A stretch of DNA of 64,000 bases from a virus (Duplodnaviria; Caudoviricetes), in IMG/VR virus record IMGVR_UViG_3300032007_000054, positions 26,167-90,166 of that record, one strand, 5' to 3'. Positions 1 through 64,000 of this stretch are shown here, piece after piece. Made by a program: the position numbers and the translations under genes. How positions within the stretch are numbered: the stretch's first letter is position 1; each line of letters begins with the position of its first letter. The notes below the pieces were generated by a model that was not told the origin of the DNA, searched no databases, and saw nothing but the letters and a program-made list of their open reading frames with translations.

Positions 1-333
1 ATATCTTTAAAAGATGGATATAGTTATGGCGATATTATTATTGCTAAATATATAGTGGAATATGAAACAAATACTGGTGGAGGAAATACTGCAACAATAA
101 AAGGTGATGACTCTATTCAGGATTATGTTCCTTCAGAACCAGATAAGATTACGTTTAATCTTTATGAAGGAAGTACTGATGTTACACCGACATCTTCTGA
201 TATAACACTTCAAACCAGATTGAAGTATTTTAATGATGATATAACGATTGAACCTATTCCAGTAACAAGAATTAAACATACAGTAGATGGACGATTAGAT
301 AATTATACGATTGCTTTTGGCCATCAATCATAA
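1..333 (+). CDS. 5'-truncated tail/baseplate-region protein
   Basis: Frame is open from base 1 to TAA at 331-333; lies directly upstream of Dit-like and Tal-like genes. Confidence 0.6.
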   Translation: MSLKDGYSYGDIIIAKYIVEYETNTGGGNTATIKGDDSIQDYVPSEPDKITFNLYEGSTDVTPTSSDITLQTRLKYFNDDITIEPIPVTRIKHTVDGRLDNYTIAFGHQS

Positions 334-364
334 TACTTTGGCATAAGAGAAGGAGCATTGAATT

Positions 365-793
365 ATGGAACGAACACAATTAACAGTCCAGTTCGGGACC
401 ATTAAGGATTATCCTGAAGCTACAATTAATTATGCCGGAGATGGCGAGAGCGGTGTAATTATAACATTTGAGTTTTTAGGAGCAACAACCGGTATTCGCA
501 TTAATAATACTACTCGTGGCGAATATATGATTTTAAATGATAGTAAGATTGAAGCTATTGTCGGATCTCCTATTGCTCAATATGATTTGATTCGTATCGA
601 TACTACTCGTGGGAGCAAGTCAGCAACACTTTCAAGAGGTGGAATAGTTTATAACATTTTGCATGCAGTTGATCTTTCTTCAAAATGGATTTATCTTCAG
701 ACCGGAGCTAATCATTTTACTTATACTGCAACATCTGGATTTGACTATATGTTAGTTAATCTTGAATGCCCAATTAAAGTTTTGGGGGTTTAA
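365..793 (+). CDS. Distal tail (Dit)-like protein, C-terminal half
   Basis: RBS AAGGAG; QFGTI..INYAGD..G..NNTTRGEYM..IDTTRGSKS..NILH..WIYLQTGANHFTYTA resembles the C-terminal half of siphovirus Dit; position before Tal-like gene. Confidence 0.6.
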   Translation: MERTQLTVQFGTIKDYPEATINYAGDGESGVIITFEFLGATTGIRINNTTRGEYMILNDSKIEAIVGSPIAQYDLIRIDTTRGSKSATLSRGGIVYNILHAVDLSSKWIYLQTGANHFTYTATSGFDYMLVNLECPIKVLGV

Positions 794-1882
794 ATGGCTA
801 ATGAGTTAAATCTTTATATCTATAACACCTCTTTTAATCTTATTGCAATTGTTGAACAATATGAAGCTTTAATCTGGACAGATCGTTATGATGAATGCGG
901 AGATTTTGAGCTTACAATTCCTTTCGAAGAGAAATGGGTCTCAATTTTACAAAAAGACTATTATTGTCATATCGATTACTCTGACAAATGGTGTATTATA
1001 GAAAAAATTGAAGAAACAAAAGATGAGGACAGCCCGCCGCGAATGATCGTGAGCGGGCGTTCTTTTGAATCTATTCTTGAACGTCGAATTGTTCCAGGAA
1101 AAGTTGAATTTGGTACAGAAACAACTTCCGGGTATAACGTAAATGTTCAAACAAGTATTCAGTCGCTTATAAACAGCCATATAATAAATCCTTCAGACGC
1201 AAACCGTAAAATAAATAATTTTATATTTCAATCTAGTACTGATACGAATGTTACAAGTAAGACTTTTCATGAATCTTACAATGGTAATAGTATTTTAGAT
1301 ATTGTTGAAGGTGTTTGTAAGGATAAACATATAGGTTTTAAAGTAATTTTAAACAGTTCTAATCAGTTTGTATTCAGTCTGTTTTGTGGTGTGGATCGAA
1401 CAATGAATCAAAGTACGAATTCCTATGTGATATTTTCAACGTATTTTGATAATTTGAAATCGAGTAACTATTTTAGTTCAAAAGAAGAATACCGAAATTT
1501 TATTTATGTTTCGAAGGACGAAAGCCAGTTCGTAACAACTTATAATACAAGTTCTACACCTACAGGATTGACTCGCCGTGAAGTTCAAATCGATGCTTCA
1601 GAATTGAATGACAATAAAAAAGATAATATGACAAATGCTCAAATTCAGGAAAAAGCAAAAAAGAAACTGAATGAAGAGTTTAAGATCAAAACTGGTATTG
1701 AAGGTGAGATTGTAACTGAAAAAATGTATAAATATCGTACACATTATAATGTCGGCGATCGAGTTCAATTTAAAGATATGTATGGAAATTCGGAAGCAGT
1801 TTATATTTCCGAAGTTGTGATTAGTTTTGATGAAAACGGTCTGACGATTCTCCCGACTTTCCAGGAAATCGATTGGACATAA
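794..1882 (+). CDS. Baseplate hub/Tal-like minor tail protein (ReqiPepy6 Gp37-like)
   Basis: IWTDRYDECGDFEL, GRSFESILERRIV, GLTRREVQIDA, YNVGDRVQ motifs; synteny after Dit. Confidence 0.75.
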   Translation: MANELNLYIYNTSFNLIAIVEQYEALIWTDRYDECGDFELTIPFEEKWVSILQKDYYCHIDYSDKWCIIEKIEETKDEDSPPRMIVSGRSFESILERRIVPGKVEFGTETTSGYNVNVQTSIQSLINSHIINPSDANRKINNFIFQSSTDTNVTSKTFHESYNGNSILDIVEGVCKDKHIGFKVILNSSNQFVFSLFCGVDRTMNQSTNSYVIFSTYFDNLKSSNYFSSKEEYRNFIYVSKDESQFVTTYNTSSTPTGLTRREVQIDASELNDNKKDNMTNAQIQEKAKKKLNEEFKIKTGIEGEIVTEKMYKYRTHYNVGDRVQFKDMYGNSEAVYISEVVISFDENGLTILPTFQEIDWT

Positions 1883-1892
1883 AGGAGGATAA

Positions 1893-2474
1893 ATGAGTGT
1901 AACTTATGGATTTTATGACTCATATAATGGAGACCGTGTTTATAATGCAGAACAGTTTTCAAGTTTTTATGATGGGCTGATCAACGATGGTGTCTATTAT
2001 TCAGTAGGTCAAAGGTTTCATGTTTCAATAAGCAGCGGTATGGATATTTTTGTTGATACCGGTCGTGCATGGTTTGATCATACCTGGACGTTTAATAATC
2101 AAAAACTTTTGCTTACAGTTTCAACTGCCGATACAGTTTATAACAGAATTGATGCTGTTGTAATCGAAGTGAATAAGACTTCTCGTGAGAATACAATCAA
2201 GATTATTCAGGGTACTCCGCAAGAAACTCCAGTACGTCCTACATTGACAAAAACAGATTATGTAAAACAGTATGCTCTTGCTTACATTACTGTTCAGGCA
2301 AATACTTCATCAATTGCACCTGAAAATATAGCAAATGTTGTTGGAGAAGTAGAAACACCAATGGTTAGTATGCTGAATATTTCCGGTCTTCCTCCGATGC
2401 AGTGGAGTACAACGGATATTGTGTCTGGGCAGACTCCACTTTATACAGGAACACTTTATTTGGTTTATGAATAA
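1893..2474 (+). CDS. Baseplate structural protein
   Basis: GFYDSYNGDRVYNAEQFS..DGLINDGV, GRAWFD..W, RIDAVVIEV motifs typical of the siphovirus gene after Tal; RBS AAGGAGG. Confidence 0.7.
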   Translation: MSVTYGFYDSYNGDRVYNAEQFSSFYDGLINDGVYYSVGQRFHVSISSGMDIFVDTGRAWFDHTWTFNNQKLLLTVSTADTVYNRIDAVVIEVNKTSRENTIKIIQGTPQETPVRPTLTKTDYVKQYALAYITVQANTSSIAPENIANVVGEVETPMVSMLNISGLPPMQWSTTDIVSGQTPLYTGTLYLVYE

Positions 2475-2483
2475 GAGGTAATT

Positions 2484-3365
2484 ATGCCAAGAGTACCTTA
2501 TGTTGGCGTAAATGATAAAGCCAAAAAAGTAAAAAAAATGTATATCGGTATTGATAATAAAGCAAGAAAAGTTTTAAAAGCATATGTCGGTGTAAACGGA
2601 GTTGCGCATATCTTTTTTACAGCTGACTGGTGGATTCCTTATGGATTAAAAGAAGAAAATTGTTTAGCTGCCTATCAGTTTTATCATGCTAAAGATCATG
2701 GTGCAGCTATTACAGATATTACAGGGCATGGACATAATATTTGGGATTATAGGTATTGTACATGGAACTATGACTCAGGATATTATATTACATCAGGTAC
2801 CGATTCATCTGGTCTGAAGGCTTCCAATAATTTCGGGACCAGTGTGGTGACTGCAGTATTTTGGTATACCGGACTTCCCATGGCATCTGATTCAACACTT
2901 GACGGCGGGAGATGGCTTAGTTGTCATGGAACTGGTCAGAACATGGCAGCAGGTCGTATTGGTGATATTTCTTATTCAAATAATGGTGAATGGAAAATTG
3001 ATAAAAGTATAAAGAATTATCCTGGTTTTTGCTTTTCGTATAAGCCATATGAATCATGGAATGATTCTGATGGATATCTAAGACTTTATCGAGGAAATTC
3101 TCAGCTTCCTTCTTCTGGGGTAGTAGCTTTTGATCGCAGTTATCCGCAAATATATGTTAATGGAAATGCCATTGGTGTTTCTTATTACAATAATGGAAAA
3201 GTTGAAACTATTAATAATATGCCGGCAACATCAAGTAACGGTAATGTAACCATTGGTGGCGGTACAAGGCCCAATACATATATCAGAGCTGCAGGATTTT
3301 TTAATTGCAGACTTACAGCCAGGCAGCATTCTGATCTTGCAAAAGCACTTGCAGAAGTTAAATAA
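2484..3365 (+). CDS. Putative receptor-binding/tail appendage protein (lectin-like C-terminus)
   Basis: N-terminal KKVKKMYIG repeat; aromatic/Gly/Asn-rich body paralogous to 14472-15164. Confidence 0.55.
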   Translation: MPRVPYVGVNDKAKKVKKMYIGIDNKARKVLKAYVGVNGVAHIFFTADWWIPYGLKEENCLAAYQFYHAKDHGAAITDITGHGHNIWDYRYCTWNYDSGYYITSGTDSSGLKASNNFGTSVVTAVFWYTGLPMASDSTLDGGRWLSCHGTGQNMAAGRIGDISYSNNGEWKIDKSIKNYPGFCFSYKPYESWNDSDGYLRLYRGNSQLPSSGVVAFDRSYPQIYVNGNAIGVSYYNNGKVETINNMPATSSNGNVTIGGGTRPNTYIRAAGFFNCRLTARQHSDLAKALAEVK

Positions 3366-3378
3366 AAGGAGATAAAAC

Positions 3379-3714
3379 ATGGGTTATAGTGTTTCCGACA
3401 ATAAAATCATGTTGACACGCGGAGACACCGCAAAAATCTCCGTAACAGTCAAATACAAATCAACTGGAGACGAATATACTCCGCAGGAAGGGGACCATAT
3501 TCGTTTTTCGTTTAAAAAGTATGTATCCGATAAAAATACGATTTTTGAAAAAGAAGTTCCTATCGACACTATGCTTTTAGTGATTGAACCAGAAGATACA
3601 AAGTCACTTCCTTTTGGCCCATATATATTCGATGGACAGTTGACATTTAAAAACGGTGATGTGGACACTTTTATTCAAAATGGAATTCTTGAGATCACAC
3701 ATGAGGTGAGCTGA
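3379..3714 (+). CDS. BppU-N-like baseplate protein
   Basis: IMLTRGDTA..GD.IRFSFKK..IEPEDTKSL.FG.Y.FD.QL..GDVDTFI pattern; RBS AAGGAG. Confidence 0.6.
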   Translation: MGYSVSDNKIMLTRGDTAKISVTVKYKSTGDEYTPQEGDHIRFSFKKYVSDKNTIFEKEVPIDTMLLVIEPEDTKSLPFGPYIFDGQLTFKNGDVDTFIQNGILEITHEVS

Positions 3715-3980
3715 TGGAAAAAGAATTAATCGGATATCTTTCTGGTGGATCGGAATTAATCGGGACACTTTCTGATGGAGGTTTGCTTTATGGAGAGCTT
3801 TCTATACCGGATCGTTTAGGCACTCCATACGAAGGACCGTGGGAAGTTGTTCCTGATTCAGTGTTTCAGCTTCTTCCGACAGCTGAATGTTATTGTGAGG
3901 ATGATATATTAGTTCATCCGATTCCTTATGCTGAAGTCAGCAATATCAGTGGTGGCTATACCGCAACTATTGGAGGATAA
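3714..3980 (+). CDS. Small virion protein
   Basis: YEGPWEVVP..IPYAEVSNISGGYTATIG; C-terminus matches that of 3984-4580. Confidence 0.6.
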   Translation: MEKELIGYLSGGSELIGTLSDGGLLYGELSIPDRLGTPYEGPWEVVPDSVFQLLPTAECYCEDDILVHPIPYAEVSNISGGYTATIGG

Positions 3981-3983
3981 TTT

Positions 3984-4580
3984 ATGTCACAGCACGATAC
4001 TACAAAGATAATTAACAAAGTAATTTATGATGGGGATGTCCTCATTGATCTAACCAATGATACCATTACCGCTACTGATGTTATTAATAACAAAACTTTC
4101 CATCTGGCGGATGGTACTACTGCAACTGGTACTTGCACTTATGATGCGGATACTTCAGATGCCACCGCAAGTGCAGCTGAGATCCTTGCTACGAAGACTG
4201 CTTATAAGAATGGCTCTAAGATTACAGGCACTATGCCGAATCGAGCCGGAACCAACATTACTGTTTCCGGTAAAGCCGGTACTAATATTCCTACAGGTTT
4301 TTATGATGGTTCTGGGAAAGCAGTCCTCGACAGTACTTCTGCGTCAAATCTCGTTGCGAACAACATTCGTAATGGTGTAACAATTCTTGGCGTTGAAGGT
4401 ACAATGTCACCGGAAGATGAACTGACGGTCGGCGCGATCACTGTGACACCTTCGACCATTCAGCAGATCATTACGGCTGCTTCAGAGAGTCTTGACTATA
4501 TTACTCAGGCTACTATTAATGCGATTCCTTATACAGAAACGCAGAATGCTGCCGGTGGATATACTGCAACGATCGCGTAA
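3984..4580 (+). CDS. Tail fibre-associated virion protein
   Basis: INKVIYDGDVLIDLTNDT module, Thr/Gly-rich, NIRNGVTILGVEGT. Confidence 0.65.
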   Translation: MSQHDTTKIINKVIYDGDVLIDLTNDTITATDVINNKTFHLADGTTATGTCTYDADTSDATASAAEILATKTAYKNGSKITGTMPNRAGTNITVSGKAGTNIPTGFYDGSGKAVLDSTSASNLVANNIRNGVTILGVEGTMSPEDELTVGAITVTPSTIQQIITAASESLDYITQATINAIPYTETQNAAGGYTATIA

Positions 4581-4584
4581 TATT

Positions 4585-4782
4585 ATGGCAAATGTGATCA
4601 ATAAAGTTGTTTACGGCGGTACAACTTTGATCGATCTTACCGCCGATACAGTGACTGCCGAAAAACTCTATAAAGGAGCTACAGCACACAAGAAAGACGG
4701 CACGAAAATTACAGGTACCGCTGAAGTCACTGTCAGCGGTACAAAGTTAATCATGCCCGAAGGGCTGATCACTGTACAATAG
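4585..4782 (+). CDS. Small tail fibre-associated protein
   Basis: ATG 4585, MANVINKVVYGGTTLIDLTADTV; paralog of 3984 and 11056. Confidence 0.65.
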   Translation: MANVINKVVYGGTTLIDLTADTVTAEKLYKGATAHKKDGTKITGTAEVTVSGTKLIMPEGLITVQ

Positions 4783-4790
4783 GAGGGCGT

Positions 4791-7700
4791 ATGGCCGACA
4801 TTACTCAAATTCAGGTCGGCTCTACGACCTATGATATTCGTGATGAAAAGCATGGCGCATATTATGTGAAAGGAACACAAACGGCTTCTACTGGTACTTG
4901 GACTGGTAATTTGCCGGATGTTTCTGAATTATACAACGGTTTGACAATCGACTATTGGCTTCCTTTCGCAGGTAGTGGAAATGCAACGCTGAATCTCACG
5001 CTGAAAAATGGTGTAACTACTGGTGCAGTAAATTGCTATTATTCTGGTACAAGTAGGCTTACAACTCATATTGGTGCTAACAACATTGTTCGTCTTACTT
5101 ATCAGACGATAACAATTTCAGGAACAGAATATACAGGATGGTGGGCAACAAAGGCATATCTTGATGGTAATGATAGGGCGTGTTATCTCTACTATCATGG
5201 TGCTTGGGTAGCAAACAGCGTTATTTATCGTTATCAATTGTTGTTCCAGATTGACGAAAATACATTGACTCCGTTAAATAATAATAATAATGTCACAGGT
5301 ACAACGAAGACAATGCTCACAAATGTTGAATTTGACCCATTCGGCGCAATTCTGTATTGGGAATCAACCTCGACAATTAATGCAGGCTCATCTATTAGTT
5401 CAACTACCCCAAAATATTCCGCTCCGCTTAATCTTCAGTACACGTTTAATTGTGGGACAGCATTGACGGCACATAAACCGTTTTATTTGAAAGTATCCAT
5501 GCAATCCAACGGAAAAGTAAAGATTGCAAGTACGACTCCGTGGACACAGGCTTTGCCAACAACCGCTGACGGGTATTATTACATCTATTTAGGACGAACA
5601 TATAGTACATATCAGTTAGGTATGACTCCTGACCATCCTGTTTATTTTCATGATGGAACAAAAATTGTTGAATTAAAGAATTTACCGCTTGCTTCGTCAA
5701 CTGTAAATGGGTATATGTCTGCTTCCGACAAAACGAAACTGGACGGATTAGATGCAGACGATTATGCTCCGGCTTCTCATACTCACGGTGCGTCTGATAT
5801 TACGTCAGGAACGCTTCCTGCAGCCCGTGGTGGTACTGGAAAGACTACTCTTGGAGATGCAGGTAATGCTATCATCAATGCATTAGGGGAAGGGACTTCA
5901 CAGGCAAATCGGAATGATTACATTGTTGCTCAATATGCAAATGGTGGAACAACAACGACAACTTACCATCGCAGAAAATTATCGAATATCTTTGCGGCGT
6001 TGAACTCATCTGACGTTACAACAGCCTTGGGATTTACACCATCTGCAAACGACCATACTCATGGCAATATCACTAATGCTGGTGCAATCACTTCAGACAC
6101 CGCTGTAGCCAGTGGGGATAAGATCGTTGTTACTGACAGCTCAGCTAGTTCAAAGCTTATTAGAACTGGAATTAGTTTTGATGGGTCTACAACTACAACT
6201 GCTTTGACACCAAAAGGTACATGGGAGTCATTTGCTAAGCTTGGTTCTCCTGCTTTTACTGGTACTCCAACTGCTCCTACCGCTGCAGATGGTACTAATT
6301 CAACTCAAATTGCTACGACAGCTTTTGTTCAGTCTGCTTTTAAAGCTAATGACGCAATGATATTTAAAGGCACGATAGGTTCTTCCGGTGCAACGGTTTC
6401 AACTCTTCCGGCAACACATTATAAGGGTTGGACTTATAAAGTCGCTACTAGTGGAACTTATGCTGGCCAGTCTTGTGAAATTGGTGACACAATCATTTGT
6501 GTTACTGATGGTACTTCAGCAAATGATGCGCATTGGACTGTTATTCAGGCTAATATTGATGGAGCTGTAACCGGTCCTGCCAGTGCAACCGATGCTCATG
6601 TTGTAACATTTAGTGGTACTTCTGGGAAGGTTATTAAGGATAGTGGATTTACGATTGGAAAATCGGTCCCGTCTGATGCTAAGTTTACTGATACAACTTA
6701 TAGTAATGGTGATGGTATTTCACTTTCAGGTACAACATTTTTAGCAGCGTTTCCGACCTCCGGTACTCCTGCGGCCTTGGGGACTGCAAACAACGGTACT
6801 TCCAATAATGTAGCAAGAGCCGACCATGTTCATGCAAAACCGACTTATGGAAACATCACGACCGCAGGTGCAATCACTTCAGACACCGCTGTAGCCAGTG
6901 GGGACAAGATTGTTGTTGCTGACAGCAGTGATTCGAGCAAACTTATTCGAACGGGAATATCATTCGATGGATCGACAACAAGCAAAGCACTGACACCAAA
7001 AGGTACATGGGAAACATTTGCCACACCATCTGGAACACCAAAATACATGGATATTGGTGGCGTAGCAGACTATCAAAGAACCGTTCTTGCTCTTTGTGAA
7101 TTATCAGAAAATGCAAATTCTGGAACAAGCAGTCATACGTCCGGGAGTATTGTTACTATTCGTTCAAATGGGCTTATGCCGGAATATGTAGCGAATTTTG
7201 TCTTTCAAGATAGATACAGCACTGCGAAAAGCTGTCATTATAGCTTTTTTGGTAACTTTGAAAATACGAGTACAGAATTACGGACTGGTGAAGGTTTTAG
7301 GGCTTGTACTTTTACTTATAACAACAAGTTTTATGGCGGTCTTGAATTTTATCAGGTACAGTCCAGAAGATTCTATTGGACTGGCGAAGGCACATTTACG
7401 CCGTTTATTGTTGCTTACTATAATCAGAACACATCTGCGGTACTAAATACAGAAGTTAACAATTCGATTTCGCACTCAACAACGACGGCAGTACGTTTGC
7501 CGCTTACCGTTGATGATTCCAAAAAAGTAAATGGGCTAACTGTTCAGACAGCTGTTCCGGCAAATGCTGTTTTCACAGACACTAAATACACCAATGGGAA
7601 CGGTATCAGCTTATCAGGGACAACGTTCTCAGTGGCGTTTCCGACCTCTGGCACTCCTGCGGCCTTGGGAACAGCGAGCAACGGTACTTCTAATAATGTA

Positions 7701-8144
7701 GCGAGAGCTGACCATGTTCATGCGAAACCGACTTATAGTAAATCAGACGTTGGACTTGGAAACGTAACAAATGACGCACAAATTGCAAAGTCAATCGGTA
7801 CGGCGAAAGGTGACATTATCTATTTTAGCGGAAATGGTGCTCCTGAACGGCTTGCTATCGGCTCGAACGGGCAGGTTCTGAAAGTTTCTTCGAGCGGTAT
7901 TCCGGTATGGTCAAGTGACACAGATACCGATACGAAGGTAACGAATACACTTGCAACAACGACAAAATATTATGTCACGGGTACGACAACCGCCACAACG
8001 AACACAGGAACGCAGAGCTTCGATTCTGGTATTTATGCTACAACAACAGCCGGACAATTAAATGCCGGATCATATAAAGTGAATGAGCAGGTCACACTTC
8101 AGTGGAACACAACTGATGAAAGTCTTGATTTTGTATTTGCATAA
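4791..8144 (+). CDS. Long tail fibre protein
   Basis: 1117 aa, Thr/Ser/Gly-rich; SPAFTGTPTAPT..TNSTQIATTAFV and ARADHVH fibre motifs; internal duplications. Confidence 0.85.
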   Translation: MADITQIQVGSTTYDIRDEKHGAYYVKGTQTASTGTWTGNLPDVSELYNGLTIDYWLPFAGSGNATLNLTLKNGVTTGAVNCYYSGTSRLTTHIGANNIVRLTYQTITISGTEYTGWWATKAYLDGNDRACYLYYHGAWVANSVIYRYQLLFQIDENTLTPLNNNNNVTGTTKTMLTNVEFDPFGAILYWESTSTINAGSSISSTTPKYSAPLNLQYTFNCGTALTAHKPFYLKVSMQSNGKVKIASTTPWTQALPTTADGYYYIYLGRTYSTYQLGMTPDHPVYFHDGTKIVELKNLPLASSTVNGYMSASDKTKLDGLDADDYAPASHTHGASDITSGTLPAARGGTGKTTLGDAGNAIINALGEGTSQANRNDYIVAQYANGGTTTTTYHRRKLSNIFAALNSSDVTTALGFTPSANDHTHGNITNAGAITSDTAVASGDKIVVTDSSASSKLIRTGISFDGSTTTTALTPKGTWESFAKLGSPAFTGTPTAPTAADGTNSTQIATTAFVQSAFKANDAMIFKGTIGSSGATVSTLPATHYKGWTYKVATSGTYAGQSCEIGDTIICVTDGTSANDAHWTVIQANIDGAVTGPASATDAHVVTFSGTSGKVIKDSGFTIGKSVPSDAKFTDTTYSNGDGISLSGTTFLAAFPTSGTPAALGTANNGTSNNVARADHVHAKPTYGNITTAGAITSDTAVASGDKIVVADSSDSSKLIRTGISFDGSTTSKALTPKGTWETFATPSGTPKYMDIGGVADYQRTVLALCELSENANSGTSSHTSGSIVTIRSNGLMPEYVANFVFQDRYSTAKSCHYSFFGNFENTSTELRTGEGFRACTFTYNNKFYGGLEFYQVQSRRFYWTGEGTFTPFIVAYYNQNTSAVLNTEVNNSISHSTTTAVRLPLTVDDSKKVNGLTVQTAVPANAVFTDTKYTNGNGISLSGTTFSVAFPTSGTPAALGTASNGTSNNVARADHVHAKPTYSKSDVGLGNVTNDAQIAKSIGTAKGDIIYFSGNGAPERLAIGSNGQVLKVSSSGIPVWSSDTDTDTKVTNTLATTTKYYVTGTTTATTNTGTQSFDSGIYATTTAGQLNAGSYKVNEQVTLQWNTTDESLDFVFA

Positions 8145-8156
8145 GGAGACTTCAAA

Positions 8157-9938
8157 ATGGCATTACAAATATGGCTTCCGCTTGATGGAACACTGGAAAA
8201 CAAAGGATGTTTGAACATAGGCACTACGAATACAAGTGCAGTGTTTACGGATTCAGGGAAAATCGGACAAGTTGCAGAAAGCGGAAGATTCACTATAACT
8301 TGCCCGAAGATTGCCAATATACTAAATAGCGTTTTCACAATTAGTTTCTGGGGGCAATTAAAGGCAATCCCAGAAGGAAGCAGTGAAAATGACACATATT
8401 TTTTCAAATGTGGTGTAAATGGTACTCGTACTTGCTTGCATTTTGCTGTGCGCCAAACAAGTGGAGCTTTAGCATTTTGTTTTTATTCAGACGACTATAC
8501 ATTTGTATCCAATTCTTCGAGTTATGTCGGAGTATGGCATCATTTCACTCTGATTTTTGATGGTGAATATCAGATTGTTTATGTAGATGGTAATCTGATT
8601 GGAAAACGAAAAACTGGTGGAAGTTTGCAGATTGCAGAAAATTCAAATTTTATTATCATCAATCCGATGTTTGCCGTAAATGACTTCAGACTTTACGACC
8701 ATTGCCTTTCCGTCGCCGAAGTAAAAGAACTTTCACAGGGGTTGATTCTGCACTACAAGCTTGATGAATCGTACCCTATGACGAACAAAAATTTGCTGAA
8801 AGATTTTCCGAAATATTATAGCAAAACAGGCTACAATGCTTATGTGCTTTATATGACAGAAAAGGTTGTTGAAGGGCAAACATACACATTACAGTTTTGG
8901 GATGTTGATGTTTCTCACACCGGAAAAACGGAATCTCAATTAGGTATCAGTGCTTTTTTAGGTGGAGGTAGTTGGACGCTAAAAACTTTAAATGGCACAG
9001 ATTATTTTACTAATGGTCACGCTGATCATATAGAATGTTCTTTTACAATAACAAGTGGACAGGCATCAAGTTCAGATGCATCTAAATTGGAACTGTGGAT
9101 TTGGAACTCTGTTCCACAAGTATCAGGGACTATGTCTATGTCCATTGGAAAGTGGAAGCTTGAAAAAGGGGACACAGCTACACCATACATCAACTGTGAA
9201 CTATCAGACAAAATTAATCCATTTGTTGTCACAGATTCTTCAGGTTATGGGCATCATGGTCAAATTGTAAATACGGTTTCTTATACAAATGACAGCCACA
9301 GATATTCCAGTTCTATTGATTTGGCAAATACTGTTTCGTCTTATATTACAGGTAGTTGTTATGCGTCTGACACAATAACATTTTCATTATTGGTGAAATT
9401 TAATACCATGAAAGATGCTCATGTAATTGACATGAGAACATCCACTGAAGGGTATCAACCGTTTTATACCTATACCAATGGAACAGTTCAATCTGGTGGT
9501 TCTAATTCGTATGTAAGTTTTAATTCTTCATTTCAGATTGATAGATGGTATCACGTAGTCTTTTCATATGATTCATCTGCATTGAAAATGTATGTCGATG
9601 GTGTTAATATTGGAAGTTCAGGAAAAGGAAGTGCATTTAACAAGGTACTCCCGTTTTATCTTGGAACAAGATTTAATCAGGCAAATTATTCAGATGTGTA
9701 TATTTCCGATTTCCGAATTTACTGCACTGCACTTTCCACCGAAGACATTCTGGATTTGTACCATACATCTGCAAAGATTGACAAGACTGGTAAGGTTCAT
9801 ACGTTCGAGTTTGTTGAAGATGAAGGTACGAAAATAACGAAGACTGGAATTACAGAATGGGTAGAGCTTATTGAAGAAACGGGAAACGCAAAATTCAACA
9901 GTCAATATATCTCAGCGAACGACTTTATAGAAAGATAA
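8157..9938 (+). CDS. Tail protein with two LamG/concanavalin-A-like domains
   Basis: LQIWLPLDG, WHHFTLIFDG..YVDG..NDFRLYDHCLS, and a second WYHVVFSYD..MYVDG..SDFRIYCTALS. Confidence 0.75.
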   Translation: MALQIWLPLDGTLENKGCLNIGTTNTSAVFTDSGKIGQVAESGRFTITCPKIANILNSVFTISFWGQLKAIPEGSSENDTYFFKCGVNGTRTCLHFAVRQTSGALAFCFYSDDYTFVSNSSSYVGVWHHFTLIFDGEYQIVYVDGNLIGKRKTGGSLQIAENSNFIIINPMFAVNDFRLYDHCLSVAEVKELSQGLILHYKLDESYPMTNKNLLKDFPKYYSKTGYNAYVLYMTEKVVEGQTYTLQFWDVDVSHTGKTESQLGISAFLGGGSWTLKTLNGTDYFTNGHADHIECSFTITSGQASSSDASKLELWIWNSVPQVSGTMSMSIGKWKLEKGDTATPYINCELSDKINPFVVTDSSGYGHHGQIVNTVSYTNDSHRYSSSIDLANTVSSYITGSCYASDTITFSLLVKFNTMKDAHVIDMRTSTEGYQPFYTYTNGTVQSGGSNSYVSFNSSFQIDRWYHVVFSYDSSALKMYVDGVNIGSSGKGSAFNKVLPFYLGTRFNQANYSDVYISDFRIYCTALSTEDILDLYHTSAKIDKTGKVHTFEFVEDEGTKITKTGITEWVELIEETGNAKFNSQYISANDFIER

Positions 9939-9948
9939 GAGGTGGCAT

Positions 9949-11046
9949 GTGGCACAATTAAAAGATACTGTAATTACTGGAAATCTTCGTGTCACTGACA
10001 CGATCTATGGACATAATCCGCATAATATATACTACGTCAAAGGCACTCAGACAGCGAAAACTGGTACATGGACTGGTGACTTACCAGAAGTTGCTGAACT
10101 TTACGAAGGCTTGGTTATTGATTACTGGCTACCTTTTGAGGGTAGTGGAAGTGCGACGCTCAATCTCACCTTGAAAGGTGGCGCGACATCCGGAGCAGTC
10201 AATATGTATTATGGTGGAACGACAAGGCTAACAACGCATTTACCGGCTAATTATGTTGGACAATTCATCTATCAGACGGTGACTATCAGCGGAACGAACT
10301 ACACAGGATGGTGGATGCTTCGTTCATATACTGATGGCAATACTACCGATATTGTTAATCTTTATCAAGGGTCGGGGGCTTATCAGGCTGACAGTGCTGT
10401 CTATCGTTATCAGCTATTATTCCAGATGGATGAAAACAAATTGACTCCGCTGAATAACAATAGTAATGTGACTGGAACAACAAAGACGATGCTTACCAAT
10501 GTCGAGTTTGACCCGTTTGGCTATATCTTCTATTACAACAGTACGACAACAGTCAATGCAAACGGTAACATGACAACTGCGCTGTACTATCAGCGTAACA
10601 GCGTTGACCTTCGTTACACATTCAATTGTGGTCAGACTTTAACAGCTCATAAGATGCTTTATTTGAAATTAAGTCTTCAGTCAAATGGCAAAGTAAAGAT
10701 CGCTAATGCGACGCCATGGACGCACGATCTTCCAACAACAAACGATGGGTATTTATATTTGCTTCTTGGGCGGACTTATAGCACTTATCAGTTCGCTTTG
10801 TTCAAAGAGCATCCGATCTATTATCATGATGGAACAAGTTTACGTAATTATGTCAAAATGGATCTTGCAACACAATCTAATTCAGGATTAATGTCCTCCG
10901 CAGATAAAACAAAGATTGACAGTATTGGTGGAACAACAACCACTTATTATAGTGCGACAGAAACAATAGAATTTATGTTTTCATTTTCTGGATCGCATGC
11001 TACTTATTATGATGAAACGGAAATGCTTGATTTTATGCTTTCATAA
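9949..11046 (+). CDS. Tail fibre paralog
   Basis: MAQLKD start; ~290 aa homologous to the N-terminal region of 4791-8144. Confidence 0.8.
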   Translation: MAQLKDTVITGNLRVTDTIYGHNPHNIYYVKGTQTAKTGTWTGDLPEVAELYEGLVIDYWLPFEGSGSATLNLTLKGGATSGAVNMYYGGTTRLTTHLPANYVGQFIYQTVTISGTNYTGWWMLRSYTDGNTTDIVNLYQGSGAYQADSAVYRYQLLFQMDENKLTPLNNNSNVTGTTKTMLTNVEFDPFGYIFYYNSTTTVNANGNMTTALYYQRNSVDLRYTFNCGQTLTAHKMLYLKLSLQSNGKVKIANATPWTHDLPTTNDGYLYLLLGRTYSTYQFALFKEHPIYYHDGTSLRNYVKMDLATQSNSGLMSSADKTKIDSIGGTTTTYYSATETIEFMFSFSGSHATYYDETEMLDFMLS

Positions 11047-11055
11047 GGAGAAACT

Positions 11056-11313
11056 ATGCCGAATGTAAGTAAAGTTATTTATGAAAATGAAGTCCTGATC
11101 GATTTGACTGCAGATACAGTGAATGAAGGAAATCTCATGTACGGCATTACGGCTCATTCTTGTGAAGGCCGTATTATTACCGGCATGGTCACACTGTATA
11201 ATGGCGAAAAAATCAGTCCAGCCTTTTCAGTAGATGAGAATGAAACTTTGATCCTTGTAGCCGGAACCGGTAATGAAGATCGAATCGTATTTGGACCAAT
11301 TGATAATAGTTAG
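11056..11313 (+). CDS. Small tail fibre-associated protein
   Basis: MPNVSKVIYENEVLIDLTADTV module; RBS AAGGAG. Confidence 0.6.
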   Translation: MPNVSKVIYENEVLIDLTADTVNEGNLMYGITAHSCEGRIITGMVTLYNGEKISPAFSVDENETLILVAGTGNEDRIVFGPIDNS

Positions 11314-11535
11314 CGATTTAGGCTTCAAAATGGTTGATCCAGAGCCGGCTAAAATTTTAAATTCTGGTAACATCATGAAGCTTTAATTATATATTTTGGC
11401 TGATTCAGCCAGTTATTATTCATCCTTTACCAAAAATCTAGTATTGGTAAAGGCCTTTCAGGGTTAATCTATAATTAGTATTAGGCCGGATGTAGTTTTT
11501 ATGTCCGTCCTTTTACTTTTTTTAATTGAGGTTTT

Positions 11536-11826
11536 ATGGCTGATATTTCAAAAGTAAAAATTAATTATGATACTTATGACATAAAAGACGCTAATGCGCG
11601 TTCGCGTCTTGATGTTATTGAAGAACAGGGAACTGTCAGCGCATGGGGTGATATTAATGGCACGTTATCCAATCAGACTGATCTTCAGGCTGCACTTGAT
11701 GTAAAACTAAGTTATTCAGGTGCAACGGCAAGCACTCATCCCGAGTATACGATCTCTTTAGTCGATCTTGTTGATGGAGCATCGGAGCTTTCTGCCGGAT
11801 CATTATATTTTTACTATGAGGTATAA
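11536..11826 (+). CDS. Small virion protein
   Basis: MADISKVKIN..TYDIKD module shared with 4791 and 13582; WGDINGTLSNQTDLQAAL fibre motif. Confidence 0.6.
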   Translation: MADISKVKINYDTYDIKDANARSRLDVIEEQGTVSAWGDINGTLSNQTDLQAALDVKLSYSGATASTHPEYTISLVDLVDGASELSAGSLYFYYEV

Positions 11827-11828
11827 AC

Positions 11829-13139
11829 ATGGGAAAAGTTTATGCTTCCGGCGGAAATGTGCAATATCTTAATTTACCAAATGAATATACTCAGGTTGAG
11901 TATATTGAAAGCAATGGATATGAATATATTGATTCCGGAGTTGTATTATCTTCAGCCACTACAGTAGAAGCTGATTTTCAAATGACTGAAAAAAAATATG
12001 GTTATGGAAATTATGTTTTTGGTTGTATGGATGCTTCTTTGGAATGTTCTTTAAGAACTGGAATTGAAAAAACAAATTATCGCGACGGAGAAGGTAGCAC
12101 GATATCTTATTCACAGACATCTGATATTTTTGCAAGAACTACAGTAACTGCAATACCAAGATCTGGAACTAATACTTCAAACAAGACTATGACAATTTTT
12201 AAATCTCGGAGACAAAGAACATCTGAAGGTCCATTCACATTAGAAGGATCCGGAAGGCTTAAATTATATTCTTTAAAGATGTATGAGAATGATGTTCTGA
12301 TCCGTGATTTTGTCCCATGCATTAGAAAATCTGATTCTGTTCATGGACTGTACGACATTGTTGGTGAAACTTTTTATATGAGTGAAATAACGATCCCATC
12401 AGAGTATCAGCAGGTAGAGTATATTGAATCTACTGGAACACAGTATATTGATACAGGATATAAAACAACAGTGAATACTGGATCTTATATAACTTTTATT
12501 ACAAGTAATAGTATTGGCACGAGTGGTCATGGTTCTATTTTTGGTGCCCGTAAAAGTACAGAAAAAAGATATCATCTTGAAACATGGACTCCTGATAGTA
12601 GCCGTTCAGGAAGTTTTTGGATTGGTGCAAATGAGGCTGTAACTGATCCTAAAATTATTCCAAATGAAAAACTAACAATTGCCCATTCTGTTACAACAAA
12701 TACCAGTGCCAGAAATGATAATAGTTATGTTAGCACAGCAGGGGTTTCTGTTTTATCAGATCCTTTATGCATTTTTGGTGTAAATAACGATACTATTATA
12801 GGTAATTTTTCAAAAACTAAATTATATGCTTTTTATATTTATGAAAGATATGATGTTGTTCATTCATATATTCCTGTTATTAGAAAAGCAGATCATAAAG
12901 CTGGTTTATATGATACTGTATCCAATTCATTTCTTACAAATTCTGGGACAGGCACTTTCTTATATGGAAATCCATTTCAGGATTTTAATGAAACTGGGCG
13001 TATAGTATTTCCACAGGTTGCTCATAAAACGAAGACAATTTACATTGGAAGAGACAGTGGTGTCGCTAAAAAAGTTAAAAAAGTATATATAGGTGATCCA
13101 AATAATGTTGCCCGTTTGTGTTTTACTGATGGTCAATAA
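11829..13139 (+). CDS. Tail appendage protein with duplicated lectin-like module
   Basis: Two repeats of Y.QVEYIES.G..YID.G ... (F/I)VP.IRK.D...GLYD.V; C-terminal KKVKKVYIG. Confidence 0.65.
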   Translation: MGKVYASGGNVQYLNLPNEYTQVEYIESNGYEYIDSGVVLSSATTVEADFQMTEKKYGYGNYVFGCMDASLECSLRTGIEKTNYRDGEGSTISYSQTSDIFARTTVTAIPRSGTNTSNKTMTIFKSRRQRTSEGPFTLEGSGRLKLYSLKMYENDVLIRDFVPCIRKSDSVHGLYDIVGETFYMSEITIPSEYQQVEYIESTGTQYIDTGYKTTVNTGSYITFITSNSIGTSGHGSIFGARKSTEKRYHLETWTPDSSRSGSFWIGANEAVTDPKIIPNEKLTIAHSVTTNTSARNDNSYVSTAGVSVLSDPLCIFGVNNDTIIGNFSKTKLYAFYIYERYDVVHSYIPVIRKADHKAGLYDTVSNSFLTNSGTGTFLYGNPFQDFNETGRIVFPQVAHKTKTIYIGRDSGVAKKVKKVYIGDPNNVARLCFTDGQ

Positions 13140-13162
13140 AAATATTTAGAAGGAGAATTATT

Positions 13163-13507
13163 ATGACAAACCAAGAACGATGGGATTATTATCAGAGTGG
13201 TGCGCTGCAGCGTGCTACTGCTATTGAACTTCTTGACTGGGCCGGTTATTGGGCTGGTGCTGGACTTGATCCGATTACTGATCCGCTTCAGAAAGAGCAG
13301 ACAAAGAAAGCCATTGAGCTGATCCTTAATGATTTGAGTGGGACTCTTAAAGTTGTTTCTGCTTTGGCAATCAGTGACGATACAATCAAGGCATGCTCTG
13401 TTGATGGTGTCACAGAACAGATCATTAAAACGGTCGTCGTGTCAATTATGGCTAACAAGCTTCGCTGGGTAACGGGTATTGAATTTCTTCCGGAAGTCGA
13501 AGAATAA
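13163..13507 (+). CDS. Hypothetical protein, possible fibre chaperone
   Basis: RBS AAGGAG; paralog of 15164-15472 (W..YWA..G.D.I.DP). Confidence 0.6.
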   Translation: MTNQERWDYYQSGALQRATAIELLDWAGYWAGAGLDPITDPLQKEQTKKAIELILNDLSGTLKVVSALAISDDTIKACSVDGVTEQIIKTVVVSIMANKLRWVTGIEFLPEVEE

Positions 13508-13581
13508 GATATCGGCTTGGTAAAAACTGTGTAGAAGTTATTGATATTTTTATGCAGTTTTTCATATCAGAAAGGGATTTT

Positions 13582-13995
13582 ATGTCTAATATTTCAAAAG
13601 TTAGGGTAAACGGTACTGTTTATGACATAAAAGATACTGAAGCCAGAACAGGTCTTCTTGCAAAGATTAGTGATGCTCCTACTGACGGAGAAGAATACGT
13701 TCGAAAGAATGGAGAATGGGCAATTTCATCTGGCAGTAGTGGAGAAAGTGGTAATGCCCAAGTTATGTATTACTATCAGCAACCAGTTAATACAGCAACG
13801 AACGCAGAAATTTTCCGCATTACAAATTCAAAAATTAATACAGATACCGTTGTACTTGAATGTACATTCGAAAACCCGTCATATATTACAAGTGATGTGA
13901 CTTGGACAAGTTATGAAGGCTATATCGCATTTACTGGAACTTGTACAACAGCAACAACTGCCAATGTGACGATGGCGTATAAAACAGATCTTTAG
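13582..13995 (+). CDS. Small virion protein
   Basis: ATG 13582, MSNISKVRVNGTVYDIKD; DAPTDGEEYVRKNGEW fibre motif. Confidence 0.6.
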   Translation: MSNISKVRVNGTVYDIKDTEARTGLLAKISDAPTDGEEYVRKNGEWAISSGSSGESGNAQVMYYYQQPVNTATNAEIFRITNSKINTDTVVLECTFENPSYITSDVTWTSYEGYIAFTGTCTTATTANVTMAYKTDL

Positions 13996-14139
13996 AGTAG
14001 CTAATATTTGGGTCGATTCAAGTACGAACCATATTATGTGTAGCGTTATAAATACGGCATCGACTACTAAGAGTTTTGCATCAGGTCACTCCATAATAAT
14101 TCATGAATTTTATTAGTAAACTTAAAGAGGAAAATAATT

Positions 14140-14463
14140 ATGATTAAACAATCATTTTACACAACAATTGAAAATCAGGTACGTTCAGATGATTCAAAAG
14201 GGCTTCTTTACGATCATTACACCAATTACGAACAGGCATTGGCAAAATATTTTACGATTTGTGCTGCTGCCTCTGTATCTGGAATCCCGTACCATTCTGC
14301 TCATCTGCTTCAGGATGATGGGCGTATAATCATGCAACAAATCTTTGACCGAAGACCTGCAATTGAGCCAGGACCAGAACCGGAGCCAGAACCGGAAGGT
14401 GGTGAAGAAGAATCTGACGAAGAAGAACCTATTGTTGAAGTCGATGGAGAACCGACTGAATAG
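14140..14463 (+). CDS. Hypothetical protein with acidic PE-repeat tail
   Basis: ORF with RBS; EPGPEPEPEPEGGEEES C-terminus. Confidence 0.6.
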   Translation: MIKQSFYTTIENQVRSDDSKGLLYDHYTNYEQALAKYFTICAAASVSGIPYHSAHLLQDDGRIIMQQIFDRRPAIEPGPEPEPEPEGGEEESDEEEPIVEVDGEPTE

Positions 14464-14471
14464 GAGATTTT

Positions 14472-15164
14472 ATGGCGACTGGAACTATTCAGGTTATACA
14501 AAATGATATTCGTGATAAATGGTATTTAGCTAATGGCTTAACTGAAAATGATGTTATTGCAGCCTATCAATTTGCCTTCGCGCCATCTGAAGCAGATGCC
14601 CTTGTTAATATAAACGAGGGAACTAAATATACTTTAAGAAAAGGAAGTGCTGTACGATGGCGATATTGTTCCGGAATGGATTTTTTAGAAGCAAATCAAA
14701 ATGTTTGGGTGGATAATTCAACTATAAAAAGTATGGCTAATAATGTTAAGGCTTGCGTTTTCGGTTTTCATATGAAAAATTATGCTGTTGGTAATATGAT
14801 TGGAATGTATTTGACAGACAGTAGATGGCTTGGACATAATCAGCATTTAACATCTGGTACACAATGGGGTTTTGTGATGAATGGTGGTAATGGATGGAGA
14901 TCTACTGGTTGGAGATCTCAAACTGGAATTTTAGGATGCAATTTTGAAGCAAATTATATTTATGTTGATGGTGTGAAATATGGAACATCAACAATAAACC
15001 CGCCTTATGGTCGGGGGTATGGTGTCCTAACATATCAAGCTGGTGATCTTGGTAATGCAAGCGGAATGATTTGTCCAGCATTAGTTTTATATAATAAAGC
15101 GTTGACTGATGCACAACATATAGAGGTTGCTAAAAATATTACAGACTTAGGAGCAATTAGATAA
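14472..15164 (+). CDS. Putative receptor-binding protein
   Basis: WYLANGLTENDVIAAYQF..LYNKALTDAQH, paralogous to 2484-3365. Confidence 0.55.
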   Translation: MATGTIQVIQNDIRDKWYLANGLTENDVIAAYQFAFAPSEADALVNINEGTKYTLRKGSAVRWRYCSGMDFLEANQNVWVDNSTIKSMANNVKACVFGFHMKNYAVGNMIGMYLTDSRWLGHNQHLTSGTQWGFVMNGGNGWRSTGWRSQTGILGCNFEANYIYVDGVKYGTSTINPPYGRGYGVLTYQAGDLGNASGMICPALVLYNKALTDAQHIEVAKNITDLGAIR

Positions 15165-15472
15165 TGACTCTTGAAGAACGAAACACAATCTTAAATTCGC
15201 CGTCCTTTCATGATCGTATTCGTGTCGCATTCTGTGACTGGATCAGTTATTGGGCGATTAACGGTACAGACAGTATTGAGGATCCTACACTTCGTAGTCA
15301 GACCGAAAGTATGATTCAAAGTGCTGTTGAAGATATTGATAAATACACCGGCAAAATTACGGTTCTTGCAATTTCTGATGCCGGTGTGATCGAAGCAACT
15401 GAAATCACTGACCAAGTGATTCGTAATGCTGTTACAAGTATTATGTCTAATGCATTGGAGTATTTGATGTAA
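15164..15472 (+). CDS. Hypothetical protein, possible fibre chaperone
   Basis: TAATG coupling; paralog of 13163-13507. Confidence 0.6.
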   Translation: MTLEERNTILNSPSFHDRIRVAFCDWISYWAINGTDSIEDPTLRSQTESMIQSAVEDIDKYTGKITVLAISDAGVIEATEITDQVIRNAVTSIMSNALEYLM

Positions 15473-15475
15473 ATA

Positions 15476-15497
15476 AAAAGGGCTACGTAGCTTTTCA
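15476..15497 (+). terminator. Probable terminator ending the late operon
   Basis: AAAAGggctacgtagCTTTT with inner GCTAC-GTAGC right after the last tail gene. Confidence 0.35.
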
Positions 15498-15741
15498 TTC
15501 CTACATTATTCCTCCAATTTCAGCACTTTTTACGAGTAAAATTACCTTAATTAAATTATGGCTGATTTCGCTTAATTCCTTCAAAATGGTTTAATTTACT
15601 CGTAAATAGAAGTTTTTAAGTGCTGTATAAATGTCATAAAAAGCGGTACATTCCTACAAGTTACATACATTTAAGTTCATACAAAACTTAATTGATATTT
15701 TGTTGTAGGAATGTACTGTTTTTACATTGCGAAAAATGCAT
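15498..15741. other. Putative attP region
   Basis: Non-coding, downstream of integrase; perfect 14-bp IR GTACATTCCTACAA (15646-15659) / TTGTAGGAATGTAC (15703-15716), plus a TTTACGAGTAAA / TTTACTCGTAAA IR. Confidence 0.5.
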
Positions 15742-16980
15742 CTATTTTATTTTTTCGATTTCCGACTTTAGCCATTCATCGGATCTTGTAGTATAAACTG
15801 ATTCTGTGATATCAGTGATTGTATGGCCGACAATATATTTAATTGCATACTCATTCAGTTCGTATTTCTTTGCTTGTGTGACGAAATGATCACGCCCATC
15901 ATGCGGTTTATGCTCAGGATTCAAACCAAGAGTCTCTACAATGAATTTCATGTCTTCCCAGAAGTCAGTATAGCGGTATCTATGATATTTTACTTTGCCA
16001 CTGCTGAAGACTGTTTTTCCTGTAAAAAGATATTCTGAGTCTGCTTCGACTGATTCATCATATCGTTTTTTAACCAAATCATAGATTTTTGAATGGATCG
16101 GTACAGTACGGTTGGTTCCGGCTTTTGTCTTCATACCGCCGATCATGATTCCTTTTTCAAGATCAACATTCTCAAGTCTCAGCAGTTCCATTTCTTTCGG
16201 ACGCCAGCCGGAATAACATTGGATCAGGATAATATCGATTCCTTCATACTTATAGATATTTTCCCAGAGAATTTTCATCTCTTTATCCGTGTACGGGATA
16301 TGGTGCCGTACATCCGGATCATATTTTGAATTGATCAGCATCGACATCTTGAATCCGCGGGAACAATTCTTGTCAACCAGATCATAAGCAACTGCATAAT
16401 CCAGCATCTTGTTAAAAGTAATCTTGATTCGATCCTTGATCTGCGGTGTGGCAGTCTTAATAACTCCTTTTCGGTCAATCTTTACTTCATTCATACAGTA
16501 TAAAATGTGCTTTGGACGAAGCTCGGTTACTTTCAGTTTTTCTATTTCTTTGCAATAACGCCAGGCACTTCTTGTCGATTCTATAACCGCTTTTCCAGCT
16601 TCTTCAAAGAATTTGGAACTCCATTTTTCGTATAATTCTCCTACGGTCAGCGCATTTTGGAATACATATGGATTCTTGTTATATTCCAACAGTGCCTGAT
16701 AAGCATCATTATAGGTTTCAAAATAAGCTTCCGGCTGCAGAAGTCTGCTTACCGGTTTTCCTTCGTCGTCCTTTCCAATCGTGACCATGGCTCGGAAAGG
16801 CTTACGAAGATTCATTCCTTTCAGCTCTGATATTTGTCCGAAGCCATTTGGCAGCCGGCGCCTTTTTGCCTGTTTTCTTCGTTTTGATGTACTTTCATTT
16901 TTCAGCGGATATCCGCAATGCGGACAGCTTATTGCTTTATCACTTACCGGCAGATCACATTCTGGGCATTTCGTTAACAT
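15742..16980 (-). CDS. int: Tyrosine integrase with N-terminal zinc ribbon
   Basis: CPEC..CPHCG; catalytic R (GWRPKE), K (GGMKT), HxxR (HDGR), H (VGH), Y (VYT). Confidence 0.92.
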   Translation of the reverse strand: MLTKCPECDLPVSDKAISCPHCGYPLKNESTSKRRKQAKRRRLPNGFGQISELKGMNLRKPFRAMVTIGKDDEGKPVSRLLQPEAYFETYNDAYQALLEYNKNPYVFQNALTVGELYEKWSSKFFEEAGKAVIESTRSAWRYCKEIEKLKVTELRPKHILYCMNEVKIDRKGVIKTATPQIKDRIKITFNKMLDYAVAYDLVDKNCSRGFKMSMLINSKYDPDVRHHIPYTDKEMKILWENIYKYEGIDIILIQCYSGWRPKEMELLRLENVDLEKGIMIGGMKTKAGTNRTVPIHSKIYDLVKKRYDESVEADSEYLFTGKTVFSSGKVKYHRYRYTDFWEDMKFIVETLGLNPEHKPHDGRDHFVTQAKKYELNEYAIKYIVGHTITDITESVYTTRSDEWLKSEIEKIK

Positions 16981-17021
16981 TGATATTTTCTCTCCTTGTA
17001 GGAGTTAATTATAATCCTACA

Positions 17022-17080
17022 TTTTGCATCTCCTATAGTGAGAGGACAAGGATGATCCTCTTGTGTTTTTAGAAAAGGAG
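17022..17080 (+). repeat. Cassette head repeat (promoter-like motif + leader hairpin + RBS), copy 1
   Basis: TTTTGCATCTCCTATAGTGAGAGGACAAGGATGATCCTCTTGTGTTTTTAGAAAAGGAG; near-identical copies at ~18724, ~19151, ~19581. Confidence 0.9.
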
Positions 17081-17086
17081 TGAAAA

Positions 17087-17266
17087 ATGGAATATTTTGA
17101 TGTATTGTATTATGTTGTTGATAGGAAAACAAACAATTTGCTATTTAACGGGCATGGAAACCCGTTTTACAGTGATGTACTGGAAGCTATGCTGATTATG
17201 CAGAAAGCTCATCCGGAAATGGATTTGGAAATTATTGAAGGGTCTTATACCCTTTTTGATAATTAA
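17087..17266 (+). CDS. Small cassette protein (59 aa)
   Basis: Read manually: AAGGAG-ATG 17087, MEYFDVLYYVVDRK...; stop abuts GCCC-GCAA-GGGC hairpin. Confidence 0.7.
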   Translation: MEYFDVLYYVVDRKTNNLLFNGHGNPFYSDVLEAMLIMQKAHPEMDLEIIEGSYTLFDN

Positions 17267-17290
17267 GCCCGCAAGGGCTTTTATTTTTTA
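17266..17290 (+). terminator. Repeated intrinsic terminator GCCC-(GCAA/GCAT/TACAT)-GGGC + U-tract
   Basis: Copies at 17266, 17839, 18693, 19130, 19561, 20004, 20319, 27411, 45634, 47152, 47381, 52435, each just after a stop codon. Confidence 0.85.
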
Positions 17291-17340
17291 CATCTCCTAT
17301 AGTGAAGACAATGTCTGTCTTCGAGATTTTAGGAGGAAAA

Positions 17341-17424
17341 ATGGAAAATGTTGTATATAAGTTGTCCACAGAAGAATTGTGGAAATTGTTGATTTGGTTT
17401 GCATCTGTAGAAAGGAGCAAATAA
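17341..17424 (+). CDS. Micro-protein (27 aa)
   Basis: AGGAGG RBS, MENVVYKLSTEELWKLLIWFASVERSK, TAATG-coupled to next gene. Confidence 0.5.
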   Translation: MENVVYKLSTEELWKLLIWFASVERSK

Positions 17425-17834
17425 TGAAAATATTAGAGTACTTTAAAAACAGAATAAAGTTGTATAAAGTACGAAAAGAAAGAGAAGTTCTTTCCTGCTA
17501 TATTGAGGCAGGATTAAAAAGAAAAGGTGTGTTGATCGCTTTGTGCGAAAAACGCTATATGGACTATGTATTAAAAGAGTCCAGAGTTAAATGTTTATTC
17601 AGTTCAATAGAAGATTTTCGAAACTATATGTTTAAGTTCGAATTTCCATATATTGAAAATAGTTGTTTTCTGTATGGAAAACAGCAAAAAGAATTGGATC
17701 GTAATAAAGAAAAATTATTACGAGAGGATTGTAATCCAGAGCATATTGTATTGCATTATAGTTCTGGAGATCCATCTATTTGTAAATACGATTATGTTTT
17801 ATATGCAGAATGCATTGACGTAATTGGAAAATAA
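17424..17834 (+). CDS. Hypothetical cassette protein
   Basis: ATG 17424 with AAGGAG; stop followed by repeat terminator. Confidence 0.7.
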   Translation: MKILEYFKNRIKLYKVRKEREVLSCYIEAGLKRKGVLIALCEKRYMDYVLKESRVKCLFSSIEDFRNYMFKFEFPYIENSCFLYGKQQKELDRNKEKLLREDCNPEHIVLHYSSGDPSICKYDYVLYAECIDVIGK

Positions 17835-17919
17835 TAAGGCCCGCAAGGGCTTTTATTTTTTACAACTCCTTTTAATTTTTGCCTTGAATTATGCACCTAT
17901 TCTAATAATGGAGGTGCAT

Positions 17920-18264
17920 ATGATTTCTATAGAATTCCAGCAAATTACTTATACAAATGGCTATAAAGTCAGACCAAGTCATCCTGTGGAGTGTCCAGAT
18001 TGTAAGGACGGCCTTGCCATGTGGCGATATGGATTTCGTCTGCGCAAAGTAAAAGATTTTCAGGGCAAATCCTATCAGATCAACCTGCAGCGGTATTACT
18101 GTCCGAAGTGCAGAAAGATATTTGTCATCCTACCGTCATTCCTGATCCCTTTCAAACAATATGATCGTGAGACTATTGCTAAAGTTCAAAATGGATTAAT
18201 TCAGGGATGCGGCGCAAGCTACCAGAGTATTTATCTCTGGATACGATTTTTACATATCCTCTAA
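17920..18264 (+). CDS. Zinc-ribbon protein (DUF6431/transposase-associated-like)
   Basis: CPDC..YG.R.R..I.LQRYYCPKCRKIFVILPSFLIPFKQY; GGAGGT RBS before ATG 17920. Confidence 0.55.
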   Translation: MISIEFQQITYTNGYKVRPSHPVECPDCKDGLAMWRYGFRLRKVKDFQGKSYQINLQRYYCPKCRKIFVILPSFLIPFKQYDRETIAKVQNGLIQGCGASYQSIYLWIRFLHIL

Positions 18265-18307
18265 TGAAGAGATAAAACTATATTCAAATCTCTTCAGGAG
18301 GAAAATT

Positions 18308-18688
18308 ATGTTTAAGAGTAAAAATGAAAAGATCGCTTTTGCGATCGTAATGATTATTGTTTGCGCTTTTAGCGTATGGTTTAACTGGCTTCGGCCGGTG
18401 AAACATGAGGTAAAAATTGCTCCTATGAAATGGGAGCAGCACTATTATGTTGGTGAAAATGGTTCTTATTGTGAAGGAACTGTTTGCCACATTGCTGTTC
18501 ATCAGGATGATGGACATGTATATCGATATATTGATCTGTTCAAAGATTGGACAGATAAAGAAGACGTTGATCGGTACTATTATTTAGCTCCGGTTGGTGT
18601 TGAATTTGAAGATATTGATAAAGCAGTAATTTGGTATTATGGAGAAATTACCGATGAAATAAATAGGTATATTGTATCTGATTACTAA
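18308..18688 (+). CDS. Membrane-anchored hypothetical cassette protein
   Basis: N-terminal hydrophobic helix; promoter motif at 18244, terminator at 18693. Confidence 0.7.
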   Translation: MFKSKNEKIAFAIVMIIVCAFSVWFNWLRPVKHEVKIAPMKWEQHYYVGENGSYCEGTVCHIAVHQDDGHVYRYIDLFKDWTDKEDVDRYYYLAPVGVEFEDIDKAVIWYYGEITDEINRYIVSDY

Positions 18689-18786
18689 TTCTGAGCCCGC
18701 ATGGGCTCTTATTTTTATCGCAAAATTTGCAACTCCTATAATGAGAGGACAAGGATGATCCTCTTATGTTTTAAAAAGGAGTAAAG

Positions 18787-18930
18787 ATGAAAAAGTTTTT
18801 AATTGGAATTATCAAGTACATAACGTACTATTTTGTTGGAACCGCATTTTGTTGCGGATTTTGGTACCTGCTTTTCGGCAGGGATGATAATGGAAAGAAC
18901 AAGTTGGAGAAAGGAGGCAGTAATGCCTAA
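18787..18930 (+). CDS. Small membrane protein (47 aa)
   Basis: AAGGAG-ATG after head repeat; MKKFLIGIIKYITYYFVGTAFCCGFWYLLF. Confidence 0.6.
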   Translation: MKKFLIGIIKYITYYFVGTAFCCGFWYLLFGRDDNGKNKLEKGGSNA

Positions 18931-19123
18931 CTTTGTGAATATGTATTTTGCGATCTGTTTGATCGCATGGGTTGTTGACGTGATTGCCATTGTGGTGATC
19001 ATTGCAGTAAAACCACTGAGGAAGTGGTGTTGGAACAAATACTGGGATCTTACCCGGTTGTTTTGTAAAAAAGCAAATGATTTGTCTTGGGAATTGATTA
19101 ACGATAAATTCTCAAACGAATAA
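18923..19123 (+). CDS. Small membrane protein
   Basis: AAGGAGG-ATG 18923; hydrophobic segment; followed by terminator. Confidence 0.65.
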   Translation: MPNFVNMYFAICLIAWVVDVIAIVVIIAVKPLRKWCWNKYWDLTRLFCKKANDLSWELINDKFSNE

Positions 19124-19215
19124 AATCCTGAGCCCTACATGGGCTCTTATTTTTTACATCTCCTAATATGGAGGACAAGAATGATCCTCTTAGTTGTTTA
19201 GAAAAGGAGATAAAA

Positions 19216-19554
19216 ATGTTGTTTAAAAAGAAGAAGCATAATGTTTCAGATTTAGAAGAATCGAAAATCTATGTTATTGTAATGGATGAGTACAATCATA
19301 ATAATAATTTGAAAAAATCATACAATTTGTATTATACAAAAGACTTGAAAACAGCTAGCGAACAGTTGTTAGAAAGTTGTGAAAAGCATAAAGTTATATG
19401 TGAAAAATTTGATAAACGAGTTGTAAAAAAAGAATTTTGGGGAGATACTTTATATGGCCCTTGGATTTGTTTAAAAATATATTATCCGGATATTCCGGAT
19501 GAATATTATAGCTCGTATCAATATCATATAAATGTATTAGATATTAAAAAATAA
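19216..19554 (+). CDS. AT-rich cassette protein
   Basis: AAGGAG-ATG 19216, MLFKK...; flanked by head repeat and terminator. Confidence 0.7.
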   Translation: MLFKKKKHNVSDLEESKIYVIVMDEYNHNNNLKKSYNLYYTKDLKTASEQLLESCEKHKVICEKFDKRVVKKEFWGDTLYGPWICLKIYYPDIPDEYYSSYQYHINVLDIKK

Positions 19555-19647
19555 ATTTTAAGCCCTACATGGGCTCTTATTTTTTGCATCTCCTATAATG
19601 AGAGGACAAGGATGATCCTCTTGTGTTTTTAAATAAAGGAGATAAAA

Positions 19648-20004
19648 ATGTTGTTTAAAAAAGAAAAAAATGAATATGAATCATTATGTAAAAGTATTGA
19701 AAAAGAAAGTGAATTTTTATATGTTGAAATTAGTAAGAATATTACAGAAAATGAAAATCGAATACTTGAATTAAAGGATAAAATAGATGAAATAAATGAA
19801 AAATTGGATAAATTATATGAAAAAATTGTATATAAAGAAAAATATTATAGTATTTATATAAAAAATAAAAAAACTGGTAAATATGAAGAAAGCAATTACG
19901 GAAAATTTAATAGCAATTTAGATGCTATTAATAAAATGATTGAGGAATCATATAGAACAAAACTTGATATGCAAGTAATTGAAAGAAAAATACCAAGAGA
20001 ATAA
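19648..20004 (+). CDS. AT-rich coiled-coil cassette protein
   Basis: MLFKK start identical to previous cassette; flanked by repeats. Confidence 0.7.
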   Translation: MLFKKEKNEYESLCKSIEKESEFLYVEISKNITENENRILELKDKIDEINEKLDKLYEKIVYKEKYYSIYIKNKKTGKYEESNYGKFNSNLDAINKMIEESYRTKLDMQVIERKIPRE

Positions 20005-20056
20005 GCCCGCAAGGGCTCTTATTTTTTACATCTCCTAATATGAAAGGAGATAAGTA

Positions 20057-20311
20057 ATGGAAAATAAATGTGAAATCAGAATTCTGTATGGAATTCGTGA
20101 AACGAGTAAAAGGAATTCCCCTTTATTGGGGGTAGTTTTCTCAAGTGAAGAGAAAGCAAATGAGTATATTGAACACATGTTGCCCAAAAAGTTATGTGTT
20201 GTTGAGGAAGGTTCTACTTATAATATTGAATATGAAGTAGTATTTATACGGTTGAATCCGTATTGTTCCGAAGGTTATGTTCAAGAAGTACGGTATGAAC
20301 ATGATTGGTGA
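20057..20311 (+). CDS. Hypothetical cassette protein
   Basis: AAGGAG RBS; flanked by motif and terminator. Confidence 0.7.
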   Translation: MENKCEIRILYGIRETSKRNSPLLGVVFSSEEKANEYIEHMLPKKLCVVEEGSTYNIEYEVVFIRLNPYCSEGYVQEVRYEHDW

Positions 20312-20536
20312 ATAAGATGCCCTACATGGGCTCTTATTTTTTACATATCCTTTTATTTTTTCAATCGCGAAATTTGCATACTCTATAACGGAAAGGAGTA
20401 TGTTTATATGAATTAAAGAAGAGTTAGAGGATGTAGCGCGCATCCTCTTTCTTTTTTAATTTTATCGGTACGACTTTTTATTTTCGAATTTGATAAATCT
20501 TCTTACGATAATGTGCAGAGAAAGGAGACTCAGAAA

Positions 20537-20782
20537 ATGGAAGAAGAACTTGCAATCGGTAGTGTACCGGTCTCAATCGCTGCCAAAGCGTATGGAAAGG
20601 ATGTATGCTGGGTCAGAGCAGGTCTGATCTGTGGCTGGCTGCCAATCGGCAACGCCACACGGAACGGAAAGCAGGTAACTGCGATCGAAGAAATGGACAG
20701 CAGATACGGGCGGATAAATTATTACATTTCGCCCAAGCTTTTATATGAGCAGACGGGTTATGCCTGGAAAGGAGAGCATTAA
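20537..20782 (+). CDS. Putative small DNA-binding (excisionase-like) protein
   Basis: VPVSIAAKAYGKDVCWVRAGL..GWLPIG..YYISPK, HTH-like; RBS AAAGGAG. Confidence 0.45.
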   Translation: MEEELAIGSVPVSIAAKAYGKDVCWVRAGLICGWLPIGNATRNGKQVTAIEEMDSRYGRINYYISPKLLYEQTGYAWKGEH

Positions 20783-20785
20783 CCT

Positions 20786-21211
20786 ATGACAACCCAGAAT
20801 CGTCCGGAAATATCGAAACAAAGTCCATATTGGATCAGCCGACACAGATTCTATGAACTGAAGCATTTTTGTCTCCAGTATTATGAGTGGAAGAACGAAC
20901 TGCAGTTCATCACGGAATGCCATCGACATCCGTTAGATGGCAAAGAATATTCATCCAATAACATCCGTCACACAGATCCCGTGTTTGAATGCGTAGTCCG
21001 GCGTGAAGAGCTGACAAAGAATATTGACATGATCGATAAGGCTGCAAAAGCTTGTTCGGACGATATCGGGAAGTATGTATTTAAAGGTGTGACAGAGGGA
21101 GTGTCTTTCGAGTATCTCTTTACTTCGGAAGATCGCATTCCCTGCTGCAAAGATTATTACTATGAGGCATTCCGGAGGTTTTTCTGGATCCTCTCAAAAT
21201 TGCGAAAATAA
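20786..21211 (+). CDS. Putative transcriptional regulator (ArpU/RinA-like)
   Basis: ISRHRFYELKHFCLQY..DP....RR..L..I..ID..C..YY...RRFF.L pattern. Confidence 0.4.
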   Translation: MTTQNRPEISKQSPYWISRHRFYELKHFCLQYYEWKNELQFITECHRHPLDGKEYSSNNIRHTDPVFECVVRREELTKNIDMIDKAAKACSDDIGKYVFKGVTEGVSFEYLFTSEDRIPCCKDYYYEAFRRFFWILSKLRK

Positions 21212-21393
21212 CATATCCTATAATGGCTCGGAGTTATGGAAGATAGAGAAATAAGGAGAGAAACAAAGAGCTGTTAAAGACGAATCAAGGGTCAGAATTC
21301 TGGCCCTTTTAATTTTCGCAAAATTTGCATGCACTATAACGGAACTAGTTTACTTTATTAGAAAGGAGTTAAAAGTGGACTGGCCGTTAGAAA

Positions 21394-21477
21394 AGCAGGA
21401 GATGATAGGCAGGAGTAACTTGCTGTTGGGAGATAGCTACCCAACAGGTAGAGTATGTCTGAGCCACATCTCCTGCT
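21394..21477 (+). ncRNA. Candidate structured RNA
   Basis: 11-bp outer stem AGCAGGAGATG/CATCTCCTGCT, 8-bp inner stem CTGTTGGG/CCCAACAG, promoter motif at 21316, U-tract after. Confidence 0.4.
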
Positions 21478-21506
21478 ATTTTTTATTTTTTGCATTTCCT
21501 ATAATG

Positions 21507-21591
21507 AAAGAAGTTAAAGCAGCGTGAGCTGTGAGTGGGCGACGGGTCTTGTCTGCCCGCCTGGAACGGTTCGATTCCGTTCAACTTCTTT
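21507..21591 (+). ncRNA. tRNA-like RNA (non-canonical)
   Basis: Acceptor-like AGAAGTT/AACTTCT stacked on GAACGG-TTCGATT-CCGTTC T-arm; two internal hairpins; own promoter motif at 21487. Confidence 0.5.
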
Positions 21592-21626
21592 TAAATTTTA
21601 TTTTGGTTCTTATTGGAGGTATTGAA

Positions 21627-21857
21627 ATGAAAGTGTATGTTGTGCTCATGGGTAATTTTAATGAAGTATCGGGACTTATTTCGGAAATTTTTGACAACAA
21701 AGAAAAAGCTGTATCTTATCTAGAATCACTTGATTGGAAACCGGATCCTCTTGGCTTTGAAGAAGATGATGACTGGGTAGAGGGTTATATATATAGTGAT
21801 GATCATAGAAAATTTTACTATGATTGGGCAGAGATTCGTGAATGGGAAGTTAAATAA
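21627..21857 (+). CDS. Small acidic hypothetical protein
   Basis: GGAGGT-ATG 21627, MKVYVV..I..IFDNKEKA pattern. Confidence 0.7.
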   Translation: MKVYVVLMGNFNEVSGLISEIFDNKEKAVSYLESLDWKPDPLGFEEDDDWVEGYIYSDDHRKFYYDWAEIREWEVK

Positions 21858-21920
21858 TTCAAAATGGTTCTAAAAGCCTCGTATATACGAGGTTTATTGT
21901 TTTTTTATCGGAGGTATTGT

Positions 21921-22118
21921 ATGAAAATGTATGAAGTTAAGATCAAAAATTTAGATGGATCTATAGAGTACAATCATTTTCAATCAAAAGAAGATGCTGT
22001 TAGATGGATGAAAAGCAGAGGATTTAAATATATAAGTACTAGCTGGACTGGATGGTTTGAAGAATGGGGAACAGATCATTTATATCCATTAGTTTCGTTA
22101 TGGTTTCCTAATGAATAA
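21921..22118 (+). CDS. Small hypothetical protein
   Basis: GGAGGT-ATG 21921; flanked by repeated AAGCCTCGTA hairpins. Confidence 0.7.
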   Translation: MKMYEVKIKNLDGSIEYNHFQSKEDAVRWMKSRGFKYISTSWTGWFEEWGTDHLYPLVSLWFPNE

Positions 22119-22189
22119 TTCAAAATTATTCTAAAAGCCTCATACTTACGAGGCTTATTGTTTTTTATTGGTACTAAATGGAGGTGAAT

Positions 22190-22741
22190 ATGGTATATCG
22201 CAAGTTTTATAAAAATGAAAGTATTTTTCGTGAACAGGCTGAATTGTGCATTGCTTTTTCTAAAGAACTTCAGAAGTTGTTGGCTGATGATTATGAAACA
22301 GTTGGTACAACATTTCATGGAAACCAAAGACCGCTTGTTGAAAATAAGAATACGAATAAATTTTGTCTTAATGACTATTATCTTGTTCCTTTAGGAACAA
22401 AAAAGGAGATCACTTACTACAGTAAGCCGAAGTGGTCTTTTCGTTTTTCAGATCATTGGAACTGGTATGAAAAGAGTAATCGGTGCGATGATACGGATTT
22501 TATTCAGTGCTTTAATGTCGATTTACCAAGAGTTGGTAAACGTTTCGTTTCTACAGATGTAAGGTCTGCGCCTTGTCAGGCTATTCAGGTAGCAATCTTC
22601 ACTCATGATCATGTTAAAAAGCATCATGATGGTGAAGCATATCACTGTGTCTACGGATCTTATAAAAATAAGGATACCCATAGTTGGGAGTGGATGGAAA
22701 AAACTCCGCAGCAGGTCATCGAAGAGTATTATCTTGCGTAA
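22190..22741 (+). CDS. Hypothetical protein
   Basis: GGAGGTG RBS; SFRFSDHWNW motif. Confidence 0.7.
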   Translation: MVYRKFYKNESIFREQAELCIAFSKELQKLLADDYETVGTTFHGNQRPLVENKNTNKFCLNDYYLVPLGTKKEITYYSKPKWSFRFSDHWNWYEKSNRCDDTDFIQCFNVDLPRVGKRFVSTDVRSAPCQAIQVAIFTHDHVKKHHDGEAYHCVYGSYKNKDTHSWEWMEKTPQQVIEEYYLA

Positions 22742-22747
22742 TTCAAA

Positions 22748-23071
22748 ATGGAGGCCGGAATGAGATTCCGAATCGTTAAAAACAGAACAGATCCCTTCTA
22801 TGGACGTCGAGCAAACTGGTACAATGTCAAGTTTACTGAAGATATCCAAAAGGATCTTGAAAAAAACTATATAAAGGAAATACATAATAGAACTGGAAAG
22901 CAGGATATGGACATTATTAATTGTTATGAAAATGCCGGTCTTGCTCATGAGCTATATGCCTGCCTTGAAGAAGACGATGATGAGCGAATGCGTCAAGCCC
23001 TCCAGCGGCTGGCAGATGAAAAACTGAACCAGGTCGTTTCGATTCTGGTTGATCTTGGTTACACGTTTTGA
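22748..23071 (+). CDS. Hypothetical protein
   Basis: ORF in operon; true start may be 22760. Confidence 0.6.
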   Translation: MEAGMRFRIVKNRTDPFYGRRANWYNVKFTEDIQKDLEKNYIKEIHNRTGKQDMDIINCYENAGLAHELYACLEEDDDERMRQALQRLADEKLNQVVSILVDLGYTF

Positions 23072-23077
23072 TTCAAA

Positions 23078-24115
23078 ATGGAGAAAAAGATGAATAAAGT
23101 TGAAATGCATAAGAAGATTTGTGAAGAATTAAACGACTTGTACGAACGCAAAAACGCCGATTACGGCGAAAGCTTTGCCGAACTCCGAAAGGAGTATCCG
23201 GAATCGATCTGTATCCGCCTTACAGATAAACTAAACCGACTGAAAAAACTCACTTCTGCTGATCATGAACAGAATGTCAAGGATGAATCAGTTGAAGATA
23301 CGCTGAAGGATATTGCAAATTATGCGATCATGGAATTAGTGGAACGGAAAGGTACTGAAGATGAATCAATACTAAATGATAATATTATGTTGTTCTATGA
23401 TGAAGTAACTCAACATTATTTTCAGGCAAATCAAAAACAGATTAATGCTGCGTTAACAAGTCTGTCCAAGATGATGGAAACTAATGGATATGTAACAATA
23501 TCTGATTATTTGAGGCATATTGGTTTAGGCGAATTTGACGATGATGATACATATAATCAATTAGGTTGGAATGAGAAATGGCCGGCATGCTTCGGATTTT
23601 CTACATCAGAAGGGTGTTTATGTGGAGAACCTGTAGTAAAAATAAAAGTAACGTACCCTTATACATTGGTTAATAAGTGGCAAAAATCCGTTGAACATTA
23701 TGGCATTACAGGTCAAAAATGGGGTAAACGACAAAAAGAATATAAGTCAATTCTTATAGCTTTTTATAATTATGATATGAACAAACATATTCAAAATCTT
23801 CAGCTTGTGTATAACAATACCATAGAAGAACAATACGAATACCATAGTTATGACATTTCCGGACAATCTTGGAAAGATCAGGTATTTGAAATGGCGAAGT
23901 ATATCTACACATTTCTGGATGGCGTGTATTCAGACGACCATGGCGGATCAATGTTTGTTCCGGATATGCTTGGAAGGAATGCTCTTTGGATAGCTTTGGA
24001 CGTTATAGATCATGAGAATCATGAAATCGAGTATAACATGGCAGATCCTGAAGAATACGATCGGATCACTGAGTTTTATAAGATTTATAAGAAAGGAAGC
24101 AGGAATGAAAGATAG
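23078..24115 (+). CDS. Mosaic protein: DUF1599-like + GW-type domain + HYGITGQKWG motif
   Basis: YERKNADYGESF..RLTDKLNRL (DUF1599-like); central region similar to C-termini of 27837/29009/30971. Confidence 0.6.
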   Translation: MEKKMNKVEMHKKICEELNDLYERKNADYGESFAELRKEYPESICIRLTDKLNRLKKLTSADHEQNVKDESVEDTLKDIANYAIMELVERKGTEDESILNDNIMLFYDEVTQHYFQANQKQINAALTSLSKMMETNGYVTISDYLRHIGLGEFDDDDTYNQLGWNEKWPACFGFSTSEGCLCGEPVVKIKVTYPYTLVNKWQKSVEHYGITGQKWGKRQKEYKSILIAFYNYDMNKHIQNLQLVYNNTIEEQYEYHSYDISGQSWKDQVFEMAKYIYTFLDGVYSDDHGGSMFVPDMLGRNALWIALDVIDHENHEIEYNMADPEEYDRITEFYKIYKKGSRNER

Positions 24116-24335
24116 TTTGATAGATATAATGCCGAATAGAAAATCAAATAGCGGAGATCTTAGAACATTCATAACCTATTATTATGAATCAGATGAATAT
24201 GATCGTGATCGAGAAGACGGTTTATATGTTATTGAAATTAAAGTATTTGATGGATCGAGAATCATTCGAAGAGAAAGAATCGTAACTGATAATTTACACA
24301 TTTTTGAAGACACAAATCCAGATAAGGAAGCATAA
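24105..24335 (+). CDS. Hypothetical protein
   Basis: ATG 24105 overlapping previous stop. Confidence 0.6.
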   Translation: MKDSLIDIMPNRKSNSGDLRTFITYYYESDEYDRDREDGLYVIEIKVFDGSRIIRRERIVTDNLHIFEDTNPDKEA

Positions 24336-24766
24336 TGAAAAATTTTGTTAAACGCATAATTACTTTTGTTCACGGTATCATTGCCGGTGTATTACTGTAT
24401 AAATTCTTTACAAATTCGGTTTTACTAAATTATCTGAAGAAAGACTTTGAACGTAAACCGGTATATCGTGTCCGACCTTATTATACAGACTATTCTTTTT
24501 ATAAAACACGATCCAACGATTTTGATATTTTTGACTTTGGTTTTGGAACCAGATCTGATGCAGAGCAAGTATTAAATCAAATCAAAATGGAAATAGAAAA
24601 AAATGGATTATGTACTATTGGAAGATTAAAAGAGCTTTCCGGGATCGAATCGTTATGGTCTGATCAACATAAAGGATGGACAGAATTATCTGAAAATGTG
24701 CGTGTTAGTCGATGCCGTGATGGTAAATATTATATTGAACTTCCGGATCCGGAAGAATTAGATTAA
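24335..24766 (+). CDS. Membrane-anchored protein, paralog of 30359
   Basis: N-terminal TM; FGTRSDAEQVL..GWTEL..RDGKYYIELPDP. Confidence 0.65.
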   Translation: MKNFVKRIITFVHGIIAGVLLYKFFTNSVLLNYLKKDFERKPVYRVRPYYTDYSFYKTRSNDFDIFDFGFGTRSDAEQVLNQIKMEIEKNGLCTIGRLKELSGIESLWSDQHKGWTELSENVRVSRCRDGKYYIELPDPEELD

Positions 24767-24829
24767 TCATACGCAGATGACGATAAAGAATGATAAATTT
24801 GTATCGTAAAAAATTCCCGGAGGGAGAAA

Positions 24830-25081
24830 ATGGAGAAAATCTTTGAATTTCTGGCACCTCATGCCAATTTGTTGTTTTTCCTGCTCGGTGTACTGATCAC
24901 AGTGATCATCTGGCTGATTATTCCGGCGAAGAAGCCGCATCCGATCGGGGACTTGTTCGTGATTCACTATCCGAATGGGTTTAAAGAGCTGTATCTTAGA
25001 CTTGAGGATGATATTGATACGTTTGAAAACGATCCAAAAGTTTGTTTCAATGTACTAATCGATGATAGGACGGATGAATGA
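24830..25081 (+). CDS. Membrane-anchored hypothetical protein
   Basis: TM LLFFLLGVLITVIIWLII; GGAGGG RBS. Confidence 0.65.
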   Translation: MEKIFEFLAPHANLLFFLLGVLITVIIWLIIPAKKPHPIGDLFVIHYPNGFKELYLRLEDDIDTFENDPKVCFNVLIDDRTDE

Positions 25082-25305
25082 GCGGTATTGGGTTTATTGA
25101 AGTGCATAGAGTTTTTGATAATAAAGAAATACTTATCAATGTCGCATATATTACTGATGTTCTAAGCGAGATACCCTTTGCTCATGATAATATAAATGCG
25201 ACTCTTATTGAGACCCTGGATAATCAAGTTTGGAGAGTTATTGAAACTTATGATGAAATCAAGGAATTGATTAGTCAAAGCAATAGGATCTTCAAAATGG
25301 AGTAA
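25078..25305 (+). CDS. FlbD-like small protein (tentative)
   Basis: FIEV..EILIN..I..V..TLI..V.ETYDEIKELI pattern. Confidence 0.35.
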   Translation: MSGIGFIEVHRVFDNKEILINVAYITDVLSEIPFAHDNINATLIETLDNQVWRVIETYDEIKELISQSNRIFKME

Positions 25306-25380
25306 TCGCTAAATTTTCATTTCCTAAAATGGAGAGGCAAGGATGGCCTCTTTTTGTTTTTAAATTAGAAAGGAGTGAAA

Positions 25381-25848
25381 ATGGGAAAACCGAAGTTGAA
25401 AAATATGTCATTAGAAGAACTGGAAGAGCAGTTTGAAGATTTTGATGAAGAAATCGTCCAGGATGTTGAATTATGGGACGAAAAATATGTTGATAGCAGT
25501 GATATGCTGCTGAAGGAAATAAATGATCTTTCGAATGGTGAAGAAAGATCAAGAGCGATTAAGGATTTGCAGATAATGGAGCAGATCACAAACGAACGGA
25601 TCAAAGTTCGTAATGAAAATCGTAAAATGAAGCAAGAGCTGATCCTGAAAGAGGAAGAGCTCAAAAATCAGAAGAAAGCTAATCGATGGGGCATTTTAGC
25701 TCAAATCGGAGGAACGATTTTATCGTTCGTAGGCTATTCGATTCTGTTGCAGAGGCAGAATGAATTCGAAAGCGGAGACAGTTACTCGACAAATGGAAGT
25801 CGAGGATTGACTCAGAATATCTCTCACTTTGTTGGGAGAGGTAAATAG
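25381..25848 (+). CDS. Coiled-coil protein with C-terminal TM
   Basis: Promoter motif and leader hairpin at 25306-25345; hairpin terminator ~25857-25890. Confidence 0.7.
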   Translation: MGKPKLKNMSLEELEEQFEDFDEEIVQDVELWDEKYVDSSDMLLKEINDLSNGEERSRAIKDLQIMEQITNERIKVRNENRKMKQELILKEEELKNQKKANRWGILAQIGGTILSFVGYSILLQRQNEFESGDSYSTNGSRGLTQNISHFVGRGK

Positions 25849-25894
25849 TTGTAATCAAGGCTATGACTTTGTTCATAGCCTTTTATTTTTTATT

Positions 25895-26254
25895 ATGCGA
25901 TATCACTATGAGGAACCGGAAGGTCTGGCAAAACGCTATGGGCAGATCTATCGCTGTGATCACCCGATATATACCTGGTGCACATTATTTATAGTCGGAG
26001 AACGAGGACTGGCCGTGATCCGACAGTACTTTGATTCTGAGAAAAAAGTGACTTATTGGAGAGAACTTGATCGAAATCTGACAGCAGATATTTATCTGAA
26101 TGATGGGTTCGAAGAGTACTTTCAAAAACATGCAAAGCCTTGTAAGGACGGACTGTATCCTACAGTTACGGTCCGTCAGATCATGTGGGCACTGCGGATG
26201 AAGCCGCTGCCGAAAAAACGTTGGGAGACTGTCTTTGACAGAAAGGAGATCTAA
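25895..26254 (+). CDS. Hypothetical protein
   Basis: ATG 25895; TAATG coupling to next gene. Confidence 0.65.
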   Translation: MRYHYEEPEGLAKRYGQIYRCDHPIYTWCTLFIVGERGLAVIRQYFDSEKKVTYWRELDRNLTADIYLNDGFEEYFQKHAKPCKDGLYPTVTVRQIMWALRMKPLPKKRWETVFDRKEI

Positions 26255-26472
26255 TGCCGAATGTAATCACGGAATGTGAAATCAAGCGTTCAACTATTGA
26301 CCCGGCTGTTATGCTGATCAATGTCAAATATGATAATGATTCAAAATGGAATCTGCTGCGTACATATTTTCCGAATGAACTGAGTTTTCATCCAGATGAG
26401 TTTGTCGGCCTGACAGATACAGATGCATTGAATTTCTGTTGGGAGCGGGATCTTGAGTTTCTCAGGAGTTAA
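26254..26472 (+). CDS. Hypothetical protein
   Basis: YFPNELSF..DEFVGLT motif. Confidence 0.65.
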   Translation: MPNVITECEIKRSTIDPAVMLINVKYDNDSKWNLLRTYFPNELSFHPDEFVGLTDTDALNFCWERDLEFLRS

Positions 26473-26474
26473 GA

Positions 26475-26897
26475 ATGAAAGTATATGTATTACTGAATAC
26501 TGATGATGAAATTGTAAACATTTTTGACAGTGTAGAAGCAGCGGATGAAACGATCAGTACCGATGCCTTTTTTGATGGATGGTACAAAGTAATTGATGTA
26601 TATGGAGATATATATTACAAGAATGAGTGTTTGGGGCTCATGACCCTTAAGCCTTATGAACTTATAAATTTATCAGCAAAATCTGCAGATCAGAATCCAA
26701 TGTCATGGGATGAACTTATGGTCTGGAAAGGAAATCCGGTATGGATCGAAACCCCGAATAAGAAATACTGGACAATCGTTCTTAATTCCGGAAAGCTGGC
26801 TGATGGTTCAAAAATGTTTATGGATCATGAAGAGTTTTATCATGAAAAAGACAGGGGAAAAACCTGGGAGGCTTATAAGCAGAGAAGGAGTATATGA
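26475..26897 (+). CDS. Hypothetical protein
   Basis: C-terminal W.EL..GNPVWI..W..Y module paralogous to 57917. Confidence 0.65.
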   Translation: MKVYVLLNTDDEIVNIFDSVEAADETISTDAFFDGWYKVIDVYGDIYYKNECLGLMTLKPYELINLSAKSADQNPMSWDELMVWKGNPVWIETPNKKYWTIVLNSGKLADGSKMFMDHEEFYHEKDRGKTWEAYKQRRSI

Positions 26898-27217
26898 TGC
26901 ACTTAAAACCAGAAGATACAATTATTGTGACCAGACATCCGGGTATTGTGGAATGGCTGGAAAAACATTACAGTATTACCGGAACTGTAAAGCAGTCCGT
27001 AACAATCGAAGACATTAAAGGTAAACATATCATCGGGGAAGTCCCTGCTTATGGTGCACAGTATGCTTTTTGTGTTTCTGCAATCATCTGGCCGCATCCA
27101 TGGAAAGAATATGGTACCGGAACACTAACCTATGAAGATGTAGTTGCAATGGAACCGGAGCTGTTCACTTATGTGGTCGTTCCGGTCGTTGACACAGATC
27201 CTACAGACTACTACTAA
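26894..27217 (+). CDS. Csx16-like small Rossmann-fold protein (tentative)
   Basis: IVTRHPGIVEWL..DIKGKHIIGEVP resembles SRHPGA.EW..GD.V.G.LP of Csx16. Confidence 0.45.
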   Translation: MMHLKPEDTIIVTRHPGIVEWLEKHYSITGTVKQSVTIEDIKGKHIIGEVPAYGAQYAFCVSAIIWPHPWKEYGTGTLTYEDVVAMEPELFTYVVVPVVDTDPTDYY

Positions 27218-27292
27218 AAATCGCAAAATTTTCACCTCCTATAATGGAAGGACATAGAGGTCCTTTTGTGTTTTTTATTAAAAAGGAGGAAA

Positions 27293-27403
27293 ATGTTAGG
27301 TATAGTAGCATTGTTAGTGTTCGCCTATGTATGGGGCGATTTACGTGTTGCGCTGTTTATAGCGATTGGCTTCGCATTAGCGAAAGCCTTATTGAAGAAA
27401 TAA
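27293..27403 (+). CDS. 36-aa hydrophobic peptide in its own cassette
   Basis: Motif 27221, AAGGAGG-ATG, MLGIVALLVFAYVWGDLRVALFIAIGFALAKALLKK, terminator 27411. Confidence 0.7.
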   Translation: MLGIVALLVFAYVWGDLRVALFIAIGFALAKALLKK

Positions 27404-27461
27404 ATTAGTAAAAAGCCCGCATGGGCTTTTATTTTTTCAAAGACGGAAGGAAGGGAAACAA

Positions 27462-27827
27462 ATGAAAAAGTTATGGAGTAAGATAAAAAATCTGGCGAAG
27501 AAGTTCTGGGAGAAGCTTCAGGATGCATGCATCTGGATCGTCAAAATGGTGAAGAAACTGATCGAATGGTGCATGAATAATCAGGAGGTCGTATATTGCG
27601 GTGTATTTGCAGCATCATGCGCGAATACGATTTATAAGAAATATCGCAAGACAAAGTCTGAAAAAGAGCTGGAATTTCATCGGAATAACCTTTATGACCG
27701 CAGTATGGGGCATTACTGGCAGCTGAGGCGCAGACTTACCTCAGACGAAATGCGTGAATTGGAACAGCGGAAGTATTATGGCGAGAGCATGGGAGATATT
27801 CTGGAAAGTATGAAGGTGCTCGCATAG
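27462..27827 (+). CDS. Hypothetical protein
   Basis: Amphipathic N-terminus; YDRSMGHYWQLRRRLT motif. Confidence 0.7.
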   Translation: MKKLWSKIKNLAKKFWEKLQDACIWIVKMVKKLIEWCMNNQEVVYCGVFAASCANTIYKKYRKTKSEKELEFHRNNLYDRSMGHYWQLRRRLTSDEMRELEQRKYYGESMGDILESMKVLA

Positions 27828-27836
27828 GAGGATTTA

Positions 27837-28646
27837 ATGAATATTGCTAGAGCAGGAAAGTTCGCTTTACAGTTTATAAGGCGAAACTCTCCGATCATTC
27901 TAAGCGTCGCTGCCGGAATCGGATTGGCAGCGCTTTATATTTTAACGATTAAAGAAACAGAAGAAGTTGTCCATGAAATCGAAGAAGCGCCGGAAGAGGA
28001 GGTCCATAGCTTCAAAATGGTGAAAAAAACTGTCAAAATCATGGCACCTTCTTTTGTTGTTTTACTGCTGACGATGTTCTGCATTGTACAGTCCTGCAGG
28101 ATCTCGCAGCATCGAATACGGGACCTTACTCAGTATTCAGCCATGCTGGCAGCAACTTTGAATCAGTATCGGCAGAAAAACCGGGAGATCATCGGACCGG
28201 ATGGTTCTGAAAATAATGACAAATTTATAATGTATGAAATCGCGTCTGAGAATATGCCGGATGAACTGCCTGATGATCCGGAAGATGGAATTCTGTGTGA
28301 ATTAATTGGGTATCCGCATTATTTTAAAGTTCCAAAACTTGAAAATATATATGCCGGATTTTTAAATGCAAATGAATATATGGAAACCGGCTGGGGATCT
28401 GTAGAGTTATCCAAGTTATTCAGATGGATCAATGCAATCCACTATGATGAAAAAGGTCATCGCTGTGGTATGGATGTTAATTATCTGCATTACGGATGGG
28501 AAACACACGATCTGTCAGATTGCGAGAAAGTAAGCGGATTATATCCATATATTGGCCGTATAACAGAGGACAGCGGTTTAGTTGTATATCTGATCGACGT
28601 CCCGGCTCCAAAACCGCTGGACGTAAGTTGGGAATATGGGATCTAA
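27837..28646 (+). CDS. DUF6353-like membrane/coiled-coil protein
   Basis: RRNSPIILSVAAGIG TM, second TM, coiled coil, C-terminal GW domain. Confidence 0.6.
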   Translation: MNIARAGKFALQFIRRNSPIILSVAAGIGLAALYILTIKETEEVVHEIEEAPEEEVHSFKMVKKTVKIMAPSFVVLLLTMFCIVQSCRISQHRIRDLTQYSAMLAATLNQYRQKNREIIGPDGSENNDKFIMYEIASENMPDELPDDPEDGILCELIGYPHYFKVPKLENIYAGFLNANEYMETGWGSVELSKLFRWINAIHYDEKGHRCGMDVNYLHYGWETHDLSDCEKVSGLYPYIGRITEDSGLVVYLIDVPAPKPLDVSWEYGI

Positions 28647-28986
28647 TTATTATTCTGTACGAAATTACCTGTACATTCCGAGAGATGTTCAGTGCGCTCT
28701 GGATATTCTGGAGATGTATAAAAAGAATGTTCTTGATAAGGAATTAACAAGTCATCCGTTAAGCTTTCAGCAGATGATGAATTTGTCCGAACAAAAAGTC
28801 GGTATTGACGAGTTAAAAGATTATCTGATCGACCGGGCCTATGAAGCGCCGATCCATATTCTGATCGCAAACTTTGTCTATAAGATGAATATGAATGCTG
28901 CTTTATCCGGTAATTCTCCTGAGTTGTACCGGCTGTATTGCAATATGCGCGATGCAGCTGAAGATGTAGAATTCCATTTTTTGTAA
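28636..28986 (+). CDS. Hypothetical protein
   Basis: ORF in operon. Confidence 0.65.
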   Translation: MGSNYYSVRNYLYIPRDVQCALDILEMYKKNVLDKELTSHPLSFQQMMNLSEQKVGIDELKDYLIDRAYEAPIHILIANFVYKMNMNAALSGNSPELYRLYCNMRDAAEDVEFHFL

Positions 28987-29008
28987 AAACGAAAGGAAAC
29001 AAATCAAA

Positions 29009-29794
29009 ATGGGAATTAATTTTATGAAGGATGCTGTGAAGGGCCTGTGTACCTTTGCCAAGGTAAATGCAGGTCCGATCTCGACAGTAGCGGTGATCCT
29101 TGGTATGGTCACCGCTTTTTCTTTAGCTGCCAAAGCAGGAAAGGAAGCGGCTGAAGATATTGAGGAAGCGAAGGAAGAGCTGGAGGTTGAGGAATTAACA
29201 CTCGGCGAAAAAGTAAAGTTTACCTGGAAGCGGTTTTTACCGGCAGTGTTTGTGCTGCTGCTGACCATTACAAGCTTCGTATATACGACCCGGCAGATGG
29301 CAAAGCGATATGCTGCACTGTCGGCAGCTTATAGTTTGACTGAAAGTTATCTGAAAGATTACATGGATGCAACAAAAGAAGCTGCCGGTCAAAAGAAAGA
29401 GCAAACGATTCGTGATGCTGCAAATGTAAAACAGGCAAAAAAGTATCCGATCGAACGTGGTGTTATTGAAACCGGGTACGGTGATGATCTGTTTTTTGAT
29501 GAAGTGATCACAACTAGATATTTCAGATCAACACTGGATCACGTACAAGCAGCAGAAAAAGAGCTTGCCAGTATTTATCAGGCTGAAGATTCGATTACCA
29601 TGGATGATTACACATTCCGGATGGGACTTGGTACACGATCAAATAACGGAAATAATCTTGGTTGGAAAAAATCAGGAAAGCTTGATGAAACAAATAAGTT
29701 CTTCCTGTATTATACAGCAGCGATCAGTGACAGCGGAGAACCGTATATCATTATCAGTCAGGGCCCAAACCGTATGACTGATCTTATGCGGTAG
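29009..29794 (+). CDS. DUF6353-like membrane/coiled-coil protein
   Basis: Same architecture; KRYAALSAAYSL, FFDEV..RYFRST, LGW. Confidence 0.65.
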   Translation: MGINFMKDAVKGLCTFAKVNAGPISTVAVILGMVTAFSLAAKAGKEAAEDIEEAKEELEVEELTLGEKVKFTWKRFLPAVFVLLLTITSFVYTTRQMAKRYAALSAAYSLTESYLKDYMDATKEAAGQKKEQTIRDAANVKQAKKYPIERGVIETGYGDDLFFDEVITTRYFRSTLDHVQAAEKELASIYQAEDSITMDDYTFRMGLGTRSNNGNNLGWKKSGKLDETNKFFLYYTAAISDSGEPYIIISQGPNRMTDLMR

Positions 29795-29889
29795 ACTCGC
29801 GAAAAAAACATGGCCTTTAAAGAGAGACAAACAGTCTCTCTTTAATTTTGTTAGTTATTGTTATGTGTAAAAAAGAAAGGAAACAAATT

Positions 29890-30279
29890 ATGGCAGAAAG
29901 TGATGTTATCGTTGAAAACGGCGAAGTTGCGCCGTTCGATATAGAAACCCAGGAAACTGGGATTGTTCCCGTGAATAACGGGGAAATTCAAGAAGTGACC
30001 GCCGGTCAGGCGGCCGTTGTATTAGGAACCACCATGCTGGTGGGATATGGAATCGGCAAACTCGGTGAGTTTGTCTTTGATAAATGGGTTGGTCCAGCTT
30101 GTGGAAAGCTGGCTGACAAATGGAAAGAGCGTAAGGAGAGAAAAAACGCTAAGAAGCTGAAAGATCAGGTCGAAGTGACCGTGATTAAACCGGATGAATC
30201 CGAAAGTTCTGAAGAAGAACAGAAGGATAAATATGAAAAAGCGTCGGAGAAGATTCGCGCAAATGGATATAAGAAATAA
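29890..30279 (+). CDS. Membrane-anchored hypothetical protein
   Basis: ATG 29890 after motif/hairpin at 29797; terminator hairpin ~30303-30340. Confidence 0.65.
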   Translation: MAESDVIVENGEVAPFDIETQETGIVPVNNGEIQEVTAGQAAVVLGTTMLVGYGIGKLGEFVFDKWVGPACGKLADKWKERKERKNAKKLKDQVEVTVIKPDESESSEEEQKDKYEKASEKIRANGYKK

Positions 30280-30358
30280 TTGCTTTTGAAGCAGTTGTTG
30301 TAAAGGGGAGGAATCTTTTACAGATTCTTCTCCTTTTTTATTTTAAATAGGAGGTTCA

Positions 30359-30946
30359 GTGAACGAAAATCAGCAAATCGAACCTGTAGCAAAAGGGCAG
30401 ATGTCAACAAATCGAAAAGGTGTATTCAGAAAGATCTATGATGACATCATTGTGCCGAATGTAGAAGAATTAAAAAATAATTTTATTGATGATGTGATCG
30501 TTCCGCAGACAATGGACTGGATGTCGAGTCTGTTGTTTGGCATGCTGAACGAGATTTTTAAAACACCCGGAAGTTCATCCTCTTCTTATTTTTCGGGTCG
30601 ATACAGAGATTACAACAAAGCTTACCGCAGCAGTTCCGGTTTGGGATCTTCTAGACGTACTGAACGGCGAAATGAATCTAGGCGGGATGATGTCCGGGAT
30701 TGGGAACAGGTGTGTTTCGATACACGCTCTGACGCGGAGCGAGTGATCTCAAGTATGAAAGCCACGATCATGGATTATCAGGTTGTGACGATCGGTGATC
30801 TGTTCAGTTTCGCCGGAATCGAATCTAGCTGGACAGATAATAAATATGGCTGGGCAGATCTCAGCCGGGCCAGAGCAGTACGCGGTCGGGATGGAAAATT
30901 CTATTTGGATCTTCCGAATCCGATGGCGATCGATGATGACAATTAA
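30359..30946 (+). CDS. Conserved phage protein, paralog of 24335
   Basis: GTG with AGGAGG; FDTRSDAERV..VVTIGDLF..DNKYGWADL. Confidence 0.7.
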   Translation: MNENQQIEPVAKGQMSTNRKGVFRKIYDDIIVPNVEELKNNFIDDVIVPQTMDWMSSLLFGMLNEIFKTPGSSSSSYFSGRYRDYNKAYRSSSGLGSSRRTERRNESRRDDVRDWEQVCFDTRSDAERVISSMKATIMDYQVVTIGDLFSFAGIESSWTDNKYGWADLSRARAVRGRDGKFYLDLPNPMAIDDDN

Positions 30947-30970
30947 ATTCAAAATGGAGAAATAAAGGAT

Positions 30971-31897
30971 ATGAATGCAAAACTGGCAATGGAAAAAGCA
31001 GGGTTTGTCTTAAGACAGGCAAGCCCTGAGATTTTAATTGGTGTCGGTATTCTTTCCGGAATTGCTGCGATCTTTACAGCATGTTCCAAAATGAAGAAAG
31101 CCGAAGAAGTTACAGAAGAATTCCATGAAGAAATGGAAGTTATTGCAGAGGAAGAAGAAAAAGGTACAAAAGAATATGCAGCAGCATCTTTTAAAGCCGG
31201 AACGAGATTGTTCGGACGTTATCTGAAGACATTCTGGCTGCCGATCCTGCTGGAGATCTTATCAATTATCGCTATTTGGTACAGTCACGGGATCATGGTA
31301 AAAAGGAATGCGGACCTGGTATCCGCCGCAATTGTTCTGACGCAGCAGCTTGATAAATATCGGGATCGGGTCCGGGAAAAGGTCGGTGATGAAATCGAGA
31401 ATGATCTTTTCTATGGTGTCACCAATAAAAAAGTTGGTGAGACGATCGTTAAAGATGAAAAAGGAAAAGATAAGAAAGTGAAAGTCGTCGAAAAGATTAT
31501 TGAAAACGGAGCTGAAGGGCCATTTGACCGGGTGTTTGATAAAAATAATCATAGTTTTCAAGGTCAGCCCGGTGCGGATATGGGATTCCTCAGAGCTGTT
31601 CGGACAAGTGCTGAAGATATTATGCGAGGCCGTGCAACAAAAAGCAGCAATGGCTGGATCACGATTAATGAAGTACTTACTCAACTTGGGTTTGAACCGG
31701 TAGAGAACGGATTTAATTGGGGTTGGGTGTATAGTCGTTTTGATCCGAAGTATCAATCGACTTATGTTGATTTCGGTGTGAATGATTATTCCAACATGGT
31801 TGTTCGTAATTTTGAAAATGGTCTGGAACCGGTGATGCCTCTGCACTTCAACTGCAAACCATTTGAATTTAGTGAATTGAAGCTTGCGAAGATCTAA
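30971..31897 (+). CDS. DUF6353-like protein
   Basis: QASPEILIGVGI, YRDRVREKVGDE.E, GWITINEVL..LG..GFNWGW, YVDFG. Confidence 0.7.
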   Translation: MNAKLAMEKAGFVLRQASPEILIGVGILSGIAAIFTACSKMKKAEEVTEEFHEEMEVIAEEEEKGTKEYAAASFKAGTRLFGRYLKTFWLPILLEILSIIAIWYSHGIMVKRNADLVSAAIVLTQQLDKYRDRVREKVGDEIENDLFYGVTNKKVGETIVKDEKGKDKKVKVVEKIIENGAEGPFDRVFDKNNHSFQGQPGADMGFLRAVRTSAEDIMRGRATKSSNGWITINEVLTQLGFEPVENGFNWGWVYSRFDPKYQSTYVDFGVNDYSNMVVRNFENGLEPVMPLHFNCKPFEFSELKLAKI

Positions 31898-31898
31898 A

Positions 31899-31988
31899 AT
31901 GAAAGAATTCATATCAATGACATTCGGAACTTTATCCGCACTGTGTCTTATCGGGGGCATAGCGGTCCTCAATGGAGGATCTGCGTGA
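31899..31988 (+). CDS. 29-aa hydrophobic peptide
   Basis: Read manually: MKEFISMTFGTLSALCLIGGIAVLNGGSA; GTGA overlap with next gene. Confidence 0.45.
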   Translation: MKEFISMTFGTLSALCLIGGIAVLNGGSA

Positions 31989-32140
31989 TCGATAAGCTTG
32001 ATTATTTTTTGTGTACAGTAGATGGTCTGCTGGACACGAGTACAAAACGCCATCTCTTCGGCGGCCTGCTGATGAGCATGGCGTTTTTATTTGCAGGAAT
32101 GGCGATAACAGTAATCACGGTGAAGGAGGATAACCACTGA
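31985..32140 (+). CDS. Small membrane protein
   Basis: GTG start; LDTSTKRHLFGGLLMS..TVITV. Confidence 0.6.
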   Translation: MIDKLDYFLCTVDGLLDTSTKRHLFGGLLMSMAFLFAGMAITVITVKEDNH

Positions 32141-32787
32141 TGACCAAAACATTAATTGAAAAGATCCTGCTGTTTTTGGCAGGAAGCGGCACAGGCGGAT
32201 TTGCTGCCTGGATGATTTTAAAAAAGAAATACGATAAAAAGCTCGATGAAGAGATCGCAGAAATGCGAAATGTTATCGAAAAAGGCTACAGCGAAGGTCG
32301 TAAAGATCTTCCTCCTTTTGAGCCGGATGTTGACGAATCTGATATTGAGATCGCAAAAAAAGTAAGCGAGAAGATCCTTCAAAATGCGAATGAAGCAAAG
32401 AATAAAGAAAACGTCCGCGAAATCCTGGAACGCAAGGGTTATGTAAACTATAACCATCCCGGTAATGAAGAGCCGGTCCGCAACGAAGTTCCGGAAGAAT
32501 ATGACCATATTCCTGAACCGGATGAGATCGAAGTTATCGCTCCGGAAGAGTATGGTGAATTACGTGATTATGATCAGGAAACGCTTTATTATCTGCGTGA
32601 TAAGGTCCTTGTAGACAGCAAAGGACATGTAATTGAAAATGTAGGAGATTATGTCAGTTTTGATGCACTGGAACAGTTCGGCCTTTACGGTGAACCGGAT
32701 TCAGTCTATGTGCGGAATCACCATAATCAGATGGATGTAGCGATCTATCTGCGTGAAAATGAAACACTGGCAACTTTCTCCGGTTAG
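32140..32787 (+). CDS. Membrane-anchored acidic protein
   Basis: N-terminal TM; EVIAPEEYG..TLYY..DKVL.D..FG.YGEPDSVYVRN. Confidence 0.7.
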   Translation: MTKTLIEKILLFLAGSGTGGFAAWMILKKKYDKKLDEEIAEMRNVIEKGYSEGRKDLPPFEPDVDESDIEIAKKVSEKILQNANEAKNKENVREILERKGYVNYNHPGNEEPVRNEVPEEYDHIPEPDEIEVIAPEEYGELRDYDQETLYYLRDKVLVDSKGHVIENVGDYVSFDALEQFGLYGEPDSVYVRNHHNQMDVAIYLRENETLATFSG

Positions 32788-32795
32788 GAGGGTAA

Positions 32796-33350
32796 ATGCG
32801 AGATTATGAGCTTGAGAAAGGATATTTTGAATGGCTCTATGATCTCGTCTGCAATGATGGATATGTAAAGGAGCTCGATTATCAGGAGCTCCTTTTTCGT
32901 CTCCATCAAAAAGATTTTGTTTATATTCTGCCAAGAGATGAGAACCGTTTTCAGGACGGTGTAGCCATGCGGTATTACTACGGATATGAGGTAAATGCTC
33001 CAAGAGAGCAGATCACGGATGTTCTGGATAATCGTCCATGCAGTGTTCTCGAAATGTTGATCGCATTAGCGATCCGTATGGAGCAGGAGATCATGTCAGA
33101 TACCGATTACGGAAACCGGACCTGGAAATGGTTCTGGAAAATGATGACCAATATGAATCTTGGCGGAATGACGAATGATAAATTCGACGGAAGATATGTG
33201 GACAGAGTTATAGAGCGTATGCTGGCTCGTAAGTACGAAGCCAACGGAAGAGGAGGCTTATTCACGATCGCCAACTGTAAAGAAGATCTGAGGAACGTTG
33301 AGATCTGGACGCAAATGAACTGGTATCTTAACTCCGCAAGCGAGGTGTAA
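32796..33350 (+). CDS. Conserved phage protein
   Basis: YFEWL, DENRFQDG, CSVLEMLIALA, GRGGLF, EIWTQMNWYL. Confidence 0.75.
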   Translation: MRDYELEKGYFEWLYDLVCNDGYVKELDYQELLFRLHQKDFVYILPRDENRFQDGVAMRYYYGYEVNAPREQITDVLDNRPCSVLEMLIALAIRMEQEIMSDTDYGNRTWKWFWKMMTNMNLGGMTNDKFDGRYVDRVIERMLARKYEANGRGGLFTIANCKEDLRNVEIWTQMNWYLNSASEV

Positions 33351-33554
33351 ATGGAAGCTTTGTATAAGAATAAATTTGAACGATTCCCGGCAGAGCAGTT
33401 GGAAAGCGATGCACTGGTGAAAGTCGGTGAGCGTCACGAAATGTATCTGAATGGCGGAACCTATCTGATTAAAAACGAAATGACCGGGCAATTATATCCG
33501 ATCAGTAAAGAACTTTTTGAGTATTTATTTGAGAAAGAGGAAACAAATGAGTAA
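33351..33554 (+). CDS. Hypothetical protein
   Basis: ORF in operon. Confidence 0.65.
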   Translation: MEALYKNKFERFPAEQLESDALVKVGERHEMYLNGGTYLIKNEMTGQLYPISKELFEYLFEKEETNE

Positions 33555-33795
33555 TGAAGAAATGAACTACAAGCTTGCTGTTGACAATGCAAAAGATATC
33601 CAGCGTCTTAGTGATGCAATGATCCTGCAGTCTGAGATCAATAAAAGTCATCGACGTGCCGGAATGTTTACAAGTCTTGGTTGTATGATCATGGCGGGTG
33701 TTATGTATTTTATTGTCGAAGCCGTTGCTGATCTTCAGAAACGCGTAAAGACGATCGAGGGTGTTGAAAAGAAGATTGACAATACCGAGGACTAA
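33547..33795 (+). CDS. Small membrane protein
   Basis: ATG 33547; central TM; TAATG coupling to replicase gene. Confidence 0.6.
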   Translation: MSNEEMNYKLAVDNAKDIQRLSDAMILQSEINKSHRRAGMFTSLGCMIMAGVMYFIVEAVADLQKRVKTIEGVEKKIDNTED

Positions 33796-36700
33796 TGGAC
33801 TTTCTAGAAATCTCCGAAGAAGAGACCAAAAAAGGTACGGAGATCGTTGCAGGGTTCATTGTCAATAATAGAACGACCGATTTGATGACCCGGGCCAAAG
33901 ATTTTTATGCGGTCTGGGTCGAAGAACTTGGATTGTGGTCCACAGATGAACAGGATCTGATTGAGCTTGTAGATAAAGAGCTCGATCATTATTACAGTGA
34001 GCATCGTGGAAAATGGGAACGGAAGCCAAAGATCAGGCATCTGATCCGTGGTAAAAACAAAGCGATCGATGAGTTTCATCATTATTGCAAAGAGCAGCTT
34101 CGTGAAAACTGGCATCAGCTCGACGAGAAATTGATATTCTCCAATCAGAAGACAAAAAAGAAGGATTATGCAAGCAAAAAGCTTGACTATCCGCTGGAAG
34201 AAGGTCCGCATGAAGCATGGGACCGGCTTATGTCTGTTTTATATTCTGATGAGGAGCGTCATAAAATTGAATGGGCGATCGGAGCCATCGTCAGCGGTGA
34301 CTCCAAAAACATTCAGAAGTTTCTCGTGTTTTACGGTCCACCGGCTTCCGGTAAGTCCACAGTTATCCATATTATCGAAAAATTATTCAAAGGGTATTGC
34401 AGTGTTTTTGATGCCAAAGCGCTTGGATCGACAAATGAGTCATTTGCCATGGCTCCATTTAAATCCAATCCGCTCGTTGCATATCAGCATGACGGTGATC
34501 TTTCGCATATCGAAGACAACACCAGATTGAATTCGATCGTTTCTCATGAAACGGTATTGATCAATGAAAAGAATAAACCGCAATATCCGATGCGCATCAA
34601 CAGTTTTCTTTTCATGGGCACCAACAAGCCGGTACGGATCACAGACGGTAAATCAGGTCTGCTAAGACGGCTGATCGATGTCTCTCCGTCCGGCAAGAAG
34701 GTCCCGAAAAGAGAATATGATGCATTAATGAAGATGATCGACTTTGAACTTGGTGCGATCGCGTGGCATTGCCGGCAAGTTTATTTGGACGATCCGCAAT
34801 GTTATGATGAGTATACACCTTTGAATATGCTCGGTGCATCCAATGACTTTTATAATTTTGTCCTTGAAAAGTACTTCGAATACAAACAGAATGACCATGT
34901 CACATTGCAGGTCGCCTATGAGGACTATAAAAGTTATTGTGAAAGAGCGAATGCTTTCACAATGCCGATGCGGGCATTCAAAGAAGAATTAAGAAACTAT
35001 TTTGTTGATTTTAAAGACCGGGCAACGCTTGAAGACGGTACCCGGGTCCGAAGTTATTTCTCAGGATTCCGGGCAGATAAATTTGAGGAGAAATGGAAAA
35101 AGAAAGATGAGCCGAAAGAGGACCAGAAAAGGTCCTGGCTTGAATTCAAATTCCAGCCGTCACTGCTTGATATTTTGCTTGCTACTTGTGCAGCACAGTA
35201 TGCCAACAGTGAAGGAACGCCTCTGAAAGCATGGGATAACTGCTTTACAAAACTGTCCGGGCTGGATACAAGCAAACTGCATTATGTGCGGGTTCCGCTG
35301 AACCACATTGTAATTGACTTTGATATTCCAGATGAAAACGGAAATAAGTGTTTTGAAAAGAATCTGGCTGAAGCTTCAAAATGGCCTCCAACTTATGCTG
35401 AACTAAGCAAATCCGGAGCCGGGATCCATCTACATTATCTCTATCAGGGAGATCCGACAGAGCTTAAACCGATCTATAAGGAGCATGTCGAAGTCAAGGT
35501 GTTTAATGGTGCAAGCAGCCTGCGCAGACTGTTGACAAAGTGTAATGATATTCCAGTCGCCACGATCAGCTCCGGTCTTCCATTGAAGGAGAAAAAGAAA
35601 GTGGTGAGTTTTGATTCGTTCACCAACGACAAAGCACTGGTCACTGCGATCAAGCGCAACCTGAATAAGGAAAATGTCGCCGGGACGAAACCAAGTGTGG
35701 AATTGATCTATAAGGATCTTGAAAAAGCTTATGCCAGCGGGATGCATTATGATGTGTCAAAATGGAAGCAGCCGATCTATGATTTTGCTTCCAACAGCAC
35801 GCACCATGCCGGTTATTGTATCAAACTATTTAATAAAATGAAGTTTTGCTCCGAGGATGTGGCAGAAGCCGAAATAAATAATGAGCTTCCCATTGTATTT
35901 TTCGATGTGGAAGTATTCAGTAATCTGCTTCTGATCTGCTGGAAATATCCAGGCAAACAAAGTAAAGTCGTGAGGATGATCAATCCGAGTCCTGACGAAG
36001 TTCTTCATTTAATGACTAACTATCGTCTAATCGGGTTCAACTGCCGACGGTACGATAACCATATTTTGTATGCACGGAGCCTTGGAGCAAGTCTTGCCGA
36101 GATCTATGAAGTCAGCAAGGGCATTATTGCGAAGGATAAGAATGCCTTCTTTAAAGAAGCCTATAACGTATCTTATACAGATATTTATGACTTCAGCAGT
36201 AAGAAACAAAGTTTAAAGAAATTCGAGATCGATCTGGGGATCCATCATAAGGAACTTCCGATCCCATGGGATCAGCCGGTTCCTGAGGATCGCTGGGTCG
36301 AAGTTGCTGAATATTGTGACAATGATGTGATCGCGACTGAAGCGGTTTGGGAAGATCGTAAGGACGACTTTACCGCAAGGGAGATTCTGGCGGATATTGC
36401 CGGAATGAGTGTTAACGATACGACAAATACCCTGACTACCAGGATCATTTTCGGTCAGGACCGCAGTCCGCAGAGTCAGTTTAATTATCGGGATCTGAGC
36501 AAACCGGTCGGACCGGAAAGATATTCAGAATACCGGTCGATGTTTGGAGATGACTATGAATTCAGAATATTCGATCAAAATGGTCTGCCAACCTACCAGC
36601 GATATGATGGTGGAGAAATACCTGAAGGATACTCTATTCTCCCATTTTTCCCAGGATACGTCTTCGATTCCGGGAAGTCGGTTTACCTGGGTGAAGAGAT

Positions 36701-37766
36701 CGGTGAAGGCGGACGAGTCTACTCTGAACCCGGAATGTATGGGAATGTGTGGGATGCAGATGTCACCTCCATGCACCCACACAGTATCTGGGCAGAGCGT
36801 CTTTTCGGACCAAAGTACTCTCGGAAATTCTACGATCTTGTAGATATCCGTGTCGCAGTAAAGAAAGCGATCAAAACCGGAAACTTTGAAGATGCTTCAA
36901 AGATGATGGATGGAAAGCTGGCAAAATGGCTTACAGATGCGGATCAGGCAGGCGGATTGGCAAATGCTCTGAAGATCGCTATCAACTCTGTATATGGTCT
37001 GACAAGCGCCAGGTTTGAAAATCCGTTCCGTGACATTCGGAATCGGGATAATATCGTTGCCAAACGCGGTGCGCTGTTCATGACACTCCTGAAGCATGAA
37101 GTTCAGAAGCAGGGGTATCAGGTGGCCCACATCAAAACGGACTCGATCAAGATCCCGAACTGGGATGAAAAGATATTTGAGTTCGTACGGAAGTTTGGGC
37201 ATGAGTACGGATACAACTTTGAAACAGAAGCTGACTTTGACCGTTTCTGTCTGGTGAATGACGCAGTGTATATTGCTCATGATAAAAACTGGGAAGAAGC
37301 TGCTAAAAAGAATCCGGAAATTGCCTGGATGAAAGGATGGACCGCAACAGGAACACAATTTCAGATCCCTTATGTGTTTAAAACATTGTTTGCAAAAACG
37401 GATATTCAATTCGAAGACATGTGCGAAACGAAGTCGGTAACATCTGCGCTCTATCTGGATATGGATGAAAATCTGCCGGAAGGAGAGCATAACTATCAGT
37501 TTGTCGGAAGAGTCGGCTTGTTCTGTCCGGTCAAGCCCGGATCAAACGGCGGACGGCTTGTTCGGGAAGCTATCGATAAAGACGGGAACGTCAAATATGA
37601 CTCGGCAACCGGTGCGAAAGATTACCGCTGGATGGAATCGGAAGATATTCGTAATGCAAATCTATATAACATTATCGACAGAAGCTATTATGACAGGCTC
37701 GTCGAAGAAGCAATCAATGATATTTCACAGTACGGTGACTTTGAATGGTTCCGTGCTGTGAATTGA
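33795..37766 (+). CDS. SF3 helicase / primase / family B DNA polymerase fusion
   Basis: Walker A GPPASGKST, FMGTNKP; DFDIPD..ELSKSGAGIHLHY (AEP-like); Exo FFDVEVF, IGFNCRRYD; PolB DADVTSMHP, KIAINSVYG, HIKTDSIK. Confidence 0.88.
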   Translation: MDFLEISEEETKKGTEIVAGFIVNNRTTDLMTRAKDFYAVWVEELGLWSTDEQDLIELVDKELDHYYSEHRGKWERKPKIRHLIRGKNKAIDEFHHYCKEQLRENWHQLDEKLIFSNQKTKKKDYASKKLDYPLEEGPHEAWDRLMSVLYSDEERHKIEWAIGAIVSGDSKNIQKFLVFYGPPASGKSTVIHIIEKLFKGYCSVFDAKALGSTNESFAMAPFKSNPLVAYQHDGDLSHIEDNTRLNSIVSHETVLINEKNKPQYPMRINSFLFMGTNKPVRITDGKSGLLRRLIDVSPSGKKVPKREYDALMKMIDFELGAIAWHCRQVYLDDPQCYDEYTPLNMLGASNDFYNFVLEKYFEYKQNDHVTLQVAYEDYKSYCERANAFTMPMRAFKEELRNYFVDFKDRATLEDGTRVRSYFSGFRADKFEEKWKKKDEPKEDQKRSWLEFKFQPSLLDILLATCAAQYANSEGTPLKAWDNCFTKLSGLDTSKLHYVRVPLNHIVIDFDIPDENGNKCFEKNLAEASKWPPTYAELSKSGAGIHLHYLYQGDPTELKPIYKEHVEVKVFNGASSLRRLLTKCNDIPVATISSGLPLKEKKKVVSFDSFTNDKALVTAIKRNLNKENVAGTKPSVELIYKDLEKAYASGMHYDVSKWKQPIYDFASNSTHHAGYCIKLFNKMKFCSEDVAEAEINNELPIVFFDVEVFSNLLLICWKYPGKQSKVVRMINPSPDEVLHLMTNYRLIGFNCRRYDNHILYARSLGASLAEIYEVSKGIIAKDKNAFFKEAYNVSYTDIYDFSSKKQSLKKFEIDLGIHHKELPIPWDQPVPEDRWVEVAEYCDNDVIATEAVWEDRKDDFTAREILADIAGMSVNDTTNTLTTRIIFGQDRSPQSQFNYRDLSKPVGPERYSEYRSMFGDDYEFRIFDQNGLPTYQRYDGGEIPEGYSILPFFPGYVFDSGKSVYLGEEIGEGGRVYSEPGMYGNVWDADVTSMHPHSIWAERLFGPKYSRKFYDLVDIRVAVKKAIKTGNFEDASKMMDGKLAKWLTDADQAGGLANALKIAINSVYGLTSARFENPFRDIRNRDNIVAKRGALFMTLLKHEVQKQGYQVAHIKTDSIKIPNWDEKIFEFVRKFGHEYGYNFETEADFDRFCLVNDAVYIAHDKNWEEAAKKNPEIAWMKGWTATGTQFQIPYVFKTLFAKTDIQFEDMCETKSVTSALYLDMDENLPEGEHNYQFVGRVGLFCPVKPGSNGGRLVREAIDKDGNVKYDSATGAKDYRWMESEDIRNANLYNIIDRSYYDRLVEEAINDISQYGDFEWFRAVN

Positions 37767-37782
37767 TATTTAAAGGTCGTTT

Positions 37783-38028
37783 ATGAAAGAAAAAATAGAA
37801 AAGTTCTTTGCAAAATTAGTCGGATATATAGCCTGTGTATGGCTGATCATCTGGATTATTCCGTTGATCATCTGCGGGTTCATGATTGATATTTTGCTGG
37901 CTTTCTTTGGATTGGAAAGCGAATATATGTGTGTGAAAAACTTCGGCCTGTGGTTAAGGAAGGTCGGAGAAGGTTTAAAACTTTCAAAAAATAATAACAA
38001 TCAGGAGATCAAAGAAGAAAATGAGTGA
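37783..38028 (+). CDS. Small membrane protein
   Basis: Long hydrophobic segment. Confidence 0.6.
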   Translation: MKEKIEKFFAKLVGYIACVWLIIWIIPLIICGFMIDILLAFFGLESEYMCVKNFGLWLRKVGEGLKLSKNNNNQEIKEENE

Positions 38029-38647
38029 AATGAGATTTGTACGTAATGGTCGTGGTAAAGAACAGTTGGTAATTGAAGATGCAGTCCTTCGTTTTAACAA
38101 CTTTGAAGGAAGACAAACAGATTTTAATGCTCTCGGTAACCGAAATATTGATGTAATTCTTCCGGATAATAAAATGGCGGTTGAGATGGGCGAAAATGGG
38201 TGGAATGTAAAGATCCGCAAGCCGCGTGATCCGGAAGATGATCCGTATTATACATTGAATATTAAAATCAATTTGGACAGTCGTTGGCCACCGCGGATTT
38301 TCCAGCATAATAAACGAGAAACTATCGAACTCACATCACTTGATTATTGGAAAAAAGTACTTCACGACGAATGCAAAACAGAAGAAGAGTTTACTCGTCG
38401 TTATCCAACATTCGGTGATCTTGAGAAAGCTGCTCATGAAGAAATGCTTAATGCTATATCAAGTTTGGATAATTTGTCTCTTGAAAACATTTGCATGGTT
38501 GTAAATGGATCAGCATGGGATTCTCAATTTGGTCATGGTATTAAAGCTTATTTGGATGAATTTCATTTTCGTCCAGCACCTTCATTGTTTGGTAAATACT
38601 ATGACAATGAAGAACCTGAACTGGAGACTGAAGATATTCCGTTTTAA
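38021..38647 (+). CDS. ssb: Phage single-stranded DNA-binding protein
   Basis: FNNFEG..GNRN..NGWNVK..KAYL; acidic tail ETEDIPF; next to polymerase. Confidence 0.7.
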   Translation: MSEMRFVRNGRGKEQLVIEDAVLRFNNFEGRQTDFNALGNRNIDVILPDNKMAVEMGENGWNVKIRKPRDPEDDPYYTLNIKINLDSRWPPRIFQHNKRETIELTSLDYWKKVLHDECKTEEEFTRRYPTFGDLEKAAHEEMLNAISSLDNLSLENICMVVNGSAWDSQFGHGIKAYLDEFHFRPAPSLFGKYYDNEEPELETEDIPF

Positions 38648-38658
38648 TTAGACAACAG

Positions 38659-38698
38659 CAGTGAGGAGCAGGATTGATATTCTGTTCCTCACTTTTTG
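38659..38698 (+). terminator. Intrinsic terminator
   Basis: AGTGAGGAGCAGGA-ttgata-TTCTGTTCCTCACT followed by T-run. Confidence 0.7.
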
Positions 38699-38706
38699 AG
38701 GTTAAG

Positions 38707-38859
38707 ATGATCATTTTATCGGTATTGCTGCTTTTAAGCGTTATGGATCTGATCCTTTGGAAACTTTTCGGAAAGATCCTGATCGGTATCCTTGCCGGCC
38801 TGTTTATGGCAAATATCGTTACTGTTATCACACTGCTTATTGTTTGTCTGCTGGCATGA
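38707..38859 (+). CDS. Small membrane protein
   Basis: Two hydrophobic segments; ATGA overlap. Confidence 0.5.
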   Translation: MIILSVLLLLSVMDLILWKLFGKILIGILAGLFMANIVTVITLLIVCLLA

Positions 38860-39248
38860 GAACAATAGAAGCTGTCAGACTCGAAGCTGAATTATATGTA
38901 TTATGGAAGGAATTAGAAAAAATGGCTAAGAAACTTGAAGGTATTGCACTCGCAAATGATATTATGCTGAAGGAACTCGCTGTATTCATGGCTGCGAAGA
39001 AGTTTTATGGAAAAGAAGTATCTGCCGAAGAGCAGAAAAAGAAAGCTGCATTTGATATTTCCAAGCGCGGAAAGCTTTATAAAATGCTGGCCGCTGAAGG
39101 GATCGTCACAAAGTATGATCTTGCACTGAATGTTGCTCCGGCAAATCTCAACACCGCCACATTCGGCGATTATGCCAAGATCGTTCAGCAGTATCGTGCT
39201 CAGGTAATCAAAAAGTCTTTTCAGCATCGTAAGGACGAATGTAAATGA
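38856..39248 (+). CDS. Hypothetical protein
   Basis: Start uncertain (38856 or 38922). Confidence 0.6.
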   Translation: MRTIEAVRLEAELYVLWKELEKMAKKLEGIALANDIMLKELAVFMAAKKFYGKEVSAEEQKKKAAFDISKRGKLYKMLAAEGIVTKYDLALNVAPANLNTATFGDYAKIVQQYRAQVIKKSFQHRKDECK

Positions 39249-39949
39249 TTGATATTCAAAGCGTACATATCTATGGATGGCAGGAAGCGATCCACGGTAT
39301 GCGGAATAGCTGGAACTCATGGGAAAAATCTGACAGTGTCTTTGATGATGAAGGAAATGTTACGCTCGGATTTAATGACTACGGACTGATGTATAAATTG
39401 ACAACTGCTCATCCATCTCATGCGAAATTTCGCAGAATGATCACGGTGTACTGCAACATAACGGCTCCACTTTATTGGTGGAAAGAGTTTGATACATATA
39501 AAGTAGGAACAGTCAGTAATTCCATGAGCACTATGCATACGATCATGAAAAAAGAATTCGAGCCGGATGACTTCAGTCACGAACATCTTCTGAAAATAAA
39601 TAATAATGCCCTGGCTGCCATCAGAGTCAGCGGAGAAAAATGCTATTACTCTCCGGATGGTTTCCTGAAGATGACCTGTGAAATGCTGAACACTTTTCGG
39701 AGTTTATATTTGACAGAAAAAGATCCCGAACTGAAAAAGGAATACTGGTGGCAGATCATTCAGCTGCTGCCGTCTTCTTTCAACCAGACCCGGACGGTGT
39801 TGCTGAATTATGAAGTTTTGAGCAACATTTATGAAAACCGCAAAGATCATCGTCTGGACGAATGGAAAAAGTTCTGTAACTGGATCTGGAATCTGCCTTA
39901 TCCCCTATTGATCACCGGAGAACAACAGGTAGGCTGTCGTGCAGGATAA
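39245..39949 (+). CDS. ThyX-fold-like protein lacking the canonical RHR motif
   Basis: GWQEAIHGMRN..HAKFRRMI.V..ITAPLYWWKEFDTYKVGTV.NS.STMH..LP..NY..L..Y..RK.HRL.EW; located among nucleotide metabolism genes. Confidence 0.5.
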   Translation: MIDIQSVHIYGWQEAIHGMRNSWNSWEKSDSVFDDEGNVTLGFNDYGLMYKLTTAHPSHAKFRRMITVYCNITAPLYWWKEFDTYKVGTVSNSMSTMHTIMKKEFEPDDFSHEHLLKINNNALAAIRVSGEKCYYSPDGFLKMTCEMLNTFRSLYLTEKDPELKKEYWWQIIQLLPSSFNQTRTVLLNYEVLSNIYENRKDHRLDEWKKFCNWIWNLPYPLLITGEQQVGCRAG

Positions 39950-40154
39950 GAAGCCTTATCTTGATATTACTCACGGATGTCTTTATTGCAAATACTTCAA
40001 AATGCCCAGAAAAAACGGAAAAGCTTTTACCGGATACTGCATCGCGAATGAGATCCATGTCCGATACTATGATATTTGCAGTAAATACGTGGATAACACT
40101 ACGAAAGGAAACAAAGATGACTCAGTTTTACAAGGTAAGCAGGAAACAGTTTGA
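39939..40154 (+). CDS. Small Cys-rich protein
   Basis: CLYCKYF..YC..C..Y. Confidence 0.5.
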   Translation: MQDKKPYLDITHGCLYCKYFKMPRKNGKAFTGYCIANEIHVRYYDICSKYVDNTTKGNKDDSVLQGKQETV

Positions 40155-40620
40155 AAAAGACTGTGAATTGATATTTCATTACCCGTTTCATCCTGACTAT
40201 GAAGCTATAAAGCATCCGATCCGTTCAACACGTTTCAGCGCCGGCTATGATATTTTCGCTCCATATAACTTTGTTATGCATCCGGGAGATACAATGACTG
40301 TTCCTACCGGATTCAAGATCGAAATGAATCCCCACCAGTTTCTGATGATCGTTCCGCGATCCGGATTGGGATTCAAATATCAGCTTTGTTTATGCAATAC
40401 GGTTGGGATCATTGATGCCGATTACTATGATAATCCTTCGAATGAAGGGCACATCATGGTGAAAGTTGTGAATCGGGGAGATTCAACAATTCAGATCGAA
40501 GCCGGGCAGGCCTTTTGCCAGGGAATCATTATGTCTTATGATACATGTGACGATGATAATGTCTTGTTTGCACGAAAAGGCGGACTCGGCTCGACGGACA
40601 ATAAAGAGGTATCTGTATGA
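40117..40620 (+). CDS. dut: Trimeric dUTPase
   Basis: RSTRFSAGYDI, VPRSGLG, GIIDADYY, QGI, RKGGLGST. Confidence 0.92.
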   Translation: MTQFYKVSRKQFEKDCELIFHYPFHPDYEAIKHPIRSTRFSAGYDIFAPYNFVMHPGDTMTVPTGFKIEMNPHQFLMIVPRSGLGFKYQLCLCNTVGIIDADYYDNPSNEGHIMVKVVNRGDSTIQIEAGQAFCQGIIMSYDTCDDDNVLFARKGGLGSTDNKEVSV

Positions 40621-40871
40621 TTTTATATTCTACCGGATGCCCGCTTTGTAAAACACTTGAAATGAAGTTAAACCAGGCGGGCGTTTCTTATACAAAAATC
40701 GATGATGTAGATGAAATGGAAAAGCTTGGTTTTCAATCGGTACCGGTACTCTACGCCAAAGGCAAGTATATGAACTTCCATGATGCAACACAGTTCATCA
40801 ATGCCATGATGAAAGGCCTGGTTTTACCGGAGGAGGAGAACCTGAATGAAGATCAACATCAAGCTGGATGA
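40617..40871 (+). CDS. nrdH: Glutaredoxin-like protein
   Basis: YSTGCPLC..SVPVL; adjacent to RNR. Confidence 0.8.
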   Translation: MILYSTGCPLCKTLEMKLNQAGVSYTKIDDVDEMEKLGFQSVPVLYAKGKYMNFHDATQFINAMMKGLVLPEEENLNEDQHQAG

Positions 40872-42768
40872 AGATTTTTCCTATGAATTAAGTAAATTAA
40901 AACGAACATACGGTGAAGATCTGGCTGCGCTGAACGGACTTTCGGACAGCCAGCTGGATTACACCGATTTTATTGATAATTTTATCGACACCGAGACTGT
41001 TGCGGACGCTTCTGTTGACGCAAATGCTAATGTCTCCAATAAGTCGATCGTAACACTGTTGAATGAAATGGCGAAGCCTCATCAGAAGCTTCTTGCGTTC
41101 AATAAGATATTTTATGAAATGAAAAAGAAATACGGCCTGGAAACCGCGAAGGAATGGCTGCAATCCGAATGGTCCGGTGAACTTTATATGCATGATGCGC
41201 ATCATGCAAGTTATCTGCATTACTGCTGGGCATCCAGCCTGCAGGATCTGGCAGAAAAAGGGCTGTACTTCATTGATAATTTCAATGCCGAACCGCCGAA
41301 GCATCTTGGCACCTTTGTGGATTTTGTGAAGGAATTTATATCCTTCTGCGCAAATTCGTCCAGCGGTGCTGTCGGCCTTCCGGATCTGATAGTTTATATG
41401 TACTACTTCTGGGACCGTGATGTCAAGAAAGATTATTATACGGAAACTCCGGAGAAGTACGCCAAACAGCAGATCCAACGTCTGATCTACGCATTGAACC
41501 AACCGTTCCTGCGCGGAAACATCCAGTCTGCATTCACCAATACTTCGATCTTTGATCACCCCTATCTTGAAGCCCTGTTCGGTGGAATGATATTCCCGGA
41601 TGGAGCAATGATGATCGACGAGATCGAAGAGATCTGCAGTTTCCAAAAGCTCTTCATGAATACCATGCATGAGATCCGGGAAAAGAACATGATGACTTAT
41701 CCGGTGAATACGATCAGCCTTCTGAAAGATAAAGAAGGTAATTTTGTCGATGAAGATTTCGCAAAATGGGCCTGCGAACAGAACATGAAATGGTGCGACA
41801 GCAACTTCTTCATTGATGATTCTGTCACATCACTCAGTTCCTGCTGCCGGCTGTCAAATAATGTGAAAGATCTTTATATGAACTCGATAGGCGGAACGGC
41901 ACTGAAAGTCGGATCTGAAAAGGTCTGTACGATCAACCTGGCAAGGATCGCTTATGAATCTGAAGACCGCAATAATGATAAGATGTTCTTCTTTGATATT
42001 TTGAACGAACGGGTCCTGCTCTGCCTGAAAGCATTGGATACAGTCCGTCACATCATTGAACGGAACATCGAAAAAGGCCTGATGAAGAACTTTGATAAAG
42101 GCATCGTGGAAATGGACAAATTATATTCTACGATCGGTATCATCGGGATCTATGAAACGCTGGATAAGTTTGGCTATGTTCGTAAGGACGACTTCGGCTA
42201 TACGACCTATACCGAAGAAGGATTGATATTTGCCGAAGAGATCCTAAAAAGGATCCATCAGATCAAAGACGAGTTCAAAAAAGATCATAACTATATGATC
42301 AACATCGAAGCCGTTCCCGCGGAATCCGCTGCAGCAAAGCTGATGAAGAAGGATAAGATATTCTATCCGAATGAAAAGTATGAGCTGCCGCTTTATGCAA
42401 ATCAATGGATCCCGCTGGCTGTACGGACATCGATCGAGAATAAGATCAAGATCAGTGCAAGGATCGATGAAGCCTGTACCGGTGGTTCGATCTGCCACAT
42501 CAATCTTGATGCGCCTTTCCATTCATTTGATATTGCATGGGATCTGCTGCGTGAACTGGCGAAGTCCGGTGTTAAGTACTTCGCTTTCTGCACCAGGATC
42601 AGCGCCTGTGAGCACAACCATGCATTTTACGGTGAGATCTGCCCGGTTTGCGGCGGACCTAAAGTAACGACCTATCAGCGTATCGTGGGCTTTCTTACGC
42701 CGGTAAGGACCTGGTCTGAGCCTCGTAAGGAAGAGTTCTATATGAGGGATTGGATGAAAGTTGAGTAG
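40846..42768 (+). CDS. nrdD: Anaerobic (class III) ribonucleotide reductase
   Basis: YMHD, SSCCRL, AVPAESAA, CPVCG, glycyl-radical motif YQRIVGFL. Confidence 0.92.
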   Translation: MKINIKLDEDFSYELSKLKRTYGEDLAALNGLSDSQLDYTDFIDNFIDTETVADASVDANANVSNKSIVTLLNEMAKPHQKLLAFNKIFYEMKKKYGLETAKEWLQSEWSGELYMHDAHHASYLHYCWASSLQDLAEKGLYFIDNFNAEPPKHLGTFVDFVKEFISFCANSSSGAVGLPDLIVYMYYFWDRDVKKDYYTETPEKYAKQQIQRLIYALNQPFLRGNIQSAFTNTSIFDHPYLEALFGGMIFPDGAMMIDEIEEICSFQKLFMNTMHEIREKNMMTYPVNTISLLKDKEGNFVDEDFAKWACEQNMKWCDSNFFIDDSVTSLSSCCRLSNNVKDLYMNSIGGTALKVGSEKVCTINLARIAYESEDRNNDKMFFFDILNERVLLCLKALDTVRHIIERNIEKGLMKNFDKGIVEMDKLYSTIGIIGIYETLDKFGYVRKDDFGYTTYTEEGLIFAEEILKRIHQIKDEFKKDHNYMINIEAVPAESAAAKLMKKDKIFYPNEKYELPLYANQWIPLAVRTSIENKIKISARIDEACTGGSICHINLDAPFHSFDIAWDLLRELAKSGVKYFAFCTRISACEHNHAFYGEICPVCGGPKVTTYQRIVGFLTPVRTWSEPRKEEFYMRDWMKVE

Positions 42769-42970
42769 TTTTATATTGCACTTTAAGTATTGGGATGGAT
42801 ATTCCCGCGATTACGGCATGCAGTTTGAGGATGGCATCCCTGATGATGCGGCATTTAATTTTATTGAAGAGTTTTTATCAGCAAACGGTTTTGTCAAAAT
42901 GACTAATGGCCGATGGGCAGATAAAAACCTTACTGTTGTGACAGTTACTATAAAAAAGAAACTTGTATGA
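42761..42970 (+). CDS. Hypothetical protein
   Basis: Fills nrdD-nrdG gap with overlaps at both ends. Confidence 0.5.
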   Translation: MSSFILHFKYWDGYSRDYGMQFEDGIPDDAAFNFIEEFLSANGFVKMTNGRWADKNLTVVTVTIKKKLV

Positions 42971-43512
42971 AATTAAATAACCTGATCGAAGAAGATTTTG
43001 TAAACTATGAAAAGCCGGGGTTATTCCTCGGCTTTCCTTATTGTACTGGAAAGTGCAATCCAAAAGACGATCTGCCGATCTGCCAGAATCAGCGTCTGCA
43101 CTGTGCAAAACTGATTGATATTTCAATTCCCGAGATCCTGCATCGATTTGAAACAAATCCGATCTCAGAAGCACTGATCTGCGGAGGGCTTGAGCCGTTT
43201 GACAGCTTTGCCGATTTACTCAGCCTTTGTATCGCTTTCCGGAAAAAGTATAAGATCCGGCCTTATCCGATCATCATCTATACCGGATACTATCCACATG
43301 AAATAAAAGAACAGCTCTGTGCACTGAAAAATATCGAAAATGTCATTGTCAAGTTCGGACGTTATATTCCTGGGCATCAGCCGCATCTTGATCCTTATCT
43401 GGGTGTTGATCTGGCTTCTGATAATCAATATGCCATTCCGCTTGATATTCTCTGGCAGGGAATAGATCTGTTTGACTACCTTGGGTGTAAGTACGAAGAA
43501 AAGAAGGATTGA
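42967..43512 (+). CDS. nrdG: RNR activating radical SAM enzyme
   Basis: C.GKC...CQN, GGLEPF, IYTGY, KFGRY, LAS.NQY. Confidence 0.85.
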   Translation: MKLNNLIEEDFVNYEKPGLFLGFPYCTGKCNPKDDLPICQNQRLHCAKLIDISIPEILHRFETNPISEALICGGLEPFDSFADLLSLCIAFRKKYKIRPYPIIIYTGYYPHEIKEQLCALKNIENVIVKFGRYIPGHQPHLDPYLGVDLASDNQYAIPLDILWQGIDLFDYLGCKYEEKKD

Positions 43513-43517
43513 TATTT

Positions 43518-43952
43518 ATGGCAAAAGCTCCTCGATGGACTGTCTGTGACTTACTGGCTCCTCCGGAAGTTCTAAAAAAGTATGTGACAAAAAACAAAGA
43601 GGAGCTGAATGCTGAAAACATGTCTGACTGGACTCCGTATATCTTTGACTTTAATAAGATCGAAAAGAGTCCGAAGCCGACAAAAAGAACTGCAAATGAC
43701 TGCTGGAATATCCGGCATTGGGGAACCAGGCAGAACGCTGAAAAATCAGGATATATTCCCGGAAGCGATTCTGTTTCATTCTGGTGCAATTCAAAATGCC
43801 CGGACCTGGCAATCAAAAAGATATTTGCAGAAAATCCGGGTGTGCTGATCCGCTTTTACTGGTTCAATGAAAATGACGAGAAAGAGCATTACTATATCCG
43901 GATGAAAAACGGAAAGACAAAAATCAAAAACGGAGAAGGAGTTCTGAAGTAA
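43518..43952 (+). CDS. Hypothetical protein
   Basis: W.IRHWGT motif. Confidence 0.6.
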   Translation: MAKAPRWTVCDLLAPPEVLKKYVTKNKEELNAENMSDWTPYIFDFNKIEKSPKPTKRTANDCWNIRHWGTRQNAEKSGYIPGSDSVSFWCNSKCPDLAIKKIFAENPGVLIRFYWFNENDEKEHYYIRMKNGKTKIKNGEGVLK

Positions 43953-43953
43953 A

Positions 43954-45135
43954 TTGATCGAACTATACGACTACCAGGCAGATGCTGTCAGGCGGATGAA
44001 AAACGGCTGCATCCTCTGCGGAGGAGTCGGCAGCGGAAAATCCAGAACAGCACTTGCCTATTACTTTATTACTTACGGCGGAGATCTGAATAAGCCTAAA
44101 AAGCTGAAAGGAGCTCCGCCTCTTTATATTATTACGACCGCCCGGAAACGGGATACACAGGAATGGGAAAAGGAATTGGAGCCGTTTGATATTCATGCGG
44201 AGGCGATCGATTCCTGGAACAACATCAAAAAATACAAGGACGTTGAAGATGCATTCTTTATATTTGACGAGCAGCGAGTCGTTGGCTATGGTACATGGGC
44301 CAAGTCCTTCATTAAGATCGCAAAACATAACCGAAACCGATGGGTTCTCCTCTCTGCTACCCCTGGTGATACATGGTCCGACTACATCCCAGTGTTCATT
44401 GCCAATGGTTTTTATCGAAATAAAGCCGAATTTACAAGACGGCACATCATATGGAGTCATTTCTCGAAGTTTCCAAAGATCGACAAGTATGTAAGCCAGG
44501 GCGAACTGAATAAGCACCGCCGTGATATTTTGGTGACGATGGATTTTCATCGTGAAGCCGAGCAGCATCATCAGGATGTATGGTGTGAGTATGACATGGG
44601 TGAGTATAAGAACATGCTCCGCAAGCGCTGGGATATTTACAAGGAAGAACCGATGGAGAATGCGGCAGCACTTTGTTACTGCTTGCGAAGACTCGTAAAT
44701 ACGGACTGCAGCCGTCAATGGAAGATCCTTGATATTGTAGCTTCTCATCCGAAGGCTATTATATTTTACAACTTCGATTACGAACTTGCCATGCTGCAGC
44801 ATTTGGATTATGGGCCAGACGTTAAGATCGCTGAATGGAACGGCCATAAACATGAGCCGATCCCGATCAGTGAAAAGTGGGTCTATCTGGTGCAGTATAC
44901 AGCCGGATGCGAAGGATGGAACTGCACAGAGACGGACACTATTATATTCTTTAGCCAGAACTATTCGTATAAAGTCATGCTGCAGGCGTCCGGACGAATC
45001 GACCGACTTAATACGCCTTACAAACATCTTTACTACTATCACTTAAAGTCCCACAGCAGCATCGATATGGCGATCCTGAAAGCGCTGAAAGCGAAGAAGA
45101 ACTTCAATGAGAAGAGCTTTGCAGAATCGGCATAG
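43954..45135 (+). CDS. SF2 (SNF2-like) helicase
   Basis: LYDYQ, GGVGSGKS, FDEQ, LLSATPG, EGWN, QASGRIDR. Confidence 0.9.
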   Translation: MIELYDYQADAVRRMKNGCILCGGVGSGKSRTALAYYFITYGGDLNKPKKLKGAPPLYIITTARKRDTQEWEKELEPFDIHAEAIDSWNNIKKYKDVEDAFFIFDEQRVVGYGTWAKSFIKIAKHNRNRWVLLSATPGDTWSDYIPVFIANGFYRNKAEFTRRHIIWSHFSKFPKIDKYVSQGELNKHRRDILVTMDFHREAEQHHQDVWCEYDMGEYKNMLRKRWDIYKEEPMENAAALCYCLRRLVNTDCSRQWKILDIVASHPKAIIFYNFDYELAMLQHLDYGPDVKIAEWNGHKHEPIPISEKWVYLVQYTAGCEGWNCTETDTIIFFSQNYSYKVMLQASGRIDRLNTPYKHLYYYHLKSHSSIDMAILKALKAKKNFNEKSFAESA

Positions 45136-45180
45136 AACATAATCACTATAATTTCATGTCCTCTAATGGAGGAAAATAAA

Positions 45181-45282
45181 ATGAAAAAGATATTTGGTTT
45201 TATTGGAGGATTATTGTTTACTATAGCCTTTGTCTGGGCTATGTGCGAATGCGCCGGGATACTTCCCGGAATACTATTTTGA
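45181..45282 (+). CDS. 33-aa hydrophobic peptide in its own cassette
   Basis: Motif ~45153, GGAGG RBS, MKKIFGFIGGLLFTIAFVWAMCECAGILPGILF, hairpin GAGGG/CCCTC. Confidence 0.6.
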   Translation: MKKIFGFIGGLLFTIAFVWAMCECAGILPGILF

Positions 45283-45378
45283 GGGTTCTTACCCTCTTTA
45301 TTTTCTCCCAAGATTTGCATGTTCTATAACGGAGGAGACAAGGATGATCTTCTCTTAGTTGTTAGTAGAAAGGAAAAA

Positions 45379-45627
45379 ATGGAAGAAGTAATGTATATTA
45401 TGTTTATTGTCGCTTGTGTGACGTTTGTTGTTAAAACAATTTATGAATGGGTCGATCAGGCCCGTTACAAACACGAAAGGGAAATTCGTGAAGCTGAAAA
45501 TATAGCGGGATGTAAAGCTCGCTGGCAGGCGCGGCTGGAAGCGCTGGAAAAAGTCCAGAAAGATAATGAAGAAAGATCAAGAATTAATGAAACCCTGCAT
45601 GGGTTTGGTGATATTTTAGATCGATAA
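45379..45627 (+). CDS. Membrane-anchored cassette protein
   Basis: Head-repeat variant at 45307-45360; terminator at 45634. Confidence 0.7.
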   Translation: MEEVMYIMFIVACVTFVVKTIYEWVDQARYKHEREIREAENIAGCKARWQARLEALEKVQKDNEERSRINETLHGFGDILDR

Positions 45628-45673
45628 AAATTTAAGCCCGCAAGGGCTTTTCTTTTTTAACGAAGGGAAACAA

Positions 45674-45976
45674 ATGGAAAACAAGTTTAATCCTGTAAAG
45701 TTTGCAGCGTCTGTTATTGTTTTCGGGATCATCGGCGGTGTTACGGCTTTGATCAACGGCATTCAGAAAAAACAACAGGAAAAGAAATTCGGCTGGATGT
45801 CTGCCTGGAAAGTAGATCCGGATGACCTTCCTGCCGGGTCCAATATCTACCTGGATGTGGATAAGCAGAAACTGCTTGATTATGATACTGGTGAGATCCT
45901 GGAAGATTTTTCTCAGTATGAAGACCCGAAGAAAGCGATGACAGAGTTCATGAACCTGATGTGGAGTTTTAAATGA
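45674..45976 (+). CDS. Membrane-anchored hypothetical protein
   Basis: N-terminal TM. Confidence 0.65.
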   Translation: MENKFNPVKFAASVIVFGIIGGVTALINGIQKKQQEKKFGWMSAWKVDPDDLPAGSNIYLDVDKQKLLDYDTGEILEDFSQYEDPKKAMTEFMNLMWSFK

Positions 45977-46260
45977 CAGAACTTGGAAAAGTATTAAAAG
46001 GTTTAAAGTGTTGTAAAGGGCTGAACGGTGAGCAGCCTGTTCCTTTTACAAGCAATCGAAAATGTACGGAATGCCCTTATATGGAAGTCCCTGCTCTTCT
46101 TACCGGAGAACTGCCCAGATACTATTGTCATCATACAAACCTGATGCAGGATACGATTGATATTTTGACCGGGTATGTAAAAGCCAACATCCATCAGGAG
46201 AAGCGGCTTAAAGATCAGCAGAACTGGTTCGATTCATGGAGCGACTGCAATTACTTATGA
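45973..46260 (+). CDS. Cys-rich hypothetical protein
   Basis: KGLKCC..CTECPY..C. Confidence 0.65.
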   Translation: MTELGKVLKGLKCCKGLNGEQPVPFTSNRKCTECPYMEVPALLTGELPRYYCHHTNLMQDTIDILTGYVKANIHQEKRLKDQQNWFDSWSDCNYL

Positions 46261-46469
46261 AAAAGATTACAAATCAAGTTGCTTATAAATGCGAAGTATG
46301 CGGACGTATTTATGATGAAGAAGAAAAAGCGCATAAATGCGAAGATTCACATGTTCTGCAATTACCAATGGCAAAAATGATTGATACCGATCTTCCGGGT
46401 ACATATCCGCAGTTCATTACTATGAAATTCTTTGATGGTAAATTGTTGATTTATAGGATTCTTGAATGA
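46257..46469 (+). CDS. Small zinc-finger-like protein
   Basis: YKCEVCGRIY..A.KCE..H. Confidence 0.65.
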   Translation: MKKITNQVAYKCEVCGRIYDEEEKAHKCEDSHVLQLPMAKMIDTDLPGTYPQFITMKFFDGKLLIYRILE

Positions 46470-46702
46470 AAAAAGTATATATTGTGTTAAAGGAACAAAA
46501 TTTTGAAAACAATGCTGAAGTCGTGATCGACAAAGTTTTCAAAGCAAGGCATTATGCCGATGAATACATCGCATCGCAGATCGAGCAGGATCCCAAAATG
46601 AGGGACCGCTATTATATTATCGGCCGAAAAGTAGAGCCTGAAAAGTTCTTTATCGGGCGGCATAATCTGGAAGAAAAAATGGACGGTTCTATTCTAGATT
46701 AG
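46466..46702 (+). CDS. Hypothetical protein
   Basis: MKKVYIV..VIDKVF pattern. Confidence 0.6.
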   Translation: MKKVYIVLKEQNFENNAEVVIDKVFKARHYADEYIASQIEQDPKMRDRYYIIGRKVEPEKFFIGRHNLEEKMDGSILD

Positions 46703-46777
46703 ATATTTCTATTCTAGGTTAGATCTGCGAGGACCTTAAAGAAAGCAATCGCAATTAAAACATAGCCTTTAATAGAA

Positions 46778-46890
46778 AGGATAGTAAAGTCTCGTAAGGA
46801 CGCTCGGTGGGTTTGCACCCTGATCGAGAGGACTCGTATTAGTGCAAAGGATACGATGACGAAAGAAGGAATTACGAATTTACTTATCCT
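46778..46890 (+). ncRNA. Candidate structured RNA with loop-loop complementarity
   Basis: Promoter motif at 46749; long closing stem; two hairpins carrying complementary TTTGCAC and GTGCAAA; no ORF. Confidence 0.55.
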
Positions 46891-46972
46891 GAAGCTTTTT
46901 CATTTCGTGTAATTTACATGGCCTCTAATGAAAGAGTACGTTGTAAGCGGCTCTAAATTATTAGGAGGAAAA

Positions 46973-47143
46973 ATGGAAAAGAAAATTGATTTATCAATGT
47001 ACCCGAAAGGGTCTGTTGTAAAAATGAACGCAAAAGGCGTTCAGTATGTCGAAATCCCGTACGATCCAAAGTACGAGGAAAAATTTAAAGGGGCTTCGTC
47101 CCCGAAAGACATCTGGACTAGAGTCCAGTTACGCACTTATTAG
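46973..47143 (+). CDS. Small cassette protein
   Basis: Motif 46904, AGGAGG RBS, terminator 47152. Confidence 0.7.
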   Translation: MEKKIDLSMYPKGSVVKMNAKGVQYVEIPYDPKYEEKFKGASSPKDIWTRVQLRTY

Positions 47144-47207
47144 TGCAAAATGAGCCCGCATGGGCTCTTTATTTTTACATCTCCTTTTACGAGAAAGGAG
47201 GACCATT

Positions 47208-47381
47208 ATGGTCATTTATATCGTAAAAGATTTGTATAACATTATCGGCTTATACGCCGATGAAGAAAAAGCCTGCAATAAGGCGTTCGAAACAAACAAA
47301 TTTCGGAATTCACCGGATGGTGAAGATCTATTAGAAAAGTTTGGCCTGGCCTTTGTGTATCAAAGACCGGTCGTTGAATAA
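47208..47381 (+). CDS. Small cassette protein
   Basis: Degenerate motif 47173, AAGGAGG RBS, terminator 47381. Confidence 0.7.
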   Translation: MVIYIVKDLYNIIGLYADEEKACNKAFETNKFRNSPDGEDLLEKFGLAFVYQRPVVE

Positions 47382-47443
47382 GCCCGCAAGGGCTCTTGTT
47401 TTTTGGTATACTTGGTGAATAGTGAAGGAGGCAAGAATGACTC

Positions 47444-47710
47444 ATGGATATTTGGTTGGCAGTTTTACTGATCATCCTCATAGGAGCCGGGTGCGGTTTC
47501 GGAGGGTATAAATACGGTTTGAAAAAAGGTGCAAAGAACCGTGAAGAAAAAATACTACAGGAATTTATGATGTATGTCCCGTTGGGACGGGTCGGATCCG
47601 TTGCTCAGGATCTGATCGAAAACGATGGATATTCCGAAAACTTTCCTATGCTGATCGTGGCGCCATCAAAGTATAACTATTTGGATGGGCCTGATCCGGA
47701 ACAGGATTGA
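47444..47710 (+). CDS. Membrane-anchored hypothetical protein
   Basis: N-terminal TM. Confidence 0.65.
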   Translation: MDIWLAVLLIILIGAGCGFGGYKYGLKKGAKNREEKILQEFMMYVPLGRVGSVAQDLIENDGYSENFPMLIVAPSKYNYLDGPDPEQD

Positions 47711-47777
47711 TATTTTAGCTCGTAAGTTCAAAGTCCACAATACGTGGGCTTTTTGTTTTTAAAACGAAAGGAAACAC

Positions 47778-48608
47778 ATGTCTATTATCTCTATGCTTGG
47801 CGGGGCTGAGGCCGGTACGGTAGAAGAACTGAATCAAAGACTGTCTGAGCTTTCAGAAAAGTTTGAAACAATTGCCGGAAATCTTAAAAATCTCGAAACT
47901 ATGACGGAAACCGTAAAACTTCGTGTTGAAGAATTAAGCAACAGTGTTGCATCCATCACCCATGAATGGAACGGCAGTGAAGAACAGGGAATGACAAAGC
48001 GCGTTGCCGATCTCGAACGGATGCAGAAGTACTTTCAGAGCTCCCATGGGAAAGCGCTGAATGATATTCACGACCTCAAGGTCGAACTGCATGGTCTTTA
48101 CAACCGTCAGACACCCCCTCCGGATGAGGAGCTTCAGCAGTCTGTCGATCGGAATCCGAAGAAAAAGGAATTGATCGATGTAGTACAGGAATCTGATTTC
48201 TCTCAATTTCGGAAACACAATCTTCTCAATACTCTTGAGAAGAATAATCTGACAACCTTTGAGAGTATCAAAGGAAAGACATTTGATGACCTTTGTGACA
48301 TCAAGGATATCGGTCCGGCATCAGCATCTCTTTTGGTCAAACTTCGTCAGAAGTATTACGGCGAAGTTGACAACGCCAAGATCATTCGGGAAAACATCCC
48401 GATGTACAGCATCCGTGATGTCGTTAAGGGCATGAAGCTCACGCAGGTCCAGAAGAGCCGGATCACCAATACTCTTTACAAGTATGGCGTAAATACATTA
48501 ACTGATCTTTCGGATCTTGAATATGAAGAGGTCTGTAAGATTCCGCATTTCGGCTCCGGTTCTGTGGCTGCCGTGAAACAGATCTACCAGAATTATATTT
48601 GGAGGTAA
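47778..48608 (+). CDS. Coiled-coil protein with two RNAP alphaCTD-like (HhH) domains
   Basis: LLNTLEKNNLTT..L.DIKDIGPAS and ITNTLYKYGVNTLTDL..V.KIPHFG.GS..VK. Confidence 0.6.
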   Translation: MSIISMLGGAEAGTVEELNQRLSELSEKFETIAGNLKNLETMTETVKLRVEELSNSVASITHEWNGSEEQGMTKRVADLERMQKYFQSSHGKALNDIHDLKVELHGLYNRQTPPPDEELQQSVDRNPKKKELIDVVQESDFSQFRKHNLLNTLEKNNLTTFESIKGKTFDDLCDIKDIGPASASLLVKLRQKYYGEVDNAKIIRENIPMYSIRDVVKGMKLTQVQKSRITNTLYKYGVNTLTDLSDLEYEEVCKIPHFGSGSVAAVKQIYQNYIWR

Positions 48609-48609
48609 T

Positions 48610-48915
48610 ATGAACATTACTCTGATTTGTGTTTTACTAGCCCTGTTTGCTGTAGATATTGTGTTGCTGAAGATGCTTGACAATTACAGAAAAGCATCAT
48701 TGTTAGATAATGAAATGCTGAAAAGAGCACAGAAGCGTATATCCTTATTGGAGGTGCTGCTTCTTCCAAAAGAAATGTGCTCCAGTGAACCTGATATTTA
48801 TTATCAGTCATACAACAAATGCTTTGACCAGGAATACAGAGATAAATTCTTTAATACCGTGGATAAAACACTGGAGAAAGCGAAAGAGTATGCCCCCGGT
48901 ACTGATCAATCTTAA
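48610..48915 (+). CDS. Membrane-anchored hypothetical protein
   Basis: GGAGGT RBS; N-terminal TM. Confidence 0.6.
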   Translation: MNITLICVLLALFAVDIVLLKMLDNYRKASLLDNEMLKRAQKRISLLEVLLLPKEMCSSEPDIYYQSYNKCFDQEYRDKFFNTVDKTLEKAKEYAPGTDQS

Positions 48916-49174
48916 TGCAGAGATCATCTGCAGAAAACTCGCTGATCTTGGGATCTGGCATGAAACGGAATGGATACCCGCAGACAATCTGTGGGTTCTT
49001 TTCTTTAAAACCTATGAAAACAAGGTTGAAGGATGCGCATTTAAGGTCAATGGATATTTTGCTCCGCTGCTCCTTGTACACTCCGGAACACTTAATGTTG
49101 AAGAAGGTTACATCTCTGTCGATAATGTGATCTCATTGATAAAGAATGCTTATTGTACAAAAGGAAAGAAATGA
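48890..49174 (+). CDS. Hypothetical protein
   Basis: ATG 48890. Confidence 0.5.
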   Translation: MPPVLINLNAEIICRKLADLGIWHETEWIPADNLWVLFFKTYENKVEGCAFKVNGYFAPLLLVHSGTLNVEEGYISVDNVISLIKNAYCTKGKK

Positions 49175-49398
49175 GTGAAATAACCTTAGTATTGTTTGTG
49201 CTGCTGTTTGTCACTGTGATATTTGTCATCTACTTCTTTCAGATCAGTGCAAGGATTGACAATCTCACAAAGAAGTATAACGATCTGCTTGAAGATTCTT
49301 ATCGGGATAATCTCCGCTATGCTAGTCAGTTTGATCATTTATACACAGCGGTTCGTGAACTTAGTAAAACATTTGAGGACTTGAATAAATATGAGTGA
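49171..49398 (+). CDS. Membrane-anchored coiled-coil protein
   Basis: N-terminal TM. Confidence 0.6.
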   Translation: MSEITLVLFVLLFVTVIFVIYFFQISARIDNLTKKYNDLLEDSYRDNLRYASQFDHLYTAVRELSKTFEDLNKYE

Positions 49399-49801
49399 AA
49401 CTAATATGTTTATTGCTATTTTCTTCGGCTTTGCCCTACTGATGATCGTGCTCTTTTATATTTTAATGAGCCGGCGCATTGATGAGATCAGCGAGAAGAT
49501 CATCAAATGGCAGTCTCTGCAGGCTGATTTTAATCAGACACAGAATGAGATCAATATCGAAATAAAGAATTCTTTTGATGCCGTCGACGCAGCATCAGTT
49601 ATGCTTACTGAAAAAGTGAATCATCTTGAAATAAATACTAAAGCTCAAGATAATCAAATCGGAATGATCAAAGATTCTCTTCAAAAAGTTTCCGCAGAAA
49701 CACCATCTGAACGATGTGATGCACTCGAAAAGAGATTCTCTGCCCTTAAGAAGCTTGTCGAGGATTATACCGAGATCCTCCTTGACCATGCAATGCAGTA
49801 A
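49391..49801 (+). CDS. Membrane-anchored coiled-coil protein
   Basis: N-terminal TM plus heptad pattern. Confidence 0.65.
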   Translation: MSETNMFIAIFFGFALLMIVLFYILMSRRIDEISEKIIKWQSLQADFNQTQNEINIEIKNSFDAVDAASVMLTEKVNHLEINTKAQDNQIGMIKDSLQKVSAETPSERCDALEKRFSALKKLVEDYTEILLDHAMQ

Positions 49802-49918
49802 TTGATATTTCCTCCGCGCTATAACAACTGCCATTTCTAACCATTTTGCCTCCTTTGAAAATAGTGTATGCCTCCGTATGGCGCGGGCGGAGGCTCTTTT
49901 TTAATTGAAAGGAAAATA

Positions 49919-50299
49919 ATGAAAGTAAACTGTCCCTTGTCTTATGATGAAAACGGCAACCTTGAAGTTCTGGTCTCTACCGGATTTGGAGCCGGATGGT
50001 CAACTTGGAACGCCTACGGGATAAATCTCGCGGTTGATAAACGGATCATCGATTTTTTCAAAGCTAATCTTGATCCATATGATCATCTTAATCAAACCGT
50101 AACCGACAGCAAGCTTAATGAGTTCATGCATTCAATTGGTTATGCTGGGAATTTCTATTTTGGTGGATTTTATGACTGTAGGATCCGAAAAGTTTCACCG
50201 GGAACAATGTTTAAGATCCGTGAATATGACGGAGCTGAAAGAATAGAAGTATTTGATGATTCAGATTGGCTTACTATAAAAAAGCAAGGCGAGCAATGA
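49919..50299 (+). CDS. Conserved phage protein
   Basis: VLVS.GFGAGWSTWN..F.I.EYDGAE.IE. Confidence 0.7.
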   Translation: MKVNCPLSYDENGNLEVLVSTGFGAGWSTWNAYGINLAVDKRIIDFFKANLDPYDHLNQTVTDSKLNEFMHSIGYAGNFYFGGFYDCRIRKVSPGTMFKIREYDGAERIEVFDDSDWLTIKKQGEQ

Positions 50300-50469
50300 A
50301 GATGTATGTCAAAAATACAGATGGTGAATTAAGAAAGATCGAAACCATAATACTTGGTGGCAAGATCTACACACCAGATGATATTTGTAAAATACAAGAA
50401 AACGGTACTGTAATAACAATGAAAGACGGTACGGTGTATAGGATTACTGATTATTATTCCGGGAGATGA
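50296..50469 (+). CDS. Hypothetical protein
   Basis: ATGA overlap. Confidence 0.55.
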   Translation: MKMYVKNTDGELRKIETIILGGKIYTPDDICKIQENGTVITMKDGTVYRITDYYSGR

Positions 50470-50735
50470 GAATAATGAAAGACTTCTTTAAAGGCTTTAT
50501 TGACTATCTGAAAAACTGGTGGGAAGGTATTGTCCTTGTCAGTATATATATGGTTATCCTAATTATGGTCATTCTATATACGATTGTCAGCGGAATTACC
50601 GGCAAAAGTAATGTACTTATAACAAGTCATATGTCGGTTGACTTTTTTCAAGGCATTGCAGATACAGTAAAAAAGTCCCGTGAAAAAAAGATCGATAAAG
50701 CAATCGCTGAATTAGAAAAGGAAGGAACGAAATGA
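50466..50735 (+). CDS. Membrane protein
   Basis: Central TM. Confidence 0.6.
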   Translation: MRIMKDFFKGFIDYLKNWWEGIVLVSIYMVILIMVILYTIVSGITGKSNVLITSHMSVDFFQGIADTVKKSREKKIDKAIAELEKEGTK

Positions 50736-50899
50736 ATAGATATTTGGCAAATTGGGTACGTGTCGGTAAAGGTCTCGGATGCATTCTGATGATGGTTCCC
50801 CTCGGGATCATCGGAGCATTGACAGATGGCATCCTTGGAAAAAACAGTTTTACGGTAACTGCTGAGAACAACAAGACCGGAGAGAAACATGTCTTTTGA
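50732..50899 (+). CDS. Small hypothetical protein (55 aa)
   Basis: Read manually; ATGA overlap, fills gap. Confidence 0.5.
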   Translation: MNRYLANWVRVGKGLGCILMMVPLGIIGALTDGILGKNSFTVTAENNKTGEKHVF

Positions 50900-51284
50900 T
50901 ATTGACTACTCCAAAAGTCCGCATGAGGTAGAAGCTACTTCATTAAATCGTGTAGTTACGAACGATTACACTTACACTATTGATACCGGAAAACTTTTTC
51001 ATGTTCCGCTTCCGAATGAAGAGCAGACAGCTGCAATGATGGGTGGGATGAAATGGTTCAAAACCGCAGAAGATGAACTTTGTCCAAATCCATCAGAAGT
51101 TCCGGTCGAGACAGCTCCTTCTTATATTCATGAGACGCATGATCATGATTCAGATGATGGTATGAGTGTCCATCTCAGTGTTGACGATGATGGAGAATTT
51201 GTATCGTATACAGTCCGCAATGTCAAAACTGTTGAAGAAGTACTTACAATCCTTGAGATGATGAAGCGCATCGTCTCGGATTGA
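50889..51284 (+). CDS. Acidic hypothetical protein
   Basis: ORF in operon. Confidence 0.6.
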   Translation: MSFDIDYSKSPHEVEATSLNRVVTNDYTYTIDTGKLFHVPLPNEEQTAAMMGGMKWFKTAEDELCPNPSEVPVETAPSYIHETHDHDSDDGMSVHLSVDDDGEFVSYTVRNVKTVEEVLTILEMMKRIVSD

Positions 51285-51295
51285 TATTTACCGCA

Positions 51296-51406
51296 GGCTT
51301 CCGAATACGTTAAAAGCACATACAGCAATCTAAAACATTTTAGAAGATCTAGGTTGACTACCGTCAGGGTTGTAAGTACACCCGTGCTTTGTTGTGTTCG
51401 GAAGCC
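51296..51406 (+). ncRNA. Candidate multibranch structured RNA
   Basis: 13-bp outer stem GGCTTCCGAATAC/GTGTTCGGAAGCC, 7-bp AAAGCAC/GTGCTTT, three inner hairpins, U-tract. Confidence 0.5.
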
Positions 51407-51432
51407 GTCTTTTATATTTTCAGGAGAACTTT

Positions 51433-51609
51433 ATGTTTGCAGTAAAGTATTACTATCGGACAAGCTTTATGTGCTATGCGGATAATGAGCGTGCCGGAGT
51501 TGTATGGACACCGCGCTTTGAAACAGTAGAGGAAGCTCTCGGTTATGCACAGGAGATGGTGCAGCAGTATGGTTATGATCCGAATCATCTGCGGGTGGTA
51601 AAAGTATGA
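51433..51609 (+). CDS. Small hypothetical protein
   Basis: AGGAG-ATG 51433. Confidence 0.6.
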   Translation: MFAVKYYYRTSFMCYADNERAGVVWTPRFETVEEALGYAQEMVQQYGYDPNHLRVVKV

Positions 51610-51887
51610 TATTACAGGAACAATACTATGAGGATTTGCTGGACTGTATCAACAGTACACCGGATACGGTATTCTGGCGGAAACTTGTCAGCAAGAAAAA
51701 ACTGCTGAAGGATGAAAAGCTTCTTGACCGTCTTTGGACAGAGTATCAAAAGATGATCGAGAACGGTGTTGATGAGAATTATGCTTATGCCTTTGCACTT
51801 GAGGAAGTTCTTGATATTCCATTGTCCAGATGGGAGAACATCTTTCACCGGTACATTGAAGGCAGACACAGTGAATTTTATGGATGA
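51606..51887 (+). CDS. Hypothetical protein
   Basis: ATGA overlap. Confidence 0.6.
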   Translation: MILQEQYYEDLLDCINSTPDTVFWRKLVSKKKLLKDEKLLDRLWTEYQKMIENGVDENYAYAFALEEVLDIPLSRWENIFHRYIEGRHSEFYG

Positions 51888-51893
51888 GGAAAA

Positions 51894-52214
51894 ATGGGAT
51901 TTTTTGAGATAATTGGTTTCGCAGCATGCATAGTAGGTGCAGTTCTTCTTGTCGCATGGATCATTACTTTCTTTGATGAATGGAATGATATTCAGTACAA
52001 AGTTAATACAGGGATCCCGAAAGACATTGCATTCCTGGATCATAAGATCAATGAATTGTCAAGTCAGGAAGATGAAGAGAATGATTGTGAAGAAGACAAT
52101 CTTGTCGCTTCTCTGAGTGAGCGTCTGGCCAATGCAGAGAGCCATATCCTGATGCTTGAGTATCAGAATGAGACGATCATGTCTGAACTTGATAATTTAA
52201 AGAAATCCGAATAA
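51894..52214 (+). CDS. Membrane-anchored coiled-coil protein
   Basis: N-terminal TM. Confidence 0.65.
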   Translation: MGFFEIIGFAACIVGAVLLVAWIITFFDEWNDIQYKVNTGIPKDIAFLDHKINELSSQEDEENDCEEDNLVASLSERLANAESHILMLEYQNETIMSELDNLKKSE

Positions 52215-52278
52215 CGATTTTTACATAGCCTCTAATGAAGAGAGAAAACTATATTAAGCTCTCTTCAATGGAGGAAAA

Positions 52279-52434
52279 ATGGAAGTTTATGTTGTTTGTG
52301 GTATTGTTGATGCACAGCATCGCCCTAATGTGTTAGTTTTTAGGGATTATCAGACCGCTGTTGATGCAGCGAAGCAGATGAAAGAATCTGGTTTATACAT
52401 GAAAGTGTATTACAAGAAAGAAGATTTGATTTAG
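52279..52434 (+). CDS. 51-aa cassette protein
   Basis: Motif 52214 + hairpin like 18266, GGAGG RBS, MEVYVVCG..., terminator 52435. Confidence 0.7.
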   Translation: MEVYVVCGIVDAQHRPNVLVFRDYQTAVDAAKQMKESGLYMKVYYKKEDLI

Positions 52435-52512
52435 AAAAGCCCGCAAGGGCTTTTGCTTTTTAAACTAAGGTCGTAAGTACGCGGCCTTTTATATTTTAAT
52501 GAGGAGATCATT

Positions 52513-52704
52513 ATGAAAAAAGTTTTGTTTGTTGTCCTGTTAGCTATTGTTGTCGCCGGTCTGATCGGCGGAGTTTTTGCCTGGAAAAACCAGGTTTGGA
52601 TGTTTGCTCCGAAAGAAACCGAAGTGACCGAAGAGATCACAGTAACTGAAGAACCCGCGGCTGAGATCGAGATCCCTGTCGAAGTGCCAGCTGACGGTCA
52701 GTAA
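52513..52704 (+). CDS. Small exported/membrane acidic protein
   Basis: Signal-like MKKVLFVVLLAIVV; Glu-rich tail. Confidence 0.65.
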   Translation: MKKVLFVVLLAIVVAGLIGGVFAWKNQVWMFAPKETEVTEEITVTEEPAAEIEIPVEVPADGQ

Positions 52705-52731
52705 TTGATATTTAGGAACGAAAGGAAACAA

Positions 52732-53226
52732 ATGGCTACTACTATCAAAACAAAAGAACAGGCTGTTTATGACAGCAAAATGGAAAAGCTCGATGAATTC
52801 GAAAGAAGAGCACGTGCCGCCTTGGAAGATTATAAAAATTTATGGACAGCTCTCGGATCATTAGAGGATGATCTGAGCAATGATTTCGGTATTCTGCATG
52901 AAGAGTTGGACTGCTATGAAAGCGACGAATTTACCAGTCGGGACTTTGACGAGATCGATACCTCGTTAGAGGCTACGATCAATCATATTCGTAAGGTAAA
53001 GGAAGATCTGCAAAAAAAGTATAATGCGAGCAAACTTCATGAAGATGCTTACGGCTACATGCTGGCAAAAGGAAAACTATATAGCTGTTTCACAACTTAT
53101 CCGCCATGTGGACAACTTGATTTGTCAATGGATGAAATTAATAAGTTCTATGAAATGTGCTGTGAAATTTCCAAAGAGTCCAAAGATGATTTTGTAAAAG
53201 CTATTACAAAGGAATACGAAAAATGA
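52732..53226 (+). CDS. Helical hypothetical protein
   Basis: AAAGGA-ATG 52732. Confidence 0.65.
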   Translation: MATTIKTKEQAVYDSKMEKLDEFERRARAALEDYKNLWTALGSLEDDLSNDFGILHEELDCYESDEFTSRDFDEIDTSLEATINHIRKVKEDLQKKYNASKLHEDAYGYMLAKGKLYSCFTTYPPCGQLDLSMDEINKFYEMCCEISKESKDDFVKAITKEYEK

Positions 53227-53642
53227 GCATGTTCTATACGATTTACGCTTACGGTGATTTTGACAAGAAGAATCAGGCCTGGGATGACGGGATCACAAAA
53301 TACAGTGAGCCGGTCCATCAAACACGAAAGGATATGGAAGCGATCATATCCCGGAAACCGCATAAGATGATCAATCTTGATAAGGCGACATGCCCAGATG
53401 TTCAGGAGTATTTGTCTCAGGAAAAAGACGGCAAACGCCATGTGCGCCTTGCCGTAAAGGCAATGGGGTATGCTCATGCTCTGGAACGTGCGAAAGCTTA
53501 TTGCAATAAAACCTACAAACCGAAACGAAACCGTAAAAAGCAGGTATCCGCAAAGGATCTGATGAGCTTTATGGGTTATGTTTCCGGTGTTTCCGCCAAA
53601 GCATCCGGCGGAAGATCGTATATGTCTGATTATGTATTTTAA
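53223..53642 (+). CDS. Hypothetical protein
   Basis: ATGA overlap. Confidence 0.65.
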   Translation: MSMFYTIYAYGDFDKKNQAWDDGITKYSEPVHQTRKDMEAIISRKPHKMINLDKATCPDVQEYLSQEKDGKRHVRLAVKAMGYAHALERAKAYCNKTYKPKRNRKKQVSAKDLMSFMGYVSGVSAKASGGRSYMSDYVF

Positions 53643-53653
53643 GGAGAAAACTT

Positions 53654-54121
53654 ATGCCTTGTGAATCACATTCTTATGATGCAGCATTATATTTTTATGA
53701 CGGCGTGAATTGGAAACTGCTCAGCCACGTTCGCTGTGATGAGGACTGTCCTAGTATCTGGAAAGATGAGGAGACGAAAGTGGAAGAAGAACAGAAAGTA
53801 CCGGATGAAAGGTTTGAAAGAGATCTCAGCAATCTGAAAAAGAAGCTGAAGAACAAGTTCTATGAACAGGGTTATTTAACTGTAGGGGATATGGTTGAGC
53901 TTCTTCATCTGAATGTCAATGGACCGGACTTCAATCCTTATATTCTTTATACAGGAGATACAAAACTTTATCGAAATGCGATGGAGAATCTTGCGATCAA
54001 GAAATATCGTGCGCATAGAAGCAACATCAATAATAATAAATATACTTCTGCAGAATACCGCGAATTCCAGCGCATCAACATGGCTCTTGACGATCTCGAG
54101 AACACCAAGCAGCAGAACTAA
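53654..54121 (+). CDS. Hypothetical protein
   Basis: AAGGAG RBS; QGYLTVGDM resembles the GW-family segment. Confidence 0.65.
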   Translation: MPCESHSYDAALYFYDGVNWKLLSHVRCDEDCPSIWKDEETKVEEEQKVPDERFERDLSNLKKKLKNKFYEQGYLTVGDMVELLHLNVNGPDFNPYILYTGDTKLYRNAMENLAIKKYRAHRSNINNNKYTSAEYREFQRINMALDDLENTKQQN

Positions 54122-54199
54122 GTTCTGACTCCGGATAAACGCAAAGAGGGTTTGTAAATTTTACAAGCCCTCATTATTTTTAAATGAAAGGAACCACAA

Positions 54200-54688
54200 A
54201 TGTGTTACACACTGCAGGAATGTCTGGAACGGACCGGCAGCCTTCGGCGAGGCAAATATGTTTACCGGGTGCTCTGTGAGAATGGCATCAGGACCTGGGA
54301 TGATTTTGTTGCAAAACCTATCCCTTCCAAGGGCCTATATAATAATGAAGTCCTTGCCCTGAACAGGATCCGCATGAAGGAGCTTGATATTCGTGAGGCG
54401 AAGGCTTCCGCTTACAACGATTTGGTAAGCTTGCTGTCGAAATATGTTCGTAAGAATGATGCCCGTCGTATCGCTTCGAGCCTTAAGCGGGAAGATATCT
54501 GGTCCATGCGGCTGCTTGCCTCAACTCCGGATGAAAAACTGGAGAAGATCTATGGGATCGGGCCGAAGAGCCTTGATATTTTAAAGAAGGTCAAGACCTT
54601 TCTTAATTCCCCAAAAGCGATGACAAGCGGTAAATCAAAAGCCGTATCGGCTGCTCCCTCTCCGTTCCAACCACTATTAGCCTATTAG
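54200..54688 (+). CDS. Protein with alphaCTD-like (HhH) domains
   Basis: RVLCENGIRTWDDF and RIASSLKREDI....L...DEKLEKIYGIGPKSLDILKK. Confidence 0.6.
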   Translation: MCYTLQECLERTGSLRRGKYVYRVLCENGIRTWDDFVAKPIPSKGLYNNEVLALNRIRMKELDIREAKASAYNDLVSLLSKYVRKNDARRIASSLKREDIWSMRLLASTPDEKLEKIYGIGPKSLDILKKVKTFLNSPKAMTSGKSKAVSAAPSPFQPLLAY

Positions 54689-54701
54689 GAGATTGATATT
54701 T

Positions 54702-55052
54702 ATGAAACAAGTTTCTGCTATCAGTAAACCTGTTATGCTGCGTATCGATTACGAAGCTGACTTTCACAGGGATTTTCTTTGCGACAACCGTGATCATCTG
54801 ATGAACATACTGGAACTGATGCTCGGGCATTATATGGGTGAAGCCGTATACAAAATTCTTGATAAGCGAGAGGAATGTAAATTTCCATCAGGTTACCGTG
54901 ACATGTTCTTAGAGAAGAATCATTATATTTTTCGGATTCATGCCGAATTTGATTACAAATTCCCCGATAGCAAAATGCCAAAGCATAAGAAACCGGAGAA
55001 AGAAAATGCCGACGAAGTACAACAAGAACGAACTGAAACTGAAGATCTATGA
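54702..55052 (+). CDS. Hypothetical protein
   Basis: ORF in operon. Confidence 0.55.
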   Translation: MKQVSAISKPVMLRIDYEADFHRDFLCDNRDHLMNILELMLGHYMGEAVYKILDKREECKFPSGYRDMFLEKNHYIFRIHAEFDYKFPDSKMPKHKKPEKENADEVQQERTETEDL

Positions 55053-55152
55053 GTATCTGGATGAAGGCTTCTTCCCGGAAGACATTGCGGAGATCCTTGA
55101 TATTTCGCTGCCGGAAGTTATCCAATTAATCAAAGAGGTCGAGGGTGGATAG
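55006..55152 (+). CDS. Small HTH protein
   Basis: GFFPEDIAEILDISLPEV. Confidence 0.55.
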   Translation: MPTKYNKNELKLKIYEYLDEGFFPEDIAEILDISLPEVIQLIKEVEGG

Positions 55153-55465
55153 ATACTGGAGCTTAAGCGGAAAACTATTTTCCGGCGATCAACCGATCCT
55201 TAGGATCAATGAATGCTATGAGATCGATTATTTATCAGATGAGACAAAAGATTATATGCAGGATAGAGATTATGCCTGCCGTATCTATTCTGATATTTAC
55301 GATGATCTTCTCAATATGCAATACCATGCGATCATTAAAGCAAAAGATCAGAATAACATGCTGCTTGTATTAGCACAGAACACCAGGCAGGTGCAGATCC
55401 TTCTGGATTTTCAGCTGCCTTACAACCAAAAAAGTCCGAAAGAGGATCCGAATGAAAACGATTGA
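55145..55465 (+). CDS. Hypothetical protein
   Basis: ORF in operon. Confidence 0.55.
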   Translation: MDRYWSLSGKLFSGDQPILRINECYEIDYLSDETKDYMQDRDYACRIYSDIYDDLLNMQYHAIIKAKDQNNMLLVLAQNTRQVQILLDFQLPYNQKSPKEDPNEND

Positions 55466-56027
55466 AATGGCATGGAAACATTTTAAAACCATATGCCGCC
55501 ATAAGTATTACGTTTACCAGGAGTGCCGGGCTTGCGGTATTACCTGGCAGGGGATCATCCATGATCTGTCTAAATTCAGTGCGACTGAGTTTATTCCTTC
55601 TGCAAAGTATTTTCAAGGTGATAGAAGTCCGATCGAAGCAGAAAAAGAAGCCTGCGGTTATTCTTTTGCATGGCTGCATCATAAAGGCTGCAACCCGCAT
55701 CATTGGGAATTCTGGACAGACTTTGCAGAAGCTGATGGAGGCGTGATCACAAATAAGATCCCATATCAATATGTTGTTGAAATGGTATGCGATTGGATCG
55801 GCGCAGGAAAAGCTTACCAGAAAGAAGCATGGACGCAGGATTCACCGATGAACCATTACATAAAAATGCGGAAAGGCCGGTATTTTCATCCGGAGACTGA
55901 CAAACTGATTGTTCAGTTTCTTATCTGCATTAAAAGCAAAGGCCTGGATGAGTTTCATAAAATGGCAAAGTGTGAAAGTCCTTATTCTTATACCAGGATT
56001 GACTATGAAGGGGTATATGTTCCGTGA
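55452..56027 (+). CDS. DUF5662-like HD-type phosphohydrolase
   Basis: RHKYYV, HDLSKFS..EF, HHK..NPHHWE.W, EMVCDW. Confidence 0.7.
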   Translation: MKTIEMAWKHFKTICRHKYYVYQECRACGITWQGIIHDLSKFSATEFIPSAKYFQGDRSPIEAEKEACGYSFAWLHHKGCNPHHWEFWTDFAEADGGVITNKIPYQYVVEMVCDWIGAGKAYQKEAWTQDSPMNHYIKMRKGRYFHPETDKLIVQFLICIKSKGLDEFHKMAKCESPYSYTRIDYEGVYVP

Positions 56028-56419
56028 AGACATTTGACGATTTATGGAAATGTATGTTCGTTGCGATCGGTGTTCTTGGTATTCTCGTATTTTTCTTCGG
56101 TCCACCGAAAGCAGCAATGAATCCGGACCCGACACCGACTGTGATATTTGATGGCGTTACCGCGGATCAGATCGCTCGTGTTGAGGAAATGTGCCGAAGA
56201 TATATTGAACTATGGGAATCTGATCTGGAACTCTATAATGAGACTGCCGACAGTGATAGGCCCAAGATTCAGGAGATCCATGAGCGTGTAAAGACTCGTA
56301 TGAACGAGATCAGTGATATGTATAACAACTACCTTATTACCAATGGCTATGTTTTTAACGGAACACTGCCTGATGGTATTTATGCATGTATTGAACGAAT
56401 CGGAGATACTGATGAATGA
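56024..56419 (+). CDS. Membrane-anchored hypothetical protein
   Basis: N-terminal TM. Confidence 0.6.
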   Translation: MKTFDDLWKCMFVAIGVLGILVFFFGPPKAAMNPDPTPTVIFDGVTADQIARVEEMCRRYIELWESDLELYNETADSDRPKIQEIHERVKTRMNEISDMYNNYLITNGYVFNGTLPDGIYACIERIGDTDE

Positions 56420-56825
56420 TCTTGTTGAAAGAAGAGCGGTATTAGCTCTTGCAAAAGATATTTCCGTTGTGACTATAGATGGATCTGAATACTCTCACCG
56501 ATGTATTGATCCTGGCGATGTAATAGAGATGCCGTCAGCCAGTAATCCGGATTACGAATTTCATGAATGGTGCCATGACTGCAAGGAATACGACCAAAAA
56601 CAACACTGCTGCCATCGCTGGACACAAGTTATCCGAAAGACTTATGAGGAGATAAAGGCAAGAAAAAAGCCTGCAAAAGTGATCCAGCAGCGGGTCGACT
56701 ATAGTAATTATGACGAATTTATGACGCAGCATCTGATCGGCGAATGTGATTACTGCGGTACAGATGTTATTGAAGGCGACAATTATTGTTCTTATTGCGG
56801 ATGCAAACTGGAGTGGAAAGAATGA
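56412..56825 (+). CDS. Zinc-ribbon phage protein
   Basis: CHDCKEY, CDYCG..NYCSYCGCKL. Confidence 0.7.
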   Translation: MNDLVERRAVLALAKDISVVTIDGSEYSHRCIDPGDVIEMPSASNPDYEFHEWCHDCKEYDQKQHCCHRWTQVIRKTYEEIKARKKPAKVIQQRVDYSNYDEFMTQHLIGECDYCGTDVIEGDNYCSYCGCKLEWKE

Positions 56826-57169
56826 TATTTCAAACACAAACTCAACGTAAAAACATTTTTGACGAATTCACAAAGAAACTTCGTGAACGTGCAGCAATGG
56901 ATCCTAAGACTCGTAAGGATGGGAATCTGAATTATCTGTTTTTGGTTTATGACAGAGATAAAAACGAGATATCCCATTATTCTGCATACACTACAAATAA
57001 TAACTATCCTGAATTAATCGAGATGTTGATCTGGGAACATCTAATTGATATTTCCGAGGATGAACTTACCGAAGACGAGGTCCGTGCTCATTACAACTGG
57101 ATCCTGAAACGGATAAGTGATATTTGTGTTAAAAGAATTGAAAAAGCTCGTAAGGACATAGAGGCGTAA
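56822..57169 (+). CDS. Hypothetical protein
   Basis: ATGA overlap. Confidence 0.6.
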   Translation: MIFQTQTQRKNIFDEFTKKLRERAAMDPKTRKDGNLNYLFLVYDRDKNEISHYSAYTTNNNYPELIEMLIWEHLIDISEDELTEDEVRAHYNWILKRISDICVKRIEKARKDIEA

Positions 57170-57540
57170 TGTACTATCTGTTGAAAATCCCGCTTAATAT
57201 GAATGACGAAAAGACTGTCATCACCCCGTCTGAAGAGATGGCTTTTGATATTTGGCATGCGGACGAGGCTTATGAACATTTCGCCAAGTCATGCTACCCG
57301 ACAACAAACTGGGAGATCATCGGACCAAAACCTAATAAGCAAAATTACGTAATTGCTTATTCTGTCTCGATCCCTGATATTTACAACGAGCTGCATAACA
57401 TCACCCTCCTCATCCATGCGACCGATGATGATAGCTGTGATGATGCCGCAGCAGATTGGATCCTGGATTACCAGAATGATATTCTCAAAGCCGAATGGCT
57501 CAAAAGCAACGAACTTCCGGATACACACAAGGAGAATTAA
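57169..57540 (+). CDS. Hypothetical protein
   Basis: TAATG coupling. Confidence 0.6.
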   Translation: MYYLLKIPLNMNDEKTVITPSEEMAFDIWHADEAYEHFAKSCYPTTNWEIIGPKPNKQNYVIAYSVSIPDIYNELHNITLLIHATDDDSCDDAAADWILDYQNDILKAEWLKSNELPDTHKEN

Positions 57541-57939
57541 ATGAATTTATATTTAGCTGAATACTTCAGTGATCTGTCCAATCCAAAGGACACGATGCAG
57601 ATGACAAACTTTATTGAGATCGGTATTTTTGACGCACAGCGCTATATTGAAGACTGGATCTTTATCTACGGCCATGTGGAAGATCCTACAGGCTTGATAT
57701 TCAGAAAGCAGTATGATGAACTCCCGAATCAACTGGCTCCGTGTATGGTTGCTTATACGGACGACACTCATGAAAACTTCTGCCGGCAATTTCTCATTAT
57801 CTGTGCGACTGAGATGCCGGAAGCGGAAGACATTGCAGATATTGAATCCTGGAATCATATTTTAGATTCCGTTACTTTAGTCGAACCTGAAGATGAGCCT
57901 GAGATCGAGGAGACAGATGGAGCTGACGACGCAGATTAA
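57541..57939 (+). CDS. Acidic hypothetical protein
   Basis: AAGGAG RBS. Confidence 0.6.
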   Translation: MNLYLAEYFSDLSNPKDTMQMTNFIEIGIFDAQRYIEDWIFIYGHVEDPTGLIFRKQYDELPNQLAPCMVAYTDDTHENFCRQFLIICATEMPEAEDIADIESWNHILDSVTLVEPEDEPEIEETDGADDAD

Positions 57940-58210
57940 TTGGCTTCCTATTTTAAACAGCTGGAAACCTTTGACCTGGTCTGAACTGACCAGTCCCGAA
58001 ATGGTAGATCATTATATTTGGGTGATCTACCCATATCCTCAAAAGAGTGAAGACCCGTTTACCGAAGAAGTTCTGAAGATCGTCGGAATGGATCGGGTAG
58101 ATGATAAATGGGCTGTTGTTGTAAAGAATTACAGTGATGAGGATTTCCTTATTCTGGAAGAGGGCAAAGGAGCTCTCTGGGAAGCTTATGAGATCAAACA
58201 AGGTATTTAA
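57917..58210 (+). CDS. Hypothetical protein
   Basis: PLTWSEL..IW..W.AY module similar to C-terminus of 26475. Confidence 0.6.
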   Translation: MELTTQINWLPILNSWKPLTWSELTSPEMVDHYIWVIYPYPQKSEDPFTEEVLKIVGMDRVDDKWAVVVKNYSDEDFLILEEGKGALWEAYEIKQGI

Positions 58211-58219
58211 GGAGATTTT

Positions 58220-58567
58220 TTGATGAATGCATTCAGAACCGTGCAGGATGCCATTGACGGGCATTTCTGCTGTGACATTGCAGCAATCGGAAGACAGAGC
58301 CTGATGGACTGCGAACATTGTCCGTATAATGATGAAGAAGATAAGCTTGGTAACTGTGTTGCCCGGCTTAACAATGATATTCAGTATTTCCTGAAACAGG
58401 AATTGAAACATCAGCAAGCTGAACAGCAAAAAGTACAGCCAATGCTTCCAGGTATTTTTGATGATGCGGTTGATACAATCGCTGAAAAACTAAAGGAAAT
58501 GGCCGAAGAAACTGAGCCTGAAGAAGAGAAAAAAGATTTTCATAAAAAGAAATGGAATCATAAATGA
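58220..58567 (+). CDS. Cys-rich hypothetical protein
   Basis: CC..CEHCPY..C..L..D. Confidence 0.65.
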   Translation: MMNAFRTVQDAIDGHFCCDIAAIGRQSLMDCEHCPYNDEEDKLGNCVARLNNDIQYFLKQELKHQQAEQQKVQPMLPGIFDDAVDTIAEKLKEMAEETEPEEEKKDFHKKKWNHK

Positions 58568-58782
58568 TTACGGAAAATACTATTCGTGAAACTCGCGACC
58601 GGTTGGATGATATCTGCAAAGATTGGGATAAAACTTCAGATGATTATAGAGCGGTCAAATCAGCTGCTATTTATCTGAATGAATTTATGCAGTTTTTGAT
58701 CTACATCAAAGGTACGGACGCAGCTCGTTCGTACGGGAATTTTATTATTGATAATGAAACTTATGATTCGGATGAATGGTAA
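58564..58782 (+). CDS. Hypothetical protein
   Basis: ATGA overlap. Confidence 0.6.
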   Translation: MITENTIRETRDRLDDICKDWDKTSDDYRAVKSAAIYLNEFMQFLIYIKGTDAARSYGNFIIDNETYDSDEW

Positions 58783-59079
58783 ATGAAAAGTATCCATGAC
58801 ATATTATGGGGAAGCTCCTGCTGCATGCAGTATGATGAGCCGCTTTGTTACAGCTGTGCTTACAAAGGGATCAAGGATTGCAGCGAAGTTCTCCATGATG
58901 ATATTTATGCTATGTTGGAGCAGGGACGAATCCGCATCAGCAGTGATGGTTTATATGAACCGGCGGACATGGAAACAATGAAAAAAGTAAAAACCAAGAG
59001 GAAGAATGGACGACGATATTCTGACGGTGAACGCAGAAAAGGACGGCATGAACAATACGGGATTTTTGATGAAAACTGA
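58783..59079 (+). CDS. Cys-rich hypothetical protein
   Basis: CC..CYSCAY..C..L.DD, paralog-like to 58220. Confidence 0.6.
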   Translation: MKSIHDILWGSSCCMQYDEPLCYSCAYKGIKDCSEVLHDDIYAMLEQGRIRISSDGLYEPADMETMKKVKTKRKNGRRYSDGERRKGRHEQYGIFDEN

Positions 59080-59084
59080 TCTGA

Positions 59085-59500
59085 AAAATGGTCAAAAATC
59101 CGTGGCCAATTTTGTGGCCAAAAATCTTGAATTGGCCGCCTTTTTTGCAAAAGTTTGGATCCGGAAGATGACCAAAAAGTGAAAAATTTGCATTTTGGCC
59201 AAAAAAAGTGGCCAATTGGCCAATTTTTTTTGACAGGGTGGCCACGAAAAAATGGCAAATTTACTCGTAAAAATCGGCAAAAAATGGCTTTGTGGCCAAA
59301 AACCCACCCTTTTCCCTTATTAATTTTAAAAAAGATAAATAAATTTTAAAAAGAATTAGAAAGTAGGTGGGTTTTTGGCCACGGACTTAAAAATCGGGGA
59401 TTTTTTCTGCTGATTTGAAGGTCCGGAAATCAGGGCTGATTAACGTCTGATTAAGGTTGCCGAAAGGTCTGATTAAGGTCGTACGGACGATTTTTAAAAA
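59085..59500. repeat. Repeat-rich non-coding region, candidate replication origin
   Basis: Clustered TGGCCA, 17-bp perfect IR 59292-59308/59366-59382 around an AT-rich core, three CTGATTAA(C/G)GT direct repeats. Confidence 0.6.
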
Positions 59501-59567
59501 CCTCCAAAAGAGTGACGGATGTTATAATCAATGACAGAAACGCTTTAATGGAGGTTTTAATTTTTAG

Positions 59568-59864
59568 ATGTCAATCGATTATGATCTCGGTGCCCTGATG
59601 GGTGACCGATATGAAGAAGTGTATGATCAGGATGGCAATGGTGTTCTTACTGATTGCTGCGGAGTATATATGGTTTGGGATTCACAGACCGGAAAGTATA
59701 TTTGCCCAAGATGCAAGGACCAGATCAGCAGACAGGAATTTCTTGATGAGTATGTAGAAGCTTATGGTCCGGAATGCTACGGATGCAAAACGAATTATCC
59801 GCAGTGCATTATTTGTCATCGCGGTCATCAAAAAGATTTGGATGAAAGAGAAGACAGAATTTGA
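59568..59864 (+). CDS. Cys-rich zinc-binding protein
   Basis: DCCG, ICPRC, CYGC..QC..C. Confidence 0.7.
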   Translation: MSIDYDLGALMGDRYEEVYDQDGNGVLTDCCGVYMVWDSQTGKYICPRCKDQISRQEFLDEYVEAYGPECYGCKTNYPQCIICHRGHQKDLDEREDRI

Positions 59865-60059
59865 GCGATTTTTAGTAATTGCGAAATTTACATGTCCTAT
59901 TATAGAGAGAAGGAGAATATATCATCGACTTCTCTTTTTTTTTGTAATGTGTGTTATTGGTATAAGCCGATTAGCATAGTTGTTCATTACACTCCTTTCT
60001 ACAAGGCCATGGATCATGTTAGGTTCATGGCCTCTTATTTTTTACAAAAAAGGATACAT

Positions 60060-60347
60060 ATGCTGGAACGAAATTTTCAAGCGCAGTTGATCAAGGAACT
60101 GAAAGAAACATTTCCGGGAGCAATTGTGCAAAAGATCGATTCTTACATTCAGGGATTTCCGGATGTGCTGATTTTATACAGAGACAAATGGGCTGCACTT
60201 GAATGCAAGAAATCTGAAAAAGAACGTAAACAACCTAACCAGGAATTTTATGTGGATCTGTTGAATGAAATGTCATTTTCCAGATTCGTATATCCCGGCA
60301 ACAAGGAGAAAGTTATCCATGAACTTCAACGATCATTCGAAGCTTGA
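60060..60347 (+). CDS. VRR-NUC-like nuclease/resolvase
   Basis: ERNFQ..IQGFPDV.ILY..WAALECK..QPNQE.YV. Confidence 0.8.
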   Translation: MLERNFQAQLIKELKETFPGAIVQKIDSYIQGFPDVLILYRDKWAALECKKSEKERKQPNQEFYVDLLNEMSFSRFVYPGNKEKVIHELQRSFEA

Positions 60348-60882
60348 AGGGATGCACGCATTTTTAGGTGCGAGCAAGTACCATTGGATCAACTATGATG
60401 AAGAAAAGCTCGTTGAAGTATATCGAAACGATCTGGCAAAAGAGCGCGGCACAATGCTGCATGATTTTGCTTCGCAGTGTATCAAGCTGAATCAGCGTCT
60501 TCCGAAATCTCAATTGACTTTGAATATGTTTGTGAATGACGCAATCGGTTACAAGATGAGATCCGAGCAGATCCTCTATTATTCGGAATTTTGCTTCGGC
60601 ACTGCTGATGCGATCTGTTTTCGGAAGAACATGCTGCGGATCCACGATCTTAAGACCGGAGCAACTCCGGCACATATGGAACAGCTCTATATTTATGCTG
60701 CGTTATTCTGTCTGGAGTATCACTACAATCCGCATGACATTGTGACTGAACTGCGAATTTATCAGAGCAACGAAGTAGTTATCGAAGAAGCTGATCCTGA
60801 GGATATTTCCGACATAATGGAAAAGATCAAAACTTTCGACAAAATTTTAAAAGAAATCCAGTATAAGGAGAGTGAGGCTTGA
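60319..60882 (+). CDS. PD-(D/E)XK (Cas4/RecB-like) exonuclease
   Basis: RGT.LH, FGTADAI..IHDLKTG, QLYIYA. Confidence 0.8.
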   Translation: MNFNDHSKLEGMHAFLGASKYHWINYDEEKLVEVYRNDLAKERGTMLHDFASQCIKLNQRLPKSQLTLNMFVNDAIGYKMRSEQILYYSEFCFGTADAICFRKNMLRIHDLKTGATPAHMEQLYIYAALFCLEYHYNPHDIVTELRIYQSNEVVIEEADPEDISDIMEKIKTFDKILKEIQYKESEA

Positions 60883-63629
60883 TGAACTATATTGCAGAAG
60901 ACATTATGCTGGCAATCGCCCGGCAACTGAACAATGATACTGCTAAGGATATTTTGATGCATTATGGCACCAAGCGGCACTCAGGTCGATATCCCTGGGG
61001 ATCCGGTGATGATCCTTATCAACATGAAATCGATTTTCGCAACCGTGTGATCAAACTGCGAAAAAAGGGATACGACGAAATCGAGATCGCAAGACGATGC
61101 GGTTACGAGACTACAAGCGAACTGCGAAGCGCACTGCGCAAAGCCAATAACGATATTCGGTCTTACCGGATGCATTGGGGTCAAGCATTATTGGATGATG
61201 GTTTGACTCCTGCTGAAGCATCCCGCCGAATGGGTATTTCTGATTCAACATTCCGGGCGATGATGAATGAGCAGACAATGGCCCGTGCGCAGAAAGCACA
61301 GCAGGTCGCAGATCATTTAAAGACAATTGTCGACGATAAAGGTCCGATCGATATCGGTACCGAAGTCAACCGTGAGCTAGGTATTTCCAAAGAGAAGCTC
61401 ATGCAGGCCGTCGATATTTTAAAAGAACAAGGTTATGAAGTTCGTGTCGGATCTATGCCTCAGGTAACTAATGAACATGGGCAGCGTACAACTTTGAAAG
61501 TATTGTGTCCTCCCGGAGCTCCGAAAAACCAGGCATATCGTTACGACGAAATTTCATCTCTGCAGGATTATGCCTCAGAATATTACTCTCATGACAATGG
61601 TGAAACTCTCTCCAAATTCCGATATCCCGAGAGCATGGATTCCAAGCGAATTTATTTCCGCTACGCTGAAGACGGCGGTGACAAGAAAGACGGATTAATT
61701 GAGATACGGAGAAATGTTCCTGATTTATCGCTGGGCAATTCCCGATATTCTCAGATCCGTGTTCTTGTCGATGGGAATAAATATATTAAAGGTATGGCAG
61801 CTTATTCTGATGAGATACCAGATGGTTACGATATGGTGGTGAATTCCCATTATTCTAAAGCCAGTGGTAAAGCACTTAAGGATATTAAGCCTGACCCGAC
61901 AAATCCTTTCGGTTCTTATATCGGTCCGAAAGGTCAAAGTGAATGGACAGATGAGAAGGGTAAAAAACATTTATCGTTAATTAATAAACGGGCAGATGAA
62001 GGTGACTGGAATGACTGGTCCAAATCTTTGCCTTCTCAATTTTTGTCCAAGCAAAATATGAAATTAATTAAAAATCAGCTGGATCTGTCGATCGCCGATA
62101 AATATGCTGAATATGAGGATATTTGTAATTTAACAAATCCGACTGTCAAGCGGCGATTATTAGAATCTTTTGCTGAAGACTGCGACGCAACATCCGTTCA
62201 TCTGGATGCTGCCGCTCTTCCGCGTCAGCGGTTCCAGGTTATTATTCCAATTTCCTCTTTGAAGGATACGGAAATTTATGCTCCGAATTTTAAAGACGGA
62301 GAACAGGTCGCTCTTGTGCGTTACCCTCATGGCGGTATTTTTGAGATCCCTGTCCTGAAGGTCAATAACAAGAACAAGGAAGGAATTTCCAGACTGACCA
62401 AGAATCCTACTGATGCTGTCGGTATTAATGCAGAAGTCGCCAAGCAATTATCCGGTGCGGACTTCGACGGCGATACCGTTATGGTGATCCCAATTTCCTC
62501 AAAAGTGAATATTTCTCACTCTAAATATTTGGATCAGTTGAAAGACTTCGATCCTCAGATGAAATATCCTGAAGTACCAGGCATGAAATATATGCAGCGT
62601 ACTGATGTGGAGATGGGGAAAATTACGAATTTAATCATGGACATGACCCTTGCAGGCGCTACCGATGATGAAGTGGCTCGTGCTGTCAAGCACTCTATGG
62701 TCGTCATCGATGCAAAGAAGCACAAGCTTAACTGGAAATTATCTGAAGAAGAGAATAAAATTCAGGAGCTTAAGGACAAATATCAGGGTCACTATGATGA
62801 AGACGGTCACTGGCGTCATGGTGCCGGTACGATCGTCACACGGTCTAAGAACCAGGTTCCTGTGACCAAGCGTCGTGGTGAATTTTCTATCGACGAGGAC
62901 ACAGGTAAGAAGATCTGGAAAGAGGCCTATGATGCGCACTATGTGGATAAGAATGGCAAGCCTAAGATCCGTACTCAGCAGAGTGTGCGCATGCTGGAGA
63001 CTGACGATCCATATTCTCTGGTTTCTGAAAGACAGCATCCTACTGAGATGCTCTATGCACGCTACGCTTCACAGCTGAAGGCTCTTGCCAATCAGGCACG
63101 TAAGGAGTACAAGTTCAACACTCCGAAGCTTGAGTACAGTCCTTCCGCTGCAAAGGTGTTCGAGGCTGAAGTGAAGTCTCTTAAGGAGAAGCTTGAGCGG
63201 TCTCGGTTGAATGCGCCTCGTGAACGTGAAGCACAACGCCGTGCTAACGTGATGCTTGAAGATGCTTTCCGTCGTGAGCCTTCTTTGCGTGATGACAAGA
63301 AGGAACGCGGTAAGCTGGCTCAGCAGTACCTTACTTCAGCCCGAATCGATGTCGGTGCTCAGCGGTATAAGATCGATATCGAACCTTCTGAGTGGGCAGC
63401 GATCCAGGCTGGAGCTATTTCTGACAATTTCCTGAAGCAAATATTAGATGCTACGGATACAAATACCATTCGGGAATATGCTACTCCGCGCTCATCAAAT
63501 TCTTTGAGCAGTGCGAAGAAGACCCGTTTGCTGGCATTGAACCGTTCCGGGTATACGAATCAGGAAATTGCTGATGCCCTTAATGTACCGATTTCTACAG
63601 TACTCTATTATCTGAAGAACAAAGACTAA
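60879..63629 (+). CDS. Candidate single-subunit two-barrel RNA polymerase with HTH domains
   Basis: D271G..Q292IR..K304GM; R481YP; G526ADFDGD532; HTH motifs near both termini. Confidence 0.75.
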   Translation: MMNYIAEDIMLAIARQLNNDTAKDILMHYGTKRHSGRYPWGSGDDPYQHEIDFRNRVIKLRKKGYDEIEIARRCGYETTSELRSALRKANNDIRSYRMHWGQALLDDGLTPAEASRRMGISDSTFRAMMNEQTMARAQKAQQVADHLKTIVDDKGPIDIGTEVNRELGISKEKLMQAVDILKEQGYEVRVGSMPQVTNEHGQRTTLKVLCPPGAPKNQAYRYDEISSLQDYASEYYSHDNGETLSKFRYPESMDSKRIYFRYAEDGGDKKDGLIEIRRNVPDLSLGNSRYSQIRVLVDGNKYIKGMAAYSDEIPDGYDMVVNSHYSKASGKALKDIKPDPTNPFGSYIGPKGQSEWTDEKGKKHLSLINKRADEGDWNDWSKSLPSQFLSKQNMKLIKNQLDLSIADKYAEYEDICNLTNPTVKRRLLESFAEDCDATSVHLDAAALPRQRFQVIIPISSLKDTEIYAPNFKDGEQVALVRYPHGGIFEIPVLKVNNKNKEGISRLTKNPTDAVGINAEVAKQLSGADFDGDTVMVIPISSKVNISHSKYLDQLKDFDPQMKYPEVPGMKYMQRTDVEMGKITNLIMDMTLAGATDDEVARAVKHSMVVIDAKKHKLNWKLSEEENKIQELKDKYQGHYDEDGHWRHGAGTIVTRSKNQVPVTKRRGEFSIDEDTGKKIWKEAYDAHYVDKNGKPKIRTQQSVRMLETDDPYSLVSERQHPTEMLYARYASQLKALANQARKEYKFNTPKLEYSPSAAKVFEAEVKSLKEKLERSRLNAPREREAQRRANVMLEDAFRREPSLRDDKKERGKLAQQYLTSARIDVGAQRYKIDIEPSEWAAIQAGAISDNFLKQILDATDTNTIREYATPRSSNSLSSAKKTRLLALNRSGYTNQEIADALNVPISTVLYYLKNKD

Positions 63630-63652
63630 AGGAAAGGAGCCCAATTTTCTCT

Positions 63653-63979
63653 ATGGACAAGAATCAGTTCTGTTACTTGACTACTGTTGACAATCCATAC
63701 GACAAGATCGAAGACTACGACCAATGGTTGGGCTTTGACACTGAGATGGGTTACTATTCAGATGCGTACCTCGATCGCATTGCGAAGATCTCGCCGGCTA
63801 TGAGTGAGATCGAGAAGGAAAGAGAGTACGAAAGAGCGATCGATGAGATCATCAAGTACGACTTTCGTAACATCTACGTTAAGAAATATGGAAATAAGGA
63901 TGAGGAAATCATAAATGATGACCCCTCTCAATCTTTAGACGACATTTTAAACGAGATGGTATGGGGGGGCATTCGCTAA
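63653..63979 (+). CDS. Conserved phage protein
   Basis: LTTVDNPYD....WL.FD..GY; AAGGAG RBS. Confidence 0.65.
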   Translation: MDKNQFCYLTTVDNPYDKIEDYDQWLGFDTEMGYYSDAYLDRIAKISPAMSEIEKEREYERAIDEIIKYDFRNIYVKKYGNKDEEIINDDPSQSLDDILNEMVWGGIR

Positions 63980-64000
63980 AAAACCACCCCCTCCCCCAAT

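Follow-up and report, generated by a model that had tools for sequence, protein, structure and literature searches.

A nine-base word on the coding strand of a rumen phage and its relatives in two phyla, a probable signal for phage-encoded machinery

Introduction

Promoters of T7 classes II and III and the late promoters of T4 (TATAAATA) occur in many same-strand copies every few kb, lie in short gaps or in the interior of the upstream gene, serve one temporal block and are associated with a phage transcription protein. The word described here, the 9-mer TCAAAATGG, resembles them in each of these respects and, like the T4 late element, is bare, the latter being an 8-mer without a second box. 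It is, however, shorter than the 23-bp T7 promoters and often overlaps the start codon itself; the polymerase of the phage, moreover, is a predicted two-barrel enzyme that carries fused HTH domains and has no relationship to T7 RNAP. Initiator-type promoters of viral two-barrel RNA polymerases are represented by the poxvirus late TAAATG and by the late promoters of the phiKZ and AR9 non-virion RNA polymerases. Presumably the word recalls these initiators as a short, AT-rich element that ends in ATG at the presumed start and often coincides with the translation start, and its presumed reader is likewise a two-barrel polymerase. The likeness stops short, as poxvirus late promoters need an upstream A/T-rich core that the word does not have, AR9 reads uracil-containing template DNA, and neither 5' poly(A) heads nor leaderless translation is in evidence for the phage studied here.

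Three further systems are comparable. The stoperators of L5 and cluster A mycobacteriophages are likewise asymmetric, held in one orientation relative to transcription, numerous and enriched in short gaps, but they serve the immunity repressor as 13-bp operators and vary between immunity groups, whereas the word is invariant across phyla, occurs in lytic relatives and has half of its copies within genes. Start-associated sequences of cluster K mycobacteriophages and cluster EF Microbacterium phages (PMC7302621) are also highly conserved short asymmetric words at the translation starts of some genes; they are cluster-specific and occupy the position of the ribosome-binding site, whereas the word stands in two registers relative to the start, occurs within genes as well and is common to two phyla. 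The nick-associated motifs of T5, phiKMV-like phages and tf share with the word a short, exact form, restriction to one strand and a spacing of a few kb, although the word is limited to one arm and is not known to be nicked.

Results and discussion

The window analysed is a 64-kb stretch, bases 26167-90166 of a 90,166-bp virus record from a rumen phage, and positions refer to it unless marked as genome positions. A search of both strands returned 14 exact copies of the 10-mer TTCAAAATGG on the plus strand and none on the minus strand (Table 1). The first-pass annotation had listed 13 of these, each of which is exact, but had overlooked one (679-688); it had put the chance expectation at well under one copy. 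Dinucleotide shuffles of the window averaged 0.51 copies and never exceeded 3. It had also proposed a codon-aware null. When synonymous codons were shuffled per gene, with intergenic copies kept fixed, 10.6 +/- 1.1 copies remained (maximum 14 in 300 runs) against the 19 observed genome-wide, every one of them forward, between genome positions 7511 and 61541; with protein sequences thus held constant, about 10 intragenic copies compare with about 2 expected. The conserved core is the 9-mer, with 25 forward and no reverse copies in the phage genome, mostly in the form of TTCAAAATGG followed by two purines; besides these purines and the preceding T there is no flanking consensus.

The word keeps to the left two thirds of the genome. 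No exact 10-mer lies beyond 35384 on either strand (the first pass had noticed none by eye beyond 35.4 kb), and the final 28.6 kb hold only three one-mismatch forms (TTCAAAATGC at 39996 and 43790; variants of the 9-mer type at positions 35756 and 36574). The earlier description of copies right after stop codons and others inside genes was accurate: nine of the 19 lie in or at the edge of non-coding DNA, which makes up 7% of the genome, eight of them starting 0-10 nt after the upstream stop, and the remaining ten are intragenic and spread over all three frames. A one-strand word, on the coding strand only and recurring every 2-4 kb or so, is real in this phage. No description of TCAAAATGG as a word was found in the literature searched.

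Table 1. Copies of the word and associated features in the window
Position	Strand	Element	Context
679-688	+	TTCAAAATGG	In ORF 365-793; overlooked in the first pass
3674-3683	+	TTCAAAATGG	In ORF 3379-3714; next start 40 nt on
8151-8160	+	TTCAAAATGG	Between 1117-aa gene and 8157-9938, which its ATG starts; AAGGAGA just upstream
10852-10861	+	9-mer (GTCAAAATGG)	In ORF 9949-11046
11324-11333	+	TTCAAAATGG	10 nt past stop of 11056-11313; 222-nt gap, hairpins downstream
15580-15589	+	TTCAAAATGG	Past last structural/lysis-arm gene; large hairpin downstream, then minus-strand integrase
17027-27247	+	Zone of long promoter-like motif (TCGCAAAAT-TTGCAnCTCCTATAATGR)	10 strict copies
18185-18194	+	TTCAAAATGG	In DUF6431 gene 17920-18264
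21858-21867	+	TTCAAAATGG	Abuts TAA of 21627-21857; then hairpin and T-tract, SD, start
22742-22751	+	TTCAAAATGG	Abuts TAA of 22190-22741; its GG opens GGAGG ribosome-binding site of 22760
23072-23081	+	TTCAAAATGG	Abuts TGA of 22760-23071; its GG opens GGAG of 23090
24581-24590	+	9-mer (ATCAAAATGG)	In ORF 24335-24766
25291-25300	+	TTCAAAATGG	At 3' end of ORF 25078-25305; long promoter-like motif (25315) 24 nt downstream
26340-26349	+	TTCAAAATGG	In ORF 26254-26472
27540-27549	+	9-mer (GTCAAAATGG)	In ORF 27462-27827
28011-28020	+	TTCAAAATGG	In DUF6353 gene 27837-28646
29003-29012	+	9-mer (ATCAAAATGG)	Its ATG starts DUF6353 gene 29009-29794
30948-30957	+	TTCAAAATGG	1 nt past stop of 30359-30946; DUF6353 gene 30971 23 nt on
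35375-35384	+	TTCAAAATGG	Final exact copy; in primase-polymerase gene 33795-37766
35756-35765	+	9-mer (GTCAAAATGG)	In primase-polymerase gene
36574-36583	+	9-mer (ATCAAAATGG)	In primase-polymerase gene; last 9-mer of genome
37718-58906	+	Zone of second one-strand word TGATATTT	Replaces 10-mer; 32 of its 50 genome copies
60879-63629	+	916-aa HTH-flanked two-barrel RNA polymerase (PHROG 4291)	Candidate motif reader

Conservation, which the first pass had suggested examining, extends over two phyla. TCAAAATGG is a one-strand word, mainly of the structural arm, in all nine complete relatives that carry PHROG 4291, and it co-occurs with this polymerase gene; all five large contigs that bear the word also have the gene, in the same orientation and immediately upstream of the series. 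The carriers include FP_oengus, a Lachnospiraceae prophage and phages of Arthrobacter, Streptomyces, Gordonia, Rhodococcus, Bifidobacterium and Lactococcus, with forward/reverse counts of 17/1 in FP_oengus, 4/0 in DrGrey, 6/0 in Duffington, 9/0 in ReqiPepy6, 5/0 in BitterVaud1 and 3/0 in Scap1 (a control pattern gave 0); Circum and P078 have it forward only and mainly in the structural arm, and the prophage has 9-10 copies. Across 80 IMG/VR loci (716 kb) we counted 209 forward and no reverse copies, against 4-8 expected. The word marks the structural-gene arm of related Firmicutes and Actinobacteria phages. It is unchanged from 32% to 62% GC, and one host genome holds 55 copies in 3.5 Mb, with neither strand bias nor enrichment, while its prophage has 10 in 14.7 kb; the reader is thus not a host-specific system, and a host word of the Chi or KOPS type is excluded by the host count and the identity across phyla.

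Some sites are syntenic across phyla. In five lineages a copy marks the start of the capsid protease-capsid gene or falls immediately upstream of it, and the codons TCA-AAA-TGG occur some 108 nt from the start of the PHROG 4338 gene in this phage, Circum, the prophage and DrGrey (59% GC). Selection acts on TCAAAATGG at the nucleotide level, synonymous codon positions included. The alternative that the word has no function and reflects coding or composition, for instance through a favoured start-codon context or a repeated peptide, could draw on AAAATGG being a good initiation context, on the Ser-Lys-Trp that some copies encode in a conserved protein and on the roughly two in ten intragenic copies that survive the synonymous shuffle. 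It is already disfavoured by the tests run and highly improbable in our judgement, given the strand count in the IMG/VR loci, the use of all three frames, the many ATGs that are not starts, the retention of the word against codon bias in genomes of 59-62% GC and the lack of copies in the other arm of these genomes.

Of 118 sites in relatives, about two thirds coincide in part with a translation start region, and two geometries occur among them. At 47 (about 40%) a ribosome-binding-site-like sequence lies just upstream, and the ATG of the word is therefore probably the start codon; at 31 the GG of the word opens a GGAG or GAGG that a start some 10 nt further on could use. The genes at 8157, 29009 and genome position 9548 of this phage begin with the ATG of the word. 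Together with the strict sense-strand placement and the conserved sites at the capsid gene start, this geometry would suit a signal at the RNA level, in which a conserved phage protein binds or cleaves UCAAAAUGG in the mRNA and so times or tunes structural protein synthesis, as a translational operator over initiation regions (compare T4 RegA) or as the site of a sequence-specific endoribonuclease (compare T4 RegB). However, a third of the sites lie deep in genes and far from any start, including those in PHROG 4338 and tape-measure genes, where cutting would destroy needed messages; many ATGs open frames of just 2-10 codons; and a search for a conserved RNA-binding protein or ribonuclease found none. 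We regard this account, both variants taken together, as rather unlikely.

The word is spaced more evenly than random in seven of 11 genomes and recurs within long tape-measure genes. Even spacing of a short, exact, flankless word that is tolerated on one strand within genes could also mark a DNA-strand signal apart from gene expression, namely a single-strand nick site as in T5, phiKMV-like phages and tf, a hotspot for the recombination module of the phage (helicase, Cas4-like nuclease, annealing protein) or a priming site for the primase-polymerase. The phage group indeed shares a primase-polymerase, a helicase, a VRR-NUC-type endonuclease and a Cas4-like exonuclease, and in a compact genome a 9-mer may simply be accommodated at least cost in initiation regions. 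A replication or nicking signal would nevertheless be expected genome-wide, whereas lytic relatives have the word only in their structural arm and this phage only in the left two thirds of its genome, and the word bears no resemblance to the cos ends; we consider such a role, in any of its forms, distinctly improbable.

The genome is divided into zones, one word per zone (Table 1), and in some gaps the 10-mer, TGATATTT or the long motif is each followed by a hairpin with a T-tract and then a ribosome-binding site. The long motif belongs to a 27-50 bp intergenic promoter-like class found in the same supercluster of PHROG 4291 carriers (the Lactococcus 1706 group, FP_oengus, actinophage clusters AK, DJ, BI and others) and noted in Gordonia phage Vardy (PMC9671010). 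It obeys the same strand rule, is conserved across phyla and has similar last seven bases (A/T-A/T-AATG-R); its final bases (CCTAAAATGGAG, CCTATAATGG) overlap the AAAATGG of the word and resemble the 3' part of the 10-mer. It differs in being three-part and in lying before non-structural genes, downstream of terminators; the 9-mer, by contrast, lacks upstream parts, occurs throughout the structural arm and frequently falls within genes.

The first-pass annotation had likened the word to L5 stoperators or antitermination boxes. The stoperator model is unsupported, since lytic relatives without integrase or repressor share the invariant word: Circum (whole record) and DrGrey (30 kb read) have neither annotated, and we take Lactococcus P078, whose record is without function annotation, to be virulent. 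For cluster DJ, carriers of this lytic kind can be cited as well (PMC9671010), and an immunity-repressor operator is accordingly rejected. An antitermination box is a conceivable alternative. In longer gaps of this genome, four copies have the upstream stop before them and a hairpin with a T-tract after them. With the zoning and the single orientation of a word repeated at intervals of 2-4 kb throughout a long operon, these would suit an elongation-control site in the non-template strand or nascent RNA, either a loading or pause site for an antitermination or processivity factor (compare ops/RfaH and nut) or an orientation-dependent roadblock at which an early phage protein, acting like a stoperator without any tie to immunity, keeps late genes silent until due. 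The order of word and terminator is, however, lost in relatives (in FP_oengus one terminator lies downstream and two upstream; in Circum, P078 and DrGrey none lies downstream), and most of their late arms have few predicted terminators to overcome. Elongation control, in either form, is to our minds unlikely. What is retained from the first pass is the general idea of an asymmetric, transcription-oriented site, enriched at gene junctions and read sequence-specifically by a factor.

Because the word is common to relatives that have one predicted single-chain RNA polymerase, machinery of the phage itself probably reads it as a signal, and the polymerase at 60879 is the most plausible candidate reader. 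This protein had been listed in the first pass among possible HTH binders; it is predicted to be a two-barrel RNA polymerase with HTH domains fused at both ends, one of them sigma region 4-like, so that it could itself read DNA. We tentatively favour, as a real possibility that falls short of being probable, a second, minimal class of late-arm promoter or initiator for this enzyme, distinct from the 27-nt motif; both the polymerase as reader and the RNA start at the word are what we infer. The word travels with the polymerase in the nine complete PHROG 4291 relatives, and its recurrence in tape-measure genes is what start points sustaining a long operon would produce. The even spacing, the strand counts of the IMG/VR loci, the independence from any one host, the selection at the nucleotide level and the likeness to the end of the long motif also count in favour.

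Several observations speak against a promoter. The word has only 9-11 informative bases and no upstream element, and, its ATG being probably the start codon at some 40% of sites, an RNA starting there would lack a ribosome-binding site for the adjacent gene. The copy at 15580 points past the last late gene at a terminator and the integrase in antisense, although T7 likewise has a promoter at its genome end. Several copies here lie upstream of terminator-like hairpins, and nine lie outside the late genes, in the small-gene block and the primase-polymerase gene. YonO of SPbeta, a distant homologue, uses one promoter (PMC5467207), and the yonN-yonK gap of SPbeta holds no word of the TCAAAATGG type.

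Conclusions

If the word is indeed a promoter or initiator, a conserved phage-encoded factor would recognize TCAAAATGG and act in the direction of transcription. Joining of the cos ends, in the circular or concatemeric form, places the polymerase gene directly upstream of the structural arm. RNA synthesis by the enzyme, unaided or assisted by a small late factor, would begin within the A-tract of the word or immediately after it. Many internal start points would then feed the capsid, tail and lysis genes, much as the T7 class III and T4 late promoters do, and in this phage the small-gene block beside the integrase would be fed likewise. The gene cassettes by the integrase would be served by the long 27-nt motif with its TATAAT-like end, and the replication genes would, in this clade, be marked by the third word, TGATATTT.

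Occurrence and strand bias of the word

The 10-mer TTCAAAATGG was described in the first-pass annotation as a plus-strand repeat of the left half of the window, with several copies directly after stop codons and others within coding sequences, and this description holds. All 13 reported copies lie where they were placed and one more occurs at 679, giving 14 in the window, all on the plus strand, against a mean of 0.51 and a maximum of 3 in dinucleotide shuffles. The window makes up the right 64 kb of a 90,166-bp record, which as a whole carries 19 exact copies (genome 7511-61541), all co-oriented with the genes (19 forward, 0 reverse), with none in the last 28.6 kb; a further 11 forward sites and one reverse site carry a single mismatch. 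Conservation centres on the 9-mer TCAAAATGG, hereafter the word, which is present in 25 forward and 0 reverse copies in the genome. An information profile over 90 positions revealed a preceding T and no other consensus in the flanks, and in a larger sample the two positions 3' of the word are purines in 72% and 80% of cases, compared to a background of 53%. Nine of the 19 copies of the 10-mer lie within or border the non-coding 7% of the genome, eight of these beginning 0-10 nt past the upstream stop, and ten are intragenic, with all three frames used. When synonymous codons were permuted within every gene and the intergenic copies kept as they are, 10.6 +/- 1.1 copies resulted (maximum 14 in 300 runs) against the 19 observed, and thus the intragenic copies are about five times more numerous than the protein sequences would predict. 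The strand rule and the shuffles together rule out a coding or compositional by-product.

Genome organization and the phage polymerase

Each end of the record (genome 1-40; window 63960-64000) shows homology to the cohesive ends found in Arthrobacter phage Circum and Lactococcus phage P078, and we therefore take the record to be a complete genome in virion orientation. These ends bear no resemblance to the word; the right end carries a half-copy (TCGCTAAAAAACCACCCCC) of a separate 27-nt promoter-like element, the long motif. The PHROG 4291 protein has a weak RdRP/two-barrel core between HTH domains, the C-terminal one being sigma region 4-like. Its sequence shares 46% identity with the 'putative RNA polymerase' of Faecalibacterium phage FP_oengus and 35-46% with homologues in about 250 GenBank phages, whose hosts include Arthrobacter, Gordonia, Streptomyces, Rhodococcus, Microbacterium, Bifidobacterium and Lactococcus; Koert et al. 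(bioRxiv 10.1101/842583) have described this supercluster. Gene order is common to FP_oengus and this genome, and joining of the genome ends places the polymerase gene immediately before the structural arm. A primase-polymerase query against IMG/VR found no relatives; those analyzed here were obtained by polymerase-based tblastn and a motif-anchored DNA scan.

Location of genes and sequence elements in this phage and of the word in its relatives (counts are forward/reverse unless stated)
Genome	Feature	Strand or count	Location
This phage	terminase, portal, capsid protease-capsid fusion		leftmost genes
This phage	major tail protein, 3,932-aa tape measure, tail and lysis genes		to ~41.6 kb
This phage	tyrosine integrase	minus strand	right of tail and lysis genes
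This phage	~16 kb of small genes, three DUF6353 paralogues among them		next after integrase; paralogues at window 27837-31897
This phage	1,323-aa primase-polymerase, NrdD, helicase, endonuclease, Cas4-like exonuclease		right of small genes
This phage	916-aa PHROG 4291 protein	plus strand	right end of genome, window 60879-63629
This phage	long motif, TCGCAAAAT-TTGCAnCTCCTATAATGR	10 strict copies	window 17027-27247, e.g. 18730, 19587, 21212, 25318, 27233
This phage	TGATATTT, often GATTGATATTT	50/3	dense at window 37718-58906 (genome 63884-85072), sparse elsewhere
This phage	T-tract hairpins ending 25-45 nt upstream of many starts		e.g. genome 7595, 10951, 48087, 71840, 73944 (last three: window 21921, 45674, 47778)
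Circum	TCAAAAT(A/G)GG	8 on plus strand	7 in structural arm
P078	TCAAAATG(G/A)	10/0	1280-16771
Streptomyces phage DrGrey	TCAAAATGG	4/0	structural arm
Gordonia phage Duffington	TCAAAATGG and TCAAAATAG	6/0	structural arm
Rhodococcus phage ReqiPepy6	TCAAAATGG	9/0	8 in 4-30 kb, one at 45 kb
Bifidobacterium phage BitterVaud1	TCAAAATGG	5/0	14.5-29.3 kb
Streptomyces phage Scap1	TCAAAATGG	3/0	structural arm

Conservation among relatives

Phages of Firmicutes and of Actinobacteria carry the word in identical form. The two words with the strongest over-representation in FP_oengus (50% GC) are those of this phage, TGATATTT with 36 forward and 2 reverse copies and TCAAAATGG with 17 forward and 1 reverse; TCAAAATGG occurs in the first genes past the integrase and all along the structural arm. 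A backwards-read control pattern gave 0 matches in DrGrey, Duffington, ReqiPepy6, BitterVaud1 and Scap1. A Lachnospiraceae prophage carries ten co-oriented copies of the word in the 14.7 kb downstream of its polymerase gene, and the host genome outside the prophage has 55 copies in 3.5 Mb, divided 31/24 between the strands; a host Chi or chromosome-polarity word (KOPS/SRS) was rejected on this lack of enrichment or strand skew and on the identity of the word across phyla.

An IMG/VR DNA scan anchored on one conserved site matched more than 117 contigs, and 80 IMG/VR loci (716 kb in total, 32-62% GC) together contain 209 forward and 0 reverse copies of the word, against 4-8 copies expected from Markov models; avoidance of the opposite strand (0 observed, 2-3 expected) is not significant. 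PHROG 4291 was present in all five large IMG/VR contigs tested, co-oriented with and directly upstream of the word series. Word and polymerase co-occur in these five contigs, in the prophage and in 9/9 complete relatives that carry PHROG 4291. The series starts downstream of the polymerase gene in the same orientation as the genes, its copies are spaced more evenly than expected at random in 7 of 11 genomes, and long tape-measure genes contain repeated copies. Three reverse copies of the 9-mer were seen in IMG/VR contig G003, none within its inverted late genes. Two of them (L145:11475 and 12918) lie in paralogous plus-strand genes at the same conserved peptide, T-I-L-T, and are one coding coincidence; the sole other reverse copy seen in the early region of this contig is at 34108.

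Position of the word relative to genes

The start of the capsid protease-capsid gene carries a copy in FP_oengus, Circum, DrGrey and the prophage, and in this phage a copy lies 84 nt before that start. The next conserved head gene, whose protein begins M-x-F-Y-G, has a copy at its start in Circum and the prophage and the variant TCAAAATGC in DrGrey. In DrGrey gene 15 the N terminus M-R-F-Y-G-K-V-G-Y opens at the ATG inside TCAAAATGC at 11290 (L021:11290-11320), and comparison of this predicted product with Circum gp13 and the prophage indicates that the annotated start (11313) is probably too far downstream. In the PHROG 4338 gene a copy lies about 108 nt inside, read as codons TCA-AAA-TGG, even in DrGrey with its 59% GC. 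Across the IMG/VR loci such syntenic places are occupied in 40-60% of cases, indicating that sites turn over while their density is kept. The three DUF6353 paralogues of this phage each contain or directly follow a copy of the 9-mer (28011, 29003 and 30948); FP_oengus likewise has three such paralogues, with a copy before the first (6070).

Among 118 sites of relatives, GGAG or GAGG begins at the word in 31 and an SD-like sequence lies just upstream in 47 (~40%), in which case the ATG of the word is probably a start codon; the remaining sites are intragenic. Start-codon context alone was rejected as an explanation, since in many copies the ATG opens a frame of 2-10 codons, the Circum form TCAAAATAGG has no ATG, and between a third and a half of the sites fall inside genes. 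The start-associated sequences of cluster K phages occupy a fixed spot immediately upstream of the start in place of a ribosome-binding site; the word differs from them, as it occurs in two registers and about a third to half of its copies are intragenic.

The first-pass annotation had also proposed antitermination boxes. Within 120 nt of the word, terminator-like hairpins lie downstream of five copies and upstream of two in this genome; in FP_oengus they lie downstream of one and upstream of two, and other relatives have none. The word-then-terminator order is thus present in this genome and not kept in relatives, and a fixed order was rejected. Antitermination boxes would lie upstream of the terminators they override, in leader or intercistronic DNA that is transcribed. 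An elongation-control or roadblock site in general is considered unlikely. Terminator-like hairpins with T-tracts also stand before many starts, among them that of the capsid gene inside the late operon; they may act as leader hairpins or attenuators instead of as simple terminators.

Two further elements

A second word, TGATATTT, is also largely confined to one strand and becomes dense exactly where the 10-mer ends. Within genes it is read as nnT-GAT-ATT-Tnn in nearly every copy, and many copies lie between ribosome-binding site and ATG. It is common to FP_oengus and the prophage (18 forward, 1 reverse, with TTATATTT at 23 forward, 0 reverse) and is not shared by Circum or P078. This partition of the genome between the 9-mer and TGATATTT argues for class-specific signals. 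The two record ends of FP_oengus (L010:1-28 and L011:28364-28391) form a 28-bp direct repeat, TGTGTAACACCATTTCTATCTGATATTT, which terminates in TGATATTT and is presumably an att core. The intergenic sequence CCATTTCTAACCATTTTGCCTCCTTTGAA (window 49803-49870, genome 75969-76036) is antisense to a ribosome-binding site and start region, and could fold onto the initiation region of the gene that follows (49919).

The long motif has been reported from a cluster DJ phage (PMC9671010). Usually a GCCCGCAAGGGC terminator precedes it, and an AGAGGA...TCCTCT hairpin with T-tract and AAAGGAG come after it; DrGrey, P078 and Circum show the same arrangement. The 9-mer differs from the long motif in having no upstream parts and in occupying the arm free of that motif; the AAAATGG of the 9-mer agrees with the 3' bases allowed in the long motif, which in one copy reads CCTAAAATGGAG. 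In some gaps of this genome a T-tract hairpin and then a ribosome-binding site lie downstream of the 10-mer, TGATATTT or the long motif.

Discussion

Our findings describe a short, strictly oriented word that accompanies a phage-encoded polymerase. The first-pass annotation likened it to the stoperators of mycobacteriophage L5; asymmetric sites in a single orientation to transcription are indeed what we observe, whereas the operator of an immunity repressor is excluded. Stoperators vary between immunity groups and belong to temperate phages only, whereas this word is unchanged across two phyla. P078, the record of which is without functional annotation, we take to be virulent. The identical 9-mer is found in relatives without annotated integrase or repressor, namely Circum (whole record), DrGrey (first 30 kb) and cluster DJ (PMC9671010), and on this ground the stoperator reading was set aside.

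The word's reader must be phage-encoded and conserved across the group. The only conserved sequence-specific nucleic-acid-binding protein identifiable is the HTH-flanked polymerase, which makes it the putative reader, and its gene lies upstream of the structural arm. Since the 9-mer is in addition distinct from the long motif and fills the arm without it, we tentatively regard it as a minimal kind of promoter or initiator that would form a second class for the phage polymerase. This reading falls somewhat short of probable; in it the word would keep the long late operon transcribed, by a logic like that of T7 class III or T4 late promoters, and in form it would be similar to the short ATG-ending initiators of other viral two-barrel polymerases. 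We hold it no more firmly because a ribosome-binding site lies upstream of the word in 47 of the 118 sites, because the copy at 15580 points out of the late operon, and because nine copies in this genome lie among the small genes and in the primase-polymerase gene. It is possible, though doubtful, that TCAAAATGG(RR) is specifically an initiator-type late promoter read directly by the polymerase. RNA would then start in the A-tract or at the GG of the word, so that many late messages would be leaderless or have few bases before the ribosome-binding site, and the word and the long early motif would give the polymerase two promoter classes and a built-in early-to-late switch. In a bacterial virus the word would then correspond to the late TAAATG initiator of poxviruses.

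A word that follows the direction of the genes could also act in the transcript, as an RNA-level operator or cleavage site, which we consider unlikely; Pfam and PHROG scans of the small proteins encoded near the polymerase revealed no obvious sigma factor, RNA-binding protein or ribonuclease. In public assemblies, sought for transcript ends, the capsid protein was present in only 3 contigs. Restriction to one strand would suit a signal of the DNA strand itself, such as a nick, recombination or priming site, though this is weakened by the limitation of the word to one arm and appears improbable. With respect to the promoter or initiator reading, the yonN-yonK gap of SPbeta, site of the mapped start of YonO, the only characterised homologue, contains no TCAAAATGG. 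The literature searchable here holds no description of TCAAAATGG in a phage context, and the papers on YonO, the supercluster (bioRxiv 10.1101/842583), Microbacterium and cluster DJ phages describe other motifs only.

Hundreds of cultured actinophages, lactococcal dairy phages and gut phages have an annotated PHROG 4291 protein, most often labelled 'HTH DNA-binding protein'. An invariant one-strand word of nine bases tied to the structural genes represents a cheap and concrete experimental handle on this protein family, the more accessible as carriers include phages of the easily grown Arthrobacter, Streptomyces and Lactococcus, and it can serve as a quick diagnostic to recognize and orient the structural arm in metagenomes. 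If the word is a promoter, it would define how late genes are switched on across the whole supercluster, and a small single-chain polymerase could be paired with an orthogonal promoter of very short length. Should it turn out to be a nick, cleavage or roadblock site, a very large group of phages would share a conserved life-cycle step that has so far gone undescribed.

Follow-up and report, generated by a model that had tools for sequence, protein, structure and literature searches.

The array and its units

The window, a stretch of 64,000 nucleotides of DNA, belongs to a 90-kb gut or rumen phage. At 17011-20457, where the early region starts next to the integrase, it contains eight ORF-bearing units and one empty unit (Table 1). 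In general a unit opens with a promoter-like head, usually followed by a 5' hairpin; a strong RBS and one or two small ORFs come next, and a GCCC-loop-GGGC/T-run terminator closes it. The initial annotation described seven units with one grammar. The grammar stands, but the count is eight, plus the empty unit (20361-20457). Further, the DUF6431 unit (17920-18264) has only a degenerate head, the next head lies inside the 3' end of the DUF6431 gene, and no terminator separates these two units.

Table 1. Predicted features of the array and its anchors, from left to right.
Feature	Position	Strand	Details
Tyrosine integrase with N-terminal zinc ribbon	15742..16980	-	left anchor of array
Unit 1	17011..17289	+	head 17011-17043 without CGCG box; 5' hairpin 17040-17062; RBS 17075-17081
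Unit 1 ORF	17087-17266	+	59 aa; terminator 17265-17289
Unit 2	17275..17861	+	head core 17290-17304; hairpin 17304-17322; terminator 17836-17861
Unit 2 ORFs	17341-17424; 17424-17834	+	small upstream ORF, 27 aa; 136 aa, GC 29%
Unit 3	17861..18264	+	degenerate half-head 17861-17885; DUF6431 zinc-ribbon gene 17920-18264 (114 aa, GC 40%)
Unit 4	18237..18716	+	head 18237-18269 inside 3' end of DUF6431 gene; hairpin 18266-18295; terminator 18693-18716
Unit 4 ORF	18308-18688	+	126 aa; N-terminal membrane helix
Unit 5	18714..19155	+	full head with CGC box 18714-18746; hairpin 18743-18765; terminator 19130-19155
Unit 5 ORFs	18787-18930; 18923-19123	+	47 aa; 66 aa, membrane helix
Unit 6	19141..19585	+	head 19141-19173; hairpin 19170-19190; terminator 19560-19585; ~100-nt direct repeats flank unit
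Unit 6 ORF	19216-19554	+	112 aa; GC 25%
Unit 7	19571..20027	+	head 19571-19603; hairpin 19600-19622; terminator 20003-20027
Unit 7 ORF	19648-20004	+	118 aa; GC 19%, GC3 9%
Unit 8	20013..20342	+	head 20013-20045, no hairpin; ORF 20057-20311 (84 aa); terminator 20319-20342
Degenerate half-head	20342-20365	+	kept at right edge of array in relatives L007 and L008
Empty unit	20361-20457	+	full head 20361-20393; RBS followed by no more than a 2-3 codon ORF; terminator 20426-20457
Conserved early genes	20537..21211	+	right anchor; 81 aa (PHROG 6058), 141 aa (PHROG 11237)

The heads and terminators are repeated at the positions first reported. The head core has six matches on the + strand with at most three mismatches, and the terminator pattern has 13; for each, 0.02 would be expected by chance. 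Between 15 and 29 kb there are 32 terminator-like sites, compared with 7.9 ± 3.4 in shuffled sequence. The heads at 17015, 18718, 19144 and 19575 form a single 62-nt family with 61-90% gapless identity, in agreement with the 50-60 bp of likeness seen initially. Also the identity reaching into a coding start is real: 19193-19229 and 19625-19661 are 89% identical, through the RBS and into the first codons (MLFKK). Units 6 and 7 were considered as paralogues and this was rejected, as their proteins share MLFKK only and are otherwise unrelated.

Two further parts of the described grammar are found in most units. A hairpin of -7 to -9 kcal/mol begins at the base directly 3' of the TATAAT-like hexamer in six of the eight ORF-bearing units, and the T-run of a terminator is fused to the following head at six of eight junctions. 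The only predicted palindromes in the repeats, which are direct, are the 4-6-bp GC stems of the terminators.

The CGCG box, which carries more information than any other part of the family motif, is absent from six of the nine array heads. These score 13-16 or lower, compared with 26-36 for full sites (the head of unit 5 is the best in the array, at 35.9), so they may be weak or differently read.

No known RNA family was found by Rfam over 15-29 kb, and no tRNA by ARAGORN over the window. The loop conserved in the leaders, CAAGGATGA, showed no connection with a left-end element, and an exact-pattern scan of viral contigs for head plus leader gave nothing outside the record of the phage itself.

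Cargo genes and the variable gap

The cargo is more AT-rich than the core, as was claimed. The window as a whole has 40% GC, the integrase 39.6% and the next conserved gene 49%, while the cargo values are 19-37%; only the DUF6431 gene, with 40%, falls outside this range. Apart from this gene (Pfam DUF6431, 5e-17), searches of Pfam, PHROGs and PADLOC gave no function and no defence match, and the ORF of unit 1 matches no family in any of the three. ESM Atlas, used for units 2 and 4 only, returned nothing usable, and a scan of viral contigs with the unit 2 protein gave no matches. Among 5.8 billion protein clusters the unit 6 protein has no homologue except itself and a twin contig; for unit 8 none was found besides itself. 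Three of the 11 cargo ORFs encode membrane proteins. The cargo probably acts in host takeover, exclusion or counter-defence.

The distance from the integrase to the next conserved gene ranges from 133 to 3556 bp across 98 phages, and the 3556 bp seen here is the largest. In 45 of 97 related loci it is 133-195 bp, i.e. the integrase and the conserved early genes of Table 1 are adjacent, while in the remaining loci it climbs stepwise to 2619 bp. Gap content and order are not the same between relatives. Homologues of the DUF6431 gene occupy the same gap in 46 related loci, and this gene is a backbone resident of the site.

In the nearest relatives, counterparts exist only for the DUF6431 gene, the 126-aa and 66-aa membrane proteins and unit 2. 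The unit 4 protein belongs to a small family with 7 representatives and shares 31% identity with the ORF that L008 has at this position. The 66-aa protein of unit 5 shows weak similarity to a 60-aa membrane protein at the equivalent position in L007. The 136-aa protein of unit 2 resembles the product of the second ORF in the final unit of L007 (28% identity, E 5e-6), so unit 2 is differently placed in that relative, and L008 carries an unrelated ORF at its place.

Prevalence among the closest relatives also varies unit by unit. In clusters of at least 90% identity, where only the longest contig per sequence is counted, the integrase is present on 25 contigs, DUF6431 on 33, unit 1 on 21, unit 2 on 17, unit 7 on 9, unit 4 on 6, and units 6 and 8 on 2 each. 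Exchange in the array is inferred from these protein-cluster counts and from relatives whose integrases are 45-59% identical to the one here. On this basis the region is supported as an exchangeable accessory platform of autonomous units. The initial annotation had proposed a comparison of cassette content and order among relatives, and had named fixed content and order, with breakpoints away from the repeats, as evidence against exchange. We see the opposite: content and order both vary, and breakpoints concentrate at the repeats.

Breakpoints between relatives

L007 and L008 are 93-95% identical. Two patches distinguish them, and both patches have a promoter or RBS at the left boundary and a terminator at the right one. 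Among 393 unique indel or replacement events, 62% of the left ends and 57% of the right ends have a promoter hexamer no more than 60 nt away, compared with 13% of random positions. When breakpoints fall at gene junctions, 75% and 67% of them are at motif-bearing junctions, although such junctions make up 38% of all; the preference over motif-less junctions is 3- to 5-fold. Both ends lie in promoter copies in 29 of 59 clean indels, with a median junction overlap of 19 nt. In 22 of these 29 the overlap is 10-30 nt and is the promoter or terminator repeat itself. Between Circum and Mudcat, both integrase-less, a two-unit indel of 633 bp has a 40-nt overlap inside promoter copies.

It is possible that the repeats are conserved regulatory signals and nothing else. 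Turnover would then proceed by illegitimate recombination or other routes, selection would keep the events that fall between genes, and the repeats would mark exchange rather than drive it. We regard this as rather unlikely. The following observations speak for it: 19% of the breakpoints are inside genes, about a quarter to a third of the junction breakpoints are at motif-less junctions, half of the clean indels do not have promoters at both ends, and the Circum/Mudcat indels are mostly far from motif sites. Against it are the repeat overlaps in the promoter-to-promoter indels and the several-fold preference for motif-bearing junctions. A further point against it is that five heads of this genome have one derived, CGCG-less fusion of terminator to promoter in common, a sign that the composite spreads in one piece.

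In only about half of the clean indels do the junction overlaps speak for true recombination between repeats. The siting of breakpoints at promoters could partly reflect selection, as only changes of whole units would survive and the genes with their own promoters are the accessory ones. In breakpoint mapping, alignments also run on into the motif that is common to both sequences.

The head motif as a predicted promoter

The heads are copies of a family-wide, phage-specific predicted promoter; its activity and start site, as well as the function of the terminators, are predicted from sequence. A 33-nt weight matrix finds 919 coding-strand matches in the early regions of relatives, against 1 on the opposite strand, and these represent 450 unique sites. 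A degenerate form of the motif occurs 425 times on the + and 0 times on the - strand of 1.85 Mb. In 10.2 Mb of three MAG genomes its matches are nearly confined to the phage contig. The phage genome has 19 sites on the + strand, all at 17-60 kb of the window, and the late region has 0. There are 14 sites in FP_oengus, 9 in Arthrobacter phage Circum and 8 in Lactococcus phage 1706, three phages that encode the same RNA-polymerase-like protein. No earlier description of the motif was found in the literature searched, which covered few subscription journals and included the Arthrobacter phage paper and the supercluster preprint.

In at least seven lineages the conserved G of the motif lies 1-4 nt upstream of the start of a tRNA or tRNA-like gene, so the geometry of the motif is not sigma-70-like. 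A hairpin starts at this G at 63% of the sites in the clade of the phage, compared with 4% elsewhere. The reader of the motif is probably the phage's own two-barrel RNA polymerase (916 aa, 60879-63629). The polymerase gene itself lies behind a motif copy at 59875, which poses a bootstrapping problem if the polymerase is the sole reader.

Ordinary host sigma-A promoters, with TATAAT as the -10 element and the following hairpin and U-run as a promoter-proximal attenuator, would account for the near-perfect hexamers of the array (TATAAT, TATAGT) and for several leader hairpins that precede T-runs and are called terminator-like (25331, 27244). However, neither a -35 element at 16-18 nt nor a TG extension is found at the heads, and a scan for sigma-70 promoters shows no enrichment (42 found, 51.8 expected). 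The second hexamer position is A in just 54% of the 450 sites, and in FP_oengus the hexamer is CTTTAT, without the -11 A. The tRNA-like genes start too near the G for sigma-70 initiation. Further, about 10 Mb of bacterial DNA lack the motif, and yet it is kept from phages of Clostridia to those of Arthrobacter and Lactococcus. We therefore consider host promoters improbable.

Asymmetric sites in a single orientation, in short intergenic spaces and at about 20 copies per genome, also recall stoperator-type repressor-binding sites. This is very unlikely, given that the motif occurs in the virulent phages 1706 and Circum, is restricted to the early region, lies invariably 20-60 nt 5' of an RBS and is the only candidate promoter for the tRNA-like genes that follow it.

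The integrase

The integrase matches Pfam Phage_integrase (1.9e-15) and Zn_ribbon, as well as the PHROG 1 integrase (7e-34). In NCBIfam it reached no integron-integrase model, and generic XerA/XerD models were sub-threshold (50.7 bits against a cut-off of 220). By NCBIfam, Pfam and PHROG it is not of the IntI type. Its start codon (16980) is 46 bp from the start of the first head core (17026), close to the 40 bp reported initially.

An integron (IntI, attI, attC) likewise has a tyrosine recombinase divergent from small unrelated genes with repeats between them, and the initial annotation called the geometry of the array integron-like. On such a reading, with which the unrelated, AT-rich and repeat-bounded cassettes would agree, the adjacent recombinase would capture and excise cassettes site-specifically at the repeats. 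This is very unlikely: instead of promoterless attC-bounded cassettes under one common promoter, every unit has its own head and terminator; the regulatory repeats are direct and are not imperfect palindromes of attC type; the recombinase is an ordinary phage integrase, and its likely attP region (15473-15741) holds no head copy; the gap beside the orthologous integrase is empty in 45 loci; and heads, terminators and similar indels occur throughout the early region, at distances of tens of kb from the integrase, as well as in lytic relatives that have no integrase (Circum, Mudcat, 1706).

The integrase thus has no visible part in unit exchange. It is beside the array only because temperate members place it between the late/lysis end and the start of the early region. 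The plug-and-play platform proposed at the outset is retained, in view of the variable gap, the variable content and the breakpoints at repeats, but with a route other than the integron-like one.

Comparison with known systems

The closest known analogues of the array are the PeSL cassettes of T4-like phages and the morons described by Hendrix. PeSL (promoter-early stem-loop) regulatory cassettes are found in T4-like myoviruses (Arbiol, Comeau & Krisch 2010, PMC2839356; Comeau et al. 2014, PMC4122927). As here, they are intergenic composites of a terminator stem-loop and an early promoter that flank ORFans in hyperplastic regions, and breakpoints of insertions, deletions and replacements between close relatives lie within them, with no dedicated recombinase. 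Neighbouring PeSL elements also recombine to give mini-circles. In our case the composite is present at six of the eight junctions, the cargo is mostly without homologues, and the breakpoints within elements are seen in relatives of the phage (L007/L008, Circum/Mudcat and the 393 events).

There are also differences. The array phage is a temperate siphovirus-type member of the FP_oengus / 1706 / actinophage supercluster. The PeSL promoter is a strong early promoter of sigma-70 type, while the promoter of the array is phage-specific, its motif is absent from host DNA, it has no -35 element and its hexamer abuts the predicted start. Further, in the clade of this phage the element extends over the leader hairpin at the 5' end and over the RBS, and in some cases into the first codons.

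Morons of lambdoid phages, studied by Hendrix and co-workers, are units of promoter, gene and terminator with host-type promoters, and they are expressed from the repressed prophage. The units of the array also have their own predicted promoter and terminator, lie between genes that are adjacent in relatives and deviate in base composition. In contrast to morons, there are eight in a row, all with one phage-specific type of promoter.

T7-class promoters are a continuous conserved block that reaches the start site; an AT-rich, TATA-like segment directly precedes the purine-rich start. Their mRNAs open with a stem-loop, and between it and a strong RBS there is an AT-rich spacer. The heads and leaders of the array have all these features in common with them. 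However, the motif has no sequence relation to T7 promoters, and the candidate polymerase is of the two-barrel (YonO / RdRP-like) type with HTH domains, not T7-type.

Proposed mechanism and implications

The analysis shows the anatomy and variability of the units and where breakpoints lie, and it shows that the motif is phage-specific and not sigma-70-like in its geometry. Our best explanation, to which we give a probability of about 0.7, is that the early region of a temperate relative of Faecalibacterium phage FP_oengus opens here with an accessory, hyperplastic stretch, the array, and that the array is shuffled by the mechanism described for PeSL cassettes. Each unit would be a self-contained mini-operon, or moron, with a phage-specific promoter. 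The mRNA most likely starts at the conserved G directly after the TATAAT-like hexamer and, in the clade of this phage, would open with the 5'-terminal hairpin, followed by the Shine-Dalgarno sequence, one or two ORFs and an intrinsic terminator. Fusion of the T-run to the next promoter would give terminator-promoter-leader composites of 50-100 nt. As these recur in direct orientation, they may serve as portable homology. Recombination between them, within one genome or between co-infecting relatives, would delete, duplicate, move or swap whole units and leave genes unbroken. The phage encodes an exonuclease and a homologue of the FP_oengus protein annotated as annealing protein, and these two probably catalyse the process.

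A more far-reaching version, which we regard as rather unlikely, is that the whole supercluster with the two-barrel RNA polymerase uses the composite as a dedicated device for gene capture and insulation. Only the phage polymerase would read the composite, while terminators and the promoter-proximal hairpins and U-runs would stop the host polymerase; the annealing protein and exonuclease of the phage would spread it; and the derived CGCG-less heads of the array would be a second, differently read class of promoters. If so, any ORF landing between two copies would immediately become a phage-controlled early gene.

With the PeSL-like mechanism, modular shuffling mediated by regulatory cassettes, so far known from T4-like lytic myoviruses, would extend to widespread temperate phages of gut and rumen and to their actinophage and lactococcal relatives, where the portable element would be a phage-private promoter. 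The gap that separates the integrase from the first conserved early gene is also marked as a precise hot spot for the collection of orphan genes, and is therefore a good place to seek exclusion, host-takeover or counter-defence functions. Finally, the composites could be natural landing pads for the engineering of such phages.

Organisation of the array

The structural and lysis genes of the window end at about 15472, and nearly all genes are on the + strand. Beyond the integrase follow early and replication genes: DUF6353 paralogues, a D5-like primase/helicase, NrdD, a helicase, an exonuclease and, last, a 916-aa polymerase-like protein. The cultured Faecalibacterium phage FP_oengus has the same gene order, and its integrase and polymerase are, among cultured phages, the closest homologues of those in the window.

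Between the integrase and the first conserved early gene lie eight units with ORFs and one empty unit. The initial annotation had proposed that such units follow one grammar, and this is borne out. Each unit opens with a promoter-like repeat, the head, whose core reads (A/G)CA-N5-TATAAT-like hexamer-G. A hairpin (-7 to -9 kcal/mol) begins at the conserved G in six units out of eight; 3' of the leader come an AAGGAG RBS and then either one ORF or two, 27-136 aa in length. The unit closes with a terminator, (A/G)AGCCC-loop-GGGCT(C/T), and its T-run either adjoins the next head or overlaps with it. These repeats are not due to chance: the head core is matched 6 times and the terminator 13 times, against 0.02 expected, and terminator-like sites are enriched four-fold.

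Two further proposals hold. In units 6 and 7 the identity reaches through the RBS to codons 1-5, the rest of the two proteins being unrelated; repeats of about 100 nt lie on either side of unit 6. Further, the cargo is AT-rich, with a GC of 19-37%; the window has 40% and the next conserved gene 49%. The exception is the DUF6431 gene of unit 3, which at 40% is the only cargo that looks native. A search of the cargo for family, defence or structure leads found none; three cargo proteins have membrane helices, and the 126-aa protein of unit 4 belongs to a small family. Each unit also qualifies as a moron as defined by Hendrix.

The leader hairpins listed in the table, and in the related phage locus L007, keep their loop as CAAGGATGA (or CATGGATGA, AAGGATG), while their stems vary with compensation (AGAGGA/TCCTCT, AGAGGC/GCCTCT, GAGCAGA/TCTGCTC). 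The conserved loop may be a binding site. A degenerate half-head, found 3' of a terminator and without a proper hexamer or G, recurs and marks where the array ends on the right in three phages (the window, L007 and L008); a decayed promoter and a recombination scar are two possible origins.

Features of the window (bases 26167-90166 of the 90,166-bp IMG/VR virus record)
Feature	Position	Strand	Remark
Likely attP region	15473-15741		inverted repeats
Tyrosine integrase	15742-16980	-	N-terminal zinc ribbon
Array	17011-20457
Leader hairpins with kept loop	17040-17062, 18743-18765, 19170-19190, 19600-19622, 25331-25353, 45318-45342
T-run/ACA fusions	17291, 19157, 19587, 20029, 21493
Upstream ORF of unit 2	17341-17424		MEN...KLS..LW.L.I; internal CCACAG...TGTGG hairpin
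Degenerate half-heads	17861-17885, 20342-20365		TTTTTTACA-N5-TTTTA-T-run
Empty cassette	20361-20457		full promoter and RBS, 2-3-codon ORF only, strong terminator (AGAGGATG...CATCCTCT + T-run)
Promoter copy 5' of tRNA-shaped RNA	21477-21594		acceptor-like AGAAGTT...AACTTCT; T-arm with GGTTCGATTCC
DUF6353 paralogues	23078-31897		at least 4, one a DUF1599 fusion; FP_oengus has 3
276-aa protein	47778-48608		C-terminal domain resembles RNA polymerase alpha-subunit CTD; helix-hairpin-helix motifs
Promoter copy, then terminator-like hairpin	59875-59940		directly adjoining -12 kcal/mol hairpin and run of nine T; same arrangement at FP_oengus 27679
916-aa protein	60879-63629		PHROG 4291 ('RNA-dependent RNA polymerase'), full-length match; weak Pfam RdRP match

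A predicted promoter motif shared by the phage family

A 33-nt weight matrix, seeded with the window copies of the head and iterated across relatives, converges to tTCGCGAAAATTACA-N5-TATwAT-G-rrr. In the relatives it matches the coding strand 919 times and the other strand once, at 450 distinct sites. This genome has 19 sites, on the + strand only and all between positions 17 and 60 kb in the window; a scan of its late region with the matrix gave none. Across the related loci (1.85 Mb), a degenerate pattern is found 425 times on the + strand and never on the - strand. In three bacterial MAGs, together 10.2 Mb, its matches are almost confined to the phage-bearing contig, and therefore the motif is not a host promoter type.

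Copies are also present in FP_oengus (14), in Circum, a lytic phage of Arthrobacter (9), and in 1706, a virulent phage of Lactococcus (8); in all three phages they occupy the coding strand of the small-gene region 3' of the tail genes. A copy also lies 5' of the endonuclease-exonuclease-polymerase operon in the window (59875), FP_oengus and Circum. All three phages fall in the supercluster defined by an HTH-flanked RdRP-like polymerase (bioRxiv 10.1101/842583), and small membrane-protein gene arrays 3' of the tail genes are described in the Arthrobacter phage paper; neither that paper nor the preprint mentions promoters.

Six of the nine array heads lack the CGCG box, the terminator T-run being fused straight onto the ACA core, and score lower than full sites. 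The same derived fusion repeats at five sites, so the composite of terminator, promoter and leader has spread as a unit.

Likely transcription start and polymerase

From these features and the geometry described next we infer that the head is a phage-specific promoter. A -35 element was sought 16-18 nt from the hexamer and not found; only 54% of sites have an A at hexamer position 2, and the FP_oengus hexamer is CTTTAT. In at least seven lineages, FP_oengus among them, tRNA or tRNA-like genes start 1-4 nt 3' of the conserved G. If transcription began where sigma-70 starts it, 6-8 nt past the hexamer, these genes would be truncated, which points to the conserved G itself as the most likely transcription start. 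In the array the predicted starts would be the G at 17040, 17304, 18266, 18743, 19170, 19600 and 20042. With that start the clade-specific hairpin, present at 63% of sites in the window's clade and 4% elsewhere, would be a 5'-terminal stem-loop.

The simplest reader of the predicted promoter is the phage's own polymerase, likely the 916-aa protein. It has HTH or sigma region-4-like domains at its N- and C-terminal ends and 46% identity to proteins in FP_oengus and about 250 actinophage or lactococcal phage records. A difficulty is that the polymerase gene itself sits 3' of a motif copy.

ARAGORN called no tRNA for the tRNA-shaped RNA in the window; at the equivalent place relatives have 'tRNA-???' genes whose anticodons are 2 or 4 nt long and whose first base lies 1-4 nt 3' of the conserved G.

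Gene content in relatives

We collected 131 related loci via the integrase; 97 of them allowed us to place the integrase start as well as our right boundary, the first conserved early gene (81 aa, PHROG 6058). The gap is 133-195 bp in 45 of the 97 and otherwise grows stepwise (350, 430, 529, 565, 629 ... 2022, 2104, 2520, 2619 bp) to the maximum of 3556 bp in the window. Its most frequent resident is the DUF6431 gene. This zinc-ribbon gene is the standard integrase neighbour in the family, at times truncated (L104, L051), and its domain is elsewhere the N-terminus of ISL3-type transposases.

The window and its nearest clade (L007, L008, L049) share a backbone of DUF6431 and membrane proteins of about 120 and 60 aa. 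Unit 2, a small upstream ORF and an ORF of 120-136 aa, is second in the window and last in L007; in L008 an unrelated ORF replaces the second ORF, with the left junction at the RBS/ATG and the right one at the terminator. The conserved upstream ORF (27-28 aa), which in L007 and L008 is in the last unit, precedes three different ORFs in three phages. L007 and L008 diverge in another patch too, which begins right after a promoter and stops at a terminator.

Units 1, 5a (the 47-aa ORF of unit 5), 6, 7 and 8 have no counterpart within the 1.85 Mb of relatives, and a search of 5.8 billion protein clusters gave no homologue of units 6 and 8, self and, for unit 6, a twin contig aside. The protein-cluster records contain closer relatives, with integrases at least 90% identical and contigs of up to 92 kb. 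Here prevalence is unequal: the integrase is on 25 contigs, DUF6431 on 33, unit 1 on 21, unit 2 on 17, unit 7 on 9, unit 4 on 6 and units 6 and 8 on 2 each.

Breakpoints at the repeats

Between relatives aligning at 85% identity or more we found 393 unique indels or replacements of at least 60 bp, which are not phylogenetically independent. A promoter hexamer is within 60 nt of 62% of the left ends and 57% of the right ends, against 13% of random positions. Left ends cluster from -30 to +30 and right ends from -60 to 0, so the variable segments span from just 3' of one promoter to the next terminator/promoter. Motif-bearing junctions are 38% of all gene junctions and hold 75% (left) and 67% (right) of the gene-junction breakpoints.

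Both ends fall in promoter copies in 29 of the 59 clean, unique indels. In these, the flank alignments share a median of 19 nt (at least 10 nt in 22 of the 29), an overlap that is the mark of direct-repeat recombination; other clean indels use terminator copies likewise. Circum and its relative Mudcat, both without an integrase, differ by a 633-bp, two-unit indel whose 40-nt overlap lies within promoter copies. Intragenic breakpoints make up 19%, and selection for whole-unit changes contributes to the pattern.

Comparison with known systems

The integron-like geometry first suggested for the array fails on every defining feature tested: the integrase reaches no integron-integrase model; the units carry their own promoter-like heads, unlike promoterless cassettes; the repeats are regulatory signals in direct orientation rather than palindromes of the attC type; and the array is not bound to the integrase, since its architecture and turnover also occur without one and orthologous integrases also occur without an array. 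The likely attP region is on the far side of the integrase from the array, and no head copies were found in it.

The proposed exchange mechanism matches that of the PeSL cassettes of T4-like phages, in which composite terminator/early-promoter elements flank the ORFans of hyperplastic regions, give rise to indels and replacements, and also form mini-circles (PMC2839356, PMC4122927). However, the phages here are not T4-like, their predicted promoter is non-sigma-70 and private to the phage, and the repeat takes in the 5' hairpin and the RBS as well as the first codons. It is the phage group, the phage-private promoter and the longer repeat that are new; a mechanism of the PeSL type was already known.

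Follow-up and report, generated by a model that had tools for sequence, protein, structure and literature searches.

A conserved 30-base motif as the candidate promoter of a helix-turn-helix-fused phage RNA polymerase

The early and middle arm of the phage

The 90-kb phage genome carries a 30-base signal in 21 same-strand copies ahead of its early and middle genes. Coordinates refer to the window, the 64,000-nucleotide stretch that was analysed (positions 26,167 to 90,166 of the IMG/VR record), and each site is anchored on the C of its CAT. All sites lie between the integrase and the gene for a 916-aa RNA polymerase (60879..63629, + strand), within the early/middle arm at 17-60 kb of the window. 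The original prediction had listed 21 positions for a promoter-like motif, and a copy is present at 21 of 21, always on the + strand. Its description of the motif as genome-wide does not hold, since the motif is absent from genome positions 1-43,192, which comprise the structural/late arm and the integrase; a whole-genome scan of both strands found zero copies in the 42-kb late arm.

Twenty of the 21 sites are intergenic, although only 15% of the arm is (binomial p about 1e-15), and the single exception lies inside an over-long ORF call only. Scored leave-one-out with a matrix of the 20-nt core, 19 sites reach 17.8-27.5 bits, while those anchored at 29809 and 46761 reach only about 10 bits; the upstream TCGC box is present at both. 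No further strong site was found on either strand of the 90,166-bp genome, where the next best score is 13. The pattern CATNNCCTATAATG with at most two mismatches gives 28 matches, compared with 7.1 +/- 2.5 in 100 dinucleotide shuffles (largest 13), and all 13 matches with zero or one mismatch are listed + strand sites. The earlier list did not include two decayed copies, at 17863 and 20344.

The copies differ in their boxes and in what adjoins them (all +; anchor and putative +1 base in brackets). The copy at 17015..17044 (17027; G 17040) lacks the CGC box and has a 5' hairpin from +1, and hairpins from +1 also follow 18241..18270 (18253; G 18266), whose box is TCTAAT, and 52212..52241 (52224; G 52237). 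The TCGCAAAA box is found at 18718..18747 (18730; G 18743), 21316..21345 (21328; G 21341) and 27221..27250 (27233; G 27246), the TCGCGAAA box at 20365..20394 (20377; G 20390), the TTGCGAAA box at 21200..21229 (21212; G 21225), and the TCGCTAAA box, with a hairpin from +2, at 25306..25335 (25318; G 25331). The copy at 17279..17308 (17291; G 17304) is fused to the T-run of the upstream terminator; 19145..19174 (19157; G 19170) and 47166..47195 (47178; G 47191) are likewise terminator-fused, the latter with a Shine-Dalgarno at +5. The best core, at 27.5 bits leave-one-out, belongs to 19575..19604 (19587; G 19600). At 20017..20046 (20029; G 20042) a Shine-Dalgarno runs from +3 with an ATG at +16, and at 45143..45172 (45155; G 45168) the G itself lies inside the Shine-Dalgarno. 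The copy at 21481..21510 (21493; G 21506) has a tRNA-like RNA from +2 (21507..21594, +), whose closing stem starts 1-2 nt past the motif's G and which drew no call from ARAGORN or Rfam. The two weak cores are 29797..29826 (29809; G 29822), with TTTAAA and a strong TCGCGAAA box, and 46749..46778 (46761; A 46774), with a TCGCAATT box and then a structured non-coding RNA. The remaining copies are 45306..45335 (45318; G 45331), 46905..46934 (46917; G 46930) and 59879..59908 (59891; A 59904). The last, of subclass CATGCCCTTTTATR, stands ahead of the endonuclease-exonuclease-polymerase operon, a position kept in nearly all relatives.

At least seven sites are preceded by a GC hairpin with a T-run that runs into the motif. 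Placement after terminators means that RNA must start anew there, which argues against a motif that is no promoter at all, such as a site of recombination or a cassette boundary (in an integron-like array beside the integrase) or an RNA-processing site. Such a role is very improbable, even though the densest motif array adjoins the tyrosine recombinase and repeats bound its units, whose 50-60 bp heads are near-identical. Cassette shuffling of small genes has a precedent in T4-type phages, where mobile promoter/stem-loop cassettes (PeSLs) shuffle small genes, but shuffling via repeats is compatible with promoter function rather than an alternative to it. Moreover, the motif is asymmetric rather than an inverted repeat, copies at 45-60 kb lie far from the integrase and ahead of replication and polymerase genes, and the strictly lytic, integrase-less relatives Circum, Vardy, Scap1 and P078 also have it.

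Motif anatomy and the putative start site

The full motif spans about 30 bp. Its upstream box, TCGCGAAA, lies at -25 to -18, and the core consists of ACA (-14 to -12), C-7, T-6, T-4, A-2, T-1 and G+1, followed by three purines. The pooled matrix has C-24 G-23 C-22 and A-14 C-13 (1.00) A-12 in its upstream part, and C-7, T-6, T-4 (0.98), A-2, T-1 (0.98), G+1 (0.90) and purines at +2 to +4 downstream. Box and core behave as modules: in this phage the cores are weaker where the CGC box is present (mean 17.2 bits) and near-perfect where it is absent (mean 23.5 bits).

TTTACA-like and TATAAT-like blocks lie only 4-5 nt apart in the motif, as had been noted before, and the geometry is indeed unlike that of sigma70. 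Sigma70/sigma-A promoters share such hexamers but hold them 16-18 bp apart; here a -35 at that distance and the TG extension are both absent, and sigma70-type hexamer pairs show no enrichment. The equivalent of sigma's essential -11 A, hexamer position 2, is A in just 14 of the 21 sites (56% pooled over 10 phages), and A2 and T6 occur together in 11 of 21. Conservation is highest at C-13 and at positions 3, 5 and 6 of the hexamer instead of positions 2 and 6, which is not a sigma-A pattern. These features count against a reading of the sites as '-10 only' early promoters for the host sigma-A polymerase, in which TATAAT would be the -10 and the upstream block a UP-like or activator site. Such a role is unlikely, although TATAAT is perfect or almost so in many copies and the perfect box of many members could serve a host sigma-A holoenzyme, above all in Actinobacteria, and although the units are closed by classical intrinsic terminators (hairpin plus T-run), a signal known for bacterial polymerase.

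The surroundings of the box also bear on where transcription begins. Ribosome-binding sites, 5' hairpins and tRNA genes start 0-2 nt downstream of the box. A Shine-Dalgarno 0-5 nt past the G, with the start codon at +13 to +18, is found at 14 of 109 sites in eight phages. At 12 of the 21 sites here, the first paired base of a stable hairpin is the G or the next base, and tRNA genes start at +2 in FP_oengus and at +3 in L026. Since these features begin so close to the box, RNA would start at the conserved G, 6 nt nearer the box than in sigma70/sigma-A promoters. Were RNA to begin about 6 nt further downstream, as at a sigma70 promoter, all of them would be truncated: with a start 6-8 nt past the box, at least 14 genes would lose their ribosome-binding sites, 12 hairpins their 5' arms and two tRNAs their first bases.

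Conservation across phages and bacteria

Phages of Arthrobacter, Gordonia, Streptomyces, Bifidobacterium, Lactococcus and Faecalibacterium share the same fixed-spacing architecture of 30 bp, as do many IMG/VR contigs. De novo analysis recovered the motif in Arthrobacter phage Circum, Lactococcus phage P078, Streptomyces phage Scap1 (61% GC), Faecalibacterium phage FP_oengus, Gordonia phage Vardy, Bifidobacterium phage BitterVaud1 and IMG/VR relatives. Each of them has it on the coding strand of the right arm, and all these motif-bearing phages encode the HTH-fused two-barrel polymerase. A block of this kind, common to Streptomyces and gut Clostridia phages, is hard to reconcile with a host promoter, as is the box of FP_oengus, where CTTTAT replaces TATAAT; FP_oengus and its relatives use CTTTAT or TTTTAT. 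P078 is the only phage without the CGCG box, and its polymerase has lost the conserved Arg of the second HTH recognition helix, which hints that the two co-vary.

A stringent motif pattern occurs in at least 120 IMG/VR stretches. The polymerase is encoded in 30 of 34 motif-selected contigs of at least 45 kb and in 27 of the 27 viral ones among them that are at least 90% complete, a co-occurrence that is not phylogenetically independent, as both motif and gene mark one lineage. Cellular genomes rarely contain the pattern, with 79 occurrences in 596 Gb of species genomes, mostly gut Clostridia MAGs, and this rarity in bacterial chromosomes also speaks against a host promoter. On the other side, of 24 bacterial genomes that contain one exact copy, 14 have no polymerase gene, and the motif there heads small chromosomal cassettes, so something in those cells may read it.

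The host reading has been published for Vardy (cluster DJ), in which a 50-bp intergenic motif in five copies was described and its TATAAT taken as a sigma70 -10 (Henson et al. 2022, PMC9671010). That motif is the same element (consensus tCGCAnAnATTACACGYCCTATAATG AGACCCCTA), and eight copies were re-found on the coding strand of the right arm. In the published note (PMC9671010) the polymerase gene is annotated 'hypothetical' with no link drawn to the motif, and neither cross-phylum conservation nor a start-site argument appears.

The polymerase and its relation to known systems

The polymerase matches phrog_4291 over its full length (E = 0) and is the signature gene of a phage supercluster (Koert et al., bioRxiv 10.1101/842583). 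Its AlphaFold model (pLDDT 76) matches QDE-1 (E 1e-7), RDR2 and the P23-45-family polymerases gp64/gp62 (E 2e-5), so the protein is predicted to fold as a QDE-1/P23-45-gp64-like two-barrel enzyme with three HTH modules, two N-terminal and one C-terminal and sigma-region-4-like; Pfam places HTH_23 and Sigma70_r4_2 in it. Throughout the family the catalytic DxDGD loop and the barrel motifs do not vary. No sigma region 2 was found in the protein, and neither a sigma (region-2) nor a Mor gene is present in the phage. Apart from the polymerase there is no conserved phage activator, a further point against host promoters.

Three HTH modules, one with a sigma region-4-like signature, could also serve a protein that reads the motif and recruits or redirects the host core polymerase, as a sigma substitute or a MotA/Mor-type activator, with its own catalytic centre serving another task such as priming. 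The motif's layout, which resembles a T4 middle promoter in combining a box near -25 with an AT-rich box, agrees with this arrangement, as does the co-occurrence of motif and gene. It is nevertheless quite improbable, given the invariant catalytic loop and barrel motifs, a fold that matches active polymerases, the lack of sigma region 2, and a start geometry, from ribosome-binding sites and tRNAs, that misfits a bacterial open complex.

The explanation that fits best, and that is rather probable, is that the motif copies are promoters read by the phage's single-chain two-barrel polymerase through its built-in HTH domains. The signal travels with the polymerase across phages of very different bacteria, and is thus most likely its own promoter rather than the host's. 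The original prediction of a phage-polymerase promoter gains support, at the level of sequence, from conservation in Actinobacteria and Firmicutes phages that share the enzyme, and from the co-occurrence in near-complete contigs, the missing sigma and Mor genes and the predicted fold. In the proposed mechanism, the HTH modules would bind duplex upstream elements, TCGCGAAA (-25 to -18) and ACA (-14 to -12), the AT-rich box at -6 to -1 (TATAAT, TATTAT or CTTTAT, depending on the phage) would be melted, and RNA would begin at the G after the box and run on into purines. The 21 promoters would serve the entire early/middle arm, together with some small RNAs and the polymerase's own operon. The arm would be divided into short units, each with a terminator followed by a promoter, a 5' hairpin or ribosome-binding site, and one or two genes, whereas the late arm would be transcribed some other way.

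The polymerase gene, which immediately precedes the late arm, itself stands behind a motif copy (59904), so another source is needed for the first enzyme molecules; upstream of the operon, no convincing host-type promoter was found. The enzyme would have to be delivered by the virion, or depend on an unseen host promoter, or the host polymerase would have to fire some copies. The first molecules probably enter with the DNA, and the polymerase may be carried in the virion, a proposal that goes with its invariant, disordered N-terminal HYG...RSGRYPWGSG motif, which resembles the DUF7211 tag on head-module proteins. That the earliest genes require a polymerase already present at infection is also a point for host promoters, as is the gene's yonO-like position immediately before the late arm; the phage polymerase would then transcribe only that arm, from a promoter near cos, as YonO does its operon.

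YonO of SPbeta, the only characterised relative, uses one start site for a single late operon (Forrest et al. 2017, PMC5467207), a precedent that, by analogy, sits uneasily with many early units. It is also a single-chain two-barrel phage polymerase, with its gene just upstream of the late operon and an exonuclease gene nearby, but it is far diverged, with zero tblastn match to the polymerase here. P(YonO) has no defined sequence in the literature. The region between the published primer-extension primers contains TCATTTATGAGGG, a candidate counterpart that matches the core at C-7, T-4, W-3, A-2, T-1, G+1 and RRR; unlike the motif, this region has neither CA at -13/-12 nor a CGC box.

Two further enzymes for comparison are gp96 (a virion protein fused to the tape measure) and gp64 of Thermus phage P23-45, each of which has a private motif at mapped starts (bioRxiv 10.1101/2022.12.01.518664). 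These are likewise early-acting, single-chain two-barrel polymerases, one of them virion-delivered, and the gp64 family is a structural neighbour of the present enzyme. Their motifs differ (AT-rich, GC-rich), the enzymes lack fused HTH modules, and they were assigned by ONT-cappable-seq and ChIP-seq, whereas the assignment here comes from sequence alone. The putative RNA polymerase of the Lactococcus phage 1706/actinophage supercluster belongs to the same protein family as the present one; its identity as a polymerase with HTH ends was a computational prediction (Ruprich-Robert and Thuriaux 2010, PMC2919709; Koert et al. 2021), and both studies describe no promoter and expressly leave promoter recognition open.

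T7/T3/SP6-type promoters show a likeness in form. They too are contiguous, strongly conserved motifs of 23-30 bp in many same-strand copies, in which a specificity element reads the upstream duplex part, the AT-rich box directly abuts the +1 G and the initial transcript is purine-rich, the start here being the putative one. Their enzymes are Pol-I-like, whereas the present polymerase is two-barrel (cellular-type, QDE-1/YonO-like), and the promoter sequences are unrelated. Two copies match the T7 promoter core at 14 of 15 positions, but as the reverse complement on the wrong strand, a likeness that looks coincidental.

Copies of the motif, their anatomy and the genome around them

All 21 sites at which the motif was predicted carry it, and all lie on the + strand. 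Under leave-one-out scoring of the core, 19 sites reached 17.8-27.5 bits; the remaining two, each with an upstream TCGC box, reached about 10 bits. The original prediction also described the motif as genome-wide, which does not hold: a scan of both strands of the whole genome found no further strong sites, and the late arm is without any. With up to two mismatches, a 14-mer pattern matched 28 times, against 7.1 ± 2.5 times in shuffled sequence. Twenty of the 21 sites are intergenic (p ~1e-15), and a hairpin with a T-run terminator was seen directly upstream of at least seven sites.

Numbered from +1, the purine just after the TATAAT-like box, the signal consists of an upstream box, TCGC(G/A)AAA, at -25 to -18 (with an exact CGC in seven sites of this phage and TGCG in two), a middle element, (A/G)CAT, at -14 to -11 preceded by T-rich bases, CC at -8/-7, the TATAAT-like box at -6 to -1, and, at +1, a G that two sites replace by A, with purines after it. 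The mean core score is 17.2 bits in sites with the CGC box versus 23.5 bits in those without, and these weaker cores suggest two recognition modules, each compensating for the other. Two decayed copies lie just past terminators at window 17863 and 20344 (TTTTACAACTCCTTTTAATT and TTTTACATATCCTTTTATTT), both without the G at +1. A megablast search of GenBank phages found no match to the promoter-rich region.

The sites fall within a simple genome plan. The single viral record of 90,166 bp, whose right 64 kb form the window, opens with a structural/late arm on the + strand (genome 1-41.6 kb) that holds an HNH gene, the large terminase, the portal, a protease-capsid fusion, a 3932-aa tape-measure protein and tail genes. 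A tyrosine integrase follows on the - strand (window 15742-16980), and then a + strand early/middle arm (window 17-64 kb) of many small genes, a 1323-aa primase-polymerase, NrdD and nucleases, closed by the + strand gene of a 916-aa protein (window 60879-63629). The cohesive ends coincide with the contig ends, so that window 63980-64000 joins genome 1-90, and the conserved cos sequence ACCCCCTCCCCCAATC/TCCAAAAATTCCCCGGGGGA agrees with that of relatives. Relatives have nine further bases at the junction (GCGGGGGTC in L019, a 74% related contig), a difference that fits a 9-base overhang like the one reported for Arthrobacter phage Circum. Just past cos stand two strong terminators (genome 11-31 and 46-78), then a conserved long stem-loop ahead of the first late gene; between cos and that gene there is neither a motif copy nor a recognisable or conserved promoter.

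The tape-measure gene lies outside the window (genome 13796-25594, or 97-11895 of the genome piece L002), and its 3932-aa product is more than twice as long as in relatives. Apart from a TMP_3 segment and a CW_7 repeat, Pfam identifies nothing in it. Given the tape-measure-fused polymerase of P23-45, the 2000 or more extra residues might hold a second polymerase. A profile of the polymerase matches only the 916-aa gene in this genome.

Departure from sigma70 geometry and the proposed RNA start

The non-sigma70 geometry that had been proposed is borne out. The TTTACA-like block lies only 4-5 bp upstream of the TATAAT-like box, no -35 element stands at 16-18 bp, no TTGACA-like conservation appears 17 bp upstream of the box, and the box itself often deviates. 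Within the hexamer, A2 is present in 14 of the 21 sites and A2 together with T6 in 11; in the pooled hexamer, A2, the equivalent of sigma's -11 A, reaches 0.56 and positions 3 and 6 reach 0.98, with conservation peaking at positions 3, 5 and 6. The FP_oengus consensus box is CTTTAT, and several relatives have CTTTAT or TTTTAT. A generic sigma70 scan showed no enrichment, with 46 hits where 50 were expected and 10 where 18.5 were.

Three independent lines of sequence evidence would place the RNA start at the G beside the box. At 14 of 109 strong sites, drawn from eight phages, a Shine-Dalgarno sequence begins 0-5 nt past the G, with the start codon at +13 to +18; several of the genes concerned are annotated, FP_oengus gp04 and P078_0023 for instance. 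Stable hairpins whose first paired base is the G or the next base occur at 12 of the 21 sites in this phage. In FP_oengus a tRNA gene (2935) starts at +2, and in the IMG/VR contig L026 another (5800) starts at +3. An 88-nt tRNA-like RNA (window 21507-21594), which has a canonical T-arm and is closed by a 9-bp stem, begins 1-2 nt past the putative promoter at 21506; ARAGORN and Rfam called nothing in the window, this RNA included.

These positions weigh on the main rival reading, in which host sigma-A recognises the motif as a "-10 only" promoter. A holoenzyme using the box as its -10 would start about 6 nt downstream and so cut off the Shine-Dalgarno sequences and the 5' ends of the hairpins and tRNAs, and the lack of a -35 at the right distance, the incidence of A2, the conservation pattern of the hexamer and the rarity of the motif in host chromosomes also argue against it. 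In its favour, the motif occurs in bacteria without the polymerase, where the host enzyme may read it. Taken together, recognition by sigma-A appears unlikely. An activator-dependent promoter of the T4 MotA or Mu Mor/C type is not supported: a search of this genome for Mor (PF08765) and sigma region 2 found neither encoded, and the lineage conserves no DNA-binding protein besides the polymerase. Sigma-K/E-like CATA-N3-TA, sigma-54 and ECF promoters do not match the conserved positions, and these readings were dropped. A likeness to the T7 promoter was likewise dropped, being on the wrong strand and probably a coincidence; TCTCCTATAGTGAG (window 17027-17044 and 17291-17308) is the reverse complement of the T7 promoter core minus one base.

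Many predicted leaders, including that of the polymerase operon, contain a terminator-like hairpin and T-run at +1 to +35. Examples lie at window 17041-17075, 18744-18775, 19171-19200, 19601-19632, 25332-25360, 27247-27280, 29822-29850 and 59905-59945. Such leaders could stabilise 5' ends, or could block the host polymerase and be read through by the phage enzyme.

The phage polymerase as candidate reader

A long contiguous motif that adjoins the inferred start and recurs in many same-strand copies ahead of genes is the mark of a polymerase-specific phage promoter that works like those of the T7 class, and this is the arrangement found here. The motif is in all likelihood a promoter, and it is probably the private promoter of the phage's own HTH-fused two-barrel polymerase, the 916-aa protein, which matches phrog_4291 over its full length. 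Its HTH segments lie at about residues 62-85, 104-130 and 885-912; Pfam places HTH_23 and Sigma70_r4_2 above threshold and gives only a weak RdRP match, and the GADFDGD loop is invariant. A sequence search of PDB chains returned no match, and the fold search alone succeeded. With the AlphaFold model (pLDDT 76, pTM 0.64), it retrieved QDE-1 (E 1e-7), plant RDR2, gp64/gp62 of the P23-45 family (E 2e-5) and gp96. These matches are all two-barrel enzymes, and on the predicted model a T7-type single-subunit (Pol I-like) fold is excluded.

Comparative analysis shows that motif and enzyme travel together. By tblastn, the polymerase has 250 relatives among GenBank phages, whose hosts are Arthrobacter, Gordonia, Streptomyces, Rhodococcus, Curtobacterium, Microbacterium, Bifidobacterium, Lactococcus and Faecalibacterium, and the gene sits at the right end of the genome in nearly all of these records. 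The same motif architecture emerged from simple k-mer counts or matrix refinement in every relative fetched, including all seven GenBank phages examined, from six host genera. The motif reads tCGCGTAAATTACAnGGGCTATAATG in Circum, tCGCAnAnATTACACGYCCTATAATG in Vardy, TCGCAAGtTTTACAnGCnTTATAGTGAGACCCCTA in Scap1 (61% GC), tCGCGAnnAnAACATCGCTTATAATG in BitterVaud1, TTAAGTTTTACATACCCTATAATGA in P078, GACGCGAAAAATnCAGnnTnCTTTATGGA in FP_oengus and aCGCGAAAtTTACAtGnnCTATTATGAGA in the IMG/VR contigs L004, L005 and L026. In an equally weighted pool of ten phages, C-24, G-23, C-22, A-14, C-13, A-12, C-7, T-6, T-4, A-2, T-1 and G+1 are invariant or nearly so, as are purines from +2 to +4. The copies of each phage lie in the right arm on the coding strand, most densely just past the tail or lysis genes, and one copy, often of the subclass CATGCCCTTTTATR, always stands upstream of the endonuclease-exonuclease-polymerase operon. 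Vardy and Scap1 also share a leader after the motif, AGACCCCTACGAAAGGA, in which the initial transcribed region and ribosome-binding site would have been kept across phages of two actinobacterial genera.

A stringent form of the pattern occurs in at least 120 IMG/VR stretches, versus 79 matches in 596 Gb of bacterial species genomes, where chance alone would give about 9; many of the 79 lie in prophages that encode the polymerase. The enzyme is encoded by 30 of 34 stringent-motif contigs of at least 45 kb and by all 27 that are at least 90% complete, a co-occurrence that supports the proposed pairing of motif and polymerase, with the proviso that both are lineage markers and their co-occurrence is not phylogenetically independent evidence. 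The polymerase is also the sole DNA-binding protein conserved lineage-wide. In P078, the sole phage without the CGCG box, the conserved Arg of the second HTH's recognition helix is replaced; this apparent co-variation comes from one event and is no more than a hint.

A 2010 survey (PMC2919709) and the 2017 YonO paper (PMC5467207) both state explicitly that promoter recognition by the single-chain two-barrel polymerases of the YonO/QDE-1 class is an open question. The family was predicted in 2010 (PMC2919709) and in 2021 by Koert et al. (bioRxiv 10.1101/842583), who defined a supercluster with the polymerase as its signature gene and made no mention of a promoter. The "50-bp motif" reported for Vardy (PMC9671010) is the present element plus its leader and was read there as a sigma70 promoter, a reading that the present analysis would correct. 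A literature search that reached few subscription journals found no paper linking the motif to the polymerase. The motif offers a concrete candidate promoter, with invariant positions CGC at -24 to -22, C-13, T-4, T-1 and G+1, for a predicted polymerase family present in hundreds of phages, among them culturable phages of Lactococcus, Arthrobacter, Gordonia and Streptomyces. If the assignment is true, it would reveal a minimal cellular-type polymerase that uses fused HTH domains instead of sigma for promoter recognition, would account for the ability of these phages to keep a base composition far from that of their hosts, and would make available a compact, orthogonal means of gene expression in Gram-positive bacteria.

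The polymerase operon has its own upstream copy of the motif (59904), which poses a bootstrap problem, and neither enrichment of sigma70-type promoters nor a convincing candidate was found upstream of it in this phage or in P078. Near its N-terminus the polymerase carries the family-invariant motif LMHYGxxRxSGRYPWGSG, disordered in the predicted model. This variant (window 60950-61030, LMHYGTKRHSGRYPWGSG) resembles the DUF7211 tag ELKHWGIxGMKWGVRRY, which opens two proteins of this phage's head module (genome 1985-2659 and 4416-5183, on the genome piece L001), as well as one to three such proteins in FP_oengus, Scap1, BitterVaud1 and the contigs L019, L013 and L010. The tag may be a capsid-targeting signal, and the resemblance of the polymerase motif to it would be compatible with, without proving, delivery in the virion, by analogy with N4, crAss-like phages and P23-45.

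Bacterial cassettes and the SPbeta system

Fourteen of 24 motif-bearing bacterial genomes tested have no polymerase gene; in these, the motif stands once, ahead of a small chromosomal cassette, and in the gut Clostridia genomes that copy is perfect. The cassettes typically run from a terminator through the motif and a palindrome to a Mor-family activator and variable cargo. In the best-studied cassette, from gut Clostridia genomes (L156 6942-8000, equal to L235 143-2478; G035:C1:126942-129277), the palindrome TTTACAAGGAATTGTTCC precedes a 97-aa Mor-family activator, and housekeeping genes flank the cassette at this locus, the only one whose flanks were checked. Similar cassettes occur in five further bacterial stretches (L172, L184, L192, L214 and L181). 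Among the cargo are a strong PADLOC PDC-S30 match (1e-95), an EcsC/PDC-S29-like protein, SHOCT proteins, DUF6591 and a zinc-ribbon membrane protein. The promoter and the first 34 nt of the leader are identical in four species.

Either the host polymerase reads these cassettes or they stay silent until a phage polymerase arrives, and they may represent infection-triggered traps or satellites. A fuller but rather improbable scheme would join these elements into a sigma-independent, self-contained system, in which a 100-kDa cellular-type (two-barrel) polymerase with three HTH readers is packaged by way of its N-terminal DUF7211-like tag, is injected and fires about 20 private 30-bp promoters, still recognisable between phages of Streptomyces and those of gut Clostridia; the single bacterial copies would drive Mor-led cassettes with candidate defence genes (PDC-S30/S29-like, SHOCT proteins), as traps that only an incoming phage polymerase switches on.

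YonO is the sole tested relative of the polymerase, and its promoter sequence is undefined (PMC5467207). Unlike YonO, which transcribes one late operon from one start, the present phage has 21 motif copies and none ahead of the late arm; YonO's mode of action counts against the proposed reading. The published SPbeta start site lies at 168 coordinate 2225998. In SPbeta (NC_001884), TCATTTATGA(A/G)GG occurs twice on the minus strand in the yonN-yonK spacer, at about 10615 and 10445, and the second copy falls inside the interval bounded by the YonO primer-extension primers, to which the start can be narrowed down. It shares the conserved core positions of the motif, a likeness that is short.
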